Shown: positions 1 to 64,000 of the stretch, piece after piece | Position numbering within the stretch: position 1 is the first letter of the stretch | How the letters are laid out: each line of letters starts with the position of its first letter | Virus record (IMG/VR): IMGVR_UViG_3300033463_000020 | Origin: a virus | Lineage: Duplodnaviria > Caudoviricetes | Direction: 5' to 3' (one strand) | DNA length: 64,000 nucleotides | Notes under the pieces: generated by a model | Seen by the model: only the letters and a program-made list of their open reading frames with translations | What the model was told of the DNA's origin: nothing | Databases searched by the model: none | Program-made: the position numbers and the translations under genes

Positions 1-115
1 CGATGGTGGGAGCTAAGTCTATCGTGTCAAGCACCATAGAATAATCATTGTATGTGTCGAACTGCGAGCTTTCAAACAAGGATTCCCTTAACGCATCTGC
101 GTCAATTAGTCTCAT
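1..115 (-). CDS. Hypothetical phage protein (MRLIDADAL-type), 3' end outside the window
   Basis: Manual translation MRLIDADALRESLFESSQFDTYNDYSMVLDTIDLAPTI; start overlaps the stop of the upstream gene. Confidence 0.7.
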   Translation of the reverse strand, partial: MRLIDADALRESLFESSQFDTYNDYSMVLDTIDLAPTI

Positions 116-629
116 CGGCTTTCTCCATTTCTGCGCCGCACATCGGGCAATATCTTAATTCTTTACACATTTGATTCAGCGGAACAACTCTCGCCCACCA
201 ATGCACCCAAAGTTTGCCACACGATGAACACATATAAAGCCCTTTGCCATCATCTATCCACTTTCCTTTCTTACGCTCAACAACATCAGCGGGAGGGATA
301 CTATATATGTCATGCACATCGACATACCCATATGCCCCCTCATGCGTTGCCAACTCTATCAGCTTGTTTGCGTCGATGTACCTTGGTGTCTTGTTTTTCT
401 TTCCCTCGGCTATTTGAACCATCTCACCGTGACTCAGGTTTTTCATCGCAAGAGCCGGGCATTCGTAGTTGTGGTCGCGAGTGCAAATGCCGTTGTGGTG
501 GAATGCGCAATAATCGGATTCCTCGGGATAATTACATTTCCTCGGTTTCTTCGGTTTTTCGCAGTTCGGGCATACCATCCGCCCCTCCGGCACTATCTCG
601 CCACAACAGATGCAGCGGTCTTCACTCAT
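102..629 (-). CDS. Hypothetical Cys-rich (zinc-ribbon) phage protein
   Basis: CxxC pairs (CICCG, CPNC, CSSCG, YCPMCGAEM) and RYIDANKL motif; coupled to neighbouring genes. Confidence 0.75.
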   Translation of the reverse strand: MSEDRCICCGEIVPEGRMVCPNCEKPKKPRKCNYPEESDYCAFHHNGICTRDHNYECPALAMKNLSHGEMVQIAEGKKNKTPRYIDANKLIELATHEGAYGYVDVHDIYSIPPADVVERKKGKWIDDGKGLYMCSSCGKLWVHWWARVVPLNQMCKELRYCPMCGAEMEKADETN

Positions 630-846
630 CGTCCCACTCCTCCCACTTCTTCCGAATATCGCTCGCGGAAAATTCCTCGTTGTCTCCGCGCTCGTTCAGC
701 CACTGCTCAAAGCGATTGACTTTCGTAAGTGCTCTAACGGCTGTTTCCAGCGCGTCAACGTAGACGCAATCAGCCCAGAATTCCTCGCACTCCTGAGCAT
801 AGGAGATTTTATGAGATAAATGTTTCACCGCATCATGTTTAGTCAT
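622..846 (-). CDS. Hypothetical protein
   Basis: AAGGAAAG RBS; first gene after the consensus promoter at 890-918. Confidence 0.7.
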   Translation of the reverse strand: MTKHDAVKHLSHKISYAQECEEFWADCVYVDALETAVRALTKVNRFEQWLNERGDNEEFSASDIRKKWEEWDDE

Positions 847-889
847 TGCTCTTTCCTTTCGTGGTAAAAATTGCCACTGTGCTGCCTTT

Positions 890-918
890 ATTATATTGGG
901 GTGGGGCTAGGGTGTCAA
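890..918 (-). promoter_or_regulatory. SigmaA-type promoter, CCCAATATAAT family
   Basis: TTGACA-17 bp-TATAAT on the minus strand with CCCAA directly before the -10 box. Confidence 0.85.
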
Positions 919-929
919 GTGCGCCGGAC

Positions 930-1508
930 TTATTTCGATTTATCCGAGGCAGGGGGATCTGATGGGGTCTGTGCGACCGCCGCCAGTAATGCTGCCGCGA
1001 TCTAACGACGATACGCGGTGTCATACTAGGACACTTCCTCGGTACGTGGAGAACAAACGATTTCTCCATTGTTTTCGGCACGGTTTTGTAAAAAATAGCG
1101 CAGAATCTCTGCGGGGCTTTCATAGGGCAGATATAAAGGCTCTTCGCCCAACAATTGTCGTAAAAAACTAGCCAGCTGTGCAGAAGGATACCAAATATAT
1201 TTAATGTAATACTGCCGTAATGCGCGAGGGTGCTCCTTAATGTAACGCTACCAAGAAGGTTCTTCAAAACCAATGGTTTCCCCGGCGTCTAGGCAAGAAG
1301 CGGTATAATACGGGAAAGCATCAAAATACTAAGAACGTGCGACAGCCCGGCATGCTTCCGCATAGGTGGTAGTAAAGGTAACAGGGATCTGTTCGCCCTC
1401 TTTTTTTACCAATACCAGATAAACGCCCACCTCTTTATAAAACAAACGTTTAAAAAAGCCCAGGAATCCGACTGTAAACCAGCGTCGTATCATAATAAAT
1501 AGTTCCAT
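930..1508 (-). CDS. Hypothetical protein, 192 aa, with 4 in-frame TAG (absent from the ORF track)
   Basis: AAGGAAAATAAACATG start; open to TAA at 930-932 when TAG is read as Gln; fills the gap between neighbours. Confidence 0.7.
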
Positions 1509-1519
1509 GTTTATTTTCC

Positions 1520-2260
1520 TTATGGTTCTGTTGTGATTTTTGATACCACATTTTGGAGGGTAGCTTGTGTAAGAGGGCCGAGATTTAATACCGGGTTTTT
1601 AGAATCGTCCGCCGGCACCTGCTCGTGCATCCAGACAAAGTCATAACACACGATCGGCTATTTGGAGCCTATCACGCGCATATTTAATCCGCAATATTTG
1701 TGCAAATATCGGGTCAGGGCCTCTTGCTGAACAGGAGAACACTGGTGCAACCCCGCTAAGTAAAAGATATTCTTACGATCATACCGAACCCAATAGCTGG
1801 GGTGAAAATTCTTGCGATAGAATACAATCAACGCCAGTAGTAGGGCCTTGCCATTGGCAGACAAGTCAGGCAGGGTTGCGCAAAATTCTGTGAACTTTTG
1901 ATAGTCCTCCAAGGTCAAAGAGAGCGTGGGAGCGGCTTCGGGGGATTCCGGTACTTCAAAAACAGCGGCGTCTAACAACGTCTTTTGAAAAGCGCCTGAA
2001 ACACAGCGATCATAAGCCACCGGGGCAATAGCTGAGGCCACAGTGGCTAGCAGCCCCAGCTGATCGGCCAAATAATTTTTGATTTCCTCGATAACAGTTT
2101 TTGAGGGCTTATGCTCAGCAACCCCCTGTAAATAGAGGGTATAGATTTGCTGCGCTTCGGAACTTTTTAATTTCAGAAACTCGCACGTAGACGCAACAGC
2201 GGCCGCCTCTGCTTTGGCGCGCATATCTTGTTTATTGCGAGCATTAGGTGTGGTCGCCAT
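1520..2260 (-). CDS. Hypothetical protein (1 in-frame TAG)
   Basis: ORF 1658-2260 continues through TAG to TAA at 1520-1522, just before the next RBS. Confidence 0.7.
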
Positions 2261-5213
2261 CGTTCTCGTCTCCTTGTGATTCTAGAATTTTTAATACGCT
2301 GTCCAATAGTGTCTGATCGGGATACTCTTCGTTTTCGATCATGTCTACGGCATCTAAAACATGCGATAGCTCATCATCCGAATCTTCGCCCAAATCTTTT
2401 AATGAATATGTCAAACCCAAATACGAGTACTCGCCGTCTGCGTCCTAGACCGGGCAATATGATTTACCGCGCGGTATAAGACGTACAACTTGGTCCCCCA
2501 GAACATTCCATGCAAAACCCCAGTTAAAGGATTTGTATTCTGGCGCCAAACGGGAAACATAAAACAAGAACTCCTCACCCGACATATTGGCGTTAACCAA
2601 TTCGGACTGCAGCGTTGTCACTAACGCATCGTGAGAGGAACGATAATATCGATCGTACAGCTCGTCTGTATGTGCCCCGGGATCCGAATACAAGATATCG
2701 GTAAGGGCGTGCAAATGTGTGATTTGCTTTCGAGCATTATAAGTTTTATACATCGTCCGCACAATACTTAGGCGGTCTTTGGAGAACTGGTCTGCGAATT
2801 GGGTTTCGAAAGTCGGTAACAATGATTTCGTAGTGGACTTTGTGCTTTTACCCCGGTCAAACTTAATATCGAAATCAATGCCTTCAATAGCTTTACAGAG
2901 CTTGTTCATGGTGCAGGGGGCCGTAATTAACGGAGAATACTTTTGATACTTTCGCACCAAATCGCGTTCTTCTTCGGTCTTGTCCTGCTTGGTTAACAGT
3001 TTTTTAAATTTGATACCAAAAGTATCACGGCTTACCTGGTTATATGAGAATTCAAATTCCTTAAACCGCTGGTTCAACTCGGGATAGATGTAGCGGAAAA
3101 AGTATGGCTTTTTACGCACAACCATTGCATTGGTTCGCATTTTACGAATAATTTCGTCTTGTGAATCAGTAGGTAGAATCTTTTCCGGGGTTTTCCACTC
3201 ACGAGGCAAAGAGGGCTTGTCTGCTCCCTTGATACGGTCGATCTCCTGGCCCACAATTTCGCGGAGCAGTTTAATACGCAGCATGATCTCATTGTACTGA
3301 TCTTCGTGTCCGGGTTTGTCAAATAGGGCTGCCATGGAATACAGGATTGTGGCGGTATTTGAAAATCCCCCTACGCCAGTACCAAAACCTTTAGAAACCG
3401 TCTGAGTAATATTGGGGATGGTCATTTTAGCAGGAACCGCCAGGCCTTTTTCATAGGTAATAATATTGTGGTCTTTATGTGCGCCCTTAATAAAATACTC
3501 ATTGTCTGTTGACAAGACAATGTCCCCATCAAAATCCGCATCCTCGGCCCGGAATGTGCCGGTATCGTGCGTGGAGAAGATGATGCCACTGGTTAAATAT
3601 CTATACCAATACGCCGCCTCGTCGGAATAATGCACTGTGCACGGATTGTGTTCATGCACGTCTATCATTGGGCTACGGCACAGATCCACGGTGTGCACGT
3701 TACGCTCTGTCCAGAATCGAGACCAGATCTCATCGCGCTGTAGCAGGCCATCAGAGGGCAAACCAAGCGCGGCCTGGCATTGCGCCACCGGATCAGAAAT
3801 CATGAACTGGTAATTACCGTGTATCCACACCTTGCCAATCTTTGCATGATCAATAGTCTCGACTAAATTGGAGTATAACTTGGATTGCACGTATGAGTCG
3901 TTCAAGAAGTCAATGTTTTTTATAAGGGCCTTAGTAATCGGCGTCTGCGCACTAGAATATAGAGAGTTAAATTGCACCCCCGAGGACTTGTGCCCAAAAG
4001 TGAACAGCATAGCAGCTAGTGGGTCGCCCGAACAAATGTCTTGCAACCACGTAATTGTTGGCTGTATCAGACCGTTAATATCTTCAGTGGTTAATGACAA
4101 CGCTTGTATATACTGATAATTGGCCAGAACGCACTCGTCGTCGTGGCGTTTGTTATAGCGCGCTACACCCCAGTGTATGTTTCCGCGTTGTGCATATGAG
4201 CAATACTCAGCCCAGCTATTATAATATTTCGCGGTTTTGAACTGCGATTCAGAGAGCAGAACGTCGATATCGTCGATATTATATTCTACTCCCCATCGAT
4301 CTTTAATGGTGGAAATATTGTGGGCGTGCGCAAACTCGCGAAAATCAAAGGTTGCAAGATTGCCCTTGATGAAGCATGAGCGCGCCACAAAGGAGCATGG
4401 TGTGTAACTCAAGCACATATCTTGCGCCCAAAGTTTCGCAAACTCCGGGTCGATTAATCCCTGGCCGTCAGCACAGTTTAGTTCTAGATCCATCCGGCGC
4501 TCAGTAATAAAAGCTTTGCCCTGGTCGTCATGGGAAATAAAATCTACGGGTTCTTTGGGCAGAGTGTGGAAGAAGTCTTTGATAATACATACTCGCGGCG
4601 TGCGCACCCAAAGAATGGAAGAAAAAGCGAGGGCAAAATATGCGCTATATTTAGCTAAAACAAATTCAGATGTCTTAGTCTCGAGACCGCAATTTAAGAT
4701 ATGAACCAATGTCTCACGATAGGCCTCGTTAACAAAAGTGGCCGTATTTCTCCGAATTTGTCCGCTACCGCTGCATAGGTAAATATATCGGACGCCATTC
4801 ACCACGAAACCTGTGGTCCGAAACTTGTGAAAATCTGTTTTTTTGCCATCCACAACGACATTAATGATGTCTTTAACGAACAGCACCTCCGAGATACGCT
4901 GTTCTAGCACATGTGCTTCCCGGTATTGCCCCTGCTTCTTGTACAGACGAGCGTTGCTGCGCAATTTAGAGACGTAGCTGAAAATCTCTTTGTGATCACG
5001 ATGATCATTGTGTAGATAGCGTAGCTACTGCAGCACCAAATTATCACCGATTGATACAACCAGATCGCCGATCCGGAACTCATCGGTGCCAATGTTGACA
5101 ATGCTGTCATCCCGAAGACGGTTATATAAATTTGGCGATGATAAATTGCAGTCGTTTTTGACAATTAATGAAGCAGGTAATTTGAAAATTCGGTATAGGT
5201 TTTGTACTACCAT
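2244..5213 (-). CDS. YonO-like single-subunit two-barrel RNA polymerase, 989 aa (2 in-frame TAG)
   Basis: ADGQGLI, FIKG, SQFK, CRSP and EDADFDGD motifs typical of YonO and RdRP-like enzymes; ORFs 5025-5213 and 2445-4964 are one frame joined through TAG at 5025; extends through TAG at 2445 to TAA at 2244. Confidence 0.85.
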
Positions 5214-5245
5214 TCCGATCCTTTCTTAGGGGGCTTATGCGGTGG

Positions 5246-5968
5246 TTAATCCCCACCGCAATATATAATCAAATTTGAATCCGCTAAGTCGATGGCACGT
5301 TGGAGCGCGGCTGCCAAGCGTTCGATCGCTCCGCGATAGAGGGGGTCGCCCGAGGTGTCGTACAATAATGGCGAGGAGTCATCTGCATCCACGTCAAATT
5401 CTACGTGCCCCAGCGCATCGTTGTTTAGGAACACATACGCTCCGTCGGCTGTAAAAACTGTCTTTTTGTCTGACGAGTCATAATAATAAGCATCCAATTT
5501 AGCTACCGGCAAAATTGGGTGGTCTTCCAACCACTTACACCAATATTGATATAATTTGACTAAATTTTCTTTGGTAAGATAATAATAGTCATCGGATCTC
5601 GTTTTTTCAGGGAAAACCGGGGTAGCGTACTCCAAAATTGATGAATGAAAACGCCTGCCAATACTACACCAGAAATCGATTAAGCCCGGATCGCGTCCGT
5701 TGGCCTGCTGAAATCGCCGGAGATAAGCATCCAAGACATGATCGTCGCATGTCAGATATTGCATTGCTGCATGATCGCAAGCATCAAATTCAAAAGTGTA
5801 ACCGTTAGCAATTTGTGTTTGATGCCAGTCATCCTCCAGCTGATGCTCATATTCGGCATATAAATACATGGCCAAAGTCTGTGCTGGCGTGAACGAGGTG
5901 TTGATAATTGGTATAAACGACAATACGCATTCAAATCCCATGGTTTTCCTCCTCTTCGCCATGTTCAT
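5246..5968 (-). CDS. Hypothetical protein
   Basis: Long ORF in a tightly packed minus-strand block; the true start may be the ATG near 5941 after GGAGG. Confidence 0.65.
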   Translation of the reverse strand: MNMAKRRKTMGFECVLSFIPIINTSFTPAQTLAMYLYAEYEHQLEDDWHQTQIANGYTFEFDACDHAAMQYLTCDDHVLDAYLRRFQQANGRDPGLIDFWCSIGRRFHSSILEYATPVFPEKTRSDDYYYLTKENLVKLYQYWCKWLEDHPILPVAKLDAYYYDSSDKKTVFTADGAYVFLNNDALGHVEFDVDADDSSPLLYDTSGDPLYRGAIERLAAALQRAIDLADSNLIIYCGGD

Positions 5969-6344
5969 GCATTGCGGCTAATTGTACCAGTTCGCCGTGG
6001 CTGTAATGTGTTGACGGTGTTGTGGTGAGCGTGCTGCATGTAATTTTCCAGGGGTTGTTCGAGCACCATTGACATGGCGAATCGCCAATCTGAATTTGAT
6101 CCCCCTTGGGTTTACTAAGACAGCCGGCACAGGGATCTTCGTTTTCTAAAATTACAGGCGATTCGATTACGGGTATAATCCGGTCAAATGTACGGATTTT
6201 TTCTAATTCTTTCCTGGTTTCTTCACATTCCTGGCGTAGTTCTTGAATACGTACAGCTAAAGCATCCAGCTGCTTTTGCACCGCTTCAAAATCATACTTT
6301 GGCGTTGCTGGCTTTGTTTCAGTTTTATAGCCGTGTTTTCTCAT
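5931..6344 (-). CDS. Hypothetical protein (coiled coil plus CxxC)
   Basis: AAGG RBS; overlaps neighbours. Confidence 0.65.
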   Translation of the reverse strand: MRKHGYKTETKPATPKYDFEAVQKQLDALAVRIQELRQECEETRKELEKIRTFDRIIPVIESPVILENEDPCAGCLSKPKGDQIQIGDSPCQWCSNNPWKITCSTLTTTPSTHYSHGELVQLAAMHEHGEEEENHGI

Positions 6345-6651
6345 CCTTATGCTCCTGTTGTAACCAAAGTTTTAACATAAATGTAGTGGGTGGTGTATCG
6401 GCAATTTCTGGGAAGAACTTGCAATGGTGGTTCAATTCGCAATACGCAAAATCTAAATATTTTTGTTCTTCACCATACCGGGCGGTGACTGCTGGACAAT
6501 TTTCACAATATGTTGTATTCCACCATTTAAGCCACGGTACATCGTCAAATCGCTCACTGACCGTATCAAGCCACTCGCCAAGTTGTTCCGCCGAGCAGGT
6601 GCGGATCCACTGTAAATTAGTCATTGCGCGCCTCTGGTTGAGGGACCGCAT
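6325..6651 (-). CDS. Hypothetical protein (MTNLQWIRT-type)
   Basis: Common small phage-protein pattern; the start may be at MTN. Confidence 0.65.
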   Translation of the reverse strand: MRSLNQRRAMTNLQWIRTCSAEQLGEWLDTVSERFDDVPWLKWWNTTYCENCPAVTARYGEEQKYLDFAYCELNHHCKFFPEIADTPPTTFMLKLWLQQEHKDEKTRL

Positions 6652-6916
6652 CTATTTTTTTAATAATGCTGCTTTCGATGAAATGCTTATATAATGTGCC
6701 GTGCTCGCCATCATCTGGGACCATGATATCATATGAGACATCTTGGTCCTGGTCCCAGGTACCCCAACGATCAATAATAATGATTTCGCCCGTTTTGATG
6801 ACCGGAGGCTGATCGACGGCAAAAGACACTTTAAATTGTACGATATCTCCGTAAGTATATTTAGGTTGTCCCAACATTTTGTAGCTCCCCCTTTTTATCG
6901 AAATGATTTGGAACAA
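6617..6916 (-). CDS. Hypothetical SH3-like/KOW small protein
   Basis: PKYTYGDIVQF...YDIMV...LYKH pattern; probable start near 6877 after an AAGGGGAG RBS. Confidence 0.6.
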   Translation of the reverse strand: MFQIISIKRGSYKMLGQPKYTYGDIVQFKVSFAVDQPPVIKTGEIIIIDRWGTWDQDQDVSYDIMVPDDGEHGTLYKHFIESSIIKKIDAVPQPEARND

Positions 6917-7377
6917 AATTCATAGCCTTCAGGATCCTTAAAAAACGTTTGCCGTTCATCGAACGTCATCCTATACTCAAAGTGGCTAATGGGGCCATAT
7001 TCTGGCAAGCGCGGATCATACCACTTGTCGTCCGGGTCGTTAACAATAGGGATTTTAGCCATTGCACCAGCGACTCCGCCATTAAATTTTAAAACGCGTT
7101 CTTCGAATTCATTCCAAGTATATGTTTGCCCATATTCATCGATGATCGTGATTTTTGGAGCAAAAACATCATAAAATTTTTTCATATCGGCTACCGAATG
7201 TAAGAGAGTGTGTTCTTCAAACAGGGGCAACCAGCCAGCGCTTGTTTTGGCTAAATGAATTTCATAATGGAGGTCCGGCCTTTCAGCAAGCTCGTATTCC
7301 GCAGCTGAAAACATGTGCGTGATCTCCTTATGTTTAGTTGAAAAGAAAAAATTGGTTCCCATATGATACCTCACCAT
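6895..7377 (-). CDS. Hypothetical phage protein
   Basis: MGTNFF...HLAKTSAGWLPLF...IIDEYG...DPEGYEF pattern. Confidence 0.7.
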   Translation of the reverse strand: MVRYHMGTNFFFSTKHKEITHMFSAAEYELAERPDLHYEIHLAKTSAGWLPLFEEHTLLHSVADMKKFYDVFAPKITIIDEYGQTYTWNEFEERVLKFNGGVAGAMAKIPIVNDPDDKWYDPRLPEYGPISHFEYRMTFDERQTFFKDPEGYEFCSKSFR

Positions 7378-7628
7378 AAAATTGCTGCCGAAATATTATT
7401 CCATGCTAACGTAATGACAACGTCATCGCGTGGAATGGCACATTGCTCGGCAATTATTCGAGTGTATTCGTTAATGTCCACTGTTTCACCCGTGGGGCCT
7501 TTTACCAGTTGTTCGCCGAGTGCCAGCCCTCCGGCGTATGCCTGGAGTTCGGGATCGTAATATTTAACTTGCGACGCCGTGGCAAAGAAATACGGGATAT
7601 ACTCTAGTTCATTGTTCATAGTATCCAT
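7371..7628 (-). CDS. Hypothetical protein
   Basis: ORF packed within the operon. Confidence 0.6.
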   Translation of the reverse strand: MDTMNNELEYIPYFFATASQVKYYDPELQAYAGGLALGEQLVKGPTGETVDINEYTRIIAEQCAIPRDDVVITLAWNNISAAILW

Positions 7629-7630
7629 TT

Positions 7631-8008
7631 TTAAAAATATCGTATCACGGTACTAGTGGGGATTTGCGAATTTTCAGCGGCGTCTAGTGCCACAACGTCG
7701 TATTCCGTTTGTGTAAGTACGTCAAGTTCTGACATATTGTCTGTGATCGCCAAAATACATTCTAGGATCTCAGGCAGCTCAGATAGCGTGCAAAAATATG
7801 TGTGGCATCCCGGATTGCAACTATCTAAATTGTATTTTCCTAAAATTATACGATAAGCGCAATTCTGGGCCGGGTTAGAGGATCCCAGCGCTCGCATACA
7901 ACGCCCCTCCGGGGATACAATACTAACATGAATTAGACGGTCTTTGAACATCTAATCATAATTTGTATTGGCATAAGTATTTAAATTGTCCATATGTGGT
8001 TTAGCCAT
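7631..8008 (-). CDS. Hypothetical protein (probably 1 in-frame TAG)
   Basis: ORF 7631-7951 extends upstream through TAG (7952-7954) to ATG at 8008, nearer the AAGGGAG RBS. Confidence 0.55.
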
Positions 8009-8093
8009 AGCAAGATTTAATATTTTGTCTCCCTTTTGAAGTATAAAATTTTCTGCGAAAGATGGTGGATTAATTCTGGTTACCACCAAATAT

Positions 8094-8122
8094 ATTATAT
8101 TGGGATTGTGTCATAATATCAA
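8094..8122 (-). promoter_or_regulatory. SigmaA-type promoter, CCCAATATAAT family
   Basis: TTGATA-17 bp-TATAAT with CCCAA before the -10 box. Confidence 0.8.
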
Positions 8123-8161
8123 CTTTTATATTACTATACGCGATCGATATCGGGTATATTT

Positions 8162-8491
8162 TCACCCCCGTTGTTTCTTGGAAAGATTAGTTTTATACTC
8201 TCCCCAGTATAAATTATTAGCAGCGTTATTGTTTTTATTGCCATCTCGACGGAATACGCAATGATAATGCTGTGGATCTGGATTATTCACGAAGAGTTGT
8301 GCAACCAACTGATGAATCTTCACCCATGTGCCCGTATGAGTTCCAGGGGCGGCATGCAAGCACAAGATCGGATTGCCGTGGTCCCCGATGATAGGTTTCA
8401 AATATTGACCAGTGGCTAGGTATTTAACTACCCCGGCATCGTTGATTTGATATCTTCCTTCGAATCCAGGAATGTCTTTCCATATAGGCAT
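8162..8491 (-). CDS. NUMOD4 plus degenerate HNH endonuclease protein
   Basis: WKDIPGFEGRYQI (NUMOD4), IHQLVAQLF and VFRRDGNKNNNAANNLYW (HNH-like, usual His missing). Confidence 0.8.
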   Translation of the reverse strand: MPIWKDIPGFEGRYQINDAGVVKYLATGQYLKPIIGDHGNPILCLHAAPGTHTGTWVKIHQLVAQLFVNNPDPQHYHCVFRRDGNKNNNAANNLYWGEYKTNLSKKQRG

Positions 8492-8521
8492 GCTCTTGCT
8501 CCTTAGATTTATTCTAATAAC

Positions 8522-8634
8522 AATATGAATCTTAATATGATTCTAATATATATATGAATCTTAATAGGAATCTCTGTTTAATGATTCTCTAATGAATCTC
8601 TAATGATTCTACAATGATTCTCTCATGAATCTAT
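8522..8634. repeat. Array of nine ATGAWTCT-like units, last five at an 11-bp period; candidate iterons/origin
   Basis: aatgattctct aatgaatctct aatgattctac aatgattctct catgaatctat at 8580-8634, plus four looser copies upstream, in AT-rich intergenic DNA. Confidence 0.75.
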
Positions 8635-8683
8635 AAAAATATAGACCCCGGGCAAATTTGGACCACCAAATAATGCTCGATGG

Positions 8684-8768
8684 TATTATATTGGGGTGTG
8701 GCCATTTGCGGGTGATTTTTGTATGTGAAAAGATAGGGGTGACAATTATCGCACACCCCAATATAATA
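8684..8768. promoter_or_regulatory. Divergent promoter pair forming a 17-bp perfect inverted repeat
   Basis: TATTATATTGGGGTGTG (8684-8700) and CACACCCCAATATAATA (8752-8768); the rightward copy has GTGACA-17-TATAAT, the leftward copy lacks a -35. Confidence 0.75.
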
Positions 8769-8800
8769 AGACTGGTATTTAATATCCGGAGGTATTTATT

Positions 8801-9646
8801 GTGATTTTAGATTGGGCAGAACTTTGTTCACGGATATATGAAACGCGCGCTTTAGTACGTGATGACCCATCTGATAACAAATAGTATCGCAAACAGGAAG
8901 CGGTATTTATACGGTATCTGCATTTGGTACACAGTTTGTCTCTGGAAGATTGTTATGCAATTTGGACGAGTTTAGTAAATGGCACCGCCGCGACTTTTGC
9001 GAACGATCCTAATGCACAGCGCCTCACTTTTACCGCGATCTGGTATCAGGCCTTTACAACGTATGCTGGCGTGGATTGCGTGCACCACTTAAAACCTATT
9101 GCGATTTTTACGAGTGAGTTAGAATATCTTAATTCGCTGCCAGTGCCGCGTTGGATCCGGCAATACTGGGGAGCATTGTTATTTTATTATAAATTTGCTG
9201 TTCAGTTAAATGCACGGGTTCCCAAAACTTCGACTGTGATAAACTGGTGCCTGCGTCAGACCGAGCGTCGCTCGGCAGTTTATGGCGGAGATCATCATTG
9301 TCAAGAGCAGATTTGGAAGAGTGCCCACACTTTACCTGACCGAGTTATTTTAGACAGCCCGGGTACAAAAGACTTGCCGGTGGCTACATATAAGCCCGCT
9401 TTTTTAGCCGAGACTGGCTCTGTGTGTTATCAGGCAAACTCTTTAACTGAAGTCGGGGGTTTCCTGTCGTTGATTACTGCGCCTTCGCGGACTTGTGCAT
9501 GTTGCGGCGCAGCGTTTGAAGTGAACTCTAAAACCAAGCGCCAACTATGCCCCACATGTTATCAGATACATCGCCGGGCAGCAAAACGTGCGTCCAAGCA
9601 AAAATGCGCTGAGGCGACAGGAAAAAGCACATTACTAAATATATGA
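8801..9646 (+). CDS. Hypothetical protein with C-terminal zinc finger (1 in-frame TAG)
   Basis: GGAGG RBS and GTG at 8801; in frame with ORF 8924-9646 through TAG at 8882; CACCG...CPTC. Confidence 0.7.
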
Positions 9647-9737
9647 TAGGGGAGTAAGAGAAAAATCTATATATGCGCGCTCCCATGAGCCGTAAAAGGT
9701 TTCGTTAAGGATAGTAAAGGTAAAAAGGAGATAATAG

Positions 9738-11018
9738 ATGACTACAGCTGAATTTTGGGCGTTAGTGGATAGCATTAATGTCGATGCTCGCGAGGACGGC
9801 CGTTATACTGAAGATGAGATGTATAACATCGGCAGCGCGTTCATTGAATTAGATAATTCTCAGAAACGAGAGATCGGTGGCTGGGATAAATTGGTGTCGA
9901 TCTTAAAACCGCTGGATCATAATGGCGACGTTATGACAAAAGGCGATACATTTCGGCAGTGGATCAAAAATCGGAGATATTCCAAATCAGACATTATCCA
10001 CAACGACAAAATGTTGTCCGGACAAAATATAGATGGTCTTACTTTTGCAGAATTCCAGGATAAGACCGAAGAGCTAAAACAGAACCTGTATAAACAGCAG
10101 GTTAAAACCCGGGATTCGTTGAATGCCTATCGCCGTGTTTTGCGCGAGAGTGCCAGGGTAGAGGCTTTTCGGGATCTAATGAAAGAGTGTGTGGTTGATC
10201 TGAGTCAGCTGCCGGAGGTAACTTATTCAGGGACAGTCACAGATGGACCTGTTGAGGCGGTATTAATGTTATCTGATCTGCACATCGGTGTTGAGATTGA
10301 TAATCATTATAATCGCTATAACGTACAGGTCGCACGGAAGCGCATTCGTAAAGTTGTGGAAGATGCCGTCCGTTATTGTCAACGTGAGCAGGTGTCTACA
10401 CTACATGTGTTGGGTCTCGGAGACTATATCGCCGGGAATATTCATACGAACGCTCGACTGGAGCGAGAGATGGATGTGATTCAGCAAATTATGCTGGCCT
10501 CTGAAATTATGGCGGACGCATTAAATGGTTTGCAAGCTGCAGCTCCGGACGTTCGTTATTATGCAGTAACTGATAACCACTCGCGGGCAGTCGCCAATTT
10601 ACAGGAGTCCGTAGAATCGGAGAATTACAGTAAGCTGGTCACTTTTTACCTCAAAGAGCGCTTGAGAGACACGCAGATACAATTTGTGGATAACATACTG
10701 GATCAAGAAATTGGTCTGATTGAGTTTATAAATGGCAAAACCGGAGTTTTTGTACATGGGCATCATGATTCTTTGCAGTCCATTGCTCAGAACTTATCGG
10801 CCTATGTTGGAAAATTGGTGGACTATATTTTTGTGGGCCACTATCATAACGAGAAGCTAAAAACGTTCCACGGTTGCAAGGTGTTTGTAAACGGAAGTGT
10901 TGTTGGAGTTGACCAGTATAGCTTCAGCAAACGGTTGTTTGGTAAGCCCAGTCAAAGCTTAATCGTGTTGGACGGCGATAATATTGTGACACACAGTATC
11001 AACCTCGAACACTGTTAA
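9738..11018 (+). CDS. Calcineurin-like metallophosphoesterase
   Basis: LSDLHIG, LGDYI, DNHSR, HGHH and GHYH motifs. Confidence 0.85.
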   Translation: MTTAEFWALVDSINVDAREDGRYTEDEMYNIGSAFIELDNSQKREIGGWDKLVSILKPLDHNGDVMTKGDTFRQWIKNRRYSKSDIIHNDKMLSGQNIDGLTFAEFQDKTEELKQNLYKQQVKTRDSLNAYRRVLRESARVEAFRDLMKECVVDLSQLPEVTYSGTVTDGPVEAVLMLSDLHIGVEIDNHYNRYNVQVARKRIRKVVEDAVRYCQREQVSTLHVLGLGDYIAGNIHTNARLEREMDVIQQIMLASEIMADALNGLQAAAPDVRYYAVTDNHSRAVANLQESVESENYSKLVTFYLKERLRDTQIQFVDNILDQEIGLIEFINGKTGVFVHGHHDSLQSIAQNLSAYVGKLVDYIFVGHYHNEKLKTFHGCKVFVNGSVVGVDQYSFSKRLFGKPSQSLIVLDGDNIVTHSINLEHC

Positions 11019-11047
11019 ATTTTGACGACGGCCGTAAAGGAGAGAAC

Positions 11048-12130
11048 ATGGAGGAACAAGAGTACAAAAGTGCCGACGATACGGTCGTCGATAATGATAA
11101 TATTAGCAGCCCTGTTGAACCGGGGCTGCTTTCGTATTCGGATATTAAAGCTGAGTGCGCTGGGTCAGATGACGAGGCAATGTTTAAATATTGCTTTTTG
11201 CACAATATTGTCTACGATCACCTGCTGGCTCGGCGGGCGCTAATTGCAGCCGGAGAAGGAGAAGAGGTAAGCGACCCCGTTGAAATTTACCAAAAGCTAA
11301 TTAACGAGGACGACGCTCTGCGGGGACATGATTTTTTCTCTTAGCTGCAGCGGGAGAATTTTGAGCAAATTTATTCTGAGCGCCGTGCGCTTGGTGAGCT
11401 AGACGAAGATACGGCCAAGAATCGTATGGCGGTCATGGAAATTTTAGCCTACGATCCCTTTAAGGACGATGATATTGAGGATAAGCCATAGCTATATCGT
11501 GACATGACAGGCATGCTCACAGAAGGTATGCGCAAAGACGTTGCCAAAGCCAAGGCGGCATTGGCGATTGTGCGTAGTTATAATAACCTTGACAAGTATC
11601 AGAGAAAGATTAACGAAATCATGAAAGCCGGGCAAATGGACGACGAGACACAGAAGGCTCTAGATCAGTTAATTAAGGTGTCAAAGACTTTACAGGATTC
11701 TATCAACCAGACTGCCGAAAAGAATAATTTTACGGTAAAAGGGATTGGAACCTCGGGCCACGGCATGCTTTCGGACGTTATGAATCGGGTCAATGACTAC
11801 GGGATCGATGAAGGCATTGTGAATTTTTACGATATTGCGACATCTAGGGCCATCGAAGAGGTGGCCAATATTAGCTTTAAGGCACAGTTAAATCAGGTGG
11901 GCTTGTCGAAGACTGATTATGCTGATATTCTTAGCCAGCAATCTAAAATAGTGCGTGAGGCGTAGATGAAAGCGCGTGAGGCGATCGAGGCCCTGCGTTT
12001 GGCCAAAGAGAAAATAAAAAAGCAAAAATTGTTAGATGAGCTGGCTCGTGATTACAGAAAGAAGGGCATCTCAGAAAAAGAGATCGAGGCCTTTATTGAT
12101 CGTGAGTATCATCTGTATAATCCGGAGTAA
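11048..12130 (+). CDS. Hypothetical protein upstream of terminase (possible small subunit), 3 in-frame TAG
   Basis: ORFs 11048-11344 and 11504-11965 share a frame and read to TAA at 12128-12130, 2 nt before the terminase ATG. Confidence 0.7.
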
Positions 12131-12132
12131 TC

Positions 12133-14058
12133 ATGATTAGCGTATATAAAAACAAGATATCGAACAATGTCACATCCAAAGACTATGCTGCGATGTCTAA
12201 ATATATTTAGCTTATTCAGTGGGGGCGTCGCAACCCCGTGGGTTTTATTGAAAAAATTTTTGGCATCACCTTAATGGACTATCAACGATGGTTGATCTCT
12301 GAATCCTGGACTAAAGAATATGTCGTTTGGGCGTGTTCTCGAAACGCCGGCAAATCTTTTTTGGTTGGCATTTTTGTCCAAGCCCGGAGTTTACTATTCC
12401 CTAAGTTGTAGACATAGATTATTTCAGAGAACTGGCAAACGTCTAACGATACTTTCAAAAAAATGGAAGATATCGCGACGAATAATATCAAGACAATTGT
12501 TGAGACCAACACCGTCTTTATTGACGAACTTAAGAAAACCAAAAGCGATTCCGATGGTTTTACGCATGATTTTAAGACGGGGAACCATTGTGAACTTTTG
12601 AATGGGTCTAAAATCAATGCAATTGCCGGCGCATCGCGATCTGCGCGTGGACGCCGATCTAATGTTAACGTTTATGATGAGGCCGGGTTTATTTCGGCAC
12701 AAACATTCGATATATCTGAACCTTATATGTCCCAGGACGCTTCGTTTAAGCTGGGTAGCAATTTTGACTCCGAGGTATATCCTCCCGATATTCCCAATAT
12801 TCGTCTTTATATTGGCTCTGCTTCAGATACGAGTTCGTATTTCTACGGTAAATATCGCGAGGGTACAAAATAGATGTTGGCGGGCAATAATCGGTATTTT
12901 GTGGCGGATATTAGCTGTGAGATACCCAAAGCGCCAACAGTTAATGGTATCCCGGTGACGCCATTATTATCCCAGGTAGAAATTGATCGTAAAATGCGTG
13001 AAAACGAGATTGCGGCCAACAGGGAATATTACAATATCTTTGATAGCTTTAACTTGGAAGATTGCGTGGTTTCGCGATCTGATATATTTTCTAATACCGA
13101 AGTTTTTGTGCCGGCTACAATTTGGGGCGGCACTAAACATAAATATCTGATATCTTATGACCCCGCCAGTAAGGTGGATAACGCCCCGGTATTGGTCATG
13201 GATATCTTTCTCAATGACGAGTCGCGCGTCTGTGGGCGTTGTGCACACATGGAAAACCTGGTCGTCACCTACGGAGACGGCTCCAAGCGTCCCATGCGTA
13301 TCGATGAACAAGTTGGTCGTTTGCGTGAAATGTTATGGGAATATAATGGGCGCGATTCGGCGGTTCCATATGATAACGTCACCATTCTGTTGGATGCCGG
13401 ATCTGGTGGACAGGCTTCGAGTATTTGCCAAGAGTTGGCGAAAGACTGGACTGATAAACAAGGGCGGACGCATCCTGGTATTTTTGATGAAAATAATGAA
13501 TATAGTGTGCGTTGGGCAGAATCCTATCCGCACGCTATTAAGGGCGCACTGAAGATGGTAGAGCCGCGTAAATATCGCAACGCGTTATTTGAGGCAGCAA
13601 AACTGTTAGTGCCCCAGGGGGCCATAAAATTTCCTCCGGCATGTCCTAAGCATGACGTGTTGGTTTTTGATGACGGTAGTGAGCGCAAACTCTCGAAGGC
13701 AGAACAGGCGTCACTTATTCAAATGGACCTCATGAAAGAAGAGATTGTGGCTATGGTACGCAGTAAGTCGCCGACCACGGGGGCGATAACATATTAGTTG
13801 CCTCCCGAAAAGCGCAATAAAATGCACGATGACCGCAATTATTGTTTCGTGTTATGTTGTTGGGAAATTAAGAATCTGCGCGATGCAGCAGAGTTCGGGG
13901 ATGGGGCCGTCCTAGATTATGGGGTTTTCTTTGGCGCACATCCTGATACGCACAATGGTGCAAATGATGCTTGGACTAATGCGATGCGTGCACGCCCTCA
14001 GCGTTCAACAGTGCGCATGAGTCCTTTTTAGGGGCACTCTCCCTTTAGATCGAAGTAA
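12133..14058 (+). CDS. terL: Terminase large subunit (6 in-frame TAG)
   Basis: Walker A SRNAGKS, ARGRR, Walker B VYDEAG, nuclease motifs SYDPAS, LLDAGSGG and HDDR; one frame from ATG 12133 to TAA 14058. Confidence 0.9.
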
Positions 14059-14072
14059 AAGGAAGTATAGTT

Positions 14073-14489
14073 ATGATATGCTGTAAAATTGTAGCGGATT
14101 TTAATGATCCGCGGGGTAAATTTAGCGCCTTGCTGCAAGGCCTGAGCAAAATGGGCGATTTTTTATTTGAAAATGGCACGTTGTTTTTTGCTAATGTGGA
14201 TGATCCAAAGGTTGCTGAAGCGAGAATTAAGTCATTAATTGCACGGGCAGGATATCATAACTTCGTAGTATTTACTTACGATAAAGATTATTAGCCGCGC
14301 GAAAATGAGTATATAAATGGCTGGTTAACCGATAAACTGGTCGCTATTAATTATCATTGCTACGAGCAGCAAAGTCAAGCGGTATTTCACCGGGTGGCAC
14401 ATGGGCTTGATTTATTAGATAAAGAGTTAGAGGCATTTCAAAACACAATGCTGGCTAACAGTAACGAGGAGGCCGAGAAAACACAGTGA
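14073..14489 (+). CDS. Hypothetical protein (1 in-frame TAG)
   Basis: Reads through TAG at 14292 to a TGA that overlaps the portal GTG (GTGA coupling). Confidence 0.7.
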
Positions 14490-16327
14490 AAGATAATAAA
14501 GAACCTGACAAGAAACTTGGCCGTCCCAGACATCCACAAGAAGATGTGCCGGTCAATGAAACAACGCAAGAGCGCTTGGATATGACGGATTCGTCGAATC
14601 CAAATTCCGAAGAGTATATATCGATTGACGACCTTACCCGGCGTTGGCGTAATACGTTTCAAAAAATAGCAGCTTTCAATGGAGCGCCCGGTATTGGGAC
14701 GGTCGCGGCGAAGTGGAATAAATTAAATCCATTTTTGCAAAACCAACGTATTAAGGAGCTCTATACGCGTGCTAAAACTTACAGCAAGGCCAATATTGGA
14801 GATTTCCTGGCGGATCCCGGCAATCACGAAAAAGAATTACGCAGCTTAGGCTGGGCCAATTCTAGTTCACAGCAAATATATTATAATATATTGCGGCGTG
14901 CTTGTGACATACCAGAGTATAATTACTTTATTCTTCCTGAGTTGCACAAGGACGCCTATAGCAGGGGCGATTTTCGTGATGAAGATGCACTAGTACAAAA
15001 CTGGTTAGAAACATTCAACGTCCCTCTGACTTGCAAGACGATTGCATTAGAGGTGAAGCGCGAGGGCAAATCCAGTTATTTATTGCGTAATAAGTTTTCT
15101 GGGCAAGGGAAAACTAAAACAACGGCTTTCTGTGCTCTGCAAAAAATGCCCACAGACTGGATTAAAATTACCGGCAAGGGTCAATTGGGGTTCACAATAT
15201 CATTTGACATGATGTATTTCCTAAACATTGCTAATTCACCTAGTGATTTTGGCGAGTTTATGGAAGCGGCATGGCATGATATTGTGGAGAACGGTGTGGT
15301 TGTTTCAGACACGAGCGGTAAGTATGAGCTGAATCTGGAAGTCGCAGCAAATTATGTTTTTCATTACGCAGGCGATGATTATCGTAGTACGATTGAAAGC
15401 GTTCGTCGTGGGCGGCAACAAAACTATATGTTTTGGTTGAGAATGCCATACGATCTTTGCTACACGTTTGGAAGCGATAACTCGCATCCTTGGGTAGCAC
15501 CGGATACGATGGGGCTAATGCTGAAGTTATAGGAGCTGACCGATTATGGTCAATTAGCGGGACTAATTGCTAGTACGCCATTAACCGCCGTATTGACGGG
15601 GGAGATTGAAACGATTCCGTAGCCCCGGGCGGGGAAAAACGAGTCGGTGTTCAGTCCTGAAGTCATTCAGGGGTATATGCAGCAATTTAATGAGGCAACC
15701 TCGACGAATGTTGAGGCGTGGATGTGGCCCGCGAAGAACATTAAATTACAACAATTGTCAGCCGACGTTAACTCCTCTGATATTATTAGCACTGCCACGA
15801 GTAACTTTTTGGAGTCGGCCGGGGAAGGTGGCTTGACTATTGCCACGGAGAAACCCAATGTAGCACAAGTTGTTGTAGCCAAGCAGTTGGCCGCCTCGCA
15901 GCAAAGATACGTGACTTTGCAGTTTGAATAGGTGTTAAACTTTATTTTACGGCACAAGCTCGGTTTTAAATACGAATGGCGTATCCGGATCTGGGGCGAT
16001 ATTTTTAACCACGATGACGAGAAGAAATATTTAAAAGAAATTGTTTCCAATGGTAATATCGCATTGTTGCCTAAACTGATGTCAGCAGAGGGCATTTCAA
16101 TGCGCGATACAAAAGCGATTGTAGAATATTTACAAGACCTAGATTTTTATAAAGATTTTTCTACTTATACGCAGATTAAATCTGCCGCCCTGGGGCAGAA
16201 AGAGCAGACTGACACCGGCAGCTAGAATCCGGTGGGCCGTCCAGCTATCCCAGACGGTAATGTAGAAAATGACGCGACGGCGGCTTCGAAGGCCAGTGGG
16301 ACTAACACCGCTGAAAATCGCGAATAA
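14486..16327 (+). CDS. Portal protein, 613 aa (4 in-frame TAG)
   Basis: Position after terminase, size, C-terminal GRP motif; fragments at 14486, 15647 and 15932 share a frame. Confidence 0.75.
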
Positions 16328-16349
16328 CGCATGGGGGTAAAGCAAAGTT

Positions 16350-16850
16350 ATGAGGATGAGCGAAGAGTCGTACGATCGCCTTAATGCACTCACCGCTATG
16401 TGTTTCAATGCAAATGCGGTGTTTGATAATTTGGCATATAATCTGGACTACCATTATTATGCCAATATTAGTAAGGTCGTACATTTACACGTGGCACATG
16501 TGATGCCGGAGTGGGCGGATTTAATTACAGAGGAGATGATCCAGCTGTCTGCACGTCCGGTGCGCCGTGCTATAGGTGGCTATGATACTGATTACCAAGA
16601 CCTAAAAGAGATCTTTACAGTAATGCTAAACACCTTGTTAGAACTACGATAGGCGACAAGGAATTTGATTGATGCGGCAGACATGGATGGGGATGACGAG
16701 GTTAGGATCTTTGGTGAAGAGTTTTTAACGATTCTTAAGCCGTATGTGAAACAAGCAGAAGAGTGGATTAATGCGGCGGAAGTATTAGACGCCAAGGATT
16801 TTAACATACACATTCTAGATTATACCCATTTTATACCCCTGAACTCGTAA
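16350..16850 (+). CDS. Ferritin-like fold protein (1 in-frame TAG)
   Basis: About 165 aa; helix pattern resembles ferritin (DRLN...YHY...ARP...YQDLKEIF...AADMDGD...F); ferroxidase Glu/His residues not evident. Confidence 0.55.
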
Positions 16851-16871
16851 CGTGGGTATAGGGGGATAATT

Positions 16872-17357
16872 ATGGAAATTGGTTAGGTTATTCTTGCGAT
16901 TGTGCTTGGGTGCGTTGGCTCCACGGCCTTATTTGGCTTTATTTAGTTTCTAATTACCAGAAAAGACAATAAAACCGATAAGCTGGAAGAGCTGGGCACC
17001 AAAATGGACACAATGGATCAGAAAATTACTGCGTAGATTACCAAAATTGGTAATGATACTGAGGCCAAATTTACAAAGCTGAATGACGATCTCACCATTA
17101 AGTTTAATGAGATTAATAATAAATTAAATGATTTGGAGCTCGGTAGCTGTCGTGCACAGCTTTTGGCCTTAATTGATAATCACCCATTAAATGCGGCTGA
17201 TATTTATAAATTGGCCGAGTATTATTTTGTAACCCTGCACGGAGATGCCTTTATGTCGGAAATTTTTAAAGGTTGGGTAAAATCTCGCGGGGAAAAACTG
17301 CCAGGTTGGTTTTTGGTATTATATCCGGACGCTTCGGGAGGACAAGATAATGAATAA
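16872..17357 (+). CDS. Holin-like membrane protein (3 in-frame TAG)
   Basis: N-terminal TM helix ending ALFGFI[Q]FLITRKD, then a coiled coil; in frame with ORF 17133-17357. Confidence 0.6.
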
Positions 17358-18849
17358 AAACACTAAGATGTTCCTCGAAGTGGACGCTAGTCAAATTGAC
17401 ATTCGTCAATTGCTGCAAAAAGACTTCTTGGAACTGTCAATGCGTGCGATTAGCAGTGCCAATCCTAATCGTAACAATTCATGGTTTACGCCAGAGGCGA
17501 TGGCCAAAGCGTTGCCGACATTTGTAAACAAGCCTATTTTGGGCTATTTTGAAAACGACGACTTCGTGAGTCACAACGGCACCTGGGGGCACGACTCTGA
17601 GACAGAGTTGGACTATTGGGACACCCTGGGTCAGAAGGGCGAGCGCATTTTAGGCATTGTTCGGGAGTCCGATACCGTGAGCATCGTTCAGGACAAGGAT
17701 GGATTATCTTGGATCACTTTCACTTGCGCGCTGTGGACTCAATATAGCTTTAAACAGGTTAAACGGTTAATTAAAGATGCCAAGCGTGCACAAAAGCGCG
17801 GAGGCACGACAAAAAATATATCTGTTGAGGTCGATATCTTGGATTACGAGATGTTACCCAATGGTGTTATGAAGATTAATGATTTTAATTTGGTCGGGGT
17901 AACGATTTTAGGCTCTCGGAATGGTGTTCCGGTAGAACCTGGGATTGAGAACGCAGAGCTTTCTGTGGTCGATGTAATGGGGCGTGAGATATATGCGCAT
18001 CAGGCAGAGACACTTCGCTTGGCGTATGCCAAATTGGATGGACCCGCGGCTGAACAAAAGGAGGAAAACCAGGTGGAGAAGAAAGATCAAATCTCAGAGT
18101 CTGAGGTCGCCGCTTTCGAAGACGCTTCTGATCAGCCGGAAAATGAGGTTTGCCCCGAGTGTGGCAAGAATCCTTGTGAGTGTGAAAAAGCCCCGGCTCC
18201 GGATGAGGAGTGCAAGAACGAAGCTGCTCCTGCTGAGGAATGTAAAATGGAAGATGGCGCTGCGCCGTCTGTCGACGAGTGCAAAAACGAGGCCGGTAAT
18301 GATGCCGAGTGTCCGGAAGATGAGTGCAAATTGTCTGAGGAGGGGTCGGATGAAGATGAGCCCGCTGAAGAGGGGGCTGATGAGGATGAAGATCCAGAGA
18401 CAGAATGCAAGGCATGTAAACACGAGGCCGAAGAGGCGTCCGCAGAGCCGGCACCTGTAATCGAGCCTATAGATATTAAAGAAACTGATGAGTATAAGGC
18501 GCTGGCTATACAATATGCCGAGGCCACGGAGAGAATCGCAGCCCTAGAGCACGAACTGTTCACGATTCGTGCTGCGGCTTTCTTAAGCACAGCAAATTTG
18601 GAGTCAGACGTGGTCAAAAACTTCCAGGCGCAGTGCGATAACCACGAGATCGGAGATCTCGATGCGTTGCGTACCGCCGTCGCCCTGTATGTTTTTGAGC
18701 ATCGTGAGCCTGTTGCAGCTGCTACTGAAACCGCGACATTCTCGGGCCCTGTGACGGCACCGGATGCTGGTGCTTGGCAGAAGGGCGGATCTAAACCCGC
18801 TAGCACTGTTGACCATTGGTCGGCATTGCACGAGTATGTCGGCAAATAA
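17350..18849 (+). CDS. Prohead protease/scaffold protein
   Basis: NRNNSWF, NKPILG, SHNG, ISVEV, GVTILG and VEPG motifs; acidic and coiled-coil C-terminal half; upstream of capsid genes. Confidence 0.75.
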   Translation: MNKNTKMFLEVDASQIDIRQLLQKDFLELSMRAISSANPNRNNSWFTPEAMAKALPTFVNKPILGYFENDDFVSHNGTWGHDSETELDYWDTLGQKGERILGIVRESDTVSIVQDKDGLSWITFTCALWTQYSFKQVKRLIKDAKRAQKRGGTTKNISVEVDILDYEMLPNGVMKINDFNLVGVTILGSRNGVPVEPGIENAELSVVDVMGREIYAHQAETLRLAYAKLDGPAAEQKEENQVEKKDQISESEVAAFEDASDQPENEVCPECGKNPCECEKAPAPDEECKNEAAPAEECKMEDGAAPSVDECKNEAGNDAECPEDECKLSEEGSDEDEPAEEGADEDEDPETECKACKHEAEEASAEPAPVIEPIDIKETDEYKALAIQYAEATERIAALEHELFTIRAAAFLSTANLESDVVKNFQAQCDNHEIGDLDALRTAVALYVFEHREPVAAATETATFSGPVTAPDAGAWQKGGSKPASTVDHWSALHEYVGK

Positions 18850-18981
18850 TTGTATTTATTATGTGTGAGTGTTAATGTGCCCACGAGTTCTTGGTTGGTA
18901 CGCCGAAGCCGATCAGGCATCAGTAGCGCATGTTAATATACATATTTAAATATCACTCTAATTTTAAAAGGAGACATTGAT

Positions 18982-19518
18982 ATGGCAAATGTTTTTAAGA
19001 GAGGCAAGATGCTGTCTGGCGTCGCCGATTCCTATCTTGCCAATGCTATAGCTGAGGTTGCCGTTCCGGATGGAGCGCTTGTAACCCTCGGCGACCTGGT
19101 GGCTGACACCACCTACGACGCCAATGGCGTTGAATATGATACTTATGAAGCTGCTGCGCCTGCGGCTGCTACCGACGAAGTCGTTATTGTTGACTACGCC
19201 GGTATTTCCGAGGGCGAGATTGCTGGGAACGTCTACAAAGAGGGCATTAAGCTCGTTGGCCTGACTGTTCCGGCTGGCAGAATTATGCGCGTGCGCAGAC
19301 TTGCTCTTCATGACAAGTTCTGGCTCGGCGCGGACAACTTTGAGTCCACTCCTGTTGTTGGCGAGTATGCTGTGGCTACCGCTAGCAAGTTCACGCACAC
19401 CCCGGATGACGAACTCCCTGCGAGTGGTTACGCCATCAAGGTTCTCGTCGAGAACGATCTCAACCAAGGCATGAAAGTCAATGGCAAGATCTATCTCTGC
19501 GAAGTTGTCCAGCTCTAA
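18982..19518 (+). CDS. Head decoration/structural protein
   Basis: Between protease and major capsid genes; strong codon bias; AGGAG RBS. Confidence 0.65.
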   Translation: MANVFKRGKMLSGVADSYLANAIAEVAVPDGALVTLGDLVADTTYDANGVEYDTYEAAAPAAATDEVVIVDYAGISEGEIAGNVYKEGIKLVGLTVPAGRIMRVRRLALHDKFWLGADNFESTPVVGEYAVATASKFTHTPDDELPASGYAIKVLVENDLNQGMKVNGKIYLCEVVQL

Positions 19519-19539
19519 TAAGAAGGAGGATCAGTAATT

Positions 19540-20625
19540 ATGGAAAAGTATTTTGCTTACACCAAGACTGCTGACGAGTCCTTCAATTCCCTTGTTGATT
19601 GCACTCTCGATCTTGCGAGAAGCTGCTATGAAGGCAAGAAGGGCTCCGACTACGAAGCTAAGAATACTGAGCTCGTAAAAGCTATGGGAAAGAAGGCCGT
19701 CGAGGGAACTCGTTACGAGGCCGATTTTGAGGCCGAAGGCCTTGCTATTTACAACCGTCCGATGGTCAAGAACAACAGCACTGTTCGTGACAACTTTAAC
19801 GCTGTCATCGCCCAGGTTGTTAATGCCATCGTTCCTGAAGTTGTCAACGATACTTTCTCGAAGTTCATCGCTGAGGTTCATCAGGTTGGATATGGCGACA
19901 CTGCTCGCTTTATCATTGAGTCGAATGATCTCTTCAAGGTCAACCAGAAGGCCGAGGGTGTCCGCAAGGGCGTCGATCAGCCGATGTTTGACGATGAGAT
20001 CACCGTCAATGCGAGCCCCGTGACCATCGATGCTTGCATTGACTGGTATCCTTTCGCTGCCGGCGTTTTCGATATGGGCAACTTTGCTCTTAAGATCGGC
20101 CGCAGCTTCATGGGTTATATCTTCCTTAAGGCTGTTAAGGGTATGACCCAGGCCACCACCGATTTCGGCGCTGCTTACACCACCAATGGTGTTTCCGTTC
20201 AGCTTTTCGGAACTCTCCGTGAGAGAGTCTCTGCTGCGAACGGCGGCATGAGTGTTGTTGCTGTTGGTACGGCCATCGCTCTTGCGAACTGCTCGCTCGG
20301 CGGTAACTACCAGGTTCAGATTGGCGAAGAGATGAACAAGGTTGGATACCTTGATCAGTATCTCGGAGTCCCGCTGATTGGTATCAACAATGTTCTCGTT
20401 CCTGGAACGACCAACGGTGCTGCCACCCTGGCTCTTCCCGACAACAGAATTTATCTCATTCCGGTCGGCGGTGCTCGTCCGGTCAAGATCGTCTTCGAAG
20501 GCGACGAGATTTCTGTGGCGTTCAATCCTGATGAGACCTCTGACAGACGCTATGGCATTTCTGTCGAGCTCAGAGTCGGTGTTGCCGCTGTTGTTGGACC
20601 CAAGTACGGAACCATCATTCTCTAA
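19540..20625 (+). CDS. Major capsid protein
   Basis: 361 aa, position, high-expression codon bias, GYLDQYLGVPLI motif, no TAG. Confidence 0.8.
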   Translation: MEKYFAYTKTADESFNSLVDCTLDLARSCYEGKKGSDYEAKNTELVKAMGKKAVEGTRYEADFEAEGLAIYNRPMVKNNSTVRDNFNAVIAQVVNAIVPEVVNDTFSKFIAEVHQVGYGDTARFIIESNDLFKVNQKAEGVRKGVDQPMFDDEITVNASPVTIDACIDWYPFAAGVFDMGNFALKIGRSFMGYIFLKAVKGMTQATTDFGAAYTTNGVSVQLFGTLRERVSAANGGMSVVAVGTAIALANCSLGGNYQVQIGEEMNKVGYLDQYLGVPLIGINNVLVPGTTNGAATLALPDNRIYLIPVGGARPVKIVFEGDEISVAFNPDETSDRRYGISVELRVGVAAVVGPKYGTIIL

Positions 20626-20660
20626 TCTTTAGATTAGACCTAAAACCTTAAATACAGGAT

Positions 20661-20698
20661 CGTATTGCGGGTGTGGCTTCGGCCACCCCCGCAATACG
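20661..20698 (+). terminator. Strong hairpin after the capsid gene
   Basis: CGTATTGCGGGTGTGGC-TTCG-GCCACCCCCGCAATACG; no U-tract, so it may be a stabiliser instead. Confidence 0.55.
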
Positions 20699-20735
20699 GC
20701 TATCAAGATTAAAAGGAATGCAAGGAGATTCAGTT

Positions 20736-21365
20736 ATGTCAGATGATATTAAAACTACTGCTACTAAAAAGGGTCCCACCAAGGCCGAATTAGAAGCACA
20801 GATTGAATTATTGAAGGCGCAGCTTGCGCTTGCACAGCAAAACGCCGCGGCACCTGCTCCGGCGCCGGCGCCGACGCTAGCCACCAGTGATGTGGCTGTA
20901 GTGTATTGCTCTGATAGCTTGGGATATGCCAAGATCAGCAATATGGAGCTGCATTTCACCAGGTATGGCGAAGAATTTGTGATGTCTCGTGTACAGTTTG
21001 ACGAACTGGTCGGTAAATATCGTAGTTGGTTTGATCGCGGTGTTCTGACCGTATCATACCGAAACGCTGACGTGGCTTCTGCCAAGGGGCTGCGTACCGA
21101 TCGTGAAGTAGCTTTGGACGCCGAGACTCTGGAATCAATTGGACGAATGACTGCTGCACAACTCGAAAGTTTGTGGAACAGGCTAAATTTGCCGGCGCAG
21201 AAAGATAGCATTGTGTGTTTCTATAAGCGTAAATTTGTAGACGGTGATGCCGCGTATCGCAATCGTGAAAAGGTTGATCTTTTGAACCGTCTTACCGATG
21301 GCGGCTTTAAGCGCGAGCAGGACGAACTCAGCGGTAGATATAAGGTCGATACAACCACCATGTAA
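20736..21365 (+). CDS. Hypothetical virion-module protein
   Basis: AAGGAG RBS before ATG at 20736. Confidence 0.7.
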   Translation: MSDDIKTTATKKGPTKAELEAQIELLKAQLALAQQNAAAPAPAPAPTLATSDVAVVYCSDSLGYAKISNMELHFTRYGEEFVMSRVQFDELVGKYRSWFDRGVLTVSYRNADVASAKGLRTDREVALDAETLESIGRMTAAQLESLWNRLNLPAQKDSIVCFYKRKFVDGDAAYRNREKVDLLNRLTDGGFKREQDELSGRYKVDTTTM

Positions 21366-21371
21366 TGGTGT

Positions 21372-22091
21372 GTGAGCGGGGTGAGTTATATGATACAATT
21401 TTATGATATTTTCGAGCGAGCATTTAATTTGTTTTCTGACCCCGACATTGACCGTAAGTATTATAATGATCAGGCTGGTTTCCAAGCAGATATGCTCGAT
21501 TTTCTTATTCTTGGTAAAAACAAATTCACTTCCCCGACAGCTATCACAGACAAGCTGTGCATTTGCGCAGAGCCTGTGGGCTATACGGAGAGCGATTCTG
21601 GTGATGGCACCGCAACGTATGTCTTAGAACAGGCAGTTGCCAACGAGGGTGTCGGCGTAGGCTTCACATATTGTATCGGCACCGAGAAAGTACGCGGCTC
21701 TTATGACGCCACGAACAATTCGGTGACCTTTGAACGTGCAGTCGCTGCTGATGAAACGTGGTCTGTTGCTTGGTTCTATGCTGGAGCATTTACATCAGAT
21801 TTTTCTGGATGCTTACGGCCCGATTTCCCAATGAGCGCGATTTTAGACAAGGTTATTAATATCTTGGCCTATGCTCTGTTATCCGCCTGGGGTGACAAGG
21901 AAGTGGGGCGTGTCTTAGAGGTTCGCAATATTTTAACGGACACAGATTTTAAGATGTATTCTCCGGCAAATTCGGCGAGGGCAAAAGTTGAGTGGCGCAA
22001 TCAGATGAATAAGGACATGGACACATTGGTGTCTGAATTAACTTGGAGAATCATGTCGACGCCGAGAGGAGGGTCCAGTTTTGGAAAATGA
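21372..22091 (+). CDS. Putative head-tail adaptor
   Basis: Position; DTDFKMYSPAN motif; start uncertain. Confidence 0.55.
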   Translation: MSGVSYMIQFYDIFERAFNLFSDPDIDRKYYNDQAGFQADMLDFLILGKNKFTSPTAITDKLCICAEPVGYTESDSGDGTATYVLEQAVANEGVGVGFTYCIGTEKVRGSYDATNNSVTFERAVAADETWSVAWFYAGAFTSDFSGCLRPDFPMSAILDKVINILAYALLSAWGDKEVGRVLEVRNILTDTDFKMYSPANSARAKVEWRNQMNKDMDTLVSELTWRIMSTPRGGSSFGK

Positions 22092-22425
22092 ACTTGATAC
22101 TGGTTCTGCTACCCCCAAAATTCGATTCTCTGCTGGCGAGGAGCAAGGGTGCTTTATCAATCTGCGGAGTTAGTTAATTAAGTTGCTGTACATGATTGAG
22201 GCAGAGTAGCGTGGCGAAGAAGATATTAGTCTATGGTTTTACGGCTTTATGTTCGAGCTAGCATCTGCTAACACATTGTGCGACAACAAGTTGCTCAAGG
22301 TGTTAATTAAAATACACGGCTTATATGATAACGAAGCTTATAAAAGTATGACCCATGCGTAGATTAAACGTCAGATTATGGAATCCAAGGGGATTGTCGA
22401 TCATTTGATCCACGATCCACGATGA
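22081..22425 (+). CDS. Hypothetical head-completion module protein (3 in-frame TAG; absent from the ORF track)
   Basis: GGAGG RBS and TTG at 22081; open to TGA at 22425 with TAG read as Gln. Confidence 0.65.
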
Positions 22426-22441
22426 GCACGGAGGGCAAGCT

Positions 22442-23629
22442 ATGGCGCGTAAGGTGATTAACACAACTCACGCCGCCAATCGTTACGACATCTTGTCACA
22501 AACTCCCAAGAATTATAATTCAGAGAATTATTTTTTAAAAGAGTTACAAGAAAAAGTTGATTTTGATTGGCCCTATCGTCCTAACCGTGTGGACATTGAA
22601 TATGAGAATGCCTGGGGGCAGCAAACATATTCACCAATTGAGGTAGTCATATAGTCCGTTCGCTCAGAAAAGGGCACTGCGATTTCAGATGACTCGAAGA
22701 AAATAGTTTTCCGTGATATTTTAGAGAAGCGCTTTCGCGTCGGCAGTCGTTTTCGGTTTGGAAACTTTACCGGCCAAAATGGTGTCGAGGACGTAGATGC
22801 GCTTGATCGAAATGTATGGCTTGCCGTTAATGATAATTCTACCAATATGACTGCAGCGGTAGTTGTAGAACGGTGCAATGGTTTGCTGGGTAGTTGCTGG
22901 ATTGATCCGGCAACGGGATTGTCCGTCTATCATTACGAACCTGTGATTCTGCCGTAGTTTTTATCATCGGTTAGTTTATTATACGAGAAAACGATTGTCG
23001 AGGCTGATGCCGACGTAGTCGCTATTGTACAAACAAACGCATATACGCGCAAGTATTTTACGAATTAGCGATTTATTTTGGGCTATGGTGCCGAGCGAAA
23101 ACAGGTTTATCGAATTAAATCGATTCATGATTTTTATAGCAGTACCACCTCTATTGCTAATCATGTACAAGAGTCTCAGGGATTGACTCGTTTGTATTTG
23201 GAAATTACCGAAGCCTCCCCTGCAGATGATTTTGAACATCGTATTGCGGCGCAAACCGCTGGTTCTCCGGTAGTGGTGAAGCCGATTGAGCCCGACGCAG
23301 TATATACTCTCGGGTTTGCTGGGTTGACCCCGGTGCCAGCTTACTTAGGTAATGACGCGCTGATTTTAACGCCCCAGCTAATTGCGGCGGATGGCAGCGC
23401 GATACCGGCAGCGTTTACACTCACATGTGAACTGGAAAATCTGCCAGAAGGAGTCGCAATAGAATCATACTTATCCGTATCACAGGAAGGCTCGACGTTC
23501 ACTTTGAAACGTCATCATGCATATCTAGGCGGAGATTTAATCTTACGGTGGTGCGTTAGTGCTGCCGATTCTCCGACAGGAGCCGATCTAGAATATACTA
23601 TGTCACTGGGGATGGGTCAGTATGCTTGA
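22442..23629 (+). CDS. Putative head closure/neck protein (3 in-frame TAG)
   Basis: Fragments at 22442 and 23078 share a frame; 395 aa; position. Confidence 0.6.
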
Positions 23630-23645
23630 CGGGAGGTAAAAGGAT

Positions 23646-24356
23646 ATGGGTTTATATCAGTATGACCAATATAATAATTTTAATCGTTTTATCAATATTG
23701 ATGCTATTGAGGCCAAAATTATTGAGCATTTAATTCACTCGACGACCAAGTATGGAAACACGATATGGCAGCTACTAAAGTACCCCTCACGCGATGCTTT
23801 GTGGAAGAAGACTCCCACGGTCGATGAGCGTGTGGCGCTGGTCGAGGGCAGCACGTCATCTACGGAGAACAGTGAAATGCAGCATAAGCGTGTATTTTAC
23901 AAACCGTTCTCGGATGATGCCGTCAAAGATGAGTGTTCGGTACTGTGTTTGTATTTGGGAGGAATTTATCCCGTGGATGCTACACAGAGCGTGGTAAGTT
24001 TAGTCGTCGAAATTGCGACACACAATCATATTAATACGGTTGCCGGTGAGAGTGACTTTATAGCACATCCCAGTGTCACCAATCCAAATGATTACTATGA
24101 GAGCGATACCGCTCCTGTGGTTCAATATAAGAGTCGCGAGTCAGTTTTGCTAAAATGCGTTTTGGCCGAATTGAACGGTTTATTTATTGACGGTGTTGGT
24201 TACCTGTAGTTCAATACGCATAAACTTCTCGAAGGACGCAGCATTGGTAGTTCGGCTACTATGTCCGTTTATGATGGGCGTTCTTTTTATGGACATCGGA
24301 TCTTATTTAACGTTCCGATGTCGGGTATGTCAGAGGTCCCGGATTTTGGAGTTTGA
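23646..24356 (+). CDS. Putative tail terminator/completion protein (1 in-frame TAG)
   Basis: GVGYL[Q]FN read-through to TGA at 24356. Confidence 0.6.
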
Positions 24357-24368
24357 TTTGGAGCCCGC

Positions 24369-25355
24369 GTGATGTCTGAATCCTTAGAACGCGTTCCGGA
24401 TAATAAGTATGGCTTATTACCCAAGGATATTGTTGATTTACTTAGAGAGTATGAGTATTCGTATTTCCGCGAAGACAAGCCAATCCCATTCTGCGGTTTG
24501 ACCATTTATCCAATTGTGGTACGGGACTTCGAGGTGTTTTCCCATTGCGCCTCTTGTTTCACCTTGAACAAGAATGAGGATGCGAAGGGTATCCCGGTAT
24601 CACATCTTGATTATCTTTTGAGCCGTATGCAGCTTGAAAATAAAGATGAAGCTCAATTATGGTCATATCGCGTACATAAAATTTTCGAGCTAATTTTCCA
24701 CATCACCAACGGTTTAAAGTGTAAAAAATGTGGGCACCTCATCGCCTATAGTGACCCATAGTTTTTAGAATTTGCACGCGCGATCTAGCGCGTGATAGCC
24801 GGGGAGATACAGGAAGGCGAAGCCCCACCCTCATTAAAATGCCCAGAGTGTGAGGGGATAGAGTTCGACGAAATGATCAAAGTCGTCAAGGATGATCAAA
24901 ACAGGAATGCGTTGGTCATCGATGGGCACACTATTAATCGGCGTGATTTTAATAAGTTACGCCAAATCGTTTTATATCAAAATTTCTACGACTATGCGGA
25001 CGATTCTTGGGTTGATCCCGAAATTAAACGAGACCATGACGAAAGAATGCGTTTAGAGCAGCAAAAGAATGATGTACATGCTTCTATTGAAAAGAAGGTA
25101 GTATGTCTCTCTATTGCAACTCATTATACGTTTGCTGAAATTTATGATATGACGATCCGAAAGTTCACCATGGCCTTGGCCACCGTGGACGATTTAATCA
25201 ATTATAAAATTATGAAGCAGGCTGTCTCGAGTGGATTTGTGTCCTTGCCCAAGGGGCAAACCATTGAGCATTGGATTTACAAGCCCAATAAAGATATGTA
25301 CGGTGATTTCTATCGAAGCACCGACAGTGTCACCGAAGCCGCTTCTAATTTATAA
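24369..25355 (+). CDS. Hypothetical tail-module protein with CxxC pairs (2 in-frame TAG)
   Basis: ORFs at 24369 and 24792 share a frame; CKKC...CPEC. Confidence 0.65.
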
Positions 25356-25394
25356 GCATACATCAAAAATATCTTATTCAAGGAGATAAAAAAT

Positions 25395-26459
25395 ATGGCA
25401 AAGTATTTTTTAGGATCTGTTGGTAAGGCTGAAGCGTTCAGACGTGGCGACGATGGCAAGCTGACGCTCGCGTTCGTCTCTAAGACTCTGACTGACTCCG
25501 GTCTGAATATCAGCACGACCAAGGATGACATTCGCGCTGGCGAGGGCGCTCCTATCCAGTTCAGTTTCTACCATGACTCCAGTGTCGAAGTTACCCTGAC
25601 GGATGTTCTCTGGAAGAGAGAGTATCTCGAGGCCCAGCTTGGTGCTCGCTTCACCAGTGACGGTACTGGCACCGATTATATCAGTGAGACTCTTACGGCC
25701 GCCAGCGGCAAGCTTACTCTGGGCCACACGGTCGAGAAGATGCCCCTGCAGTGTGCCGACGGCGATGCCTACATTGTATGGTATTCTCCCGCTGGCCAGG
25801 ACGATTGGAAGTCTTATTCGGCTGATACGGCCATTACCGAGGTGGCTGTTGACGGAGCCGATGGAACCGAGTATTGTGTTCGTTATCTTGCGATTGATTC
25901 TCGTGCGAAGGTCGCCGAAATTACCTCGACCATCATTCCCGAAGAGCTCTTCCTCATCATCACCGCTCCGATCTTCGCCGGTGACGCTTGCGCTGCTTCT
26001 CGTGGAAAGGCCGCTGGACACATCACCTTCGAAATTCCGAGATTCCAGCTCAATGGCGCTCAAGAGTTCTCTATGAACATGAGCTCCAACCAGACGATGT
26101 CTCTTGCCGGCGTGGCGCTTGCCGCCGCTGCGGAAGATTGCGACACCTCTGCGGGTAAGCTGCTTCGGATCATCGAAGTCATCTCGAATGAGGACTGGTA
26201 CACTGACGTCACCTCCCTCATCGTTGACGAGGATTCTCTCACCGCTGGTGAGAAGCCTGTGGTTTATGCGCTGCATCAGAACGGTTCGCTCACTCTGTGC
26301 GACAACAGCAAACTGATTTACCGCACCTCGAGTTCGGGCGCTTACACTGCCATGACCGCTGCGTACACCTTTACTTCTGGAACCATTTACCTGAACATCA
26401 ACAAGGGCGATAACGAGGCGTTCTTGGCCTCCGACGAGACTGTTACGGTTGCTGCCTGA
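25395..26459 (+). CDS. Major tail (tube) protein
   Basis: Beta-rich, high-expression codon bias like the capsid gene, position, no TAG. Confidence 0.7.
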   Translation: MAKYFLGSVGKAEAFRRGDDGKLTLAFVSKTLTDSGLNISTTKDDIRAGEGAPIQFSFYHDSSVEVTLTDVLWKREYLEAQLGARFTSDGTGTDYISETLTAASGKLTLGHTVEKMPLQCADGDAYIVWYSPAGQDDWKSYSADTAITEVAVDGADGTEYCVRYLAIDSRAKVAEITSTIIPEELFLIITAPIFAGDACAASRGKAAGHITFEIPRFQLNGAQEFSMNMSSNQTMSLAGVALAAAAEDCDTSAGKLLRIIEVISNEDWYTDVTSLIVDEDSLTAGEKPVVYALHQNGSLTLCDNSKLIYRTSSSGAYTAMTAAYTFTSGTIYLNINKGDNEAFLASDETVTVAA

Positions 26460-26475
26460 GTAAATGTGTAAACAT

Positions 26476-26600
26476 TTGAAGGCTGGTACACCAGGCCGTT
26501 AGGTGTGTGCATTAACTAAGAAGGTCTGCCCTTATTAGCGGTATTGCTCACAACAACACAGATATGTGTTGACTGACTGCGTTAAGTGTCCAGCCTTCAA
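26476..26600 (+). ncRNA. Candidate structured RNA element
   Basis: Closing stem TTGAAGGCTGG/CCAGCCTTCAA enclosing several internal stems. Confidence 0.35.
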
Positions 26601-26735
26601 GCCTAAACCTTAGGATTAATTTTTATAGCACCCGGTATTTTACCGGGTGCTATTCCAAAAGGCCCTAATGATTATTAGAGTTTTTTGGAATAGCACCTGG
26701 TGGCTACCAACATTTTTTAATAAGGAGAGTTCAAT

Positions 26736-28394
26736 ATGGCAAGACAGAGGCAAGTAACATATTACAAAAATGATGGTAGTGGCGCAACCGCAAATTTTGT
26801 GCATGATGGCCTGGCAGACATACCATTAGATTTTATTGATGACATTGGACGAAATTGGTATGCTGTTCCTGAAGATTGGTCGCGTGCAAATTATATCTTT
26901 GTGCATTGGAATACGGCAGCCGATGATAGCGGTACCGCGTATCGGCCTGGTGAGACCGCCCGTGGTGTAAATGCACAAATATATGCTATTTGGGCACCGG
27001 CGCATTAGCCCAAACGTGGCGGAATGCATTTTTTCCTAGGATCTGTTGGTAAGGCTGAAGCGTTCAGACGTGGTGACGATGGTCAATTAACGTTAGCGTT
27101 TGTTTCCAAGACCTTGACAGATTCCGGTTTGAATATTAGCACCACGAAAGACGATATCCGTGCCGGAGAGGGTGCCCCTATTTAGTTTAGTTTTTATCAT
27201 GATTCCAGTGTTGACGTGACCCTGACTGACGTACTATGGAAGAGAGAGTATTTAGAGGCTCAACTCGGGGCGCGGTTTGCAAATGACGGACAGGGGACTG
27301 ATTATATTACGGAAACCTTAACGGCGGCCAATGGCAAAATCACCATTTGCCGTCCTGAGAGGGTCTTAGATAGCGAAATGCTCGGCATGATGTCTGAACA
27401 GGAGCGGTTCCCCCTATATTGGTCTAATCGTGAGTCGGCAGATGTATTGTCGCGCGTCACATTAACGGTCGATGGGTCTGTCTTCACCTTTTCCGCGTCT
27501 CAATACCAGTTTTTCGGCAGGGTAGATAATAAAGATTGTACTATCTATTACACCGAGTCAGGCGTGTGGGGACAGCAGAGTTGGGAAATTTATTGTCCTC
27601 AACTTTTAGGTCCCGGGTCTTATAGTGTGAAGGTTGTGGAGCCGGGCGATAGTCCGAAGATGCGCAAAATACCTATGCCGTGCGCCGATGGCGACACCTA
27701 TATGGCTTGGTATTCACCGGCTGGGCAAGATGATTGGAAGTCGGTGGCGTCCGAGAATCCCATTAATGAGATATCAGTGGATGCTGTTAACGGTACGCAA
27801 TTTTGTGTGCGGTATCTGGCGGCTGACTCTCGTGCAAAAGTTGCGGAGATCACGTCTTCGATCATTCCCGAAGAATTATTCTTAGTTATTACTGCGCCTA
27901 TATTCGCGGGCGATGCCTGCGCAGCATCGCGCGGCAAAGCTGCAGGACACATTACTTTTGAGATTCCCCGGTTTTAGTTAAACGGCGCGCAAGAGTTTGC
28001 GATGAACATGAGTTCGAATCAAACTATTTCTTTGTCCGGTGTGGCTTTAGCCTCGGCCGCTGAAGACTGTGATACGTCGGCCGGGAAGCTGCTGCGGATT
28101 ATTGAAGTCATTGCCAATGAGGAATGGTATACCGATGTGACGTCTCTCGTGGTAGATGAGGAGTGTTTGGCGGTCGGGGCAACGCCGGTAGTTTACGCTG
28201 TGCGTGCAAATGGTTCGTTGACGCGTTGCGATTTACGCAAATTGATTTGGCGTGCCTCCGGTGATGTTACGTACACACCGATGACCAATGCGTCGACTTT
28301 TGCCGCTGGCGTTACATATATTAATATTAATAATGGCGAGAATCAGGGTGTATTGTCCACAGATGAGGTGGTTAATATTCCTGAAGAAGGTTAA
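26736..28394 (+). CDS. Second tail tube paralog with an N-terminal Listeria-Bacteroides (InlB-B)-like repeat and an internal insertion (3 in-frame TAG)
   Basis: Long near-identical protein blocks shared with 25395-26459; N-terminus VTY.KNDGSG...F..WNTAADDSGTAY.PG...YAIW. Confidence 0.8.
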
Positions 28395-28417
28395 ACTTTC
28401 AGAAGGAGCGTGAGATT

Positions 28418-28807
28418 ATGAATCCTGAAGTATTAAATATTATTTTAACAGGGCTGAGCATTATTGTTACGGGTCTGTGTTCATGGGCTACTGCCGCCCT
28501 GGTGAGTTTTTTGAATGAAAAAATTAAGGATAAAAAATTAGCGCGGTTTGTGACGCGGATTACCTTAATTGTTACCGACGCGGTCCAATGCATTTATCAA
28601 GAATTTGTTGAGGTGTTGAAAGCCGAGGGCAAATTCGACGAAGCTGCCCAGCAAGAAGCCAAGCGGCGTGCATTGGCGATCATTGAGGGCCAGCTGACCA
28701 ATGAAATGCAAGCCTATATTACGGAGAATTTCGGCGAGATTGAGGCTTGGATTAGCGAGAAGATCGAGGCGGTTATTTATCAGCTGAAAAGGAAGGGTGT
28801 CGTATGA
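28418..28807 (+). CDS. Putative holin (LL-H-like)
   Basis: N-terminal TM helix; AVQ..YQEFV..LKAEGKF...EAK..A...IEAVI pattern. Confidence 0.65.
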   Translation: MNPEVLNIILTGLSIIVTGLCSWATAALVSFLNEKIKDKKLARFVTRITLIVTDAVQCIYQEFVEVLKAEGKFDEAAQQEAKRRALAIIEGQLTNEMQAYITENFGEIEAWISEKIEAVIYQLKRKGVV

Positions 28808-29046
28808 CTTTAAGCGAACTTTTGGCTAAGAACGAGGCGACGCGGAAGCGGCGCGAGGCCGAGCGTGCTGCAAGCACGAAAAAGGAAAGGGCGGCGCAAG
28901 CCGTACAAGAAGAGAGTGAAAAGGGGACCGAGGTAGCAGAGGCTGCGCCCAAAAAGCGTGGTCGCAAGCCTGCTAATCGGGAGTATATGGTCGTCGAGGA
29001 TGTTGAACACGTTAACGACGACGATGCTGATTAGGTAAAGGTCTGA
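28804..29046 (+). CDS. Small charged hypothetical protein
   Basis: ATGA coupling; KKRGRKP motif; extends past TAG at 29032 to TGA at 29046. Confidence 0.6.
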
Positions 29047-29054
29047 CTTTCCTT

Positions 29055-29088
29055 CCCCCCTTTGCGCATGCGCGCAAAGGGGGGTTTT
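29055..29088 (+). terminator. Rho-independent terminator
   Basis: CCCCCCTTTGCGC-ATGC-GCGCAAAGGGGGG followed by TTTT. Confidence 0.75.
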
Positions 29089-29111
29089 ATCCAAGTAAAG
29101 GAGGTGGTAGA

Positions 29112-29531
29112 ATGCGCACAGCTGACTCTAACGTTGCGGCGGGTTCGTTCGTAGACGTAATTCGAGATATTGTAAAGCAGGACGGCGAAACGGATGATAG
29201 TTTAGTTTTATGTCAGGTGGCTAGTTAGGATGACGCTTAGCACTATTCGGTGCGCGTGCTACCCGATCTTGAGCAGGTTATTCACGGTCTGCCGAACATG
29301 ACTCGCTATGATCTTGCAGTAGGGGATTATTGTTATGTAATGCGAATTGGCGGCAGCCTGAACAATGCTTTTATTTGCTATGCCAAAGGTGCCAACGAAG
29401 ATGCATCATTAAAATGGGTGTAGGATATGATTGATGCGGCAATTGCTCCGTTATAGCTGGAGATTAACAACTTTTCAAGTACCGTAGTTATTGGTGACGA
29501 GCTTCCCGATGCCCACGGGGAACCATTTTAA
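29112..29531 (+). CDS. Hypothetical protein, possible OB-fold tail component (4 in-frame TAG; absent from the ORF track)
   Basis: AAGGAGGTG RBS; open to TAA at 29531. Confidence 0.65.
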
Positions 29532-29540
29532 TTGTGTATC

Positions 29541-30209
29541 ATGGAAATTAAATTTCACAATCCGCTTGTGAGTTATTCGCATTTGGTCATGTTTGATTTA
29601 GCTTCTAAAATAACGGGGGTATGTTTGTGGGACCTGGCAGCAGAACGTCCGATTGAGACGACGATATTAAAGGTGCCCGACAATACTGAGTTAGGTGTGG
29701 CTGCTCTTTATGAGCAAATTGCGGCTTTGTTTACTAAGTTAAATGCTCGCGAGGACGTGTCAAAATTGCTAGTATGTAAAGAAGCAATGCCCACACAGTT
29801 ACATGGCGGAGCATCAACCGTTTAGACTTTTATAGCGCTGGCGCGCAGTCATGCTATATTAGATTTGTACACGCAGCAACATGGTTTAGCCATGTATGAT
29901 TATGTTGGGGTGTATCCTATTTCTACGCACGCTTATTTACGGCGCCTACTTAATCTCGAAGCGGGCCAGAAAATAGACAAAAAAGACATTCAAGCATTTG
30001 TGGCGCGAGAGTACGATCTCCCGGCGTTATCTTTCGATGAGGCGGATGCTGTTTTTTTGGCTAAAACTTTTGTTGACGTCAAATGGGACAAGGATTTGAC
30101 TGAGCGTGTGCGTGAAATTGGGCGCCATATCAAAACACTGAAGGATCCTCATCGTATTGCTGCTCTGAAACACGAGCAGGAGATGCTCAACGCATTGAAA
30201 ATTCACTAA
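29541..30209 (+). CDS. RuvC-like Holliday junction resolvase (1 in-frame TAG)
   Basis: FDLASKITGV, CKEA and DEADAV acidic motifs. Confidence 0.75.
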
Positions 30210-30220
30210 GGAGGTGGCAC

Positions 30221-31261
30221 ATGGGACGCAGTACAGTGTATAACGTTAATTTGACTAAAGACTGGGATCGGGTGTCCGATGAAAACCGCCGCCTGGTTAA
30301 GGAATATATTTAGTATTGTAAATCGAATGACCGGAGTCCATAGACCATCCATCAATATGAAGAATGGTTAAAAGTTTTTTTCTGCTGGAATTACGCTGAA
30401 AATAATAACAAGTTTTTTGTGGATTTGAAGCGCCGGGATTTCGTATATTATTTTGGCTGGTGCCGTGATCATGGACTCAGCGCAAATCGTATAGCATCTT
30501 TGAAATCTGTGCTAAGCAGTTTATCGGCTGCACTGGAATTGCTATATGAGGATTTGTATCCCAATTTTCATAATCAGTTGCGTGCCTTGGAACCCGTGCG
30601 TATCGCTCCGGTTCGACAAAAAACAGTATTATCCGATGAGCAGATGCACAACATTTTACAGGGTCTGGTGGATCGGCAGGAATACTAGCTAGCATGCTAC
30701 CTGGCACTGGCGTGTGCGTCCGGCAGTCGAAAAGCTGAGCTCTTATAGATGCGGGTAGATTTTTTCACACCCGAGCGCGAGGTCTTTGGTTCTTACATGT
30801 ATTGCACTCCGGAGATCCGCTCTAAGGGGCGTGGCGTCCAGGGCAAGGTTATTAAGAAATATGTTATCAAACAATTATTCGATCCATTCTTATAGTTGTG
30901 GCTAGCCGAGCGTAAACGTTTGGGGATAGAGATACCCGAATTATTTGTTACGAAACGCGCGGGGACATATATACCCGCCACCGTAGCGACCGCTAATGGT
31001 TTCGCGGAGCGGATTTCAAAACTTTTTAATATTGAATATTATGCACACTCTAGTCGACATTTCTTCTGTACGTCATTAAAACGCATGAAATTGCCAGATG
31101 ACGTGATTACGCAGATTTTTGGCTGGAGTAATTCTGATATGATTAAGATTTATTCTGACATCCCAGCAGAAGAGATCTTAGGAGAATTTTTTATGACTTT
31201 TTAGGTGCCCTCGGTGGGTACAGAGGAGAGGCAAAAGGAGGACAGTACTAATGAGCGCTAA
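30221..31261 (+). CDS. Tyrosine recombinase (XerC/D-like; 6 in-frame TAG)
   Basis: SGSRKAEL, SKGRG, HSSRH and GWS...IY catalytic set; AAGGAGGTG RBS. Confidence 0.85.
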
Positions 31262-31922
31262 CCAACTATTATTATCTGAGTATTTGGAGCTGACGACGGA
31301 TTTTGCGCAGGAACCGACATTTGAGAAAGAGTCACGAATTACGGATTGGTTGAGTCAACTCGAGGTTCGTGAGTATATGCCCATGAAAGAGAAGGCGCTA
31401 GTAATGATGGACATTCTATCGGGGGCGGCACAAGAATATGACGTCCCGGGTTTGGCGACCCATCTCGAAATGTGCAAAATGGCCCGGGGCTTACTAAGAT
31501 ATTGTACGAATTTAGAGAATGATGTTGAAATTTTATCACTTACCATGGGGGCCTATGATCACATTCAAATTTATGGTTTGGCCAAGGTCGTGAGAGATGT
31601 TTGTCACGAAGATTATGGTGTCTTATGTTCTATGGTGGACAATACCTTTAATATTAGCAATGTGAAAACATTTGCTGATACCGCCGCTTTGCTAAATAAG
31701 ACAGAGTATGATAAGTGGGTTAATACAATGAAGCAACTGAAGAGCGAGCTGACGCCCGAGGTACTACAAGGTTTAATGGCAGCTAGTAATATGTCAGCAC
31801 CAGAGTTTGCTGATCTAAGTAAGGCTTTGGCCGAAACCGCCTTGCGGGATGCGGCAAATCAGCTGGCCGCTACAGAGTTACGCGAACAAGCCGCGGCTGA
31901 AACGCCGGCGGAGCAAGAATAA
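31251..31922 (+). CDS. Hypothetical protein (possible tail assembly chaperone)
   Basis: AAGGAGG RBS; helical acidic protein; function inferred only from context. Confidence 0.6.
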   Translation: MSANQLLLSEYLELTTDFAQEPTFEKESRITDWLSQLEVREYMPMKEKALVMMDILSGAAQEYDVPGLATHLEMCKMARGLLRYCTNLENDVEILSLTMGAYDHIQIYGLAKVVRDVCHEDYGVLCSMVDNTFNISNVKTFADTAALLNKTEYDKWVNTMKQLKSELTPEVLQGLMAASNMSAPEFADLSKALAETALRDAANQLAATELREQAAAETPAEQE

Positions 31923-31941
31923 GAGCTATCGGAGGCGTCTC

Positions 31942-32154
31942 ATGGGAGAAGAGAAAATTACACTCTATACCACACATTGCCCCAAATGTAAGGTACTGGC
32001 AATGAAATTGAATTCAAAGAATATCGTTTTTGACGAATGTGATGATGTTGAGGAAATGCGGCGGCTGGGCTACCAATTCGCACCGTTGTTACGCGTTGGA
32101 GATAAGGTTATGGACTTTACACAAGCTATACAGTGGGTGAATAGGAGCGTATAA
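31942..32154 (+). CDS. Glutaredoxin/NrdH-like redoxin
   Basis: LYTTHCPKC and APLL motifs; directly upstream of nrdD. Confidence 0.8.
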   Translation: MGEEKITLYTTHCPKCKVLAMKLNSKNIVFDECDDVEEMRRLGYQFAPLLRVGDKVMDFTQAIQWVNRSV

Positions 32155-32156
32155 TT

Positions 32157-34175
32157 ATGGACATTACATTAAAGTTAAATAAAGATTTTGAGCGCGCACT
32201 GGACGCGTTACGTGAAGAATTTGGGGAAGAATTTGAGTACATTAATGGTATTCATCCCAGTCAGTTAGATTATTCCGAATTTCTACAGCAATTTACGGGA
32301 CGCGATACCTTGGCAGATGCCACGATCGACCCCAACGCCAATGCTAACCATAGAGATATCCGGTCTTTTATGACGGAAAAAGGCAAGCCTTCAGATAAGC
32401 TGTTCGGCCTAAGCAAAATTTTCTACGAGATTAAAAAGCAGTGGGGATTAAAAACAGCTAAAGAATGGCTCCGCCAGGAGTTTAGCCGCGGTTTCTATCT
32501 GAACGACAGTGCGACAGCGTCGTTGTATCCGTATTGTTGGGCGCAAGACGTTACGCGTCTGGCTACGGAAGGCCTGTTTTTCCTGAACCACTACAACAAT
32601 GAAGCGCCTCAGCATTTATTGACATTCTTCGATGATGTTATCGAGTTTATTTCATTCTTGTCTAATAGGCAGTCTGGCGCGGTAGGGTTGCCCAATGTCT
32701 TAGTTTGGGCCTACTATTTTTGGAAGCATGATGTTGAAAACAACTATTACATTAAAGATCCCGAATATTATTTGCGGCAATCGTTCTAGAAGTTTATCTA
32801 TAGGTTAAATCAGCCATTCCTGAGAATCGATCAAAGTGCCTTTACTAACGTTTCTATCTTTGATCGTCCGTATCTAGAATCGCTTTTTGGAGGCGTAGAA
32901 TTTCCTGACGGATCCTTTGCTATTGATCATATCGAAGATCTGATTCATGTACAAGAAGTATTTATGGAAACGGTTTCCGAAATACGCAAGGTAAACATGT
33001 TTACATATCCTGTGCTAACTTTTTGCATCCTTAAAAAGCCCGGATTAACCGACGCAGATCGCGAGGCGATGATGCGCAATCGGCAGTGGGATCTATTTGT
33101 GGATGATAAGTTTGCCAGGTGGGCATCGAAGCACAATATGCAATGGTACGATTCGAACTTCTTCTTGTCGGACAATGTGGGCACCCTATCGAATTGCTGC
33201 CGACTTCTCAGCGACACTTCCAAGTTGGATGCTTTTATTAATAGTATTGGTGGCACCGCGCTTTCTGTTGGTAGTTGTCGTGTTAGCACTATCAATTTGG
33301 CGCGTATTGCTTATGAAGCCCTGGGCTATGATAAAAACGTTAATGTGGACCTTACCAAAATCGATCTGGAGAAGGCTAAACAGCGTTATTTAAAGATCCT
33401 AGAGGAGCGCACGCTACTTGACTGCAAGGCGCTGTTCAGTATGCGGCACATCTTGAAGCGGAATATCGAAAAGGGTCTATTGCCAAATTACTGTGACGGG
33501 GGCGTGGAACTAGACAAATAGTTCTGCACAATTGGCGCAATTGCGGCATATGAGGTTATGGATTTGTTTGGCTTGATTCAAACGGATGAGTTTGATAACA
33601 AGAGCTATTCAGACGGGGCTGTAGAATTTATGACCCAGATTTTGGATACCATTAACCGCGTCAAAGATTCCTTTGACTGTGATTACTCTATGAATTTGGA
33701 ATGCATTCCCGGCGAGAATTGTGCGGGCGTTATCTGTCAGGCTGACAATCTCTTGTTTAGACAGTCGCGTTATTTTATTTACAGCAATCAGTGGATACCG
33801 CTGATGGCTAAGTGTACTTTGCAAGAGAAGTGTCGGCTCGGGCATCTGTTCGATGAAAAATGTGGTGGTGGTACCATTGCACATATTAATGTCGAGAACA
33901 GATTCCCGAATGAGCAGGCGGCGTGGGACATGCTGAATTATGTTGCAGCATCTGGCGTTATTTATTCGGCATTCACTACTAAGATTAACGTATGTGAGCA
34001 CAAACACGCGAGCATAGGCACGAGTACGTGTCCAGAGTGTGGGGGTCCGATCGTTGACCAGTTTGCTCGTGTGGTAGGTTTTTATGTCCCTATTTCCAGT
34101 TATCAAAAGATTAGAAAACGGGAATTTGATTTACGGAAGTGGTATAACGTTTTGGAGTCCGAGAGGCTGTTTTAA
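32157..34175 (+). CDS. nrdD: Anaerobic (class III) ribonucleotide reductase (2 in-frame TAG)
   Basis: PYC, RQSGA, FTYPV, SNCCRL, GSCRVSTINL, IPGE, CPECG and glycyl-radical RVVGFY motifs; one frame. Confidence 0.9.
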
Positions 34176-34682
34176 GTGAAATTAAAGTTTTTAGTTGACG
34201 AGGACTGGAGTAATTATAAAATTTGTGCAATGTTCTTGGGGTTCCCATATTGTTCGTTTAAGTGTGAGCGCGAGTGCGGCTGTCCGGGGATATGCCAGAA
34301 CAGTCCATTGGCTCGGGCTCCAATTATTGAGGTCGACATAGATCGTATTGTCGCCCGTTATATGGACAACCCCATCTCCGGTGCTATCGTGTGTGGCGGT
34401 TTAGAACCTTTAGATTCGTGGTCGGAGTTGTTGGCGTTCGTGACTGCAGTGCGGCAGCAAACCACCGATCCGATTGTGATTTATACTGGATATTATGCCG
34501 ATGAAATTACAGAGTAGTTAGACACTCTTAAAACTTTTGAGAATATTATTGTAAAATTTGGGCGTTTTATTCCAAATCAACAATCGCGGTACGATGAGGT
34601 ATTGGGGGTAACCCTGGTTTCTAATAATCAATATGCAGTGTATCTTGGCAAGTCTACAAACGGAGGTACGAATGGAGCTTAA
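34176..34682 (+). CDS. nrdG: Anaerobic RNR activating radical-SAM protein (1 in-frame TAG)
   Basis: CSFKC, CQN, GGLEP, IYTGY, KFGRF and SNNQ motifs. Confidence 0.85.
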
Positions 34683-35796
34683 GCAATGTATCATGACCAA
34701 TTCGCGTTGCTATAAGGAAGGCGGGCGCATTGAGCCGCACATCGGTATCGTTGTGCACTCTACAGGGGTAAATAATCCCAATATAGCGCGCTATGTCCAA
34801 CCTAGCGACGACGATCCAAACAAAGACGCGATTATTGCAGATATCGGTAAAAATCGATATAGCAATGACTGGAATCACACTAACGTCAGTGCCGGAGTGC
34901 ATTGTTTCATAGGTAAAAATTTAGCAGGCGATGTTGAGTGCTATCAAGTATTGCCATGGAACAATGTGGCGTGGGGTGTCGCACGCGGTAAAATGCTGCC
35001 GAAGGGCTCTCCGTGCTATGCTGACTCCGCTCGGAAAGAAGTGGCATGCACAACCACCGAGGACAACTTACTGCCAGATGCGGTTTTTGCCACTTTGGAG
35101 AAGAGCGGCGTTGCGACCTGGCAGTACAAGGGACGGTCAGTTTATATCGAATATCGCGAGCTGGGTTCGTATAATTATGCGCCCACACCATACTTTCAGT
35201 TTGAGATCTGCGAGGATGGGCTAAAAGACGAAGCTTATTTTAGAAAATGTATGCAAACCGCACAGGAACTGTGCGCCTATTTATGCCAAACGTTTAATAT
35301 TCCGGTGGAACGGGTGGTTTCGCATCGCGAGGCATGGCTGCAAGGTTACGGAAGCGGTCATAGTGATCCGGATCATTGGCAAAAGCTGTTTGGTAAAGAT
35401 ATGAATTGGTTTAGAAGTGAGGTAACAAAACTAATGGGAACTACGACTTTCAAAGTTGGCGATAAGGTGAAATTTAAGTCCACGGCGATGACCTGGATTT
35501 CGGGAAGCACGATCCCTGCTTGGCTGAAGAGTTGGGAGCCGCTCTATGTTAGACAAATTGGTAGCGATGACACCAAGATTCTTGTATCGACTGTACCGAC
35601 TGGCGACGTAAGTGGCTGGGCTCGGGCTACAGACCTAGAGCTCTTGGAGCCCGCTGTTGATCCCACGCCGGAGCCGCAGCCGGAACCGGCCCCTGCGCCC
35701 ACGCCTGCACCTGTAGCGACCGAGCATTATAAAAAGCTCGCAGAACTGTATACGGCTATTGCTTCGGAGTTCCAGGCGATGGCCGACGGTAAATAA
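34672..35796 (+). CDS. Endolysin: N-acetylmuramoyl-L-alanine amidase with SH3-like binding domain
   Basis: IVVHSTG, VHCFIG, QFEICED, SHRE and HSDP motifs; FKVGDKV...SGW binding domain; Pro-Ala tail. Confidence 0.85.
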   Translation: MELKQCIMTNSRCYKEGGRIEPHIGIVVHSTGVNNPNIARYVQPSDDDPNKDAIIADIGKNRYSNDWNHTNVSAGVHCFIGKNLAGDVECYQVLPWNNVAWGVARGKMLPKGSPCYADSARKEVACTTTEDNLLPDAVFATLEKSGVATWQYKGRSVYIEYRELGSYNYAPTPYFQFEICEDGLKDEAYFRKCMQTAQELCAYLCQTFNIPVERVVSHREAWLQGYGSGHSDPDHWQKLFGKDMNWFRSEVTKLMGTTTFKVGDKVKFKSTAMTWISGSTIPAWLKSWEPLYVRQIGSDDTKILVSTVPTGDVSGWARATDLELLEPAVDPTPEPQPEPAPAPTPAPVATEHYKKLAELYTAIASEFQAMADGK

Positions 35797-35897
35797 TTAT
35801 TCACATAACCGAGGGCAAAATCCTCGGAATTCTATACTTTTTGCACAATAAAAAGAGGATTTTATTGTGCGCATGGAGCCAAAAGGAGGGCTAAACT

Positions 35898-36236
35898 ATG
35901 CTGTATTATTCTAAGAAAACCAAACAAATGTACGAAACTGTCGAGGCGCTGGAGGAGGCCGAAAAAGCGTATGATGCTGAAATAGCAGAGCGTGAAAAAC
36001 AGGCCGCGGAAAGAAAGAGTCGTGCTGATGAGGTCCGGAAGGCTTATGAACACGCTCAAGAGGTCCGGCGCGCCGCGGCTGACATGATTACCAAGGCAGA
36101 TAAGGAATACTATGCTTTGCGTGATAAATTTGTACAGGATTATAAGGGTTTTCATTGGACGGTCTATGAAACGCAGACCGTCGATGATAATGTAATCAAT
36201 TTGCTAGGTCACACCCTGGCATCCTGGTTGCTTTAA
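35898..36236 (+). CDS. Hypothetical coiled-coil protein
   Basis: AAGGAGG RBS; followed by a hairpin. Confidence 0.7.
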   Translation: MLYYSKKTKQMYETVEALEEAEKAYDAEIAEREKQAAERKSRADEVRKAYEHAQEVRRAAADMITKADKEYYALRDKFVQDYKGFHWTVYETQTVDDNVINLLGHTLASWLL

Positions 36237-36272
36237 TCTTGTAGAAAATCATAAAGTAAATTTTCTGCAACT

Positions 36273-36304
36273 TGGGGGGGTCTCGCTGCGGCGGGGCCCC
36301 CCGA
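36273..36304 (+). terminator. GC-rich hairpin
   Basis: TGGGGGGGTCTCGC...GCGGGGCCCCCCGA; weak U-tract. Confidence 0.45.
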
Positions 36305-36335
36305 TCATATCAATCTTACGATTGGAGGAGAGTAC

Positions 36336-36431
36336 ATGTATAAATTTCGATTTAAAGCACAGGATATACGCGTGTTCTCCTGTGACCGTAAAATTGTGTG
36401 GCCCCCAAAGGGCGTATTAAATAATGGGTGA
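36336..36431 (+). CDS. 31-aa small ORF directly upstream of the tape measure gene
   Basis: GGAGGAG RBS; its TGA overlaps the GAGGTG RBS of the next gene. Confidence 0.45.
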   Translation: MYKFRFKAQDIRVFSCDRKIVWPPKGVLNNG

Positions 36432-36442
36432 GGTGAGAATAG

Positions 36443-39400
36443 ATGGCAGAGTTTTTTGATAGTATGGATGAAGTGCTGGCAGAATTACAGCGGCAAAATG
36501 CATTGCCAGATTTCGCCAATCCTACGGTGTCTTCTGGCCTGGGGGCTGGACGTGGTTTTGAAACAGAGAACGCTGAAAGCAGTTTAAGGAAGATTGAACA
36601 GGCCGCCAAGAAAGCACATGACGCTGGTTTAGAGGCGAGCACGGTATGGCATAAAGTTGAAAGTAAGCTGCAGCAACAAGGATATCGTATGGTTATTCGG
36701 CGGTCTCCACGTGGCCGCAATGAGTTTGAAATCTTTGCCGTACCTGACAATTTGTCCAAGTAGGAGCGTTAGGATATGAAGGTCTTGACCCAGTATCCCA
36801 ATCTCGTATGGAGTGGGCTGGAGAATGGGTTAAGTTCGCGCTATGGGCAGAAAACGATTGACCAGGGCCGATTAGATTATCTGGATGGTGCCCTGGCGTT
36901 TTATACCAATGCTACGCAATAGGCACAGGCAATTTTAAATCGTCTGACCAATCCGCGTGGCGGTAATAACACTAGGTATAATGATTATGCTAAGCTTGCG
37001 CGCAATGCCAAAAATGAGCTTGAGCGTCGTATTGCATAGCGTCATATTAAGAGTTCCGTTGCTAATGCAGAACGACATGCTAACTCTGGTTACAATGCTG
37101 TTAATAGTTATTAGACCGATGAGTTGTGGAAAATGATGCAGGGCACTGGTACGGCCCGCTCGATTGCGCAGCGCAAGTCTCTGGTAAGCATTTAGCCGAT
37201 GGTGGACTCTATATTGAATAAGGAATTCAAATAGATCATCTAGGCCTATACTAGGGCCAACCCATCGCGGCAACTAAGCAATTAGCAATTCAAAGCACGT
37301 GCCGAGCAGGATATTTTCCATACCCTATATTGGTATTTACAAAATCGTGCCGTGGACGCTTTAGAGAAAGAGTTGACCGAAGCTTCCTCAAAAGGCTGGA
37401 ACGCTGGTTATCTTTGGAAGAATCCGGAAATTCGTAAGGTCCTGCAAAATGCTGGTAGGCAATTGCACGGATTGGGGGCCGATGTCGGTCTCACCGGTGA
37501 GAGCTCGGCCAACCAAATGATGATAAACCTATTGCGGCACGGTGACATTGGGGTTTTCGGTTCACTGGGGGATAAGTCCGGCCGTAAACCTATGCAAGTG
37601 GCACAAATGCGTTAGCGGCAATAGAGAGCGCAAGAGGCTCTGGTAAAAGCGCTGATGAACTCCGCAACAAGCGGCGGTCTTTACGGCAAACGTCGTGTAT
37701 ATACAGGATGGGAGGTTGCCGCGGGGCTGGACAAGCTTGCGGAAGAATAGGCCCAGACCGGCGTTATGTTTGCCACGGCCGAGGAAATCCGCAAGGCGCA
37801 ACAGGCTCTCATGACGAGGGAAAAAAATAAGCGCAGCGCTGCTTCTGTGGGATATGGCAGTCTGCCGCACAATGGTGGTATTTTTTATAGCAAGGCATTG
37901 GGAGCAACTTTGGATAGTCACCAATAGCGATCAATGTCGGTATCTATGGAGGCTTTTAAGCGCGCGCAAGATAAGTTGGTCGATAAATTGCTGACCCCCG
38001 AAACGCGTGCCGATACTATTAAGAGCGTTGCCAAGTCGATTAAGGCTGGCGCAGCCCCACGAGCAGCATTTACACAATGGATGTCAACTTTTGCGCCGGA
38101 TCAGCGAATCGATCAGAAACAATTTTGGGAAGCCTTAGAGGCGCAAGAGTTCGCGGCAGCCTATTCCGAGGCGTTGTAGCGGCAAACTAGTCGCGAAATC
38201 CTTAGGAGTCAGAAGGGTATCAAGTTATCAACGGTCGGTGATCTCGCCCGGGTCATTGAACGGGATCCCATGGGTAAGGATCAGGTCACTATTGAATGGC
38301 TCGAAAAACACGCCATGCAGTCTGGTGAAAAACTATTGGGTGGGGCGCACTTTGTCAAGGGGCGCGCTAAAGAGATTGAAAATTTCCAGGAGTTAGCAGA
38401 GTAGATTTGGCTTGCTCGCGGGAAGAGCGCAACCACTGCGAGCAGATTGGCGAACAGGGTTGGGTTGCTGATGGAGCCCGAGAAGTTAACATCACGGAAT
38501 CCCGATGCTTTTTTGGCTGCATTCTTCGATGAGATCACTCGCGCCTTGGGAGGGGCGGGCGGTTCTCAAACACTCCTCAACTCGTTTATTGAGAGCGTCA
38601 ATTAGACAGTAGACGGAAAGAAGTGGCTTGAGCAGGAAGGTGACCATTGGAAGACGAATTTTGACCGTTTCGCGCGTCGGCCTGGTGATAGTGATGCGAA
38701 GATACAAGAGGCACTTCAGTCATATGTGACGCAGGTATAGCGCGGTTTGGCTGATGTGACGGAGCAACTCACCAAGAGGGCAGGCACACTCACCAATGAC
38801 ACTTTGAAAGCTGACGTCAATGCTCTAAATGATGAGCTAACTATGATGGGTCAAGCCTTAACGATCAAGGACGGTCAGCTGAAATATGACCCCAGCAAGT
38901 TCATCGGTGCCACGACCGTGGGGCAGCATCATGCCTATGACTATGGAGACCCGGGCCGCGCAGTACTCAACGCGGATTATCGTTTAATTGGTGCCATCAG
39001 CCGTGGTATTTTACGTAGTAACTTAGGAGGCACGACCTCTCCTGAGTATGCGCGCGCTCTATTGGGGCAGCGCAGTCGCAATGGCACGCCTAACGGGCAA
39101 TATGCCTGGCAGTTAGATTTGGATGCCAACGGCAACATTATAAACGCCGGTCAATTTGGCGGAACAGCGGAATCGCGTCGTGCTCATGAGCAGTGGGTGA
39201 AAAGTTTGGCTGCTGTTAATGATGTCAAACAATGGATGAATACACAGGGTGGTACCTGGACGGTTGCGAATTGGATGGCCAAAGGTAATCAAGACATTGT
39301 TTTGGGACATGGTCAGCTCGCGGAGTTTTTAGGTGCTCATGGTGTAGACGCCGGCGCGTTGTCAAAAAAGTAGCTCGCACAGCTCAAGAAACGTTACTTA

Positions 39401-42400
39401 GATGTGAGCGGCTTGCATGATGATTCGTTTGCGTATAAGGGCGAGTATGACGAGGGACATATGTCTGCTGCCGATTTCGCATCGAGTTTTGGGCGCATTG
39501 CGAAACTTGAAAAAGCAAATGCGGGGCGTTTGCTGTTTGTGCCTTTAACCGGAGGTATCGCCGGATCGAGCTTGGGAAAATAGTTGGTAACGAGCGCAAT
39601 CGCCCTGCCGCGTATGGACGCGCTGGGGGGCGCCGTAGAGACTATTTTAGCCAATGGGAACCGTGGTTATGATATCCCGGAACCATTGCGTATACTGCCA
39701 AGCCTTATCAATGCGTAGGATGACGTGCATTTTGCGCGAACTGGTCAACTATCAATCACACCTAAAGAGGCTTCCGAAGCTTTTACACAAGCCGCTTTTG
39801 AGAATATCGGACGAATGGTAGCCTCTGTGGAGTCGAAAAATGGTTCGGTGTGGCAGGCTGGCAATAAGGCGAAGCTATATCATTCCGCGATTCGGCACGC
39901 TACGGCGCCCGACGTCAAAGGGGGCGCCTGGGGCGCATTGGGTGATGTGGCTACTCGTATGAACCCCGAGGATCTCGAGGCCATGCTGAGCAAACAGGAC
40001 CCAGACCAAACCGATGCTCAATATCTATCGCAGTTACAAACATAGTACTATTATTTATATTCAAATTTAGTTGAAGATCCCAAAAAATTAGAGGACATGT
40101 GGTCTGCGGTGAGCAGCCGGTACAAAGGACGCGCAGCCCTGACGAAGCATCTTACAGAGCTTGTGACCCGGGGATCGGATGCTTTTAACGCTCGTGCAGA
40201 ACTGGCTCAGCATAAGAAAGTAGCATTACATGGATTGGCGGGATTCGGTCTTCGTTATCCGTTGTCGAATGCCGAAGATACGCGTGCTGCGGATATTTTT
40301 GCTGATTCCGAGTTGGTGTCCGGTGAGGTTGTGGCGGCGCTCGGTGCTGGTGCCGGGCAAAACCTGGACTTCGATGGTGACACATATGCTACTGTGCTGC
40401 AAATGTTGGGTACCAGCGATCCAGCAGAGCGCGCGAAACTGGTAGCGCAGATGGTTCGGCAGAATGAGGTAGACCAGAATCTAATGCGTCGCCAGGCCGA
40501 TGCGTTCCGTGCGGATTATGAGAAAGAGTTAAAATCGGGAGTATCCTTGGAATCCATTGCACGGGCCGAGGCGGGCGAAGTTGCAGCGGTTACATCACGT
40601 TTAAACAAGGGGTTCACGGGACGATTTAGTAACCAGTTTTAGGCGATATCAGAGGCGTTGTCGTTGAACGAGCCATGGGCTGATCGTGACACACCTATGA
40701 ATGCAGAGGAACGTGCTGCGTTCTTATAGAATCAGGTGGTTCGCGCAGTATATGAAAGCTTTACGCAAGACGCTATTTCCTCTAAAAAGGTGCGCGAGCG
40801 TATCGAGGACCGATACGGTTCGGCTTGGGCTGGCAACTCCGGATACCTCTCTGAGATGGACAAGTTGTACGAATTGATCCAGGGCAAGAATACTTATGCC
40901 GGTATTGAGAGCATCAAAGATTTGGTGACTTTGGCTCAGGATCTGAAGATTCTGGGTACTGATGACAAGGGCGGAGTGTTTGGTTGGCGGTTGAATTCAC
41001 AATTGCTGGCAAAAATGGACCAGTTCAGCGACGATGAGGTGGCAAAAGCGCTGGGTGTGTCAACGGATGTTGTACGCGCCTGGAAGGATCCCAGCAATCA
41101 AGCTGCCACTCTTGGACTCACTGGCGATCAGCTTGCGCGTCTTATAGATACGGTTAACACGCGTGTGAAACGTGACACAGGGTCGGATATTGGCGCCGTC
41201 ATTCGTGATAAGATGAACCGCGCGGGTGGTATTGATGCGACATCAAACCCCATCTATCGCGTTGGCACTGATATGGGCACGGAAGCCCAGTATGAGCGGG
41301 TTAAAGAAACGAATGCGGCTCTAGCAGAAGCCGGCGCGCAAGCCGGGGCCTTCGGCGAAGCCCTGAAAAAAGCCACAGTAGCTTTAGATACAGCCACAGA
41401 CGAAGTTAAGGAAAGCACGGCCGCAGCTCAAAAGCGCGATGACGTCCTGGAGAATCTGGAATACGCGTTGAAACACCGTGCCACAGATGCGCCCGTAGCT
41501 GTTACGAGCTTAACGAGTAGTTTAGCGGGGGGCAATTTTGCTTCTGCGCTGGATAAGGCCGCGTTTGAGGAGGCGCTTATCCTGGCGCATGCAGATAACC
41601 CCAACGCCATTTAGTCGCTCGAAGGTTATGACGCTGAGACTTTTAAAAAGTTTCGTAATAGCCTGCTTGGTTCACGTCGTGGTACCATCGCCGACCAAGT
41701 AGAACAATTGGTGAATACGTACGGTCTGGACACGAGCCAAGTTAACAGTGTTGACGACTTCATTAAATTAGTTGAGGCAGATCCGAATGCACGTCAGGAT
41801 CTATACGAGTATAATCCCTCCGAGCACGCTATTGGTTTGGGGGTACTTCTTGGCCGTGGTGACGAATCTATTTATGGCAAGGATAGCGACGCACTGAAAG
41901 CAGCGCAGCGCAATCGTGCGCTTCAAGAGGCGTTGTTTGGTACCGAGAATGTAGATGCTGACCAATGGTCTCAACTCGTTAAAGGTTTTAACTTAGCAGA
42001 GGCGTTACAGCGCATGGCTTACAATGTGGGTGGCTAGTTTATTGGTCATGAATTTGGTGTTGTAGGCGGCAATGGCGCAGGTAACGCTGCCGGATGGAAC
42101 CATGGTCGTATTGACCTTTTGATGAAGAGCGTCGGAACACGTTCCGATGGTTCTACATATAATATTCTAGACGTTTTTGATAAAAAGAGTGTCCCGAGTT
42201 TAAGTCAGCTAGATAAATATGGACCTGGACTAAATTATCTCGCGCAGGTTGCTGTGTATGCAGAGGATCTGCGGTAGTTATAGGCTTATATTAATAAACA
42301 TGGCATAAAAACGCTGGGGCAATTAAAAGATAATAAAGAGTATTATTAGAACGCATGGCTGGCCAAGGGTGGCCGCGAGATTGATGATGAAACGTTTGCG

Positions 42401-45400
42401 TTATTGAGCGACCCCTCTACCGTTATTCGTGCTGCATTGACTTATGTAGACGATTATGGTAATATTCGAAATTATGACGTAGGCAGCGGTTTGGGTGGCG
42501 ATAAAGCATTGATGCGGCGTTTAGCAAATTATGCTATGCATGAAATCCCCGAGGCCAAGTGGGAGCCAGGCGATGCTGAGGTAATTAGACAAATCACGCG
42601 GATTAATAACCGAGGTGTAGCATTTGGCGGCCATGGTGGCGGCGGAGGCGGCGGCCCAGTTATTCCCATTGTTGGTGGAGCCGGAACGTCTGGCAACGGC
42701 GGCCTGATGAAAGAACTGAGCAGTGGCTTGGGTAAATATATCGGTCGTATTTTGGGCGGTAGTGGTTTGTATCGCTTATTTGCTAAGGTGCGCCAGGGGA
42801 TTGCATCTCTGGTAAAAGAGGCCACTGAACTGGACAAGACGTTGACGAACCTGCAAATTACTACTGGCGGTACACGTGAAGACACACGCCAACTGCTTTC
42901 TACATATGCGCAACTTGGACGTCAGCTCGGCGCTACCACACAAGAGGTAGCAGCTTCGGCGCTCGAATGGCAACGTTAGGGTTATGAGGCTGGCGAAGTG
43001 GCCGATCTGGTGACGTCATCTTTGTATCTAAGCAAACTCGGCATGATTGACGCCTCTACGGCAACGTAGAATTTAACTTCCGCCTTAAAGGGCTTTAAAA
43101 TCGCTGCATCTGAGTCTATGGATGTCGTCGATAAATTGACAGCAATTGACTTAAAAGCAGCAACTTCCGCGGGTGAAATTGCCAACGGCTTAGCCCAGTT
43201 TGCAAACATAGGTAGCTTGGCTGGTGTAAATCTTGACGAAGCGGCAGCGTATGTCGCGACAATCGCCGATGTTACCCAAATGAGTGGGTCGTCCGCAGGA
43301 CAAGCGCTAGAATGTTTTTGGCGCTTTATAGGGATAATACATAACCCTATTGGTAAAATCTTTTCTAATGATTAATATTAGATTTAATATTATGCTTGAA
43401 AACCCAGAAGTGGGCAACAAGGAGGAATTCGTTTTGATAGTTCAACAAAAATTGTGTAAATATTGTGGTAAGATATTTACACCCAATAGTCCGCGGCCCG
43501 ACTTGGTGCAATATTGTAGTCAGCATTGTAAATATGCGGCGGATTATAGTAAAAAATATCGTTATACTTATACGTGCACAAATTGTGGCGCCACAATTCA
43601 TCGCAGCCGCAAAATTACAGGGGCGTAGCCATTTTGTAATCAAGCATGTTTGAGCGCGTATGAGCATCGGCAATCGTATGAAACGCGCACATGTGAAAGT
43701 TGCGGGCAAATTTTCGAATGCGCCAAAACTAGCACGCAAAGGTTTTGTAGCCCTGAATGCCAAATTACGTGGCAGCGTGAGTATCCGAGGAGTGGGGGCG
43801 ATCACCCCGCATATCGGCACGACGTCAGCATCGCTGAGCGTACAATAGTTTGTGCATGGTGTGGCGTATCTTTTGTTGTCGAACCATGGCAAATTTCTAA
43901 AACTAAATTTTGTTCGCGTTAGTGTAAGCATGCAGCAATGTTAGATGCGGCACGTACCCAAAAAACTTGGGCTGAGCGTGTGGATACGGCTCCTTAGCGC
44001 ATCGCCAATGCTTTACTAGAGAGGTTGGGGATCGCATTTGTAAATGAGTATCCGTGCGGCTATTTTAGTTTAGATATTTATTGTGCAGAATTGCATATGC
44101 CCATTGAGGTGATGGGTACGTATTGGCACGCAGATCGCCGTATATATTCGACATTATCTGAAATATAGCGTCGAGATATCATTCAGGATAAGCGCAAACG
44201 CACATATGTACGGAATCATTTATCGGCCGAGATCTTATATCTTTGGGAGCAAGATTTATATGACGACCCGGCATTATGCGCGGCTTTGGTATCTTTATAT
44301 ATTGAATAGCATGGACAACTATTGAACTATCATTCACATAATTATCATCTAGAGAACGGACAGGCGGTGTTGAACGATTGTCCATTGGAAAATTATGTGG
44401 ACGCTGAGAATGATTACCACTCATTACTTGGCAACGGAGCCTTGAACGACTGAATGAAAAGACCCCATTTCGATGGGGATGCGACAGTCTGAACACGGGT
44501 ATAACAACAAGAAGCCCGTGAGCCGCGGTCGAGTGTAAAGACACTCTTGGAAGCACCGTGGCCCTCCGATAATAACAGGAGAGTAACAAAATTGTAAAAC
44601 AATTATATCACGCTATGGTAATGTTAAAGCCGGGGCTTTTAATAAAATGACCCTGGATGCCGACACTGGTGATGGAACCACGTTAAACGATGTTGAGCGT
44701 GTTTTATCCAAGCTGGGCATCAGTATTCGTGATAGCAATCTGTCGTTTAAAGATTTTAGCACCATTCTAGAAGAGATTGCCTCTAGATGGCAGACGTTAG
44801 ATAACGTTTCGCAACGTGCGATTGCAAATGCGTTTGCCGGCGTAAGACAGCAAGAGGCTTTTACGACTCTACTTTAGAACTGGGATAAATATCAAGAGTT
44901 ATTAGCAACCTCGCAGCAGTCCAAGGGTACTGCCGAAACCAAGTACGCGGCATACTAGTAGTCTTTGCAAGCGGCTCAAAGCGCACGTAAGACGACTTGG
45001 GAACAATTAGCCAACAGCGCAGAAATTTCTGAGCTACTAATTGCGATTAATAACGTGGGCAGATGGTTGGGAGAGTTTGTTCCCTTTCTGCTGAAGTGGT
45101 TACCACATGCGTTAATTTTAGCCGATCAGATCTTTTCAATACGCGGCGGCGGGTTTTTGAATGGCTTAATTAATTAGTTCTCACAAATGAAATTATTTTC
45201 AGCGCATAGCTTGAAAAATGAGAAATAGAAAACCCAAGAAACCAAAAAGCAGTATCGGGCCGAGCAGCAGAAGACTGAAGAAGAGAAGCATTAGGTGCAA
45301 GCGGAGCAAGAGCAAACTCGCCAAGATCAGCAACAAGCAGCAGGAGGATCGGGAGATGGCAAGACATCTGCCCGAGGCCGGGGCGGCGCGCATAGCAAGG

Positions 45401-48400
45401 CCCAGGTTATTAGTGCTGGTATTACTTACGGCCTCGGTCAAATTGCTTCGGGCTTAAGTGCTTATGGCAGCGCTGGGGCTACGCATACTTTTACGAATGC
45501 CGCCGGCGAAAGTCGTGACGTCAACTCTTCTTAGCGCGCACGTCAGGCTGGACGCGGGATCGCAGCGGTTTTAGCCGTAGCCTTACCCGCCGTTGGCGCT
45601 ATTCTTGGCAATATCGTGGGCGATGAAGTTAGCCGTCGGATTGATGCGGCACGCGATGCAGCCGACGAGCGTACGCGGGTGGCATAGGAAAATTTGCACG
45701 TATTAACCAGCGCACAAACCAACTTGGAAACTATGATCCGACTACGAAATGCGGCTCTCGTCTCAGAAGAAAAAGAGCGCGATCAAGCCATTGCTGAGTA
45801 TATCGCGACTATGTATGCTTCGGATAATGTTGCGGTACGGGAAATCTTAGAGAAGTATTTAAAACAGATTTACGGAGAGACCAAAACTATTAGGCAAGTA
45901 ACCGAAGCGATGCATTCGGGTGATGAAAAGGAGCGCGCTTAGGCCGCACACGCCCTAGAATTGGCCCAGGCATAGGCCGAGCACGCTCAAACGCGTCGAG
46001 CTCGAGCGTCTGAGGACTATGCGGAAGCCGAAAGATTGCGTGAGGCTATGCTGGCATATAATGCGTCACGTCCGGGGTATACGGCCAGCGGCATTAGCAA
46101 CCGGACTAATGGTCTGAATATAGGACATAGTGCTGGCGTTGGGGCAACGGCAGGTGGTCTTGTCATGGGCGGTGAGGTCGCCGCTATGCTGGCGGCGGCT
46201 GGCGCAGTAAGTGCCATTCCTGTGTGGGGGTGGATTATAGCAGCGGCATTAGCAGCTACAGCCGGTGTGGGCGCGGGTGTAGCCGCTTATAAGTCGAGAT
46301 CGGCCAGAAGCGAGATTGAGGAAGGGCAAAACTGGTCCTGGGAAGAGCAGTGGGACGACCTGAAGCTGGACGAGAAGATTTCGCGGTTATTAGCGGCTGA
46401 AGAGGCCCAAAAAGACGCAGTCGAACGTAACGCACGGGGTGCCACTGAACAACTTGAGGCTACGCGTGCCCTCCGAGAAGCCTACGAGGATTATCGCGAG
46501 TATTTACGCGCATAGTATGAGGAAGATAACAAAGCTAAAATGGATGAGGCTTTGATTTATGCTGGTTGGTAGTCTAACGGCTCTTTTAATACTGATTCGA
46601 GCGATATTAACGCCACAGAGTACTTCTTGAAGGATTTGAACGTCGTATAGGCAAAAAATTACGGGCAAAAGGCGTTGTATGACGCGCTGGCTGAAGCGCT
46701 GGGCGAAGGTGCGCTTGAGGGCATTAATATTAAAAATGCCGAGGGTGAATATACTGAGTATTTTGTAAATTATGCACGGCATATTATGTCCGAGAATGAG
46801 GACGTAGAGTCTGTTCTCAGCGGCGAAGCGTATACCTTGAATGAGGCGCTTGACAAGCTAGGCTCAAACACTGATCAATTTAGTCGGGCGACGATGCAAG
46901 ATTTCGCACGTGCAATGCGTGTTGCACGCAAAGAACTGGGGGACTATAGTGAGCTGGTGGGCGAATTAACTTTGGCTGAATTGATGATGACGACCACAGA
47001 GCTCGAAGAAGAGTTCGACAGCTTATACGGAGTACTGGGGAAGGTATCGGACGGCACGCAGTCTGTAACCAAGTGGATGACAGACATTGTGGCTCACTAC
47101 CCCGATTTAATTAATTACATGAGTAGCACTCCGGCGCTCATTACCGCAATCGTGAACAAGCTCTATGACTTAAACAATCAAACCATGCGTCAACAATATG
47201 AAGAATATGGTGAAAGTACATCGTTCTGGGCAAAGACGATGCGCCCGGGCGCTGAAGGTTGGCTGGCTGAACAGGAGAAGCAGGGGAACATTACCTCAGC
47301 AGAACACGAAGCGGTGCTTAAACTGATCCAGGATAAGCGAATTACTAAGCTGAACGAGGCGGTGCAGAGATTGGCCGTGGTGCCATCTTTGGCTGAAGAT
47401 AGCCCGTTGCGGCGTACCTACGAGCTCATGGAACGGGCTATAGAGGCGGGCACTAACGGAGTTATCCTACGCTCGGATATTTGGACTGAACAGACCCAAA
47501 AGCTGACCAATTTTATTGCCGAACAACTTAAAGCTCAAGTGGCTGCGCTAGAGGCTCAAAAACAGGCGTTGCAGGATGTTAACAAACAGCGACAATTTGA
47601 GGTTGAGCTTCTAAATGCACGCAATAAACTTGCAGACGCAATGAATCAAAAGCAGCGCGTCTATCGTACCGGCGTAGGTTTTGTATATGAGCCTGATCAG
47701 GGGGCTATCAAAAAGGCGAAAGAAGAACTGTAGGAAGTCTAGTTACAGAAAGACGTGTCGAAAATTACTAAGCAAATCGACATCTTGCAGGAGGAAGCGA
47801 GTTAGTGGGAGACCCTGTGGAGCACGCGTACCAAGGAGCTCTAGGAGGCAGTTATTGAGGAAATTTGGGGCAAGAATTACACGAATTTTAAAACCGCGTT
47901 ATTTGGAGATTCTGCGCAGCAGACCTTGAATGTTGGTGAGCATGGCGTTAAGGTGGACGCCGCGAGTCTTCATGAGTAGCTTGATACTATTTTTGGTACG
48001 AGTAAAGGTGCGTTTAGCACTAGTATACAGACTGCTGTTTTTGGATCTACTGAGACGTTGGCTACTTGGTGGCAAAAAACAGGCGCGACATCGGTCGAGT
48101 CATTGTTTGGTTATTTACAGGCCATTATAGATAATCAGAACAAAGAGACGAACCCCCAGGTTTTAGAGTTACAGTAGGCGTTCAAAACCTATAACAAGTT
48201 AGCTTCAGCTCGGGGTAACGGTGTATCGGTTGACGCCAATGAGTGGAACTCGGCATTACAGGATTATAAGACCAAATTTACTGCCGCAGTAAATGCGGGG
48301 CTCATAGATGAGAATTGGGCATTCAATTAGAATTATAATCTCACCAGCCAAAGTCACGCCCCGGGCAGCCGATATGAATATACTTATAATCCCTGGGATC

Positions 48401-49311
48401 TTGGAAACCATGTTGATAAGCTTCTGATGACCCCCAGCGCAGTGGAGGCTGTGTCGACCGTTGGCGAGATATTCCGACAGGGCGTGGTTCAGGCGCGTGC
48501 AGGATATGCGTGGCCTTAGGGGGAGAACCCTTACAATTCCGCAGTTCAAGTTACGGGATATGTGCCCATTGAGCCCACCTCAACGTTTGCCACTGGTTTG
48601 AATCGCGTTAAGAACGAGTTTAAGTGGGGTGATGGTGAGGGGAAAGAGCGCGCCTGGTTCTGGACCCCGGGTCTGCTTAAGAGCGGGGGGGCCGAGTTTT
48701 CTGAAGGCACCTCGAGCGACCTAATGACAGCATTTACATCGGCTAATAACTGGTCTGATGTTGCGCGCAACTTAGCTGACGAAGATGAGTTTTTAATTTG
48801 GACCCAAGATGGCGGTTATATCTTATTATCCGGCGGTCACGCATACAAAGCGAACACAGCGACATTGTATGAGGTAGGTAAGACGTTGGCGCAATAGGGA
48901 TTGAGCGGATAGGAGCCCTCTCTCGGACATACGACCAGAGGAAGCCACGCGGCTGGAAGCCTCGGATTGGCTCAAACTGGTACGAGGTTAATTAATGAGT
49001 TTGGCACTGAAGCGATTATTACCCCTTCTGGCACCATTACTGCGCTACCTTCGCATACTGGGATTATTCCTGCCGATATTACGCGGAATCTTTGGCAGTT
49101 GGGTGAAGTAGCGCCTAGTATTTTGCGCGTCGCCGAAACCATTGCACCCGATAGCATTCTCCGCAGCAGCACCCAGTCTGCTATAACAGATCAATCGTTT
49201 AATATCAATAATTTGTCGATGAGTGTCAATGCCGACGATAGTTTTGACGTAGATGCCTTCATTGAAGCGATTAAATCCCGCGTTGCCTTGACGCATCACG
49301 CTCACCGATAA
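36443..49311 (+). CDS. Giant tape measure protein (~3,860 aa after splicing) fused to an N-terminal two-barrel RNA polymerase and a PD-(D/E)XK nuclease; exons 36443-43308 and 44595-49311; about 50 in-frame TAG
   Basis: All fragments share a frame within each exon with no TAA/TGA; TP901-type motifs (EWQR[Q]GY, GQALKTIISR, FAGVRQ); C-terminal INEFGTEAII; RNAP motifs GEK...KG, RYP and NLDFDGD. Confidence 0.85.
43309..44594 (+). mobile_element. Group I intron, 1,286 nt
   Basis: P1 exon AAGCGCU with IGS GGCGCUU and a U-G pair at the splice site; terminal G at 44594; P10, P3, P7 and P8 pairings; removal restores the frame and GQAL/KTIISR. Confidence 0.9.
43434..44453 (+). CDS. Intron-encoded homing endonuclease: zinc-finger repeats plus Vsr/DUF559-like (EDxHD-type) nuclease, 5 in-frame TAG
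   Basis: AAGGAGG RBS and TTG; four CxxC...(F/Y)CxxxC units; NEY...LDIY...IEVMGTYWH...DKRK...LWEQD. Confidence 0.8.
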
Positions 49312-49390
49312 AAGCGGTGTTTTATTAGGTTTTAACCGTAAGTTTTATGCAAAAAATGCATATTTCATGAATAAAATCTAGTGCTTTATT

Positions 49391-49418
49391 GCGCTGGCGG
49401 GCTTCGGCCCGCCGGCGC
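49391..49418 (+). terminator. Hairpin after the tape measure gene
   Basis: GCGCTGGCGGGC-TTCG-GCCCGCCGGCGC; a second long hairpin follows at about 49429-49490. Confidence 0.55.
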
Positions 49419-49515
49419 AGATTCATGCCGTGTTCCCCGGCTAAAACATGCACACTAAGTTGGGCGTGTATGTTTTATCCGAGGAGCGCGATATCTTAAT
49501 TAGGAGGTAAATTCC

Positions 49516-52500
49516 ATGGCGGTTTATAAACCCACTTTGTGCTATCCATTTTCCAATGGTCTAGACATTCGCACGGGTGTCCAGAAAATTAGCGAGACGG
49601 GTGCGCTCGTAGATCCAGCGCAATGCTTGACGTGCCGTATTGAAACGTCCAATGTTGCAATTACAGGATATTCAGTAGCATTGTTTTCGACGGCTCACGA
49701 ACAAATTTTTCCCAAAGTTTTTGAAGATGCGACCAATAAGATACCGTATGTGAGTCCAATTTCGGAATTGCAGTATGCGTCTTTGGGTTATGACGCACAG
49801 AATCCCACGGGGGTTAACTCGGGTGTTAATGGTGCAACATTGCGTATTCCTTTTTTCCGTGCTACACGTGCAGACACTGACTATCCGAGATCATTAAACG
49901 CCATATATTATCAAGCTGATTATGTTGTGGCACATTTAATTTTAGACGAAACCGCTGCAGAGGAGGCGCCTAGTGATTACCGAGCCACACGAGACCCCAG
50001 TGTATATACTAATGTCGATGAGGCCGAGTACTGGAAACAAACGACGCGTACGGGGGGTACGTATTTAATTCATACGACTACCACCGATCCCACCGATGTC
50101 ACACATATTTCCAATGCCAGTTATGTTGCAAATGGTGGCGCTTTAATATGTGATGGCGAACCCTTAATTGTGGGTGATTTAGTAGGGGTGATTTTGGGTA
50201 CTGAACCCCAAAGTGGTGCACCTATCTAGATGACCAAGGGTGGTATATATGAGGTTGCCACAATTCCTGCGGCAGACGACGATAGTCGTATGATTTTCGC
50301 GCTAAAATTGCGTAATACGTTAGCGCTAAAAAGCCGTTTAGTGGTTTGGCAAGGTGCGTCTTTGCATAATACCATGTGGGAGGTTACTACTGATGGTTTG
50401 GGGTAGCGTGGCGCATTGGACGATGCTTTGTGGTGCGATACCTACGGTAACCCCGTAGAGTTGGACGCGCGGGGGACGCATTATCAATGGGAGATTACGC
50501 TCTACCAAGGCACTACCGCGATTGGCGAGTCGCTACCCATTTTACCCGCCGATACTGTAATGCGCACTCGTTATGGTGGCTGGGTAGATTATACAACTAT
50601 TGGCCCTCAATGGTTTGATAATATTGTAACTGGTGGACAAATTATGGGGTCGACGCCAGAACGGCTGTAGTTGGCCGATGCCAGTGAGCAATATTTACCG
50701 GCGGGTACCGATTCGGATCCCCTGGTGTTACAAGATACATTTTGTGCTATATTCCCGTTGCCCGCAGGGTCGGCAACAGATTATACATCCTGGTCGAGTA
50801 TTAGTCGCTTTCCTGTGCATGATTACGATGCACGTTATGGGCATGTATATCCTTATGCCAAAACTTTGTTAGGCCTGAGTCCGCCCAGCGCAGAATAGTG
50901 GTGTGCTTTTTATGAACACTCAACAAATCCGCAGGAAATCTTAGACACAGATATTGTGGATTATGCATATGCTACGGAACTAGCCTTAAGTTTCTGGCAC
51001 GTAACCGATGGCGCTTGGCACCAAGATTCGATATCTGCAAATGACTATAACGCTGTCGATCTTTGGAAGGGCGTGTCCGTGACCGAACGGTATCTGGTCG
51101 TGGGATCGGACGGTAGTTATAATCCCAATCCTACAGGTAGTGGCGGTCAAATTTTGTTAACTGCGCAATCCAGACGGTGGCAAAATGGCGTGTGGCAAAT
51201 TAAAACGATGGAAGCAGCTTGGGGGAATAGCACAAGTAAAAAATATTATTTAACTCGTGCAGCTAAGTATGAAACCTGGGGCGATTTCATTGGCCGCATC
51301 GTCTATGCCCCACAGCCGTCCAGTATGAACTGGACTAGCCTAGCAGCAGCCGGGGCCGCCAATTTGTGGAATTACCAAGATGTCGATATGCAATATGGTC
51401 GTGGGGATTTAGTATTTTCACCTGAGCGACCTATTCTATTGTTCCGAGAAAAATTATGGCACGTAAATAATTTTACTGGCGTGGTCCGTAGTGTGGATCT
51501 ATATAGCGCTTACTCGGCGGGGTCAGGTTTTACCCCGCAAGATAGCGACGGTGCCCGTTAGAACGCATGGCAAATTGGCGATTATGTGGCGGATCGCACG
51601 GGTACGATCTATTATGTTGCGGGCTGTACGCGCAATCACACGTAGTTTACTTTGGAGCGGGTCGGTAACGCCGCAAATTATGCCTTTATTTATGTCGTCA
51701 ATTTTGCGCGAACGTCTACGGGAATTCTTTATGATGCCGGGGGCACCGTTTATACCTGGGTTCCGGCGACGAATTCAGAGCCCGCGAGCTGGCAACAAAC
51801 ATGGGAGTTACATCGTGCTAAAATTTTAAAGAATAATACGACGTATACTTATGTCTCTCCTTGGGTTAAGGGTGTGGTGGATGCACGTATGAGCATGAAA
51901 TTGCTTAGTCCGGGTGTTGCGGTGGTCGCAAACTCGAACGTCACCACTGATATTATTCGTATTCGTGGCCTGAATGACGTGGTCTATCGTTTAGATCACG
52001 ATGCATTGGATGAGCCCATGGAAGCATATGGCGCGAGCAACCCCTTTATTCCCTATCGTTACAACATCTGTAGTTATTTCCGCACATCGGAGCCGAATCC
52101 CTTTATTGCATATGAGCGTCCGTATTTACGGCTATTCTTAGAGCAAGAATTGTTGACTAATTTATCGATGGTTGCGCCTAGTGTGCCTACTGCTGTAGAA
52201 ACCAGCCATCCTTTAGCGGTGGAGTGGTTGGAGCACATTACCACATATGTGGCAAGAAAACTCAACTTAGGTGTTGAATACCAGCAATTTAACCACACGA
52301 TGTGGGAAAGTTACTAGTGGAAATTATATTCGGGTGATGGTACGACCCTATTGCAAGACACCGGACGGTGCTACGATGGACTAATTTAGACAACATTTTA
52401 TGGTTTGGCCAACGAGCTGAGTGCAAATGTTCCCTATTGGGCTTCTGTGATTGTGGAGAACAGTGTCGGCGATGTTTTGGAATATCGCTTACGTTTTGAA

Positions 52501-55500
52501 ATTGCTGCGGGTTCGCAATCTTCTTTTGTGGATGATGGCGGCGGAGAACGGTGCTGGTTTACCGCTGCTTATGATTGCAATACATAGTCGAATTTAATTA
52601 CATTCTAGTGGGCCGATCCCGATTAGCCTACTCCGGTATCCCCGAAGTATTCGGTTTACCGTCGAGAATATGAGGTATATGAACAACCCGGGGAGCGTTT
52701 TGAGGGATATCGTCAAAGTGATACCGTGTTCACTCGTGATGCCGCCGGCACCATTCCTCTGCCGCGTATTGACTAGGCGTTGTATGAAGATTTAACTATT
52801 GTGGGGACTAAACCTGCGCACGTATTTTATGTTTTCCGCGGGAACCTTGGCCGTTTTGTATAGTCGGCATCGACATATCGTGAATTTAAGGGGGCCTGGG
52901 AGCCCGTGGTAGCGGTACGACAAGCGCCTGCAAACGCTTATATCGATCTATTCAGAGATTTTAATATTTCTAATGGTCGTTCGTATCAGTATATCATTTA
53001 CCCGGCCATTGATGAATGGGGCACCCCAGAAACTGTTGAGCAAACCTTTGCAAACTACTCTGGATTAATTTGGGAACCGCTATCAGTCAATGCCGGTGCA
53101 TTAACAGACGGTACTTTGGAAACCTCCCCGTATAACGGCGGTGCTGTGGTTACAGTGGGCGATTGCTGGAGTTTGGTTGAATTAGTGCCTGAAAAATCTG
53201 ATATTAATGCTCCGATTATTAATTAGCGTTATCGTGTAGATAATGATAATATTTGGTTATTTAGATATGATGTTGAAACCGGAGAGCAGACTCAAAATTT
53301 GGCACGCAATGAATTTGCCAACCTGGGACGTTATCCCAAATTTGGTTTTGGTCGTACAAATTATGCATCTGGGGCGGTATCGGCACAATTGGGCAGTGAA
53401 TTGGTATGCTCATCTAAATATAAATATATTGAACGTTTATCGCATTCGCGGCTGGCCCCTCTTTCTACCAATGAAAAAGCAGAGATGCTGAAACAATGGT
53501 AGGCCTTTATGTATTCACGCAATCCTAAATTATTGCGAGATATTAAGGGGCAAAGTTGGATTGTGCAAGTCTTAGCGTCATCGAATCGTACTAAGAATTA
53601 TTATCCGGAAACGCCGGACACGATTTCCTTCCAATGGAAAGAAGTGGGATCACCGCGTAACGTTATTATTTATGGAGACTATAATGCAGACAATGCTGAA
53701 ATTAGTAAAACCATAGGCAAGGCCGCGTGGAGTAGGGTATTCGCAGGTTTGGGCGGTGCTAATGCAGCAGTGCCCGAAGTGCCTTATCGTATAACATGGA
53801 GTGATGCGATGTGGTCGTTCGATACACTTAACACTGGGACAGAAGCGCGTATTAAATTGGGGGCACCGCCTACGGCTATAGATGACTATACATATGCCAT
53901 TAGTGGGGCCGCTGTTAATGGTGTCGGTAAAATAGGGACCGTTACCGATCATAGTGGTGCTGCTATCACGTTACCCGCGACTTTTGACAGTAGTGCCCTG
54001 TATTTCTGGGTTTTGAATGCCAACGCTCCTTTGCGACTATATTTCCCGGTGGAGACTGTGGTCACTGCAGATTATACTAATCCTTATGTCTTAATTCCTA
54101 CGGGAGACACAGAATTAGTCGTTGGAGCCAATCATACTGCATATGATCTTTTGGTGGTCACTAACAATGCAATGGCCGCAGAGTCGAATCCGGCCTATGT
54201 TGTTGCGGGCAATGGCGCGGCTGCCATTACACGCTTGGATTTCATATTCCCTGCGGATTATAGTGCCCCTCCGAGTACTGTTGTGAATACTGACTATGTC
54301 AAGGTAGACATATAGGGTACATCGGGTAGTGTAACATTTTCTTGGGTACGCGATGATGCGTCACATGGGCATGTGTTATTATCTGGGGTTACTGCACCAT
54401 TGAAAGTTGCCATTTCTGGTATGTTGCGCCTGGCAGCGCCCACCCTAAGTCGTAGTGCGCCCACCAGTACCGTATTAGTTTGGACCAGTATACCGAACGC
54501 TACCGCGTACGAGGTATACTTGGACGGCACATTGGTGACTACTACAAGTGCGCAAACATATGATTATGCTGACTATACTGGTACACCCACAGCTGGCTAG
54601 CATTTCTGGACAGTCTGTGCGGAGACAACGACGGGGGCATTTTCGAAAGAAACCTCCCCAGTTATCGCACAGTGGTATACGATCGTTAGCCAGTGTGCAC
54701 GTTGCGAAGTCCGTCCGGGCTCAGATAGTGGTACTTGGGATTATACGTCGGCTACAATCTATTATGTGTTTGACACTAGCACGAATTTGGCTTGTCCATG
54801 GCAAGTTCCCATGAGTAATGGTTAGCCCGGGGTCTGGTAGTGGACGTATTATAACTCGAGTTCGGGCAGCTTGTATATCTTGGGCGAAGATATGGCGGGT
54901 CTTGCAGCAGATGGTGTCATTACGCAAAATACTTTATATATTAATGTGGGCGCAGTACCTAGGATCACTGCCCCGGTAATTTCATAGCGCGGCACGGTGA
55001 TTTACTGGAGCACGAGAGCCGAAGTAGAGAAATATCGTGTGTATGCCGATTACGGGACGGACGTGTTCACTGTTGATCTCCCCAGGCCCGCCAGTGGTGG
55101 TAGGTGCCAGTATGATCTCTCCGATTATTTGACTCAAGCTACGACTTATGATATTTCTGTGGTGGCGTTTGGTACCAAGGGTCGTTTTTATGGCACCAGT
55201 CTACCTAGCAATGTTATTACGGTCACACAAGAAGCGATATATGCTACCACCGAGAACGGTGCTACGGCCGAGGCGTCGAATCCTGATATGATATGGCATG
55301 GAACCTCTGTTGTGTTGAAATATTGGTTTGACGGCGTGAATTATATCTGTCCAACTACTGCGCCAACTGTTACGGGTGCGACAGGCAGCTGGACAAAAAT
55401 TAGCGACCTGTATGGTGAACTAACTATTTCGTCGCCTACTGGTTCGGTAGTATTCACTATTTCTGGCGTACCTGGCGTAAGTACTAGTTATACAACCGTC

Positions 55501-56733
55501 TGGGATACGGTGATCGAAGCAAGTGGTACTGCGGGTACGCCGCCCGCGGCCTGGGATGTCACTGAGTCAAGCTTGGCGTATTCATTTATTAGCAATAGCA
55601 TTGCTTATACTGGTATTTATATCGACGAATATGGGTGTATGTATTATACGGCGAATAATATAAATACGCTTGTTTTTGATACGGTAGGTGCCGTGGGGCC
55701 CACTGGCTGGCAGGATGAGGGTTATCGCACCATTGTGTCTACCGTAGATCCCGACACAGTATTCTTGCAAGACTGGGCGGTTTTCTACGATAAAAATACC
55801 GACGGTGTGATTCCCACCCCCTTGTTCCCCGTGCAATGGAACTTTGTCATGGAAACCGAGAGTCCTACAGATGTTGCGAACTATTGGACGGTCCTCGGTT
55901 CCTATGTTAATGTTGGGTTCTACAGCAATGGCACGTCCTATACACGGTTCTCCGTTGACAGCGATGGTAGCATTTATTATGGTACGACGTCTAGTAACAC
56001 ACTTGTATATGACTATATTGCTGGTTGGGTACTGCCTGCATACCGGACAATAGCATGTGAAACGAACCCTGAACTATCTTTTGTTGGCAGTGATTGGAGC
56101 GGTTTCTATCGCGCTAATACTGTCCAAACCTAGTGGAGGAGCAGTCTAGACACTGGTTTAGAAGTTGATGGCGGCTCTATTTGGGGCGTTAGAGACGAGA
56201 CATTGTCGATTACTTTTGTATCTAATAGCACGACATACTCGTCTATTTATATTGATACTGAGGGCAGCATGTATTATGGTGGCACCATGGTATATGAGTA
56301 TCAGACCGGCTGGGTGAACGACGAGTATCGCATCATTACGACGGCGCAGCCCGCTACAACCGCATTCAATCACGGCGACTGGCTCACTTTTTATTATGCG
56401 AATACCGGCGCAGTGACGTATTGGCGCAGCAGATTGGAACCTTCAGGAGAGGATATGTCATATGAGGTGCTGAATCGGACCCTGTATTGTGCATTTATGT
56501 GCAATGGTACGATGTATGCATCGCTGTCTTTTGATAATGCGGGTAATTTTTATTACAACACGGCCCGGTAGTTTGGTGGAGGTACCAAAGTTTACGACAA
56601 CAATAGTGGCTGGGTACAGGGCGCCTATCGCTTGATCGCCACCGCTAGCAGCGGTAGCGAAGTCTTTGGCTTTGATGACCAAGACTGGTCAGATTTTTAC
56701 GACGCGAATGCTAACATTACAGATGAAGATTAA
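49516..56733 (+). CDS. Large tail/baseplate/receptor-binding protein, 2,405 aa (more than 20 in-frame TAG), with Fn3-like segments and four C-terminal repeats
   Basis: Twelve ORF fragments in one frame joined only by TAG; AGGAGG RBS; ends at TAA 56733. Confidence 0.8.
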
Positions 56734-56755
56734 AATTTAAAAGGAGGGGGATCTG

Positions 56756-58015
56756 ATGAGTACAACGACTCACTATGTTAATCTTAGTAGCGGCGACACC
56801 TTGGCGTTCACGATTAATGACGAGGACGCTTTGGGTTATTATGCGAATGCCGGAACGGATATTGCGTGGTTGCAAAATGCTATCTCGGATAATACCGTTC
56901 AGGCTATTTTTCGGATTTATGTTTTATATCCCGACGAAACTATTGCTTATGAGATCCCCCGCGATCGCATTAAGTCTGGCGGTAGCTATAATGAAAATTA
57001 TCAAAATGGCTAGCGGCGCACCTTGTCATTTACGTTGTACAACGAGGATGGACAGTACACCCCCAATGTTAATCAATTTTGGGTGGGTACGAAATTGCGT
57101 TTAGATATGGGGCTGTTATTGCCTTCGGGTAATAGCGTGTGGTTCCAAAAAGGCATTTTTGTGATTACCACCGCAGCCCCTTCTAAGGTCCCCGGGGCGC
57201 ACGAGGTGAATATCTCTGCGGCAGATAAATATTGTTTGTTTGAGCAGGGGCGAGGAGTTTTAGGAAGTACATATGTTGTTCCGGTGAACACCGATATCTA
57301 TGGTCTTATTTCGTCGATCTTATTTACCGACGGCGGGAACGGATATCTACTAGATTCAACACCGTTTTTGTTTAACCGTGCGCTGGAAACGAAAAAGACC
57401 TAGGCTGAAATTACCAAAAGCGCCGGCGATAATTTGGGCAGTATCTTGTCAGATATTGCCCTGCAAATTAATGCTGAGGTTTTTTATAATTCTACAGGCC
57501 AATTGGTTTTTGCTCCGATCCCCGAAGTCACTGCTGATATTAATAAGCCCATTTTATACCATTATGAGACGCCCAAGGGTGACCTGAGTTAGCTGGACTT
57601 TAACTTGGATTACGCTAATATTGTAAACCGAGTGGTGGTCATTGGCACGTCGTCGTCTGGAGGAACCTTTAGCTATGTGGTCGCTAATGACGATGCAACG
57701 TCGCCATTATGTTGGCAACGGATAGGTTTCCGTACCGGCGAGGTGATTACGGATACTAATATTTATTCGATGTAGCTAGCCAAAGAACGCGCCGAGTATG
57801 AGTTGAGATAGCGCTTAATTTTAACCAGTTCCGTAAATCTCACGATTATGTGCAACCCGTTTTTGTCGGTGAATAATTTAATTACGATTTCTGATGAGTT
57901 TTATGGTTTAAATCGTGAAAAATTCTTAATTCAGTCTGTGGGATGTGCGTTGGATTTCTCGAACCAGATGCAAATTAGCGTAACAAATATTCGGAACCTA
58001 CCATTTTTAACTTGA
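56756..58015 (+). CDS. Putative baseplate hub/tail protein (5 in-frame TAG)
   Basis: [Q]RRTLSFTL, GIFVI, FYNSTGQLVF, IVNRVVVIG and RAEYEL motifs; 419 aa. Confidence 0.7.
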
Positions 58016-58040
58016 CCTGGGCTGTTTGCCCCAATATAAT
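58012..58040 (+). promoter_or_regulatory. SigmaA-type promoter, CCCAATATAAT family
   Basis: TTGACC-17 bp-TATAAT; the -35 box contains the TGA stop of the upstream gene. Confidence 0.8.
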
Positions 58041-58088
58041 ATCACAGACCCGTAGGGGGCCAATGCAATTATCAGGAAAGGATAAGAT

Positions 58089-58340
58089 ATGGACAAGATT
58101 ATTGCACAGGACTGCACAGAACACGTTAATCATCCACAACACTACAATGTGGGGACAATCGAAACAATTGATTATTTACACAGTGTGCTAGGCCCGGAGG
58201 GGTGCTACGATTTTTGTGTCGGCAACGTTTTGAAATACGTCAGCCGTGCCAAACACAAAGGCAAACCTCTCGAGGACTTGCAGAAGGCCGAATGGTATTT
58301 GCATTATGCTATGCAGGTGCTGCGTGAGTCTGAAAAATAA
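58089..58340 (+). CDS. DUF3310 (SaV-like) protein
   Basis: VNHPQHY...IETID...GNVLKYVSRAKHK...EDLQKAEWYL. Confidence 0.85.
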   Translation: MDKIIAQDCTEHVNHPQHYNVGTIETIDYLHSVLGPEGCYDFCVGNVLKYVSRAKHKGKPLEDLQKAEWYLHYAMQVLRESEK

Positions 58341-58343
58341 CAG

Positions 58344-58372
58344 TTGACGGTTGCCCCCGATCCCAATATAAT
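58344..58372 (+). promoter_or_regulatory. SigmaA-type promoter, CCCAATATAAT family
   Basis: TTGACG-17 bp-TATAAT. Confidence 0.8.
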
Positions 58373-58424
58373 ATCTACGATGAGCTATACTCGTCACATT
58401 TTTTAATGCACAAAGGAGCAAATT

Positions 58425-59357
58425 ATGCCTGAAAAACAGAAAAACAGATACGCTAATTCGGTTCGTATCGTTGGTTATTTGAAGGAGAACAATCTTGAAA
58501 CCGTTACAAACACTCGTGGAGACCAGGTCATTCGAGGGGCGCTAGTAATCGCTACGACTAAAACCAGCAGCTACAAGGTCCAGTTTTATGTAGCCGCAAT
58601 GACATCAGCGAACGAGCCCTCGCAGGACTATGAACGACTGTCGGCGCTGCTGCCCGCCAATACCACGACGGTTGCGTCTCTCTTGAAAGCAGACAGTAAT
58701 ACTGATTTTGATAGCGCGATCGCCAATGCCACAAAGGTGTGGGTAATGGCGCGTTTGGACGAGTATGCGTCCCGCAGCGGTGAACGCGAGACTTCCATGA
58801 TTACCATCAAGGGCTTCCGGGGCGGTATCGCCAGCGAAGATAAATTCAGACCCTGTGCGGAGTTTGAAGCCGATGTGTATATCGAAACGCTGGCCGAAGA
58901 GGTGAACGGTGCTAACGAAAAGACGGGCCGTCTGTCTCTGGGTTGCGTCGTTCCGAAGTACAAAGAGATCATGGATCGCATTGATTTCATCGCGGGAACC
59001 GAGGGCAACGCTGCTCAGTTTATTGCCAGCCACTGGAAGGTCGGCGACACAGTGCACATCGGTGGCGACCTGGTCAATCTTCAGGAGCGTGTATTGGTGG
59101 AATCGGAGACCCCGAGCGAGGGCTTCGGACGTCTCACGGAGCCGCAGTACGAAACGCGGTTTGTTCGGGAGCGTGTTATTACCACTGGCGGACCGTGCAA
59201 GTGTGACCCGATCACTAAGGCGATGGTCAAGGAGGGGCTGGCCCAGCGAGAGCTGCTTATGCAGAAAAACGGTGCACGCGCCAAGCAGTCTCCAAATGCG
59301 AACGCTAACACCAGCGCAGCTCCGGCAAAGGCCGACCTGAGTGAGATGGATTTCTGA
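58425..59357 (+). CDS. Putative single-stranded DNA-binding protein (tandem OB folds)
   Basis: NSVRIVGYL start, VGDTVHIGGDL, acidic aromatic C-terminus EMDF; replication context. Confidence 0.65.
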   Translation: MPEKQKNRYANSVRIVGYLKENNLETVTNTRGDQVIRGALVIATTKTSSYKVQFYVAAMTSANEPSQDYERLSALLPANTTTVASLLKADSNTDFDSAIANATKVWVMARLDEYASRSGERETSMITIKGFRGGIASEDKFRPCAEFEADVYIETLAEEVNGANEKTGRLSLGCVVPKYKEIMDRIDFIAGTEGNAAQFIASHWKVGDTVHIGGDLVNLQERVLVESETPSEGFGRLTEPQYETRFVRERVITTGGPCKCDPITKAMVKEGLAQRELLMQKNGARAKQSPNANANTSAAPAKADLSEMDF

Positions 59358-59367
59358 GGGGCATAAT

Positions 59368-59772
59368 ATGACCGCCGATAAAAACGAGAACACGCCGTCG
59401 CTGGTCGACTTTGATTAGTTGGCCTGCTAGTTGATGGCAGTGCCGGGATCTCCCAAAGAGCTAGTAGCTTCGCCGGAGTTTTCGGAGCGGTATATAGAGC
59501 TTACCAATGCTTTAGCTTCTTTACAGGAACTAAAGAAAAACGTGGACGGCATGATTAAGGACGTGCTTCGTGAATAGTACTATGAAAATGGTGAAAATAG
59601 CATTGTCACGCCAGAGTGTCGTTATACCTATGTGCCTGTTGGCACGCGGGAAACGTTCGACTCCAAGGCGCTAAAGATTGCCGATCCCGAAACATATTGT
59701 CGTTATGTAAAAGTTGCGCAGGTGAGCGATTCTATACGTATTACTAAAAATCGTACTGATGGCACCCAGTAA
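59368..59772 (+). CDS. Hypothetical protein (3 in-frame TAG; absent from the ORF track)
   Basis: Open to TAA at 59772; TRETFDSKALK..DPETY motif seen in recombination-module proteins. Confidence 0.7.
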
Positions 59773-59773
59773 C

Positions 59774-60403
59774 ATGAAGTCCTGGGAGCGGCATGAACTA
59801 CCCAACGGTGAGCTGGTCATGTTTAATGCAGACGAGCATGCGTATATCGTACGTGACTAGGTAGTGCCCAGCGTCACAACGCTATTATAGACGGTTTATG
59901 GCAATCCATATACCGGCGTGAATCCGGAAACTCTGGACCGCGCAGCGAGATATGGCACTGCGGTACATAGCGAGCTAGAATCGTTGGTAAGCTATCGACA
60001 GGAGTGGGGGGAGGCCCCCACTCCGGAGATGATGCATTTTTAGGAAGTATAGAATTATTTTACCTATATTGAACCTATTTATTAGATAGTGCCGCAGCTC
60101 TTAGAGCGCGTGGTGGTGTTATATGATGCTGCTTAGCGCCCGGTCTCGGCCGGGCGTTTTGATATGCTGTGCACAGTAGCGGGGAAACCCTGTTTGGCCG
60201 ATTTTAAGACTACGTCGGCGATCCATCGCCCCCAAGTTACTGCATAGCTAAACTTATATCGGCGTGCTGCCGAGCAGTCGGGTTATTTGACCCAGGTTGG
60301 TTCGGTGTCGCTGGGGGTGATACACTTGCATGGCGAAACCAGTCGCTTTTTCCCTATCCCTATTTTGGGCGAGAATTTTCTAGAGCGATTTATCCCCAGT
60401 TGA
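59774..60403 (+). CDS. PD-(D/E)XK (Cas4/RecB-like) exonuclease (7 in-frame TAG; absent from the ORF track)
   Basis: PSVTTLL, GTAVH, AGRFD, ADFKT and A[Q]LNLY motifs. Confidence 0.85.
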
Positions 60404-60428
60404 CGGGGGACTTGCATCCCAATATAAT
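60400..60428 (+). promoter_or_regulatory. SigmaA-type promoter, CCCAATATAAT family
   Basis: TTGACG-17 bp-TATAAT; the -35 box contains the TGA stop of the exonuclease gene. Confidence 0.8.
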
Positions 60429-60465
60429 GTGGGTAAAGTCCATGAAGTAAAAGGAAGGGTAAAAC

Positions 60466-61326
60466 ATGAATTTTCCTCTGCTGACCTCTGAAGACATCGA
60501 GGTCAAAGTCAAGACCATTACCAAAACAGGCGCGCTCTTGCTGCTATATAAAACGGCGCGCGTAGACGCCAAAATTTTGGATGAAACCGTAGGCCCGCTG
60601 AACTGGTGCTGTGACTATGAAGAAATTAAAGGTAATCTATTTTGCAGGGTCGGAGTGCGTGAAAGCGCCGACCAGGATTTTGTGTACAAAAGCGATTGCG
60701 GCATTGAGTCGGGCCAGGATGATGGCAACGAGAAGAAAGCCGAGGCCAGTGATGCATTTAAACGCGCCTGCAGCCGCTGGGGCATCGGACGCGAGTTGTA
60801 CGACAGCTCTCTGCAGATCTGGGCTGAGGTAGCGACAGTTGAGCGCAATAACAAATGGTATTTACAGGATCCGTTTGCGCGTTATGTCGTAACGTCAATC
60901 GAGTATAATGAGCAGACTCGTGTAATTACGGCGCTCGAAATTTGCAATGCCAAAAGTAATGTGTGCGTCTTTTCATGGCGGCGACCGTCAGAAGGCGCCC
61001 TGGGGCGCAAAATGGTGAAGACCTGGGGCGGGAATAATGAGTCTACTGATTCTCCGGCCAATACTGAGACGACGCCGAAAGCAGCGCCCAAGACGGTAGC
61101 TCAAGCCGAAACCACGGATCGGATCCCGTTGGCACAGCTGATCAGCGATATCGGCGGCATGGTTAAGACGATGATGGCTAAAGACGGTGGGGCGGGCGCT
61201 TACAAGGACATCGTGGCACGCATTGCGGGCAGCGCGTCGTTCCGCTGCAACACTGCCACGGAAGAGCAGTATGATATCGTAAAGGGTATCTACGACGCTC
61301 TTGCTGAGGCAGGATATGGCAACTAA
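60466..61326 (+). CDS. Rad52/Sak-like single-strand annealing protein
   Basis: AR...LDETVGPLNW, KSDCG and KAEASDAFKRACSRWGIGRELY motifs. Confidence 0.8.
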   Translation: MNFPLLTSEDIEVKVKTITKTGALLLLYKTARVDAKILDETVGPLNWCCDYEEIKGNLFCRVGVRESADQDFVYKSDCGIESGQDDGNEKKAEASDAFKRACSRWGIGRELYDSSLQIWAEVATVERNNKWYLQDPFARYVVTSIEYNEQTRVITALEICNAKSNVCVFSWRRPSEGALGRKMVKTWGGNNESTDSPANTETTPKAAPKTVAQAETTDRIPLAQLISDIGGMVKTMMAKDGGAGAYKDIVARIAGSASFRCNTATEEQYDIVKGIYDALAEAGYGN

Positions 61327-61798
61327 AATTTGCCGCGGGTGTAATCAGCATATCGTTGGGATGAACTATGGATACGGTGGCGCTACTTATTGTGCCGCTT
61401 GTTTCCAGAAACTCCAAGATCGTCTGGCCCACGACGAGGGGGATCGCAGGTTATTATATGACACGATACGTCGTATTTTCAATGTTACCGAGATTCCCGA
61501 TGAAGTGGTAGCTGCGGTTAATCGTGAAGTGAAGGCCGGCCGCAAATTGACCGGCCTTACTGCCACCTTACGTTATTATTATGATCTTGAGGGACACGTA
61601 CCGGGCGGCGTGTATAGTGCTATTCCGGTATTCCGTGAACAGTACGAGAACGCACGGGATTATGCCCGTAAAATGGCGCAAATTGCGGAGCGTAATCAAA
61701 ACATAGACCTTGACGTCCCCCCGACGATAGTAACGGTCACCCCCGAAAGTTTGCGACCTATTCGGCAGCGTCCGACTATCAATATTGAAGATTTGTAA
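61301..61798 (+). CDS. Hypothetical zinc-finger protein
   Basis: CRGC...CAAC; probable start at ATG 61316. Confidence 0.65.
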   Translation: MLRQDMATKICRGCNQHIVGMNYGYGGATYCAACFQKLQDRLAHDEGDRRLLYDTIRRIFNVTEIPDEVVAAVNREVKAGRKLTGLTATLRYYYDLEGHVPGGVYSAIPVFREQYENARDYARKMAQIAERNQNIDLDVPPTIVTVTPESLRPIRQRPTINIEDL

Positions 61799-61824
61799 AT
61801 TGACGGAGAGGAGGAAGTCCGTTT

Positions 61825-63435
61825 TTGGATAACATACAGTCCGTAGAACTACAGACAGGGGTAGCCTCGAATAAACTGGCTATCATGCATGTTTTGGCAG
61901 GATTAATTGACGACCCTCTTCGTTTTGCTAATAACGCCTACTCCTTTAGCGAGGACGACTTTCCTGAGCGTTTTCATAAGATAGTGTTTGCAGCCATTCA
62001 GCATTTGGCGATGAATGGAATGGAGCACATAGGGTATATTGATATTGATCAATTTCTTAAGCAGTATGCCGTACAATACAAGGTGTTCTGCGCCAATCGG
62101 GGCGTGGAGTATATTCAAAACATCATGGCAATGTACGACCCAAAGAAATTTGACTACTATTATCATACACTTAAAAAATATAGTCTGATTAATGACTTAA
62201 ATGCGAAGGGAATCGACACCAAAGATATCTACAATCCCGATATTATTGACCCCATTGAGAGTGAAAAGATGTATCGGACATTCGATAGTCTCACGGTCAA
62301 TGACATTCTGTTAACGGAAGAAACTAAAATTATTCTGGCCAAAGAAAAATTTGGTAGCAATAGTGACCGTGTCGAGAACAAGGCCGGTGATGGTCTGCGT
62401 GCCTTAAAAGAGCGCTTCAAAGAAACCCCGGATATGGGGTTGGGATTGTTATCGCCCAAGCTGACCACTATTTTACGCGGGCAGCGTCGAGGGTGTCTGT
62501 TTATTGAATCGGGCGGATCTGGCTTTGGTAAGTCACGTCGTGGCAATGGTGAGGCCTGTCATTTAGCTATCCCCGAATATTATGATACTCAAAAAAAGAC
62601 CTGGGTGAACACCGGGCTGCATGAGAAAGTTCTGATGATTTCCACCGAGCTGGAAGAGTTTGAGTGTCAGCAAATGTGGATGGCTTTCGTCGCGGGTGTT
62701 TCCGAGGCGCATATCAAAGACGGACGTTACGCCCCGGGAGAGGAAGAGCGCGTTGATAAGGCCATAGATTTAATTGAACGTTCGGAATTATATTTCGTTA
62801 GTATTACGAACTATGATACGGACGATATTGTCAATATTATCAAGAAATATAAGCAATTGCATGATGTGAACTATGTCTTTTTTGACTATTTGGGCGAGAC
62901 ATTAAAGATCACATCATCCGCAACGCGTCAAACCCGGGTGCAGGGGCTGCGTACCGATCAGATCTTGCTTTTGTTATCATCTGCATTGAAAGACACGGCC
63001 AAAACACTGGGTATTTATATCTGGACTGCTTCACAGCTGTCGGGCGATTACAAAAATGCCAAGGATTTAGACGCTGCGTATCTACGATCGGCGAAATCAA
63101 TCGCTGATAAAGTGGACGCTGGTTTAATCTTAATGCCCGTGCGCGAAGCCGATCAGCCCGTTATTGATACGTATTGTGCGCGTGGTTTTGAGTTGGCGCC
63201 GAATTTTGTTATCACAGTCTATAAGGTACGTGCTGGCAGCTATCAAAATATTAAAGTGTACGTCTATTTTGACCGGGCTACGTGCCAAATGTTTGACTGT
63301 TTTGTGACCGACCGCGATGGTGCGATCCTGCCGATAGAGGACACTAATGTTGACCTGGTGTTGGATGACACGCGGACCGAGGCTTTCTTAGAGGCTTACG
63401 ATCTCAAGGCTGGCGATGAGGATTTTGATTTTTGA
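61825..63435 (+). CDS. dnaB: DnaB-like replicative helicase
   Basis: Walker A GGSGFGKS, ISTE, FFDYL, TASQL and AKSIADKVD motifs. Confidence 0.85.
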   Translation: MDNIQSVELQTGVASNKLAIMHVLAGLIDDPLRFANNAYSFSEDDFPERFHKIVFAAIQHLAMNGMEHIGYIDIDQFLKQYAVQYKVFCANRGVEYIQNIMAMYDPKKFDYYYHTLKKYSLINDLNAKGIDTKDIYNPDIIDPIESEKMYRTFDSLTVNDILLTEETKIILAKEKFGSNSDRVENKAGDGLRALKERFKETPDMGLGLLSPKLTTILRGQRRGCLFIESGGSGFGKSRRGNGEACHLAIPEYYDTQKKTWVNTGLHEKVLMISTELEEFECQQMWMAFVAGVSEAHIKDGRYAPGEEERVDKAIDLIERSELYFVSITNYDTDDIVNIIKKYKQLHDVNYVFFDYLGETLKITSSATRQTRVQGLRTDQILLLLSSALKDTAKTLGIYIWTASQLSGDYKNAKDLDAAYLRSAKSIADKVDAGLILMPVREADQPVIDTYCARGFELAPNFVITVYKVRAGSYQNIKVYVYFDRATCQMFDCFVTDRDGAILPIEDTNVDLVLDDTRTEAFLEAYDLKAGDEDFDF

Positions 63436-63446
63436 GGTGGTGAGCC

Positions 63447-64000
63447 ATGTTAGATAGCAATAAAGTCAAAAAGCGCTTGACCACCGAGAATGTCATTGAG
63501 CTATGCTGCACGCTACAGGATGACCGGAACGTGTTATATGATGCGCAGGGGCATCCGATTTTCAATACGTGTCTTTGCCACGGGGGAGACAGCGATAAGT
63601 TATATTATTATCCCGAAACGCAATTGTTCCACTGCTACACCTGCGGTGATAGCTATGATATATTTTCGTTGGTTCAGCGCGCCAAGGGATGCGAATTTCG
63701 CGATGCGTTTCGGTATATCGTTGATTTTTTTAAGCTGAGAGGATTTCGAGACGACAGTGATGAAGATCCTCCGCTGAGCGATGACTGGGATATTTTCCAG
63801 CGCATTAAGGACTGCGAAACCAATGGGGTCGTGCGCGAAGAAGCGCCCCCGATGCCCGAAAATCTATTGGAATTTTTCTACCCGCTCGCCGCGCCTCAGG
63901 AGTGGCAGCGCGATGGCATCAGCCCACAGGTCATGCGTGCCTTCGGCATTCGGATAGATAGTGCCTTGCAGCATATCATTATCCCGCACCGTAACGTGCG
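63447..64000 (+). CDS. dnaG: DNA primase, CHC2 zinc-finger N-terminus (partial, runs off the window)
   Basis: GAGGTGG RBS; CLCHGGDSDKLYYY...FHCYTCG...DIFSLV; IIIPHRN at the window edge. Confidence 0.8.
   Translation, partial: MLDSNKVKKRLTTENVIELCCTLQDDRNVLYDAQGHPIFNTCLCHGGDSDKLYYYPETQLFHCYTCGDSYDIFSLVQRAKGCEFRDAFRYIVDFFKLRGFRDDSDEDPPLSDDWDIFQRIKDCETNGVVREEAPPMPENLLEFFYPLAAPQEWQRDGISPQVMRAFGIRIDSALQHIIIPHRNV

Follow-up and report, generated by a model that had tools for sequence, protein, structure and literature searches.

Why are the conserved genes of this phage interrupted by TAG codons, and, if TAG is translated, what does it encode? The window (a 64-kb stretch of DNA) belongs to a complete 149.6-kb genome, and an initial annotation of it had proposed that TAG is read as glutamine throughout positions 930-60403. 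With a probability of roughly 0.94, we take TAG to be a Gln sense codon (code 15) in the whole genome, whose capsid and RNA polymerase are SPbeta-like and which fits the recoded "Agate" group of phages.

The first evidence comes from gene structure. When a greedy longest-ORF model is applied to 930-60403, table 11 yields 94 ORFs with a coverage of 0.79 and 23 strand switches, whereas TAG as sense yields 49 ORFs with a coverage of 0.96, 11 strand switches and a longest ORF of 2406 aa. The gain is seen only for TAG, as the controls with TGA (0.815) or TAA (0.876) as sense remain at 0.82-0.88. The comparison of coding density suggested in the initial annotation therefore favors TAG as sense, and the tight gene packing described there upon read-through is recovered. 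Coverage of the whole genome likewise rises from 0.80 to 0.94. There are 316 in-frame TAGs in about 100 genes genome-wide, most structural genes among them; neither TAA nor TGA breaks the frame of these genes, and 158/158 modeled genes terminate with TAA or TGA. The annotated absence of in-frame TAA or TGA, and of any gene needing TAG as its stop, is thus true of the models, but it is partly given because the ORFs were constructed that way. Among TAG-free genes of at least 100 aa, 0/46 end in TAG, while 15-33% of the long ORFs of standard-code relatives do. The features of the stretch are as follows.

930..60403, no strand assigned: TAG=Gln stretch with 49 genes, of which 32 carry 156 in-frame TAGs; 49/49 stop at TAA or TGA
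2244..5213, minus: YonO/RdRP-like single-subunit RNA polymerase, 989 aa, ADFDGD motif, two TAGs
9738..11018, plus: SbcD-like exonuclease, TAG-free (phrog_284, E 5e-59)
12133..14058, plus: large terminase (TerL), six TAGs
14486..16327, plus: portal protein, four TAGs
19540..20625, plus: YonB-like (SPbeta-type) capsid protein, TAG-free (phrog_4088; atlas feature match 0.98, YonB clusters)
25395..26459, plus: TAG-free paralogue of the virion gene 26736..28394, with CAG at 25557 and 26046
26736..28394, plus: virion structural paralogue, three TAGs (those at 27183 and 27975 align to Gln)
30221..31261, plus: tyrosine recombinase/integrase, six TAGs (Pfam PF00589, phrog_1)
32133..34175, plus: anaerobic ribonucleotide reductase NrdD, NRDD profile over residues 95-671 and two TAGs
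34176..34682, plus: NrdG-like activase, one TAG (Pfam PF13353)
34633..35796, plus: amidase endolysin, TAG-free (Pfam PF01510, phrog_15001)
49516..56733, plus: ORF without assigned function, 2405 aa, 22 TAGs
56756..58015, plus: tail protein, five TAGs (phrog_1887, E 8e-36)
59759..60403, plus: PD-(D/E)XK exonuclease, seven TAGs including TAG 60245
60466..63435, plus: Erf-like annealing protein, a small ORF and DnaB helicase, all TAG-free, opening a replication block that continues to DnaE beyond the window

Only TAG interrupts the conserved genes, as had been annotated, and homology profiles continue across it. The phrog_2 match of TerL covers residues 23-465 and crosses four TAGs, and matches spanning TAGs are also found for the YonO-like RNA polymerase (PF05183, E 9e-9; phrog_8308, E 7e-90), portal, integrase, tape measure and nuclease. 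A further TAG of NrdD, at 32142, lies upstream of where homologues begin and so probably precedes the true start. Along genes, TAGs are evenly distributed (27 to 40 per decile), so that they do not represent read-through of terminal stops. Within 930-60403, no gene of at least 100 aa has a TAG less than nine codons from its end, and the near-end TAGs covered by related loci (TerL 633/641, portal 580/613, and 22081-22425 at 94/114) align inside homologues. Outside this stretch, a few genes (genome 10749-11360, 137320-138132 and 144180-145076; window 224-796) carry TAG in their last 1-10 codons, where termination early in infection could occur.

Which amino acid does TAG encode? In conserved homologue columns every TAG faces Gln, at 97-100%. 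This is the case for NrdD TAG 32787 (117/119 homologues) and 33519 (119/119), for TAG 60245 of the nuclease (context TA*LNLY, the Q of QxxxY; 89/90) and for TAG 42977 of the tape measure (WQR*GYE; 146/150). The two virion paralogues share 57% identity, and each of the two TAGs that can be aligned stands opposite Gln: TAG 27183 against CAG 25557 (EGAPI-Q-FSFYH) and TAG 27975 against CAG 26046 (EIPRF-Q-LNGAQ). The coordinates given for these sites in the initial annotation (27183/25557, 27975/26046, 60245, 42977) are all correct.

TAG and the sense codons were also compared at codon level with 48 related phage loci, from which all 61 sense codons are read as in table 11. For TAG, the log-likelihood is -545 with Gln and -964 with the next model, Arg (a lead of 418 units). 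Gln occupies 151/278 sense cells facing TAG; these cells are not independent, which is partly corrected by a vote per position, where Gln is the majority residue at 18/41 TAG positions; the corresponding share is 52% with true Gln codons and 0-4% with the other residues. Variable columns, in which K, S, R, N or D is as common as Q, contain many of the TAGs, and true Gln codons likewise occur in such columns. TAG, CAG and CAA interchange freely among relatives; for example, TAG at residue 63 of the RNA polymerase is CAA/CAG in seven relatives, and TAG at residue 349 of the portal is CAA/CAG in 13 related loci. The possibility that homologues would show random residues at TAG positions is not borne out. 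Paralogue sites, conserved columns and the 48-locus model all agree, and these alignments predict Gln as the residue at TAG.

The decoding tRNA lies elsewhere in the genome. A tRNA scan found no tRNA gene of any kind within the 64-kb window, in line with the annotated lack of a recognizable CUA suppressor there. The search of the rest of the genome that had been recommended revealed the only tRNA-CUA, at genome positions 119879-119953, 15.8 kb beyond the window and adjoining the genome's tRNA-Gln(UUG). The same search found no gene for RF1, RF2 or GlnRS in the genome (profiles RF-1, PCRF and tRNA-synt_1c). The acceptor end of the tRNA-CUA is Gln-like (U1 unpaired opposite C72, G2-C71, G3-C70 and G73), while its anticodon arm (CGGTCTC-T-AAAACCG) matches that of E. 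coli trpT except at the middle base of the anticodon. Its two closest matches among 36 reference tRNAs are tRNA-Trp, from E. coli (trpT, 0.72) and a Firmicutes MAG (0.67), compared with 0.63-0.64 for tRNA-Gln references and a background of 0.58 +/- 0.04. The tRNA may descend from a tRNA-Trp, although the margin in identity is modest (0.72/0.67 as opposed to 0.63-0.64). The CUA tRNAs of the relatives G001 and G006 have no affinity to tRNA-Trp.

Could the Trp-like body mean that TAG is Trp, as in code 32, or a mixture of Gln and Trp? Besides the two closest references, this reading draws on the Trp isotype predicted for 19% of phage amber suppressors (Kienbeck et al., PMC10879173). It is nevertheless very unlikely. 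Trp occurs in 0/278 sense cells facing TAG, although Trp is 90% conserved at the true Trp positions of these alignments; the near-invariant columns are all Gln; and the suppressor has lost the anticodon CCA. This anticodon is the main determinant for TrpRS. The Su7 amber suppressor of E. coli is a tRNA-Trp with the anticodon CUA that is charged with Gln. The phage tRNA-CUA resembles Su7 in its tRNA-Trp-like body and in a codon read as Gln, and additionally has a Gln-like acceptor end.

With TAG as Gln, how would decoding operate? A host enzyme would charge the tRNA-CUA with Gln. It could be GlnRS, which would be suited by the U1/C72 mismatch, G2-C71, G3-C70, G73 and U35; alternatively, charging could proceed through the GluRS/GatCAB route. 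The charged tRNA would then out-compete host RF1. TAG use is uneven: its share of the Gln-type codons is 4-5% in replication blocks and 20-28% in structural ones. The codon hardly ever occurs in replication genes (DnaE, DnaB, primase and Erf), the capsid protein and the endolysin, all of which could be produced in a cell whose standard code is unaltered. In contrast, full-length terminase, portal, tape measure, tail, YonO-like RNA polymerase, NrdD/G, integrase and nucleases would be made only once the tRNA is present, and the outcome would be a translational timing switch. The fit is imperfect, since TAG is missing from the endolysin and capsid genes but occurs in those for NrdD/G, integrase, nucleases and the phage's RNA polymerase. 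It is tempting, if still doubtful, to view the suppressor as a natural Su7 (a tRNA-Trp-derived body with a GlnRS-type acceptor end, inserting Gln and never Trp) and the TAGs of the YonO-like polymerase as delaying late transcription as well. Were this so, the roughly 20% of phage amber suppressors for which Kienbeck et al. predicted "Trp" would point to phages with ordinary code 15 and not to TAG=Trp.

The same distribution bears on the possibility that TAG is already a sense codon in the host, in which case the phage would merely share its host's code without any switch. In favor of this, the phage has no release-factor gene with which to alter termination. However, TAG never occurs in the long replication genes (P from 7e-6 to 3e-3; in DnaE, with 63 Gln codons, P = 7e-6), a pattern that can be understood only if a standard-code cell has to translate them. 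In addition, the phage has its own tRNA-CUA, and sister phages with TerL 64-77% identical use TGA=Trp or the standard code. A host that shares the phage's code thus has only a slight probability.

It is still less probable that the TAGs are C-to-T errors of sequencing or assembly, or amber decay in a dead prophage or pseudogenized genome. TAG is one C-to-T change from CAG, and TAG 12208 in TerL is CAG in other strains. However, the genes that hold the 316 in-frame TAGs have neither TAA nor TGA in frame, the matching tRNA-CUA is present, and the genome, from cattle gut, is complete with terminal repeats and recurs in 10 studies of animal gut metagenomes, mostly from cattle. Furthermore, related TAG-recoded contigs have TAG at the same sites in 31 cells, and cattle-gut contigs from three other studies keep 5/6 checked TAGs (the sixth, TerL 12208, is CAG in all three independent assemblies), which contradicts the assembly artefact that the initial annotation had named as a possible refutation. 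Finally, pyrrolysine, which has in its favor only the label "tRNA-Pyl(cta)" given by ARAGORN from the anticodon alone, is extremely unlikely, since TAG stands opposite conserved Gln, swaps with CAG and CAA among relatives, and occurs 316 times in about 100 genes, unlike the Pyl pattern of few genes and non-Gln positions.

The tape-measure gene (about 3860 aa; domain PF10145, phrog_4211) presents an apparent group I intron carrying an HNH gene, as judged from its sequence. Its proposed parts are as follows.

36443..43308, plus: tape measure, proposed exon 1, in an ORF with 30 TAGs up to TAA at 43375
43309..44594, plus: proposed group I intron, 1286 nt, with an HNH endonuclease ORF (43350-44453) that has five TAGs
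44595..49311, plus: tape measure, proposed exon 2, with 23 TAGs in the ORF from 44647

Similarity to tape measures that lack the interruption resumes at 44587, which is 60 nt upstream of the first start codon. The proposed splice joint (...GCGCU|...G|UAAAACA) would give an in-frame QAL-KTIISRY, as in uninterrupted homologues. The last base is U in the 5' exon and G in the intron, the sequence allows a 7-bp P1 helix (AAGCGCU with GGCGCUU), and the 3' tail of the proposed intron is structured (z = -3.4). No Rfam covariance model matched a catalytic core (P3-P9), even at E up to 1. The N-terminal part of the tape measure had been annotated as a second RNA polymerase; the NLDFDGD motif is present at residue 1307 and is the sole support for this, as Pfam, PHROGs and PDB phmmer searches gave no match.

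How does this phage compare with known recoded systems? The initial annotation had pointed to crAss-like and Lak phages. In crAss-like phages, code 15 has been proven by metaproteomics (PMC9523058), and what is described of code-15 crAss-like and Lak phages resembles the present case in TAG=Gln, an own tRNA-CUA and recoding that is concentrated in late genes (PMC9523058; PMC7886860). The mechanism is therefore alike, but the lineage is different. Unlike crAss-like phages, which have a podovirus-type module and no tape measure, this phage has a tape measure, a YonB-like capsid and a YonO-like RNA polymerase. Membership of Crassvirales was rejected on the tape measure (PF10145/phrog_4211), the capsid and a terminase whose nearest cultured phages are Bacillus siphoviruses (28% identity). 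The host is probably from Firmicutes and not Bacteroidetes, although the indication is weak. phAss-1, of the Phassvirus group from human gut, is a ~136-kb phage likewise with TAG in many hallmark ORFs and suppressor tRNA genes, three in its case and one here (PMC10607447). No close kinship to it was seen, as a search of GenBank phage terminases gave only distant Bacillus and Microcystis phages.

The recoding is real, but of a kind already well described in gut phages, including the Agate clade. This clade has genomes of 154 +/- 27 kb and was defined on a large-terminase tree with bootstrap 95 or more (Borges et al., bioRxiv 10.1101/2021.08.26.457843; later Nat Microbiol 2022). The present phage fits Agate as judged by size (150 kb), habitat (animal gut, including cattle) and codes rather than by a terminase tree. 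In both, close relatives mix codes 11, 15 and 4, the suppressor tRNA matches the recoded stop, and structural modules across the genome are recoded while replication genes remain in the standard code. Differently from this phage, two TAG-recoded Agate genomes have an RF2 gene, and lysis genes are the most recoded in TGA-recoded Agate (Borges et al.), while the endolysin here is TAG-free. Among nine related records (near-complete ones of 131-155 kb), the TAG-recoded ones with the region present (G001, G006) carry tRNA-CUA, in-frame TGA (G003, G008) goes with tRNA-UCA, and four standard-code ones have neither tRNA, a three-way split that matches Agate.

The proposal that TAG is read as glutamine (code 15) across 930-60403 is correct and useful for annotation. 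The window covers genome positions 40030-104029 in one record of 149,604 bp, which has direct terminal repeats (IMG/VR class), a completeness of 100% (CheckV) and a GC content of 47-48%. Gene models were obtained by a greedy pick of the longest non-overlapping ORFs, a heuristic that involves no gene caller, and coding density was compared between table 11 and TAG as sense, with the two other stop codons as controls.

Gene models for 930-60403 under four readings of the stop codons
Table 11: 94 ORFs, coverage 0.79, 23 strand switches
TAG as sense: 49 ORFs, coverage 0.96, 11 strand switches
TGA as sense (control): 92 ORFs, coverage 0.815, 27 strand switches
TAA as sense (control): 87 ORFs, coverage 0.876, 36 strand switches

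The TAG-as-sense reading yields a longest ORF of 2406 aa in this interval and an ORF coverage of 0.94 over the whole genome, against 0.80 for table 11 and 0.84 and 0.87 for the controls. The interval contains 156 in-frame TAGs spread over 32 of the 49 genes, and genome-wide each of the 158 modelled genes stops at TAA (100) or TGA (58). Profile matches continue across TAGs in NrdD (PF13597, residues 95-671), NrdG, the integrase, the large terminase, the portal, the tape measure, a tail protein, the PD-(D/E)XK nuclease and the YonO/RdRP-like RNA polymerase. TAG positions are even along gene length, which argues for more than the read-through of terminal stops. Annotation with table 11 leaves half of the phage genes fragmented (94 ORFs vs 49) and misses or cuts the terminase, the portal, the ~3860-aa tape measure, NrdD and two very large ORFs.

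Which amino acid does TAG encode? The duplicated virion gene has two TAGs that can be aligned, and both stand opposite CAG in a strongly conserved context, as the initial annotation had claimed. It had also placed TAG at conserved Gln positions, which is borne out by the nuclease, where TAG 60245 is the Q of the QxxxY motif (Gln in 89 of 90 homologues), and by the tape measure, where TAG 42977 faces Gln in 146 of 150 cluster representatives; the six coordinates quoted for these claims were exact on recheck. Of 119 NrdD homologues, 117 have Gln opposite TAG 32787 and all 119 have it opposite TAG 33519. TAGs in variable columns face a mixture of K, Q, E, R and S, as do surface Gln positions. For a wider comparison, the codons opposite each window codon were tabulated in 48 related IMG/VR loci wherever the alignment context was good. 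Far from the random residues that had been named as evidence against recoding, Gln dominates the 278 sense cells opposite TAG (Gln 151, K 27, S 23, R 18, Trp 0), and against the substitution profiles of true amino acids the log-likelihood is -545 for Gln and -964 for the runner-up, Arg. When each position was given a single vote to reduce the non-independence of cells, Gln was the majority residue at 18 of 41 TAG positions; by the same count, true Gln codons reach 52%, and K, E, R, S, N, H, W, Y and L reach 0-4%. All 61 sense codons are read as in table 11 in the same comparison.

Could the TAGs be C-to-T assembly artefacts? Three other studies provide contigs of three cattle/gut metagenomes that match 11004-20999 at ~97-98% identity, and the TAG-by-TAG comparison with these independent assemblies took in the six TAGs within 11004-12513, five of which are unchanged. 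In place of the sixth, TAG 12208 (residue 26 of the terminase), all three contigs have CAG, a direct TAG/CAG polymorphism between strains. Related TAG-recoded contigs carry TAG at identical positions in 31 cells. Contigs from RNA libraries cover 11667-11902, 16354-16680, 19579-19905 and 20445-20604, which may reflect DNA carry-over.

The initial annotation had recognised neither a CUA suppressor tRNA nor a release factor gene in the window. Both observations hold: our scan found no tRNA of any kind in the window, and RF-1, PCRF and class Ic synthetase domains were not found in the whole genome. The genome encodes nine tRNAs at 119.6-123.3 kb, including the following.

Genome 119879-119953: tRNA-CUA, 15.8 kb past the window end and 81 nt upstream of tRNA-Gln(UUG)

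The label "Pyl" given to it by ARAGORN is based on the anticodon alone. Its acceptor end, with U1/C72 unpaired, G2-C71, G3-C70 and G73, appears Gln-like; these features suit Gln identity for E. coli GlnRS, and we infer charging with Gln. The body comes nearest to tRNA-Trp, scoring 0.72 with E. coli trpT and 0.67 with tRNA-Trp from a Firmicutes MAG, against 0.63-0.64 for tRNA-Gln and a background of 0.58 +/- 0.04 (36 tRNAs). The anticodon and T arms are tRNA-Trp-like, and the anticodon arm departs from its trpT counterpart at a single base, the middle one of the anticodon. The same comparison with the tRNA-CUA of two related TAG-recoded records (G001 and G006) revealed no tRNA-Trp affinity; these tRNAs also have U1/C72, yet are only ~60% identical to that of the phage. 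Given this mixed evidence, a suppressor resembling Su7, the E. coli amber suppressor, with a tRNA-Trp-type body read as Gln, stays a lead.

Elsewhere in the tRNA region, Rfam reports only tRNAs and one drum RNA (RF02958, genome 121911-122029, 46 bits vs a gathering score of 43), and the 81-nt spacer after tRNA-CUA has no HDV-type fold (theta ribozyme) apparent by eye. Two predictions are odd: a class II tRNA with anticodon ACU ("Ser") at genome 121136-121226 and a 97-nt tRNA-Arg(UCG) with a long insert at genome 121767-121863.

The use of TAG is uneven over the genome. Its share of Gln-type codons is 17% overall, 20-28% in the structural blocks and 4-5% in two replication blocks (genome 10.3-29.5 kb and 100.4-112.4 kb).

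Genes of the replication blocks
DnaE, primase zinc-finger protein, PcfJ-like protein, AAA and VWA proteins, RecD2 (1 TAG)
Located inside the window: Erf, DnaB

DnaE (1312 aa) has 63 Gln codons and no TAG (P = 7e-6). Inside the window, TAG is missing as well from the genes for the SbcD-like exonuclease, the YonB-like capsid protein, the amidase endolysin and one virion paralogue of the pair. It is found in the genes for the terminase, the portal, the tape measure and the tail together with those for the YonO-like RNA polymerase, NrdD/G, the integrase and two nucleases. This pattern fits the published order of standard-code early genes followed by suppressor-dependent genes; the narrower idea of lysis genes as the chief recoding target is not borne out by it. 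In standard-code relatives 15-33% of long ORFs end in TAG, against 0 of the 46 TAG-free genes here, indicating that TAG has been lost as a terminator even in suppressor-independent genes. TGA terminates 37% of genes here and almost none in those relatives. The ratio CAG/(CAG+CAA) is 0.72-0.74 in the TAG-poor replication blocks, 0.54-0.67 in smaller TAG-bearing blocks and 0.42-0.47 in the TAG-rich main structural blocks, as expected if CAG is the main source of TAG.

The tape-measure gene is itself interrupted. Uninterrupted homologues have 3900-4600 aa, and their sequence ...SSAGQAL|KTIISRYGNVKAG... is broken here between 43308 and 44595; the downstream ORF has its first start codon 60 nt after the point where homology restarts.

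43309-44594: insert of 1286 nt, with an HNH endonuclease ORF at 43350-44453 (5 TAGs)

The insert looks like a group I intron. At the proposed splice sites the last base is U in the 5' exon and G in the insert, a candidate P1 helix of 7 bp pairs AAGCGCU with GGCGCUU 11 nt downstream and includes a U-G wobble, and the 3' tail, which is non-coding, shows structure (z = -3.4). The predicted spliced product of ~3860 aa is comparable to the uninterrupted homologues. Rfam gave no match in the whole window at gathering scores or in 43100-44900 at E up to 1, so the putative intron is without covariance-model support. The N-terminal 1500 aa of the tape-measure ORF (36443-41000) contain NLDFDGD at residue 1307 (~40361), which we take to be the metal-binding motif of two-barrel RNA polymerases. 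The initial annotation had counted two RNA polymerases: the YonO-like one is matched by profile, and the proposed one in the tape measure shows only this motif, its N-terminal part having no RNA polymerase match in Pfam, PHROGs or a PDB phmmer search (first 1520 aa).

What is the host? Animal gut metagenomes of 10 studies, mostly labelled bovine, contain near-identical DNA. Among GenBank phages the terminase matches only distant Bacillus and Microcystis phages, so there is no cultured relative. A search of GTDB genomes with NrdD found a single contig of 4 kb, from a MAG labelled "uncultured Firmicutes". Among named homologues, the one closest to the nuclease at 59759-60403 (P0121) lies on a 145-kb contig labelled Methanobrevibacter MAG by NCBI, probably a mis-binned phage contig of the same family. 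Two genes bear on wider kinship.

2244-5213, minus strand: YonO-like RNA polymerase (PF05183, ADFDGD)
19540-20625, plus strand: YonB-like capsid protein

Judged from sequence, they point to a distant kinship with SPbeta-type Bacillus phages and to a possible Firmicutes host. The phage is not a member of the crAss-like group.

Sister lineages, with terminases 64-77% identical, use TAG as Gln, TGA as Trp or the standard code, and code and suppressor tRNA match completely: tRNA-CUA in the TAG-recoded records whose tRNA region is present (G001, G006), a long tRNA-UCA in two TGA-recoded records (G003, G008), and neither in four standard-code records. In-frame TGA stands opposite TGG in 20 and 4 cells of G003 and G008, placing TGA=Trp lineages within the same family. 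Their tRNA-UCA has 95-100 nt with a ~21-nt insert in the variable region; record G003 (locus L009) is 131 kb, with terminal repeats and a terminase 71% identical to that of the phage, and record G008 (loci L059/L060) is 145 kb.

Recoding of TAG to Gln with phage suppressor tRNAs is an established phenomenon: it is reported for crAss-like phages (PMC7886860), with metaproteomic proof (PMC9523058), and also for Lak phages and six further gut clades (bioRxiv 10.1101/2021.08.26.457843). One of these, Agate, has genomes of 154 +/- 27 kb from cattle, pig and tortoise samples, close relatives that mix codes 11, 15 and 4, and recoded modules scattered over the genome with standard-code replication genes (bioRxiv 10.1101/2021.08.26.457843). 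The phage and its relatives agree with Agate on every feature compared. The recoding is thus nothing new in kind, Borges et al. having described the same pattern; the phage adds a complete, well-supported cattle-gut example of TAG recoding, and its sister lineages with differing codes offer a handy natural series for how a stop codon gets captured.

Follow-up and report, generated by a model that had tools for sequence, protein, structure and literature searches.

A YonO-like RNA polymerase gene with reassigned stop codons in the recoded phages of one clade

The polymerase gene and its operon

The window, a stretch of 64,000 nucleotides of phage DNA, carries a polymerase gene (2244..5213, minus strand), whose product, when TAG is read as Gln, is a single-chain two-barrel RNA polymerase (989 aa) of the YonO/QDE-1 type. 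Once TAG is taken as a residue, the gene forms a single open frame of 989 codons with no internal TAA or TGA; translation under table 11 splits the same frame into pieces of 62, 839 and 58 aa. The in-frame TAGs lie at codon 63 (5025..5027, minus), read as Gln, and at codon 923 (2445..2447, minus), and the catalytic triad DFDGD occupies residues 560-564 (3522..3536, minus) as part of an EDADFDGD motif at residues 557-564. The coordinates 2244-5213 of a preliminary description proved to be exact, and the TAG that it placed at codon 63, the one near the C-terminus and the DFDGD motif are all confirmed. The full frame has 701 homologous proteins (E ≤ 1e-5), the two closest with 83% and 74% identity, and the homology extends over both TAGs. 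Homology of several hundred proteins to the full frame indicates that the open frame is not due to chance. Inspection of the sequence revealed a Shine-Dalgarno-like GAAAGGA (5219..5225, minus) 5 nt upstream of the ATG at 5213.

The leftward operon that includes the polymerase gene is headed by an intergenic sigma-70-like promoter, TTGATA-17-TATAAT (8094..8122, minus; 11/12), and in the related genomes G001, G003, G004 and G005 a comparable promoter is found at a distance of 474-553 nt before the polymerase gene. The first gene of the operon codes for a small conserved protein of ~106 aa (7631..7951, minus); a HMM built from the small protein of eight relatives matches this ORF (E 2.8e-4) and no other in the genome, and in the relatives its gene is directly upstream of the polymerase gene. 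Here, the position directly upstream of the polymerase gene is taken by an ORF of up to 294 aa (5246..6130, minus), which belongs to no known family and has no counterpart in the relatives. On the other side, a conserved 246-aa gene (1520..2260, minus) overlaps the polymerase gene by 17 nt. Its TAG at codon 201 is read through, as evident from the alignment of its product, which reaches residue 246. An orthologue of this gene adjoins the polymerase in every relative, always after the polymerase gene, and contains TGA in G003 and G004; the protein gave no Pfam match.

Identity and fold of the polymerase

The polymerase matches the Pfam family PF05183 (RdRP) with 35 bits against a cut-off of 23.8 (E 9e-9), as do nearly all of 120 homologues among the matches listed, and tblastn detects yonO of SPbeta (SPBc2) with an E value of 1e-29 and 26% identity over residues 135-626. 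In a set of 41 sequences, R513, P515, D560, D562 and D564 show no variation, the R-x-P motif preceding the DxDGD triad. In four relatives, an insertion is located exactly between D562 and G563, and Rfam reported no intron family in these insertions interrupting DFD|GD. Foldseek search with the structure model of the polymerase (pLDDT 84.9, pTM 0.78) gave RDR2 and QDE-1 as the best matches (E 1e-15 to 1e-13, TM 0.40-0.48, ~900 columns), followed by the phage nvRNAPs gp62/gp64 (E 1e-6) and crAss gp66 (E 2e-5); phmmer of the polymerase against PDB sequences found nothing relevant. The Pfam profile, the tblastn match to yonO and the Foldseek results bear out the earlier description of a YonO-like stand-alone polymerase, and confirm the product of 2244-5213 as a member of the YonO/QDE-1 group of single-chain two-barrel RNA polymerases.

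QDE-1 and RDR2 (PDB 2J7N, 7W82, 7ROZ) share the Pfam family with the phage polymerase and are its closest structural matches, but they are eukaryotic RNAi enzymes that use RNA templates and have only 11-13% identity to it. SPbeta YonO and the phage polymerase are both single-chain two-barrel enzymes with the catalytic DxDGD triad and detectable sequence homology, and both genes adjoin the late operon. In SPbeta, YonO transcribes the late genes and does not form part of the virion (Forrest et al. 2017, PMC5467207). Compared with YonO, the present polymerase is longer by ~360 residues at the C-terminus and differs in having a conserved N-terminal domain, and its gene contains reassigned stops in a recoded, lytic-looking phage of 150 kb.

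Reassigned stops in the polymerase gene and across the clade

Both TAGs of the polymerase gene are sense codons, in segments that are conserved and well folded. Opposite codon 63, all close relatives have an invariant Gln, encoded by CAA or CAG, and the codon falls in a predicted helix (residues 59-67, pLDDT ~90). Codon 923 falls in a predicted strand (residues 919-923) inside the conserved C-terminal block YCPVxDxDGEYSYLG; the relatives have K, R, H or L at this position, and the homology continues past it. Throughout the genome, TAG stands opposite Gln at 39% of 174 aligned positions against a background of 4%, which together with the alignment at codon 63 supports the reading of TAG as Gln.

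A shorter enzyme of 839 aa, running from the TTG at 4964 to the TAG at codon 923, would work without suppression. The corresponding table-11 ORF (2445-4964) exists and covers the YonO-homologous core, the homology to SPbeta YonO being limited to residues 135-626. This alternative is very improbable, as inspection disclosed no Shine-Dalgarno sequence before the TTG, the clade shows conservation of residues 1-83 and 924-940, which the model folds with confidence, and the core itself is full of TAGs in G011 and of TGA in G003 and G004. An internal start at the TTG was rejected, since it is without a ribosome-binding site and the N-terminus is conserved. The conserved N-terminus and the GAAAGGA site place the start upstream of codon 63, so that the full-length enzyme depends on suppression, in line with the earlier proposal.

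The suppressor tRNA(CTA), located at genome positions 119879-119953 in a tRNA cluster, adjoins tRNA-Gln(TTG), displays Gln-like U1, G2, G3, G10 and G73, and has a host-type promoter (TGGACA-17-TATAAT) 330 nt upstream. Neither a release-factor gene nor a GlnRS gene was found in the genome, and Rfam gave no HDV-like ribozyme beside the suppressor tRNA. There is no TAG in the genes for Pol III alpha, DnaB, primase and the sigma factor, nor in ~4,000 codons of the left block, against up to 30 in virion genes; sporadic TAGs also occur in RecD2 (one) and in an IscS-like gene. It is hardly conceivable that TAG is already an amino-acid codon in the host, in which case the TAGs would carry no timing information: the replication and sigma genes avoid TAG, suppressor tRNAs correspond to the code of each recoded lineage and are absent from its standard-code sister phages, and no point in favour of this alternative was found. 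The own promoter of the tRNA(CTA) and the avoidance of TAG/TGA by the replication genes further agree with suppression being supplied by the phage and not constitutive.

Five recoded lineages were compared, three with TAG as Gln (G000, G002 and G011) and two with TGA as Trp (G003 and G004). The new observation is that the polymerase gene belongs to the recoded class in all five, under both reassignments. Since reassigned stops are present in the polymerase gene of 5/5 lineages and in none of their DnaB, primase and Pol III alpha genes, the polymerase is, as judged from codon content, a product that follows the code switch.

The polymerase gene contains 2, 1 and 9 TAGs in G000, G002 and G011, and 6 and 7 TGAs in G003 and G004, the latter all at conserved Trp. 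The TGA share of Trp codons in the polymerase of G003 and G004 (0.46/0.54) equals that of the virion genes (0.48/0.43), compared with 0.08/0 in the replication genes (Fisher p 0.005, 2e-5). The density of recoded stops in the polymerase is like that of virion genes in G003, G004 and G011; in G000 and G002, the TAG shares of 0.05 and 0.02 are far under that of the virion genes (0.19) and not significantly above that of the replication genes (p 0.17, 0.25). The TAG positions also differ by lineage (codons 63 and 923; codon 20; nine others), a pattern to be expected if CAG and TAG exchange neutrally after suppression has been established. The retention of a stop in the polymerase of relatives, named as a check in the preliminary description, is seen as recoded stops in 5/5 lineages and not as conserved positions. 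Over the three TAG lineages, 5/12 of the TAGs lie within the first 7% of the polymerase gene, a cut chosen post hoc, whereas those of the virion genes are uniform.

These data also bear on passive recoding, by which stops would simply drift into a middle or late polymerase gene with no regulatory role, the timing being set by the sigma factor or by promoters. The unconserved TAG positions, the virion-like density in G003, G004 and G011, and the sporadic TAGs in RecD2 and the IscS-like gene suit this explanation; pure drift does not predict the small share of TAG in the G000 and G002 genes or the clustering in the first 7% of the gene, although a variable N-terminus could explain the latter. 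It is unlikely on balance, though a serious possibility.

The clade brings together phages of the standard code with TAG and TGA phages, at 57-70% protein identity, and the recoded lineages are interspersed with standard-code relatives in the polymerase tree. TAA counted inside late genes of G005 proved to be terminal stops, not recoding. Identity of this clade with the phAss-1 group (PMC10607447) was rejected, as TerL matches only distant Bacillus phage terminases.

Late transcription, a second polymerase candidate and the proposed programme

A sigma-70-like promoter, GTGACA-17-TATAAT (8739..8767, plus), heads the rightward structural operon, which diverges from the polymerase operon, and a promoter of the same layout precedes the orthologous first structural gene in 7/7 genomes. 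This conservation suggests that the host polymerase may start late transcription. Host-type promoters, anticipated earlier, are thus present at the polymerase operon, the tRNA cluster and the structural operon. A k-mer search upstream of late genes for a shared non-sigma-70 motif returned only AT-rich strings and Shine-Dalgarno sites, and no candidate promoter motif for the phage polymerase was found there. Late transcription could also be directed by the phage-encoded sigma factor.

A candidate for the first polymerase is a giant 2310-aa protein with 30 TAGs (36443..43375, plus), which has a C-terminal tape-measure domain and a DFDGD at residues 1309-1313 (40367..40381, plus). In 6/6 genomes, the orthologous giant protein has a D-x-DGD motif at residue 1170-1320, and the array R-x-P...D-x-DGD...GxFSN...QxxISxKK is conserved in 35 giant proteins, the D-x-DGD being invariant. 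The AlphaFold model of the motif region is poor (pLDDT 54), and Foldseek and VIA-align found only helical look-alikes for it. The giant-protein profile gave weak matches to P23-45 gp96 (E 0.24) and to beta', and tblastn of the motif region against GenBank phages gave no match. Between the two polymerase candidates, BLASTP and hhalign aligned the DFDGD motif only, which is not significant. The earlier suggestion of a virion RNA polymerase is thus supported as to conserved motifs and unconfirmed as to fold. The tape-measure protein may be regarded, from its motifs, as a candidate carrier of the first polymerase.

Thermus phage P23-45 has a tape-measure-fused virion RNAP (gp96) and a non-virion RNAP (gp64) (Chaban et al. 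2024, PMC10770324), and shares with the present phage the siphophage type, a giant tape-measure protein with a polymerase-like DxDGD region, and a separate single-chain two-barrel polymerase. It is the only studied phage with a tape-measure-fused polymerase; its second polymerase is a pre-early product responsible for early and middle genes, late transcription being left to the host polymerase (PMC10770324). P23-45 is not recoded. In the present phage, the second polymerase would follow the code switch, and host-type promoters stand before the early genes. The codon class argues against a pre-early role of this polymerase, because it is recoded while the early genes are not.

A polymerase packaged late and acting in the next infection, like the virion polymerases of N4 or crAss-like phages, would explain the common codon class, and is in keeping with the TGA share, which in G003 and G004 equals that of virion genes, with the abutting structural module, and with the location of the gene at the end of the contig or genome in several relatives and in cultured phages. 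It is nevertheless quite improbable, in view of the opposite strand, the separate operon with its host-type promoter, the tape-measure-fused candidate already present and the absence of YonO from virions.

The best explanation, considered reasonably probable as a whole, is a YonO-like polymerase that appears after the switch and most likely transcribes late genes. The leftward operon would yield the small protein, an active non-virion DNA-dependent RNA polymerase and the 246-aa protein, from an mRNA that its location behind a host-type promoter suggests is probably made by the host polymerase. The phage tRNA(CTA) would read both TAGs as Gln to give the full-length enzyme, which would appear after suppressor build-up, later than the stop-free replication genes and the sigma factor. 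By analogy with SPbeta YonO, it would then most likely take over or reinforce transcription of the long virion and lysis blocks, which are rich in TAG. We infer the timing of the polymerase, the genes that it transcribes and any regulatory function of the stops; the late-gene role and a selected gate stay at that level, because the TAG positions are unconserved and the structural operon has its own host-type promoter. A stronger form, in which the code switch is a master timer, is doubtful: a host-made suppressor tRNA would license the late polymerase, selection would keep at least one stop, preferably N-terminal, and the arrangement would have arisen repeatedly in one clade under TAG as Gln and TGA as Trp.

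The recoded gut phages (crAss-like, Lak, Agate, Jade and others; Borges et al., bioRxiv 10.1101/2021.08.26.457843; Yutin et al. 2021, PMC7886860) resemble this phage in having recoded virion and lysis genes, replication genes in the standard code, a phage-borne suppressor tRNA and codes that differ among close relatives. The role proposed for recoding there is the timing of late proteins, treated as post-transcriptional control. The Borges preprint makes no mention of RNA polymerase, whereas here the non-virion polymerase gene itself is recoded, in TAG and TGA lineages.

With these results, the range of YonO-like polymerases reaches a large uncultured group of phages of 130-155 kb, which probably carries a second, tail-fused polymerase. 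Firmicutes of the rumen or gut are the likely hosts. In the current view, stop-codon reassignment in phages delays translation of virion and lysis proteins. In the present clade, the phage's own transcription enzyme is also behind the switch, in lineages with two different reassignments, and the mixture of standard, TAG and TGA members offers natural controls for testing the link between switch and polymerase. Were the enzyme to drive late transcription, late expression would be under the control of a single tRNA in both of its layers.

Identity and reading frame of the polymerase

The window spans positions 40030-104029 of a virus record of 149,604 bp that carries terminal repeats. The polymerase gene (window 2244-5213, minus strand) forms a single 989-codon frame when TAG is read as a residue, and three pieces under the standard bacterial code (table 11). 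The DFDGD polymerase with a TAG at codon 63 and another near its C-terminus, as claimed in the preliminary description, was confirmed, the TAGs being codons 63 (window 5027-5025, minus strand) and 923 (window 2447-2445, minus strand) and the EDADFDGD motif occupying residues 557-564.

Its proposed likeness to YonO, the late polymerase of SPbeta (PMC5467207), was also upheld. The Pfam RdRP family PF05183 matched at 35 bits against a cut-off of 23.8, and tblastn aligned residues 135-626 with SPbeta YonO and its relatives (E 1e-29, 26% identity), as well as revealing matches to 'RNA-dependent RNA polymerase' genes of Enterocloster, Thomasclavelia, Clostridium and Bacillus phages; the two PHROG families matched are both of unknown function. 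There are 701 homologues, the best 120 of which are full-length (about 960-1000 aa) and lie on contigs of up to about 155 kb. Residues R513, P515, D560, D562 and D564 are invariant in a 41-sequence alignment, from which an AlphaFold model was built (pLDDT 84.9, pTM 0.78). Foldseek placed RDR2 and QDE-1 at the top (E 1e-15 to 1e-13, TM 0.40-0.48), followed by the Thermus phage non-virion polymerases gp62/gp64 (E 1e-6) and crAss-like gp66 (E 2e-5). Because the family match, the YonO alignment, the invariant residues, the confident model and the Foldseek matches agree, the protein is, as judged from sequence and model, a member of the YonO/QDE-1 clade and a predicted single-chain, two-barrel enzyme.

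Four relatives have polymerase genes interrupted by insertions of 283-1174 nt that change the frame and lie at or beside the catalytic DFDGD codons (loci L020:5663-6071, L093:1277-2445, L095:1175-2348 and L096:2066-2348); the site is between D562 and G563 in all but L096, where it is at 560/561. These insertions resemble introns placed at the active site; no Rfam intron family matched them. One relative's gene is closely followed by a HEARO RNA (RF02033, 111 bits; L020:7342-7556). In a distant relative (L022:4001-6889, 29% identity), the column of residue 581, which is Asp or Glu in all other sequences, contains an in-frame TAA that may reflect a nonsense mutation, an error in sequencing or a further reassignment.

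Codon 63 falls in a helix (59-67) of the model and faces Gln, encoded by CAA or CAG, in all close relatives. Codon 923 falls in a strand (919-923) within the conserved block YCPVxDxDGEYSYLG, and homology extends beyond it. Genome-wide, TAG stands opposite Gln of standard-code relatives at 39% of 174 aligned sites, against a background of 4%. An internal start downstream of the first TAG, which had been named as a refuting outcome, has little support: conservation and confident modelling both extend over residues 1-62, and GAAAGGA lies 5 nt upstream of the ATG at 5213, with no similar site before the TTG at which the table-11 ORF begins. By sequence, both TAGs are thus sense codons, with translation starting upstream of both. 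A 14-aa insertion present in this genome alone (window 5064-5105, residues 37-50) lies just upstream of codon 63 and resembles a partial duplication, IVNIGTDEF beside VVSIGDNLV.

Suppressor tRNAs and code use across the clade

ARAGORN identified a tRNA with anticodon CTA (genome 119879-119953) adjoining tRNA-Gln(TTG), both belonging to a nine-tRNA cluster. Gln-like features are seen in the acceptor stem of the CTA tRNA, and a TGGACA-17-TATAAT site lies 56 nt upstream of the cluster's first tRNA. The cluster also contains a drum RNA (RF02958, 46 bits against a cut-off of 43; L011:6912-7030, genome 121911-122029). No release-factor or GlnRS gene was found in the genome. TAG is absent from Pol III alpha (1312 aa), DnaB, primase, the sigma-70-family protein and the large left-block genes, and reaches 30 in virion genes. 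The sole large replication gene carrying it encodes a RecD2-like helicase (genome 109988-112381, L010:9989-12382, plus strand, outside the window), with one TAG at codon 529 in the ATPase domain.

Five related genomes were fetched whole and six more were probed. Together with the genome of the window (G000), these (G001-G011) form one clade (loci L013-L085) at 57-70% polymerase identity and 29% to 48% GC, with standard-code, TAG=Gln and TGA=Trp members and a matching suppressor tRNA with each reassignment. A recoded host accordingly has little support as an explanation. Among TAG=Gln genomes, the polymerase gene carries two TAGs in G000 and one in G002 (both with tRNA-CTA), and nine in G011; in the TGA=Trp genomes G003 and G004 (both with tRNA-TCA) it carries six and seven TGAs, all at conserved Trp. 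Recoded stops are absent from this gene in G001 and G005 (standard code, no suppressor tRNA), in G006, G007 and G008 (standard, as TerL lacks internal stops), in G010, a fragment without TerL and of unassigned code, and in relatives on short metagenome contigs, whose code is likewise unassigned. DnaB, primase and Pol III alpha are free of recoded stops in every recoded genome, and RecD2 has its single TAG in G000 only. The polymerase tree mixes recoded and standard lineages; G004, for instance, groups with G005 and G006 (support 0.985). Retention of TAG, the check proposed earlier, therefore holds for the gene, which has recoded stops in all five recoded lineages, and fails for the TAG positions, which are not conserved.

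TGA makes up 0.46 (G003) and 0.54 (G004) of polymerase Trp codons, as compared to 0.48 and 0.43 in virion genes and 0.08 and 0 in replication genes (Fisher p 0.005 and 2e-5). The TAG share of polymerase Gln codons is 0.05 (G000), 0.02 (G002) and 0.22 (G011); virion genes have 0.19 in both G000 and G002, and replication genes 0.013 and 0, respectively, so that the polymerase share in these two genomes is significantly below that of virion genes and inseparable from that of replication genes. The first 7% of the gene contains five of the 12 TAGs found across the three TAG lineages (binomial 0.001), whereas virion-gene TAGs are evenly spread; this clustering is only suggestive, since the cut was chosen after the data were seen and no other part of the protein is as variable as its N-terminus.

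Promoter-like sites and the candidate virion polymerase

Host-type promoters had been claimed as well, and sigma-70-like sites (at least 11 of 12 consensus positions, a match to consensus rather than proof of function) were found upstream of the sigma gene, replication module, tRNA cluster, polymerase operon (window 8122-8094, minus strand) and structural operon (window 8739-8767). None lies within the 49-98-kb structural block. A sigma-70-like site precedes the first structural-operon gene in 7/7 genomes. In G001, G003, G004 and G005 another is found 474-553 nt before the start of the polymerase gene. The TAG-free sigma-70-family gene (genome 19277-20173, L008:4278-5174, minus strand, outside the window) encodes regions 2, 3 and 4, follows a perfect TTGACA-17-TATAAT, and is conserved in G001-G003; no copy was detected in G004 or G005.

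In relatives, the polymerase unit is divergent from the structural operon and runs from a conserved small protein (about 110 aa) through the polymerase to another conserved gene encoding about 240 aa. In G000 the small protein is at window 7631-7951, and additional ORFs, including one with a NUMOD4 motif, occupy the interval. A 109-aa ORF with this homing-endonuclease-type DNA-binding module (window 8162-8491, minus strand) lies between the two operons and is absent from that position in relatives.

The claimed virion RNA polymerase is likely the 2310-aa giant protein (window 36443-43375), whose C-terminal part is homologous to tape-measure proteins and which carries NLDFDGD at residue 1309. 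D-x-DGD occurs at residues 1170-1320 of the orthologous giant proteins in all six genomes. Profile search found 58 relatives (mostly 2000-4500 aa), and across 35 of these R-x-P, D-x-DGD, GxFSN and QxxISxKK show little or no variation. This conserved array supports the candidate; the model of the motif region was poor, and fold searches with it gave no matches. Profile search against PDB sequences gave sub-significant matches only, to P23-45 gp96 (E 0.24) and beta' (E about 2), both spanning the motif region.

The tape-measure gene looks interrupted by an inserted element, an intron or homing-type insert, because the PHROG profile continues from the end of the 2310-aa ORF (positions 598-775) to the start of the next, 1554-aa ORF (788-903); the intervening 1.2 kb or so (window 43350-44646) holds a 367-aa ORF with 5 TAGs.

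Completion of the polymerase and late transcription

Recoded late genes alongside standard-code replication genes are already known (Borges et al. preprint); the literature searched described no dedicated non-virion polymerase that had come to lie in the recoded class more than once and with two different reassignments. In P23-45, which has a tape-measure-fused polymerase and a second polymerase, the second acts early (Chaban et al. 2024, PMC10770324), whereas here completion of the polymerase must await the suppressor tRNA.

The preliminary description went further, proposing that the code switch may gate all late transcription. Against a designed gate stand the shifting TAG positions, the low TAG count in G000, the host-type promoter at the structural operon and the presence of a phage sigma factor. 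Recoding may instead be passive, the polymerase being simply a middle or late gene, which is conceivable and on balance rather unlikely. Packaging of the polymerase into the virion has little support. It is firmly supported that the polymerase cannot be completed until the phage suppressor tRNA acts, and that this is the same in five recoded lineages under two codes. Once completed, by analogy with YonO, it would most likely transcribe the late genes.

Follow-up and report, generated by a model that had tools for sequence, protein, structure and literature searches.

In the window analyzed here (the whole stretch of phage DNA, 64,000 nucleotides), structure models strongly support the view that the first 1,500-1,700 residues of the tape measure protein make up a two-barrel RNA polymerase on a single chain, in which a beta-like module precedes a beta'-like module. 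This region has no such annotation in any database. An earlier note had proposed the enzyme from motif look-alikes, and two independent structure predictions with complementary matches now bear this out. The sequence-level statistics against known polymerases are each weak by themselves.

Gene structure and TAG recoding

The gene occupies positions 36443-49311 and consists of two exons and one intron. Positions 36443-43375 hold a single frame of 2,310 codons; it contains 30 in-frame TAGs and is therefore open only with TAG decoded as sense. After removal of the intron at 43309-44594, the spliced product has 3,860 residues. From residue ~2104 onward, it is a tape measure protein (PF10145, PHROGs), while searches of residues 1-2100 against Pfam, PHROG, and PDB sequences gave zero matches. 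The gene-level features, all on the + strand, are:

36443..43308 (+): exon 1 of the RNAP-tape measure gene, comprising codons 1-2288 and 2 further bases, with 30 TAG codons decoded as Gln
41543..42625 (+): region without assignment, residues ~1701-2061; no Pfam, PHROG, or PDB sequence match
42626..42655 (+): poly-glycine linker GGHGGGGGGG between the modules
42752..43308 (+): start of the tape measure domain, residues 2104-2288; PF10145 E 3e-18, phrog_4211 E 4e-29
43309..44594 (+): intron, containing an HNH-type endonuclease ORF at 43350-44453 (HNH PHROGs)
44595..49311 (+): exon 2, remaining tape measure; 43% identity to residues 2399-4214 of the relative P0045, PHROG tape measure continuation
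Spliced residues 2607-2632 and 2811-2854 (+): membrane-like segments in the exon 2 product, from hydropathy

The intron, already suspected in the earlier note, is confirmed at the protein level: the protein is colinear with P0045 over the junction 43308|44595, and the spliced product is seamless. None of the Rfam models matched the intron (43309-44594).

Reading TAG as Gln also stood up. At the Q1400 column, which is a TAG here, Gln is present in 16/16 relatives covering that column. Gln makes up 18% of the residues aligned to all TAG positions against a background of 4.8%, and a suppressor tRNA with anticodon CTA adjoins a tRNA-Gln in the genome. TAG accounts for a fraction of 0.16-0.24 of all Gln codons in the polymerase part and, similarly, of 0.17-0.22 in the tape measure part. 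Values of 0-0.05 were obtained for the gene of a second, YonO-like polymerase of this phage (2244-5213, - strand) and for five TAG-free genes checked, namely two upstream structural-region ORFs and three from the downstream TAG-free block. As 16-24% of the Gln codons of the fused polymerase are TAG, the phage suppressor tRNA would be required for its translation. From its codon usage, which resembles that of the tape measure part, we infer that the fused polymerase belongs to the late-translated class.

Polymerase-like modules and their conservation

Two overlapping AF2 models cover the front part: residues 1-940 (pLDDT 78.9, pTM 0.70) and residues 335-1534 (pLDDT 75.2, pTM 0.61), the latter with pLDDT 85-96 in most 10-residue blocks at full-length residues ~855-1360. 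The structure libraries searched held 48,161 and 350,542 chains. At the top of the rankings, the front model matched only beta/Rpb2-type chains and the next model only beta'/Rpb1-type chains. The features assigned from models and motifs, again on the + strand, are:

36515..38986 (+): beta-like (second-largest-subunit-like) module, residues ~25-848; AF2 model, VIA, Foldseek
37487 (+): GLTGESS..., putative fork-loop-like motif
37571 (+): DKSGRKPMQ..., in which RKPMQ is putatively RALMGANMQRQ-like
37865 (+): PHNGG
38315..38362 (+): MQSGEKLLGGAHFVKG, candidate DPBB-B basic pair K630 and K639; K630 invariant
38459 (+): VGLLMEPEKLTSRN
38495..38878 (+): helical-bundle insertion, residues ~685-812, between the halves of the beta-like barrel region; VIA and model secondary structure
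38942..38983 (+): YGDPG...DYR motif, on the strands that end the beta-like match; G835, P837, D845, Y846, and R847 invariant
39230..40984 (+): beta'-like (largest-subunit-like) module, residues ~930-1514; AF2 model, Foldseek, VIA
39833..39886 (+): SKNGSVWQAGNKAKLYHS (SKNGS...YHS), resembling beta' GKQGRFRQNLLGKRVDYS
39881..40495 (+): first barrel (DPBB-A), residues ~1147-1351; isolated and designed barrel domains align to model residues 809-1021
40247..40381 (+): GLRYPLSN...NLDFDGD, R-x-P strand and metal-binding aspartate triad D1309, D1311, D1313
40595..40642 (+): SRLNKGFTGRFSNQFQ, conserved bridge-helix-like segment that is helical in the model; Q1400 is a TAG
40751..40792 (+): YESFTQDAISSKKV, trigger-loop-start-like (cf. 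GEPGTQ), with YESFTQ at 40751; no other motif in the family is as well conserved
40985..41542 (+): further conserved stretch that continues the polymerase region, residues ~1515-1700; relatives align to residue ~1693

Beta-like module: For model 1-940, each of the best 9 VIA matches is of the beta/Rpb2 type (Z 8.6-11.2, with 278-473 aligned residues across 25-848), including chain C of the phiKZ non-virion polymerase (Z 11.2, 278 aligned, rmsd 4.1), Pol III B (Z 10.3), AR9 chain C (Z 10.1), and Xanthomonas beta (Z 9.7, 423 aligned); the next matches, at Z 7.4, are unrelated helical bundles. With Foldseek, the best 50 are all RNA polymerase entries, whose chain labels and lengths mark them as second-largest subunits. 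Residues ~685-812 match solely unrelated helical bundles (Z ~6-7.4). By hhalign, E. coli RpoB aligns best at 1049-1117 (the GDKMAGRHGNKG...NPLGVPSRMN region; pairwise E 0.08). In the 335-1534 model, the loop that contains Lys630 has low confidence (model residues 292-313 below pLDDT 50). The GLTGESS/RKPMQ stretch is conserved but poorly modeled, with pLDDT below 50 at residues 383-392.

Beta'-like module: Foldseek with model 335-1534 gave 106 PDB matches at E<=1e-3, and the best 50 of the 106 are all RNA polymerase, beta'/Rpb1-type by chain label. In VIA, largest subunits fill the best 9 places (Z 8.0-8.8, with 308-410 aligned residues). At residues 1147-1351, VIA found double-psi beta-barrel domains (7dww Z 6.8, 7dbo Z 6.3, VAT-N, CDC48-N). 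In a search of PDB sequences with the family profile, the best matches were vaccinia Rpo147 and bacterial beta', both at the DFDGD loop; hhalign against RpoC 454-474 gave E 0.0019, and PF00623 scored below threshold at the DFDGD region in 3/14 relatives. RYP starts at 40253 and NLDFDGD is at 40361-40381. Going by order and spacing, SKNGSVWQAGNKAKLYHS would be the equivalent of beta' GKQGRFRQNLLGKRVDYS. The bridge helix would be SRLNKGFTGRFSNQFQ, and the start of the trigger loop YESFTQDAISSKKV. The module probably extends to residue ~1700.

Relatives: The front part is common to 17 distant giant tape measure proteins with 21-41% identity. An exhaustive search gave 13 giant relatives which are colinear over the entire front part and the tape measure domain; additional relatives are P0045, L004, L002, and L014. 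P0045 has 39% identity at 99% coverage in one standard-code frame. A tblastn search for a cultured relative in 50,697 phage records gave no match, and the family profile found no paralogue of the fused polymerase in the rest of the genome. The fusion is real because some relatives carry the whole front part uninterrupted in standard code, and it occurs in every relative found (18/18 family members including this phage, one frame).

A lone DxDGD is expected ~0.03 times by chance in 2,310 residues (a rough estimate), which we do not consider rare; the test used is conservation among relatives of 21-41% identity. DxDGD is kept in 14/14 long relatives reaching the site and in several fragments. 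R-x-P, Lys630 with a second basic residue, SNxYQ, and FTQDAISSKK are likewise kept in all relatives covering the sites. The second basic residue (K/R) lies 7-10 residues past K630 in 17/17 sequences. Invariant or near-invariant columns include R381, Q385, K630, G835, P837, D845, Y846, R847, K1132, S1148, R1271, P1273, D1309, D1311, G1312, D1313, Q1400, T1441, and Q1442. All motifs quoted in the earlier note were recovered at their positions, and its caveat on the acidic GYNFED position holds as well: where cellular beta has the acidic pair, the family has G-G (PHNGG).

Comparison with known polymerases

Cellular enzymes: Like RpoB/RpoC and Rpb2/Rpb1, the fused enzyme has the order beta then beta', with fold matches over 300-470 residues and the same order of motifs (basic pair, K-x-G...YS, R-x-P...NxDFDGD, bridge-helix-like, trigger-loop-like). 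It differs in being about half the size, in having no Pfam model above threshold, and in its fusion to a virion protein. Alpha, omega, or sigma partners of the fused polymerase were not seen. Natural beta-beta' fusions occur in some bacteria, e.g., Helicobacter.

Jumbo phages: The phiKZ and AR9 enzymes (PDB 7OGP, 7S00) are also phage-encoded and of the beta/beta' type; they give the best matches to the beta-like module (see above) and are among the top beta' matches (Z 8.4 and 7.7). These phages also package a virion polymerase copy (PMC7824862). However, their enzymes consist of four or five polypeptides outside tail proteins, whereas here one chain is joined to the tape measure, and the barrel insertion is a helical bundle.

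P23-45: The precedent cited in the earlier note exists. Gp96 of Thermus phage P23-45 (also P74-26, G20c, TSP4; PDB 8H2M, 8H2N) is a tape-measure-fused virion RNA polymerase (Chaban et al. 2024; PMC10770324). Both proteins have an N-terminal two-barrel polymerase and a giant tape measure in one frame, a DFDGD loop, and membrane segments further along, and in both, polymerase sequence similarity is limited to the DxDxD loop. We nevertheless reject the description as a divergent P23-45-type example in favor of a separate, much larger, cellular-type architecture. The sequence relation to gp96 is limited to 23 columns at DFDGD (hhalign probability 1.4%), and the structural match is weak (Z 6.5, 204 residues aligned) compared with Z 8-11 to multisubunit subunits. 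The active fragment of gp96 has ~800 residues, is flat and without clamp, and belongs to the QDE-1/phage single-subunit clade (PMC10770324); here, ~1,500-1,700 residues include a full beta-like module and apparently a beta' N-terminal part. The other polymerase of P23-45 is a paralogue transcribed by the virion enzyme, whereas the one in this phage is YonO-like and behind host-type promoters.

Other phage polymerases: Phi14:2 gp66 (crAss-like) and the N4 virion polymerase share the concept of a polymerase within a giant virion protein that is ejected into the host (PMC10770324), but gp66 is QDE-1-like and not a tape measure protein, and the N4 enzyme is T7-like with an unrelated fold. Gp66 (6VR4) is absent among the matches listed. 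YonO of Bacillus prophage SPbeta, a single-subunit two-barrel enzyme, belongs to the same superfamily, but the tape-measure-fused enzyme is not YonO-like.

Proposed role of the fused polymerase

We favor, with moderate confidence, an active, tail-borne polymerase that is ejected with the tape measure and transcribes incoming DNA. The predicted catalytically active enzyme would be translated late, in dependence on the phage suppressor tRNA, and incorporated into the tail as part of the tape measure. At the next infection, the enzyme and the tape measure would exit the tail together. Membrane segments of the tape measure would form a DNA conduit, and the N-terminal polymerase would sit at the cytoplasmic mouth of this conduit and transcribe the entering DNA. 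Its output may be a small pre-early gene set and/or aid in genome pull-in; the mechanism has a precedent in P23-45 gp96, for which both have been proposed (PMC10770324). A folded module of ~190 kDa appears hard to fit in a tail tube, as the P23-45 enzyme is small and flat, whereas this one seems to retain the beta' N-terminal region.

The earlier note had assigned early gene transcription to the injected enzyme. Some 14 strong promoters of the host type (TTGAC-17-TATAAT) are located before TAG-free genes, before the tRNA block, and before the operon of the YonO-like polymerase; thus, early transcription may not need an injected enzyme. Since sigmaA-type promoters serve the majority of the TAG-free genes as well as the tRNA block and the YonO-like gene, a general early transcriptase is probably not what the fused enzyme is, and the many host-type promoters before TAG-free genes argue against its transcribing all early genes. 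A Firmicute host, also suggested earlier, gains indirect support for Bacillota from these promoters and from the relatives of the YonO-like gene in phages of Bacillus, Clostridium, and Enterocloster.

The enzyme could instead work in the producing cell, e.g., on late structural genes before assembly or after being cleaved off, without function at the next infection. Its late, TAG-dependent class, the host-type promoters already serving TAG-free genes, and the poly-Gly linker between the modules would agree with this, as would the lack of a repeated promoter-like motif before the TAG-rich structural genes, which another polymerase may therefore read. We consider it unlikely because a purely intracellular enzyme would not need the single frame with the tape measure kept in 18/18 members, a protease site or domain was not detected, and the phage already has a YonO-like polymerase. 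A YonO-type polymerase reportedly transcribes the late genes of SPbeta. Less likely again is a catalytically dead, polymerase-derived module serving as DNA clamp, plug, or scaffold at the head-proximal tape measure end, e.g., holding the DNA end or guiding ejection. The loss of the acidic GYNFED position and a divergence so great that no Pfam model exceeds threshold fit such a module, but catalytic residues are usually lost in dead enzymes, whereas the most conserved columns of this family are the aspartate triad, R-x-P, the basic pair, and the bridge-helix- and trigger-loop-like motifs.

Another chemistry or template is very unlikely. QDE-1, RDR2, and gp96 are among the structural matches (Z 6.5-7.5), and the fold alone does not fix template or product, which leaves room for a QDE-1-like RNA-dependent polymerase, a primase-like enzyme, or a PolD-like DNA polymerase. 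However, DNA-dependent multisubunit polymerases give the highest-scoring and longest matches, which include entire beta lobes absent in QDE-1-type enzymes; PolD is not in the best 50 of either search, which is weak evidence. The least credible reading is a chance resemblance, in which an N-terminal extension of the tape measure has an unrelated fold and contains DFDGD by coincidence; the protein's own lack of significant Pfam, PHROG, or PDB sequence matches would allow it, but it is already contradicted by two models that match complementary polymerase subunits exclusively at the top and by the conserved motifs.

In the favored reading of an active, tail-borne enzyme, the fused polymerase is probably delivered together with the DNA. 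Delivery of a tape-measure-fused polymerase with DNA has so far been demonstrated for just one unrelated Thermus phage group.

Reading frame and setting of the tape measure gene

With the standard bacterial code, the region splits into a string of short ORFs. Once TAG is read as a residue, 36443–43375 is a single frame (2,310 codons, 30 of them TAG), and the polymerase-like motifs quoted in the earlier note were all found where it had placed them. The note had read TAG as Gln, and the alignments agree. The column of Q1400 (SNxYQ motif; residues are numbered from 36443) is a TAG codon here, and Gln is present in 16 of the 16 relatives covering it. Across all TAG positions, 18% of the aligned residues of the relatives are Gln, vs. 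a background of 4.8%. The genome (149.6 kb, direct terminal repeats) has a CTA-anticodon tRNA beside a tRNA-Gln.

The tape measure match stops at about 43308 and picks up again in ORF 44647–49311. Joining 43308 to 44595 gives a protein of 3,860 residues, with 82% identity at the junction to P0045, an uninterrupted standard-code relative. Because the joined protein is gap-free against P0045, we assign the stretch in between as an intron. No group I intron model from Rfam matched in 43200–44700.

43309–44594: intron with an HNH-type endonuclease ORF (5 TAGs), placed by protein colinearity with an intron-less relative
Genome 119879–119953 (window ~79850, beyond the window): suppressor-type tRNA, anticodon CTA (reads TAG), adjoining tRNA-Gln(TTG) within a nine-gene tRNA block

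The gene product is a tail tape measure protein (PF10145/TP901-type) by its domain, its position in the tail module, and its membrane-like segments. Tape measure families match residues 2104–2290 (PF10145, E 3e-18, residues 2157–2290; phrog_4211, E 4e-29), 11 tape measure PHROGs match the protein, and hydrophobic, membrane-like segments are present in the tape measure part. Terminase and portal genes are found upstream of it, and a tail protein is encoded downstream. Between the polymerase and a poly-Gly linker, 41543–42625 (~360 residues) gave no family in Pfam or PDB sequence searches.

The window and the P0045 contig are syntenic. NrdD-/NrdG-like anaerobic ribonucleotide reductase genes and an endolysin gene (32133–35796) immediately precede the tape measure gene, an unusual setting for such a gene; their order is the same in the P0045 contig. 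Immediately 3′ of the gene, ORF 49516–56733 (+) encodes 2,405 residues with 22 TAGs and has no PHROG match. The P0045 contig has a counterpart of 2,257 residues after its own tape measure gene.

Relatives and conservation of the fusion

The first 2,100 residues had no match in Pfam, PHROGs, or PDB sequences, the matches being confined to the tape measure part, and PF00623 gave no match in the phage's own genome. A word-indexed homologue search with residues 1–2100 against proteins of similar length, tblastn against cultured phage genomes, and an IMG/VR locus search with the single protein likewise returned no relatives. A profile search found mainly proteins that have only the tape measure domain in common, and one true relative, P0045 (4,214 aa, 39% identity, 99% coverage). 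Its name, “phage tail tape measure protein,” is the sole public name found for a relative.

The family became visible when 1.84 billion representatives were searched exhaustively with HMMER, which gave 43 proteins. Thirteen of them are giants of 2,400–4,600 residues, colinear over the front part and carrying the tape measure domain. A degenerate DNA pattern for TQDAISSKK located 1 viral and 13 metagenome loci, only 3 of which are genuine relatives: L004 uses the standard code, and L002 and L014 have in-frame TAGs. Clusters hold few members (1–5), and many are on contigs of 113–146 kb.

In all members found, the polymerase is joined to a tape measure protein. The two form one polypeptide with the polymerase at the N-terminus, and in the standard-code relatives the frame is uninterrupted. 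Since P0045 and L004 carry the fusion too, it is not an artefact of TAG readthrough.

Predicted fold and catalytic residues

Two AlphaFold2 models were computed from family alignments. The model of residues 335–1534 reached pLDDT 75.2 and pTM 0.61, with most blocks of residues ~855–1360 at 85–96; the model of residues 1–940 reached 78.9 and 0.70. The earlier note had proposed a comparison of such models with two-barrel RNA polymerases, and both match catalytic subunits of these enzymes. For residues 335–1534, Foldseek against the PDB gave 106 matches at E ≤ 1e-3. All 50 of the 50 listed are RNA polymerase entries, and among the matches listed they are beta′-type by chain label (Thermus, E. coli, AR9, phiKZ). 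For residues 1–940, the best 50 are again all RNA polymerase entries (E 2e-3 to 4e-2), here second-largest subunits by chain label (vaccinia Rpo132, bacterial beta).

Comparison with VIA, run without Foldseek, gave the same division. The best nine matches of model 335–1534 are all largest subunits (Rpb1, RPA1, archaeal A′, vaccinia Rpo147, mycobacterial beta′, AR9, ASFV, and Pol IV), with Z 8.0–8.8 over 308–410 aligned residues within residues 930–1514; the single-chain enzymes RDR2 (Z 7.5), QDE-1 (Z 7.4), and gp96 (Z 6.5) score lower. The best nine of model 1–940 are all beta/Rpb2-type, with Z 8.6–11.2 over 278–473 aligned residues within residues 25–848. They are led by chain C of the phiKZ non-virion polymerase (Z 11.2), followed by Pol III (10.3), AR9 (10.1), Pol I (10.0), and Xanthomonas beta (9.7). 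The C-terminal halves of phiKZ and AR9 beta match residues 363–848. Below these nine, the matches fall to helical bundles at Z 7.4, which correspond to a family-specific insertion (residues 685–812). Two independent models thus match complementary catalytic subunits, with beta first and beta′ second, as the earlier note had read it from the motifs.

In VIA, residues 1147–1351 match double-psi beta-barrel domains, designed or isolated, and beta′ chains align to this stretch as well. A barrel A with the DxDxD metal-binding triad is accompanied by a candidate barrel B from the beta-type part, which supplies two basic residues. Judged from the alignment, the near-invariant columns are those expected of a polymerase, in a family only 21–41% identical.

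(Near-)invariant columns of the family
R-K-x-x-Q: residues 381–385
S-G-x-K: Lys630
YGxPG...DYR: residues 834–847
K-x-G-S...H-S: residues 1132–1148
R-x-P-x-S-x-G-x-D...N-x-D-x-D-G-D: residues 1271–1313
SRxNKxxTGxxSNxYQ: residues 1385–1400
FExFTQDAISSKKV: residues 1437–1450

DxDxD triad: Conservation of DFDGD had been set as a test beforehand. D1309, D1311, and D1313 are kept in every relative covering them. The spacing from R-x-P to N-x-DFDGD, read from the sequences, is 36 residues vs. 33 in E. coli beta′.

Basic pair: Lys630 is the same throughout the family, and 7–10 positions further on another basic residue occurs in 17 of 17 sequences. The two recall the lysines of the E. coli beta barrel, which are 8 residues apart.

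Further motifs: SRxNKxxTGxxSNxYQ and FExFTQDAISSKKV follow in the order expected of a polymerase, and the beta′ structural matches reach residue ~1514.

The sequence-level links to known polymerases are individually weak, yet they converge on the same sites. A profile of the beta′-like region against 177,635 PDB sequences placed vaccinia Rpo147 first (E 0.03), followed by two bacterial beta′ (E 0.44 and 0.45), and all three matches fall on the NADFDGD loop. PF00623 scored sub-threshold at this loop in 3 of 14 relatives. In hhalign, the family matched E. coli RpoC at 454–474 (pairwise E 0.0019). Against E. coli RpoB, the best stretch is 1049–1117 (E 0.08), which is the GDKMAGRHGNKG...NPLGVPSRMN region proposed in the earlier note for the beta lysines.

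Among the viral structures of BFVD, two entries match best, one without a name and the other called “Minor tail protein [Siphoviridae sp.]”; each scores ~E 4e-15 over ~1,100–1,200 columns. They are pieces of giant proteins, and polymerase subunits of jumbo phages and giant viruses rank next. Model 335–1534 also matched A0A172Q021_2 of Acinetobacter phage vB_AbaM_ME3 (E 3.5e-6), a piece of an uncharacterised giant protein, and in the same manner A0A386KLD2_1 of Microbacterium phage Burro (E 8.7e-5) and A0A075BUT7_2 of Microcystis phage MaMV-DC (E 1e-2). The family profile found no match in the vB_AbaM_ME3 genome, whose two DxDGD sites sit in small ORFs. If real, these look-alikes would offer cultured test systems.

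Relation to gp96, other promoters and polymerases, and proposed delivery

gp96 of Thermus phage P23-45 is a proven tape-measure-fused virion polymerase with DFDGD at 779–783 and an active fragment of 327–1124; it is flat, lacks a clamp, and groups with gp64, QDE-1, and phage single-subunit enzymes (PMC10770324). Our full-text literature searches for tape-measure-fused polymerases returned the P23-45 work only. The earlier note had regarded the present enzyme as a divergent example of this type. Both have an N-terminal place in the tape measure protein and the same proposed role. However, hhalign against gp96 aligned 23 columns at DFDGD only (probability 1.4%), which does not bear out the kinship, and the VIA Z score to gp96 (6.5) is lower than to cellular-type subunits. 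The enzyme is about twice as large; its beta-like module is whole and includes lobes, and the beta′-like match begins near the N-terminus of Rpb1-type chains. Because position and proposed role are shared but the sequence is unrelated and the architecture larger, we suggest that it works like gp96 without being a member of its family.

The family profile detected no second copy of the fused polymerase elsewhere in the genome. Another DFDGD gene in the window was considered as its paralogue and rejected, as it is YonO-like. Its product scores above threshold on PF05183 (RdRP, E 9e-9) and is of unknown function in PHROGs. Genes of the YonO family that are 24–33% identical to it (tblastn) occur in SPbeta-like Bacillus phages, Clostridium phage c-st, and phages of Enterocloster and Thomasclavelia. 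The product had no match in the single 29-kb relative fragment searched. An intergenic repeat, TTGAC-17 bp-TATAAT, in which a CCCAA immediately ahead of the -10 is conserved, occurs in ~14 near-consensus copies genome-wide. These precede the TAG-free genes, and also the block of tRNA genes and the operon with the YonO-like gene. By sequence, the copies look like strong host sigmaA-type promoters.

2244–5213 (-): second two-barrel polymerase gene, 989 aa, DADFDGD at residue 562, 2 TAGs
900 (-), 8104 (-), 8695 (-), 8757 (+), 58030 (+), 58362 (+), and 60418 (+): TTGAC-17-TATAAT copies inside the window, with more copies beyond it

What the data show is the predicted fold, a set of catalytic residues that is conserved, and the conservation of the fusion; the time of synthesis and the delivery are inferred. 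TAG accounts for 16–24% of Gln codons in the polymerase part and 17–22% in the tape measure part; the share is 0–5% in the TAG-free genes checked and the YonO-like gene. As TAG use is as high as in the tape measure part, the enzyme would be made late, together with the virion proteins, and only while the suppressor tRNA is active. An enzyme translated at that time could have an early role only by being brought into the next cell. At infection, the tape measure would exit the tail and form a DNA conduit, and the N-terminal polymerase would end up on its cytoplasmic side, as proposed for gp96 (PMC10770324). On this delivery model, a polymerase module of ~190 kDa would have to be housed in, or pass through, the tail, which is a difficulty for it.

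The earlier note had assigned the early genes to the injected enzyme. The YonO-like polymerase and the ~14 host-type promoters limit this claim; hence, a small pre-early gene set, or transcription coupled to DNA entry, is more likely than transcription of all early genes. We propose tentatively, and with somewhat less than even confidence, a second, independently evolved polymerase-tape measure fusion: a complete single-chain, cellular-type beta-then-beta′ enzyme in a lineage of ~110–150-kb phages that includes TAG-recoded members. Together with host sigmaA-type promoters and the YonO-like enzyme, it would form a programme of three polymerases, and it would be anchored at the conduit, where it would transcribe the entering DNA and help to pull it in. 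Since its translation has to await the suppressor tRNA, it would serve the next infection exclusively.

Pfam and PHROGs miss the polymerase, and the names in use, “tape measure protein” for a relative and “minor tail protein” for the BFVD look-alike, reflect this annotation gap. At ~1,500 residues and with no accessory subunits detected, the enzyme would be a naturally occurring beta-beta′ polymerase in one chain, useful for questions on the minimal cellular-type polymerase and on polymerase evolution. Experimental proof of a tape-measure-fused, injected RNA polymerase so far comes from one small Thermus phage group. If the present enzyme is active and delivered, the strategy is no thermophile oddity and arose at least two times, from different branches of the two-barrel superfamily. 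Stop-codon recoding would bind production of the enzyme to the late phase of infection.
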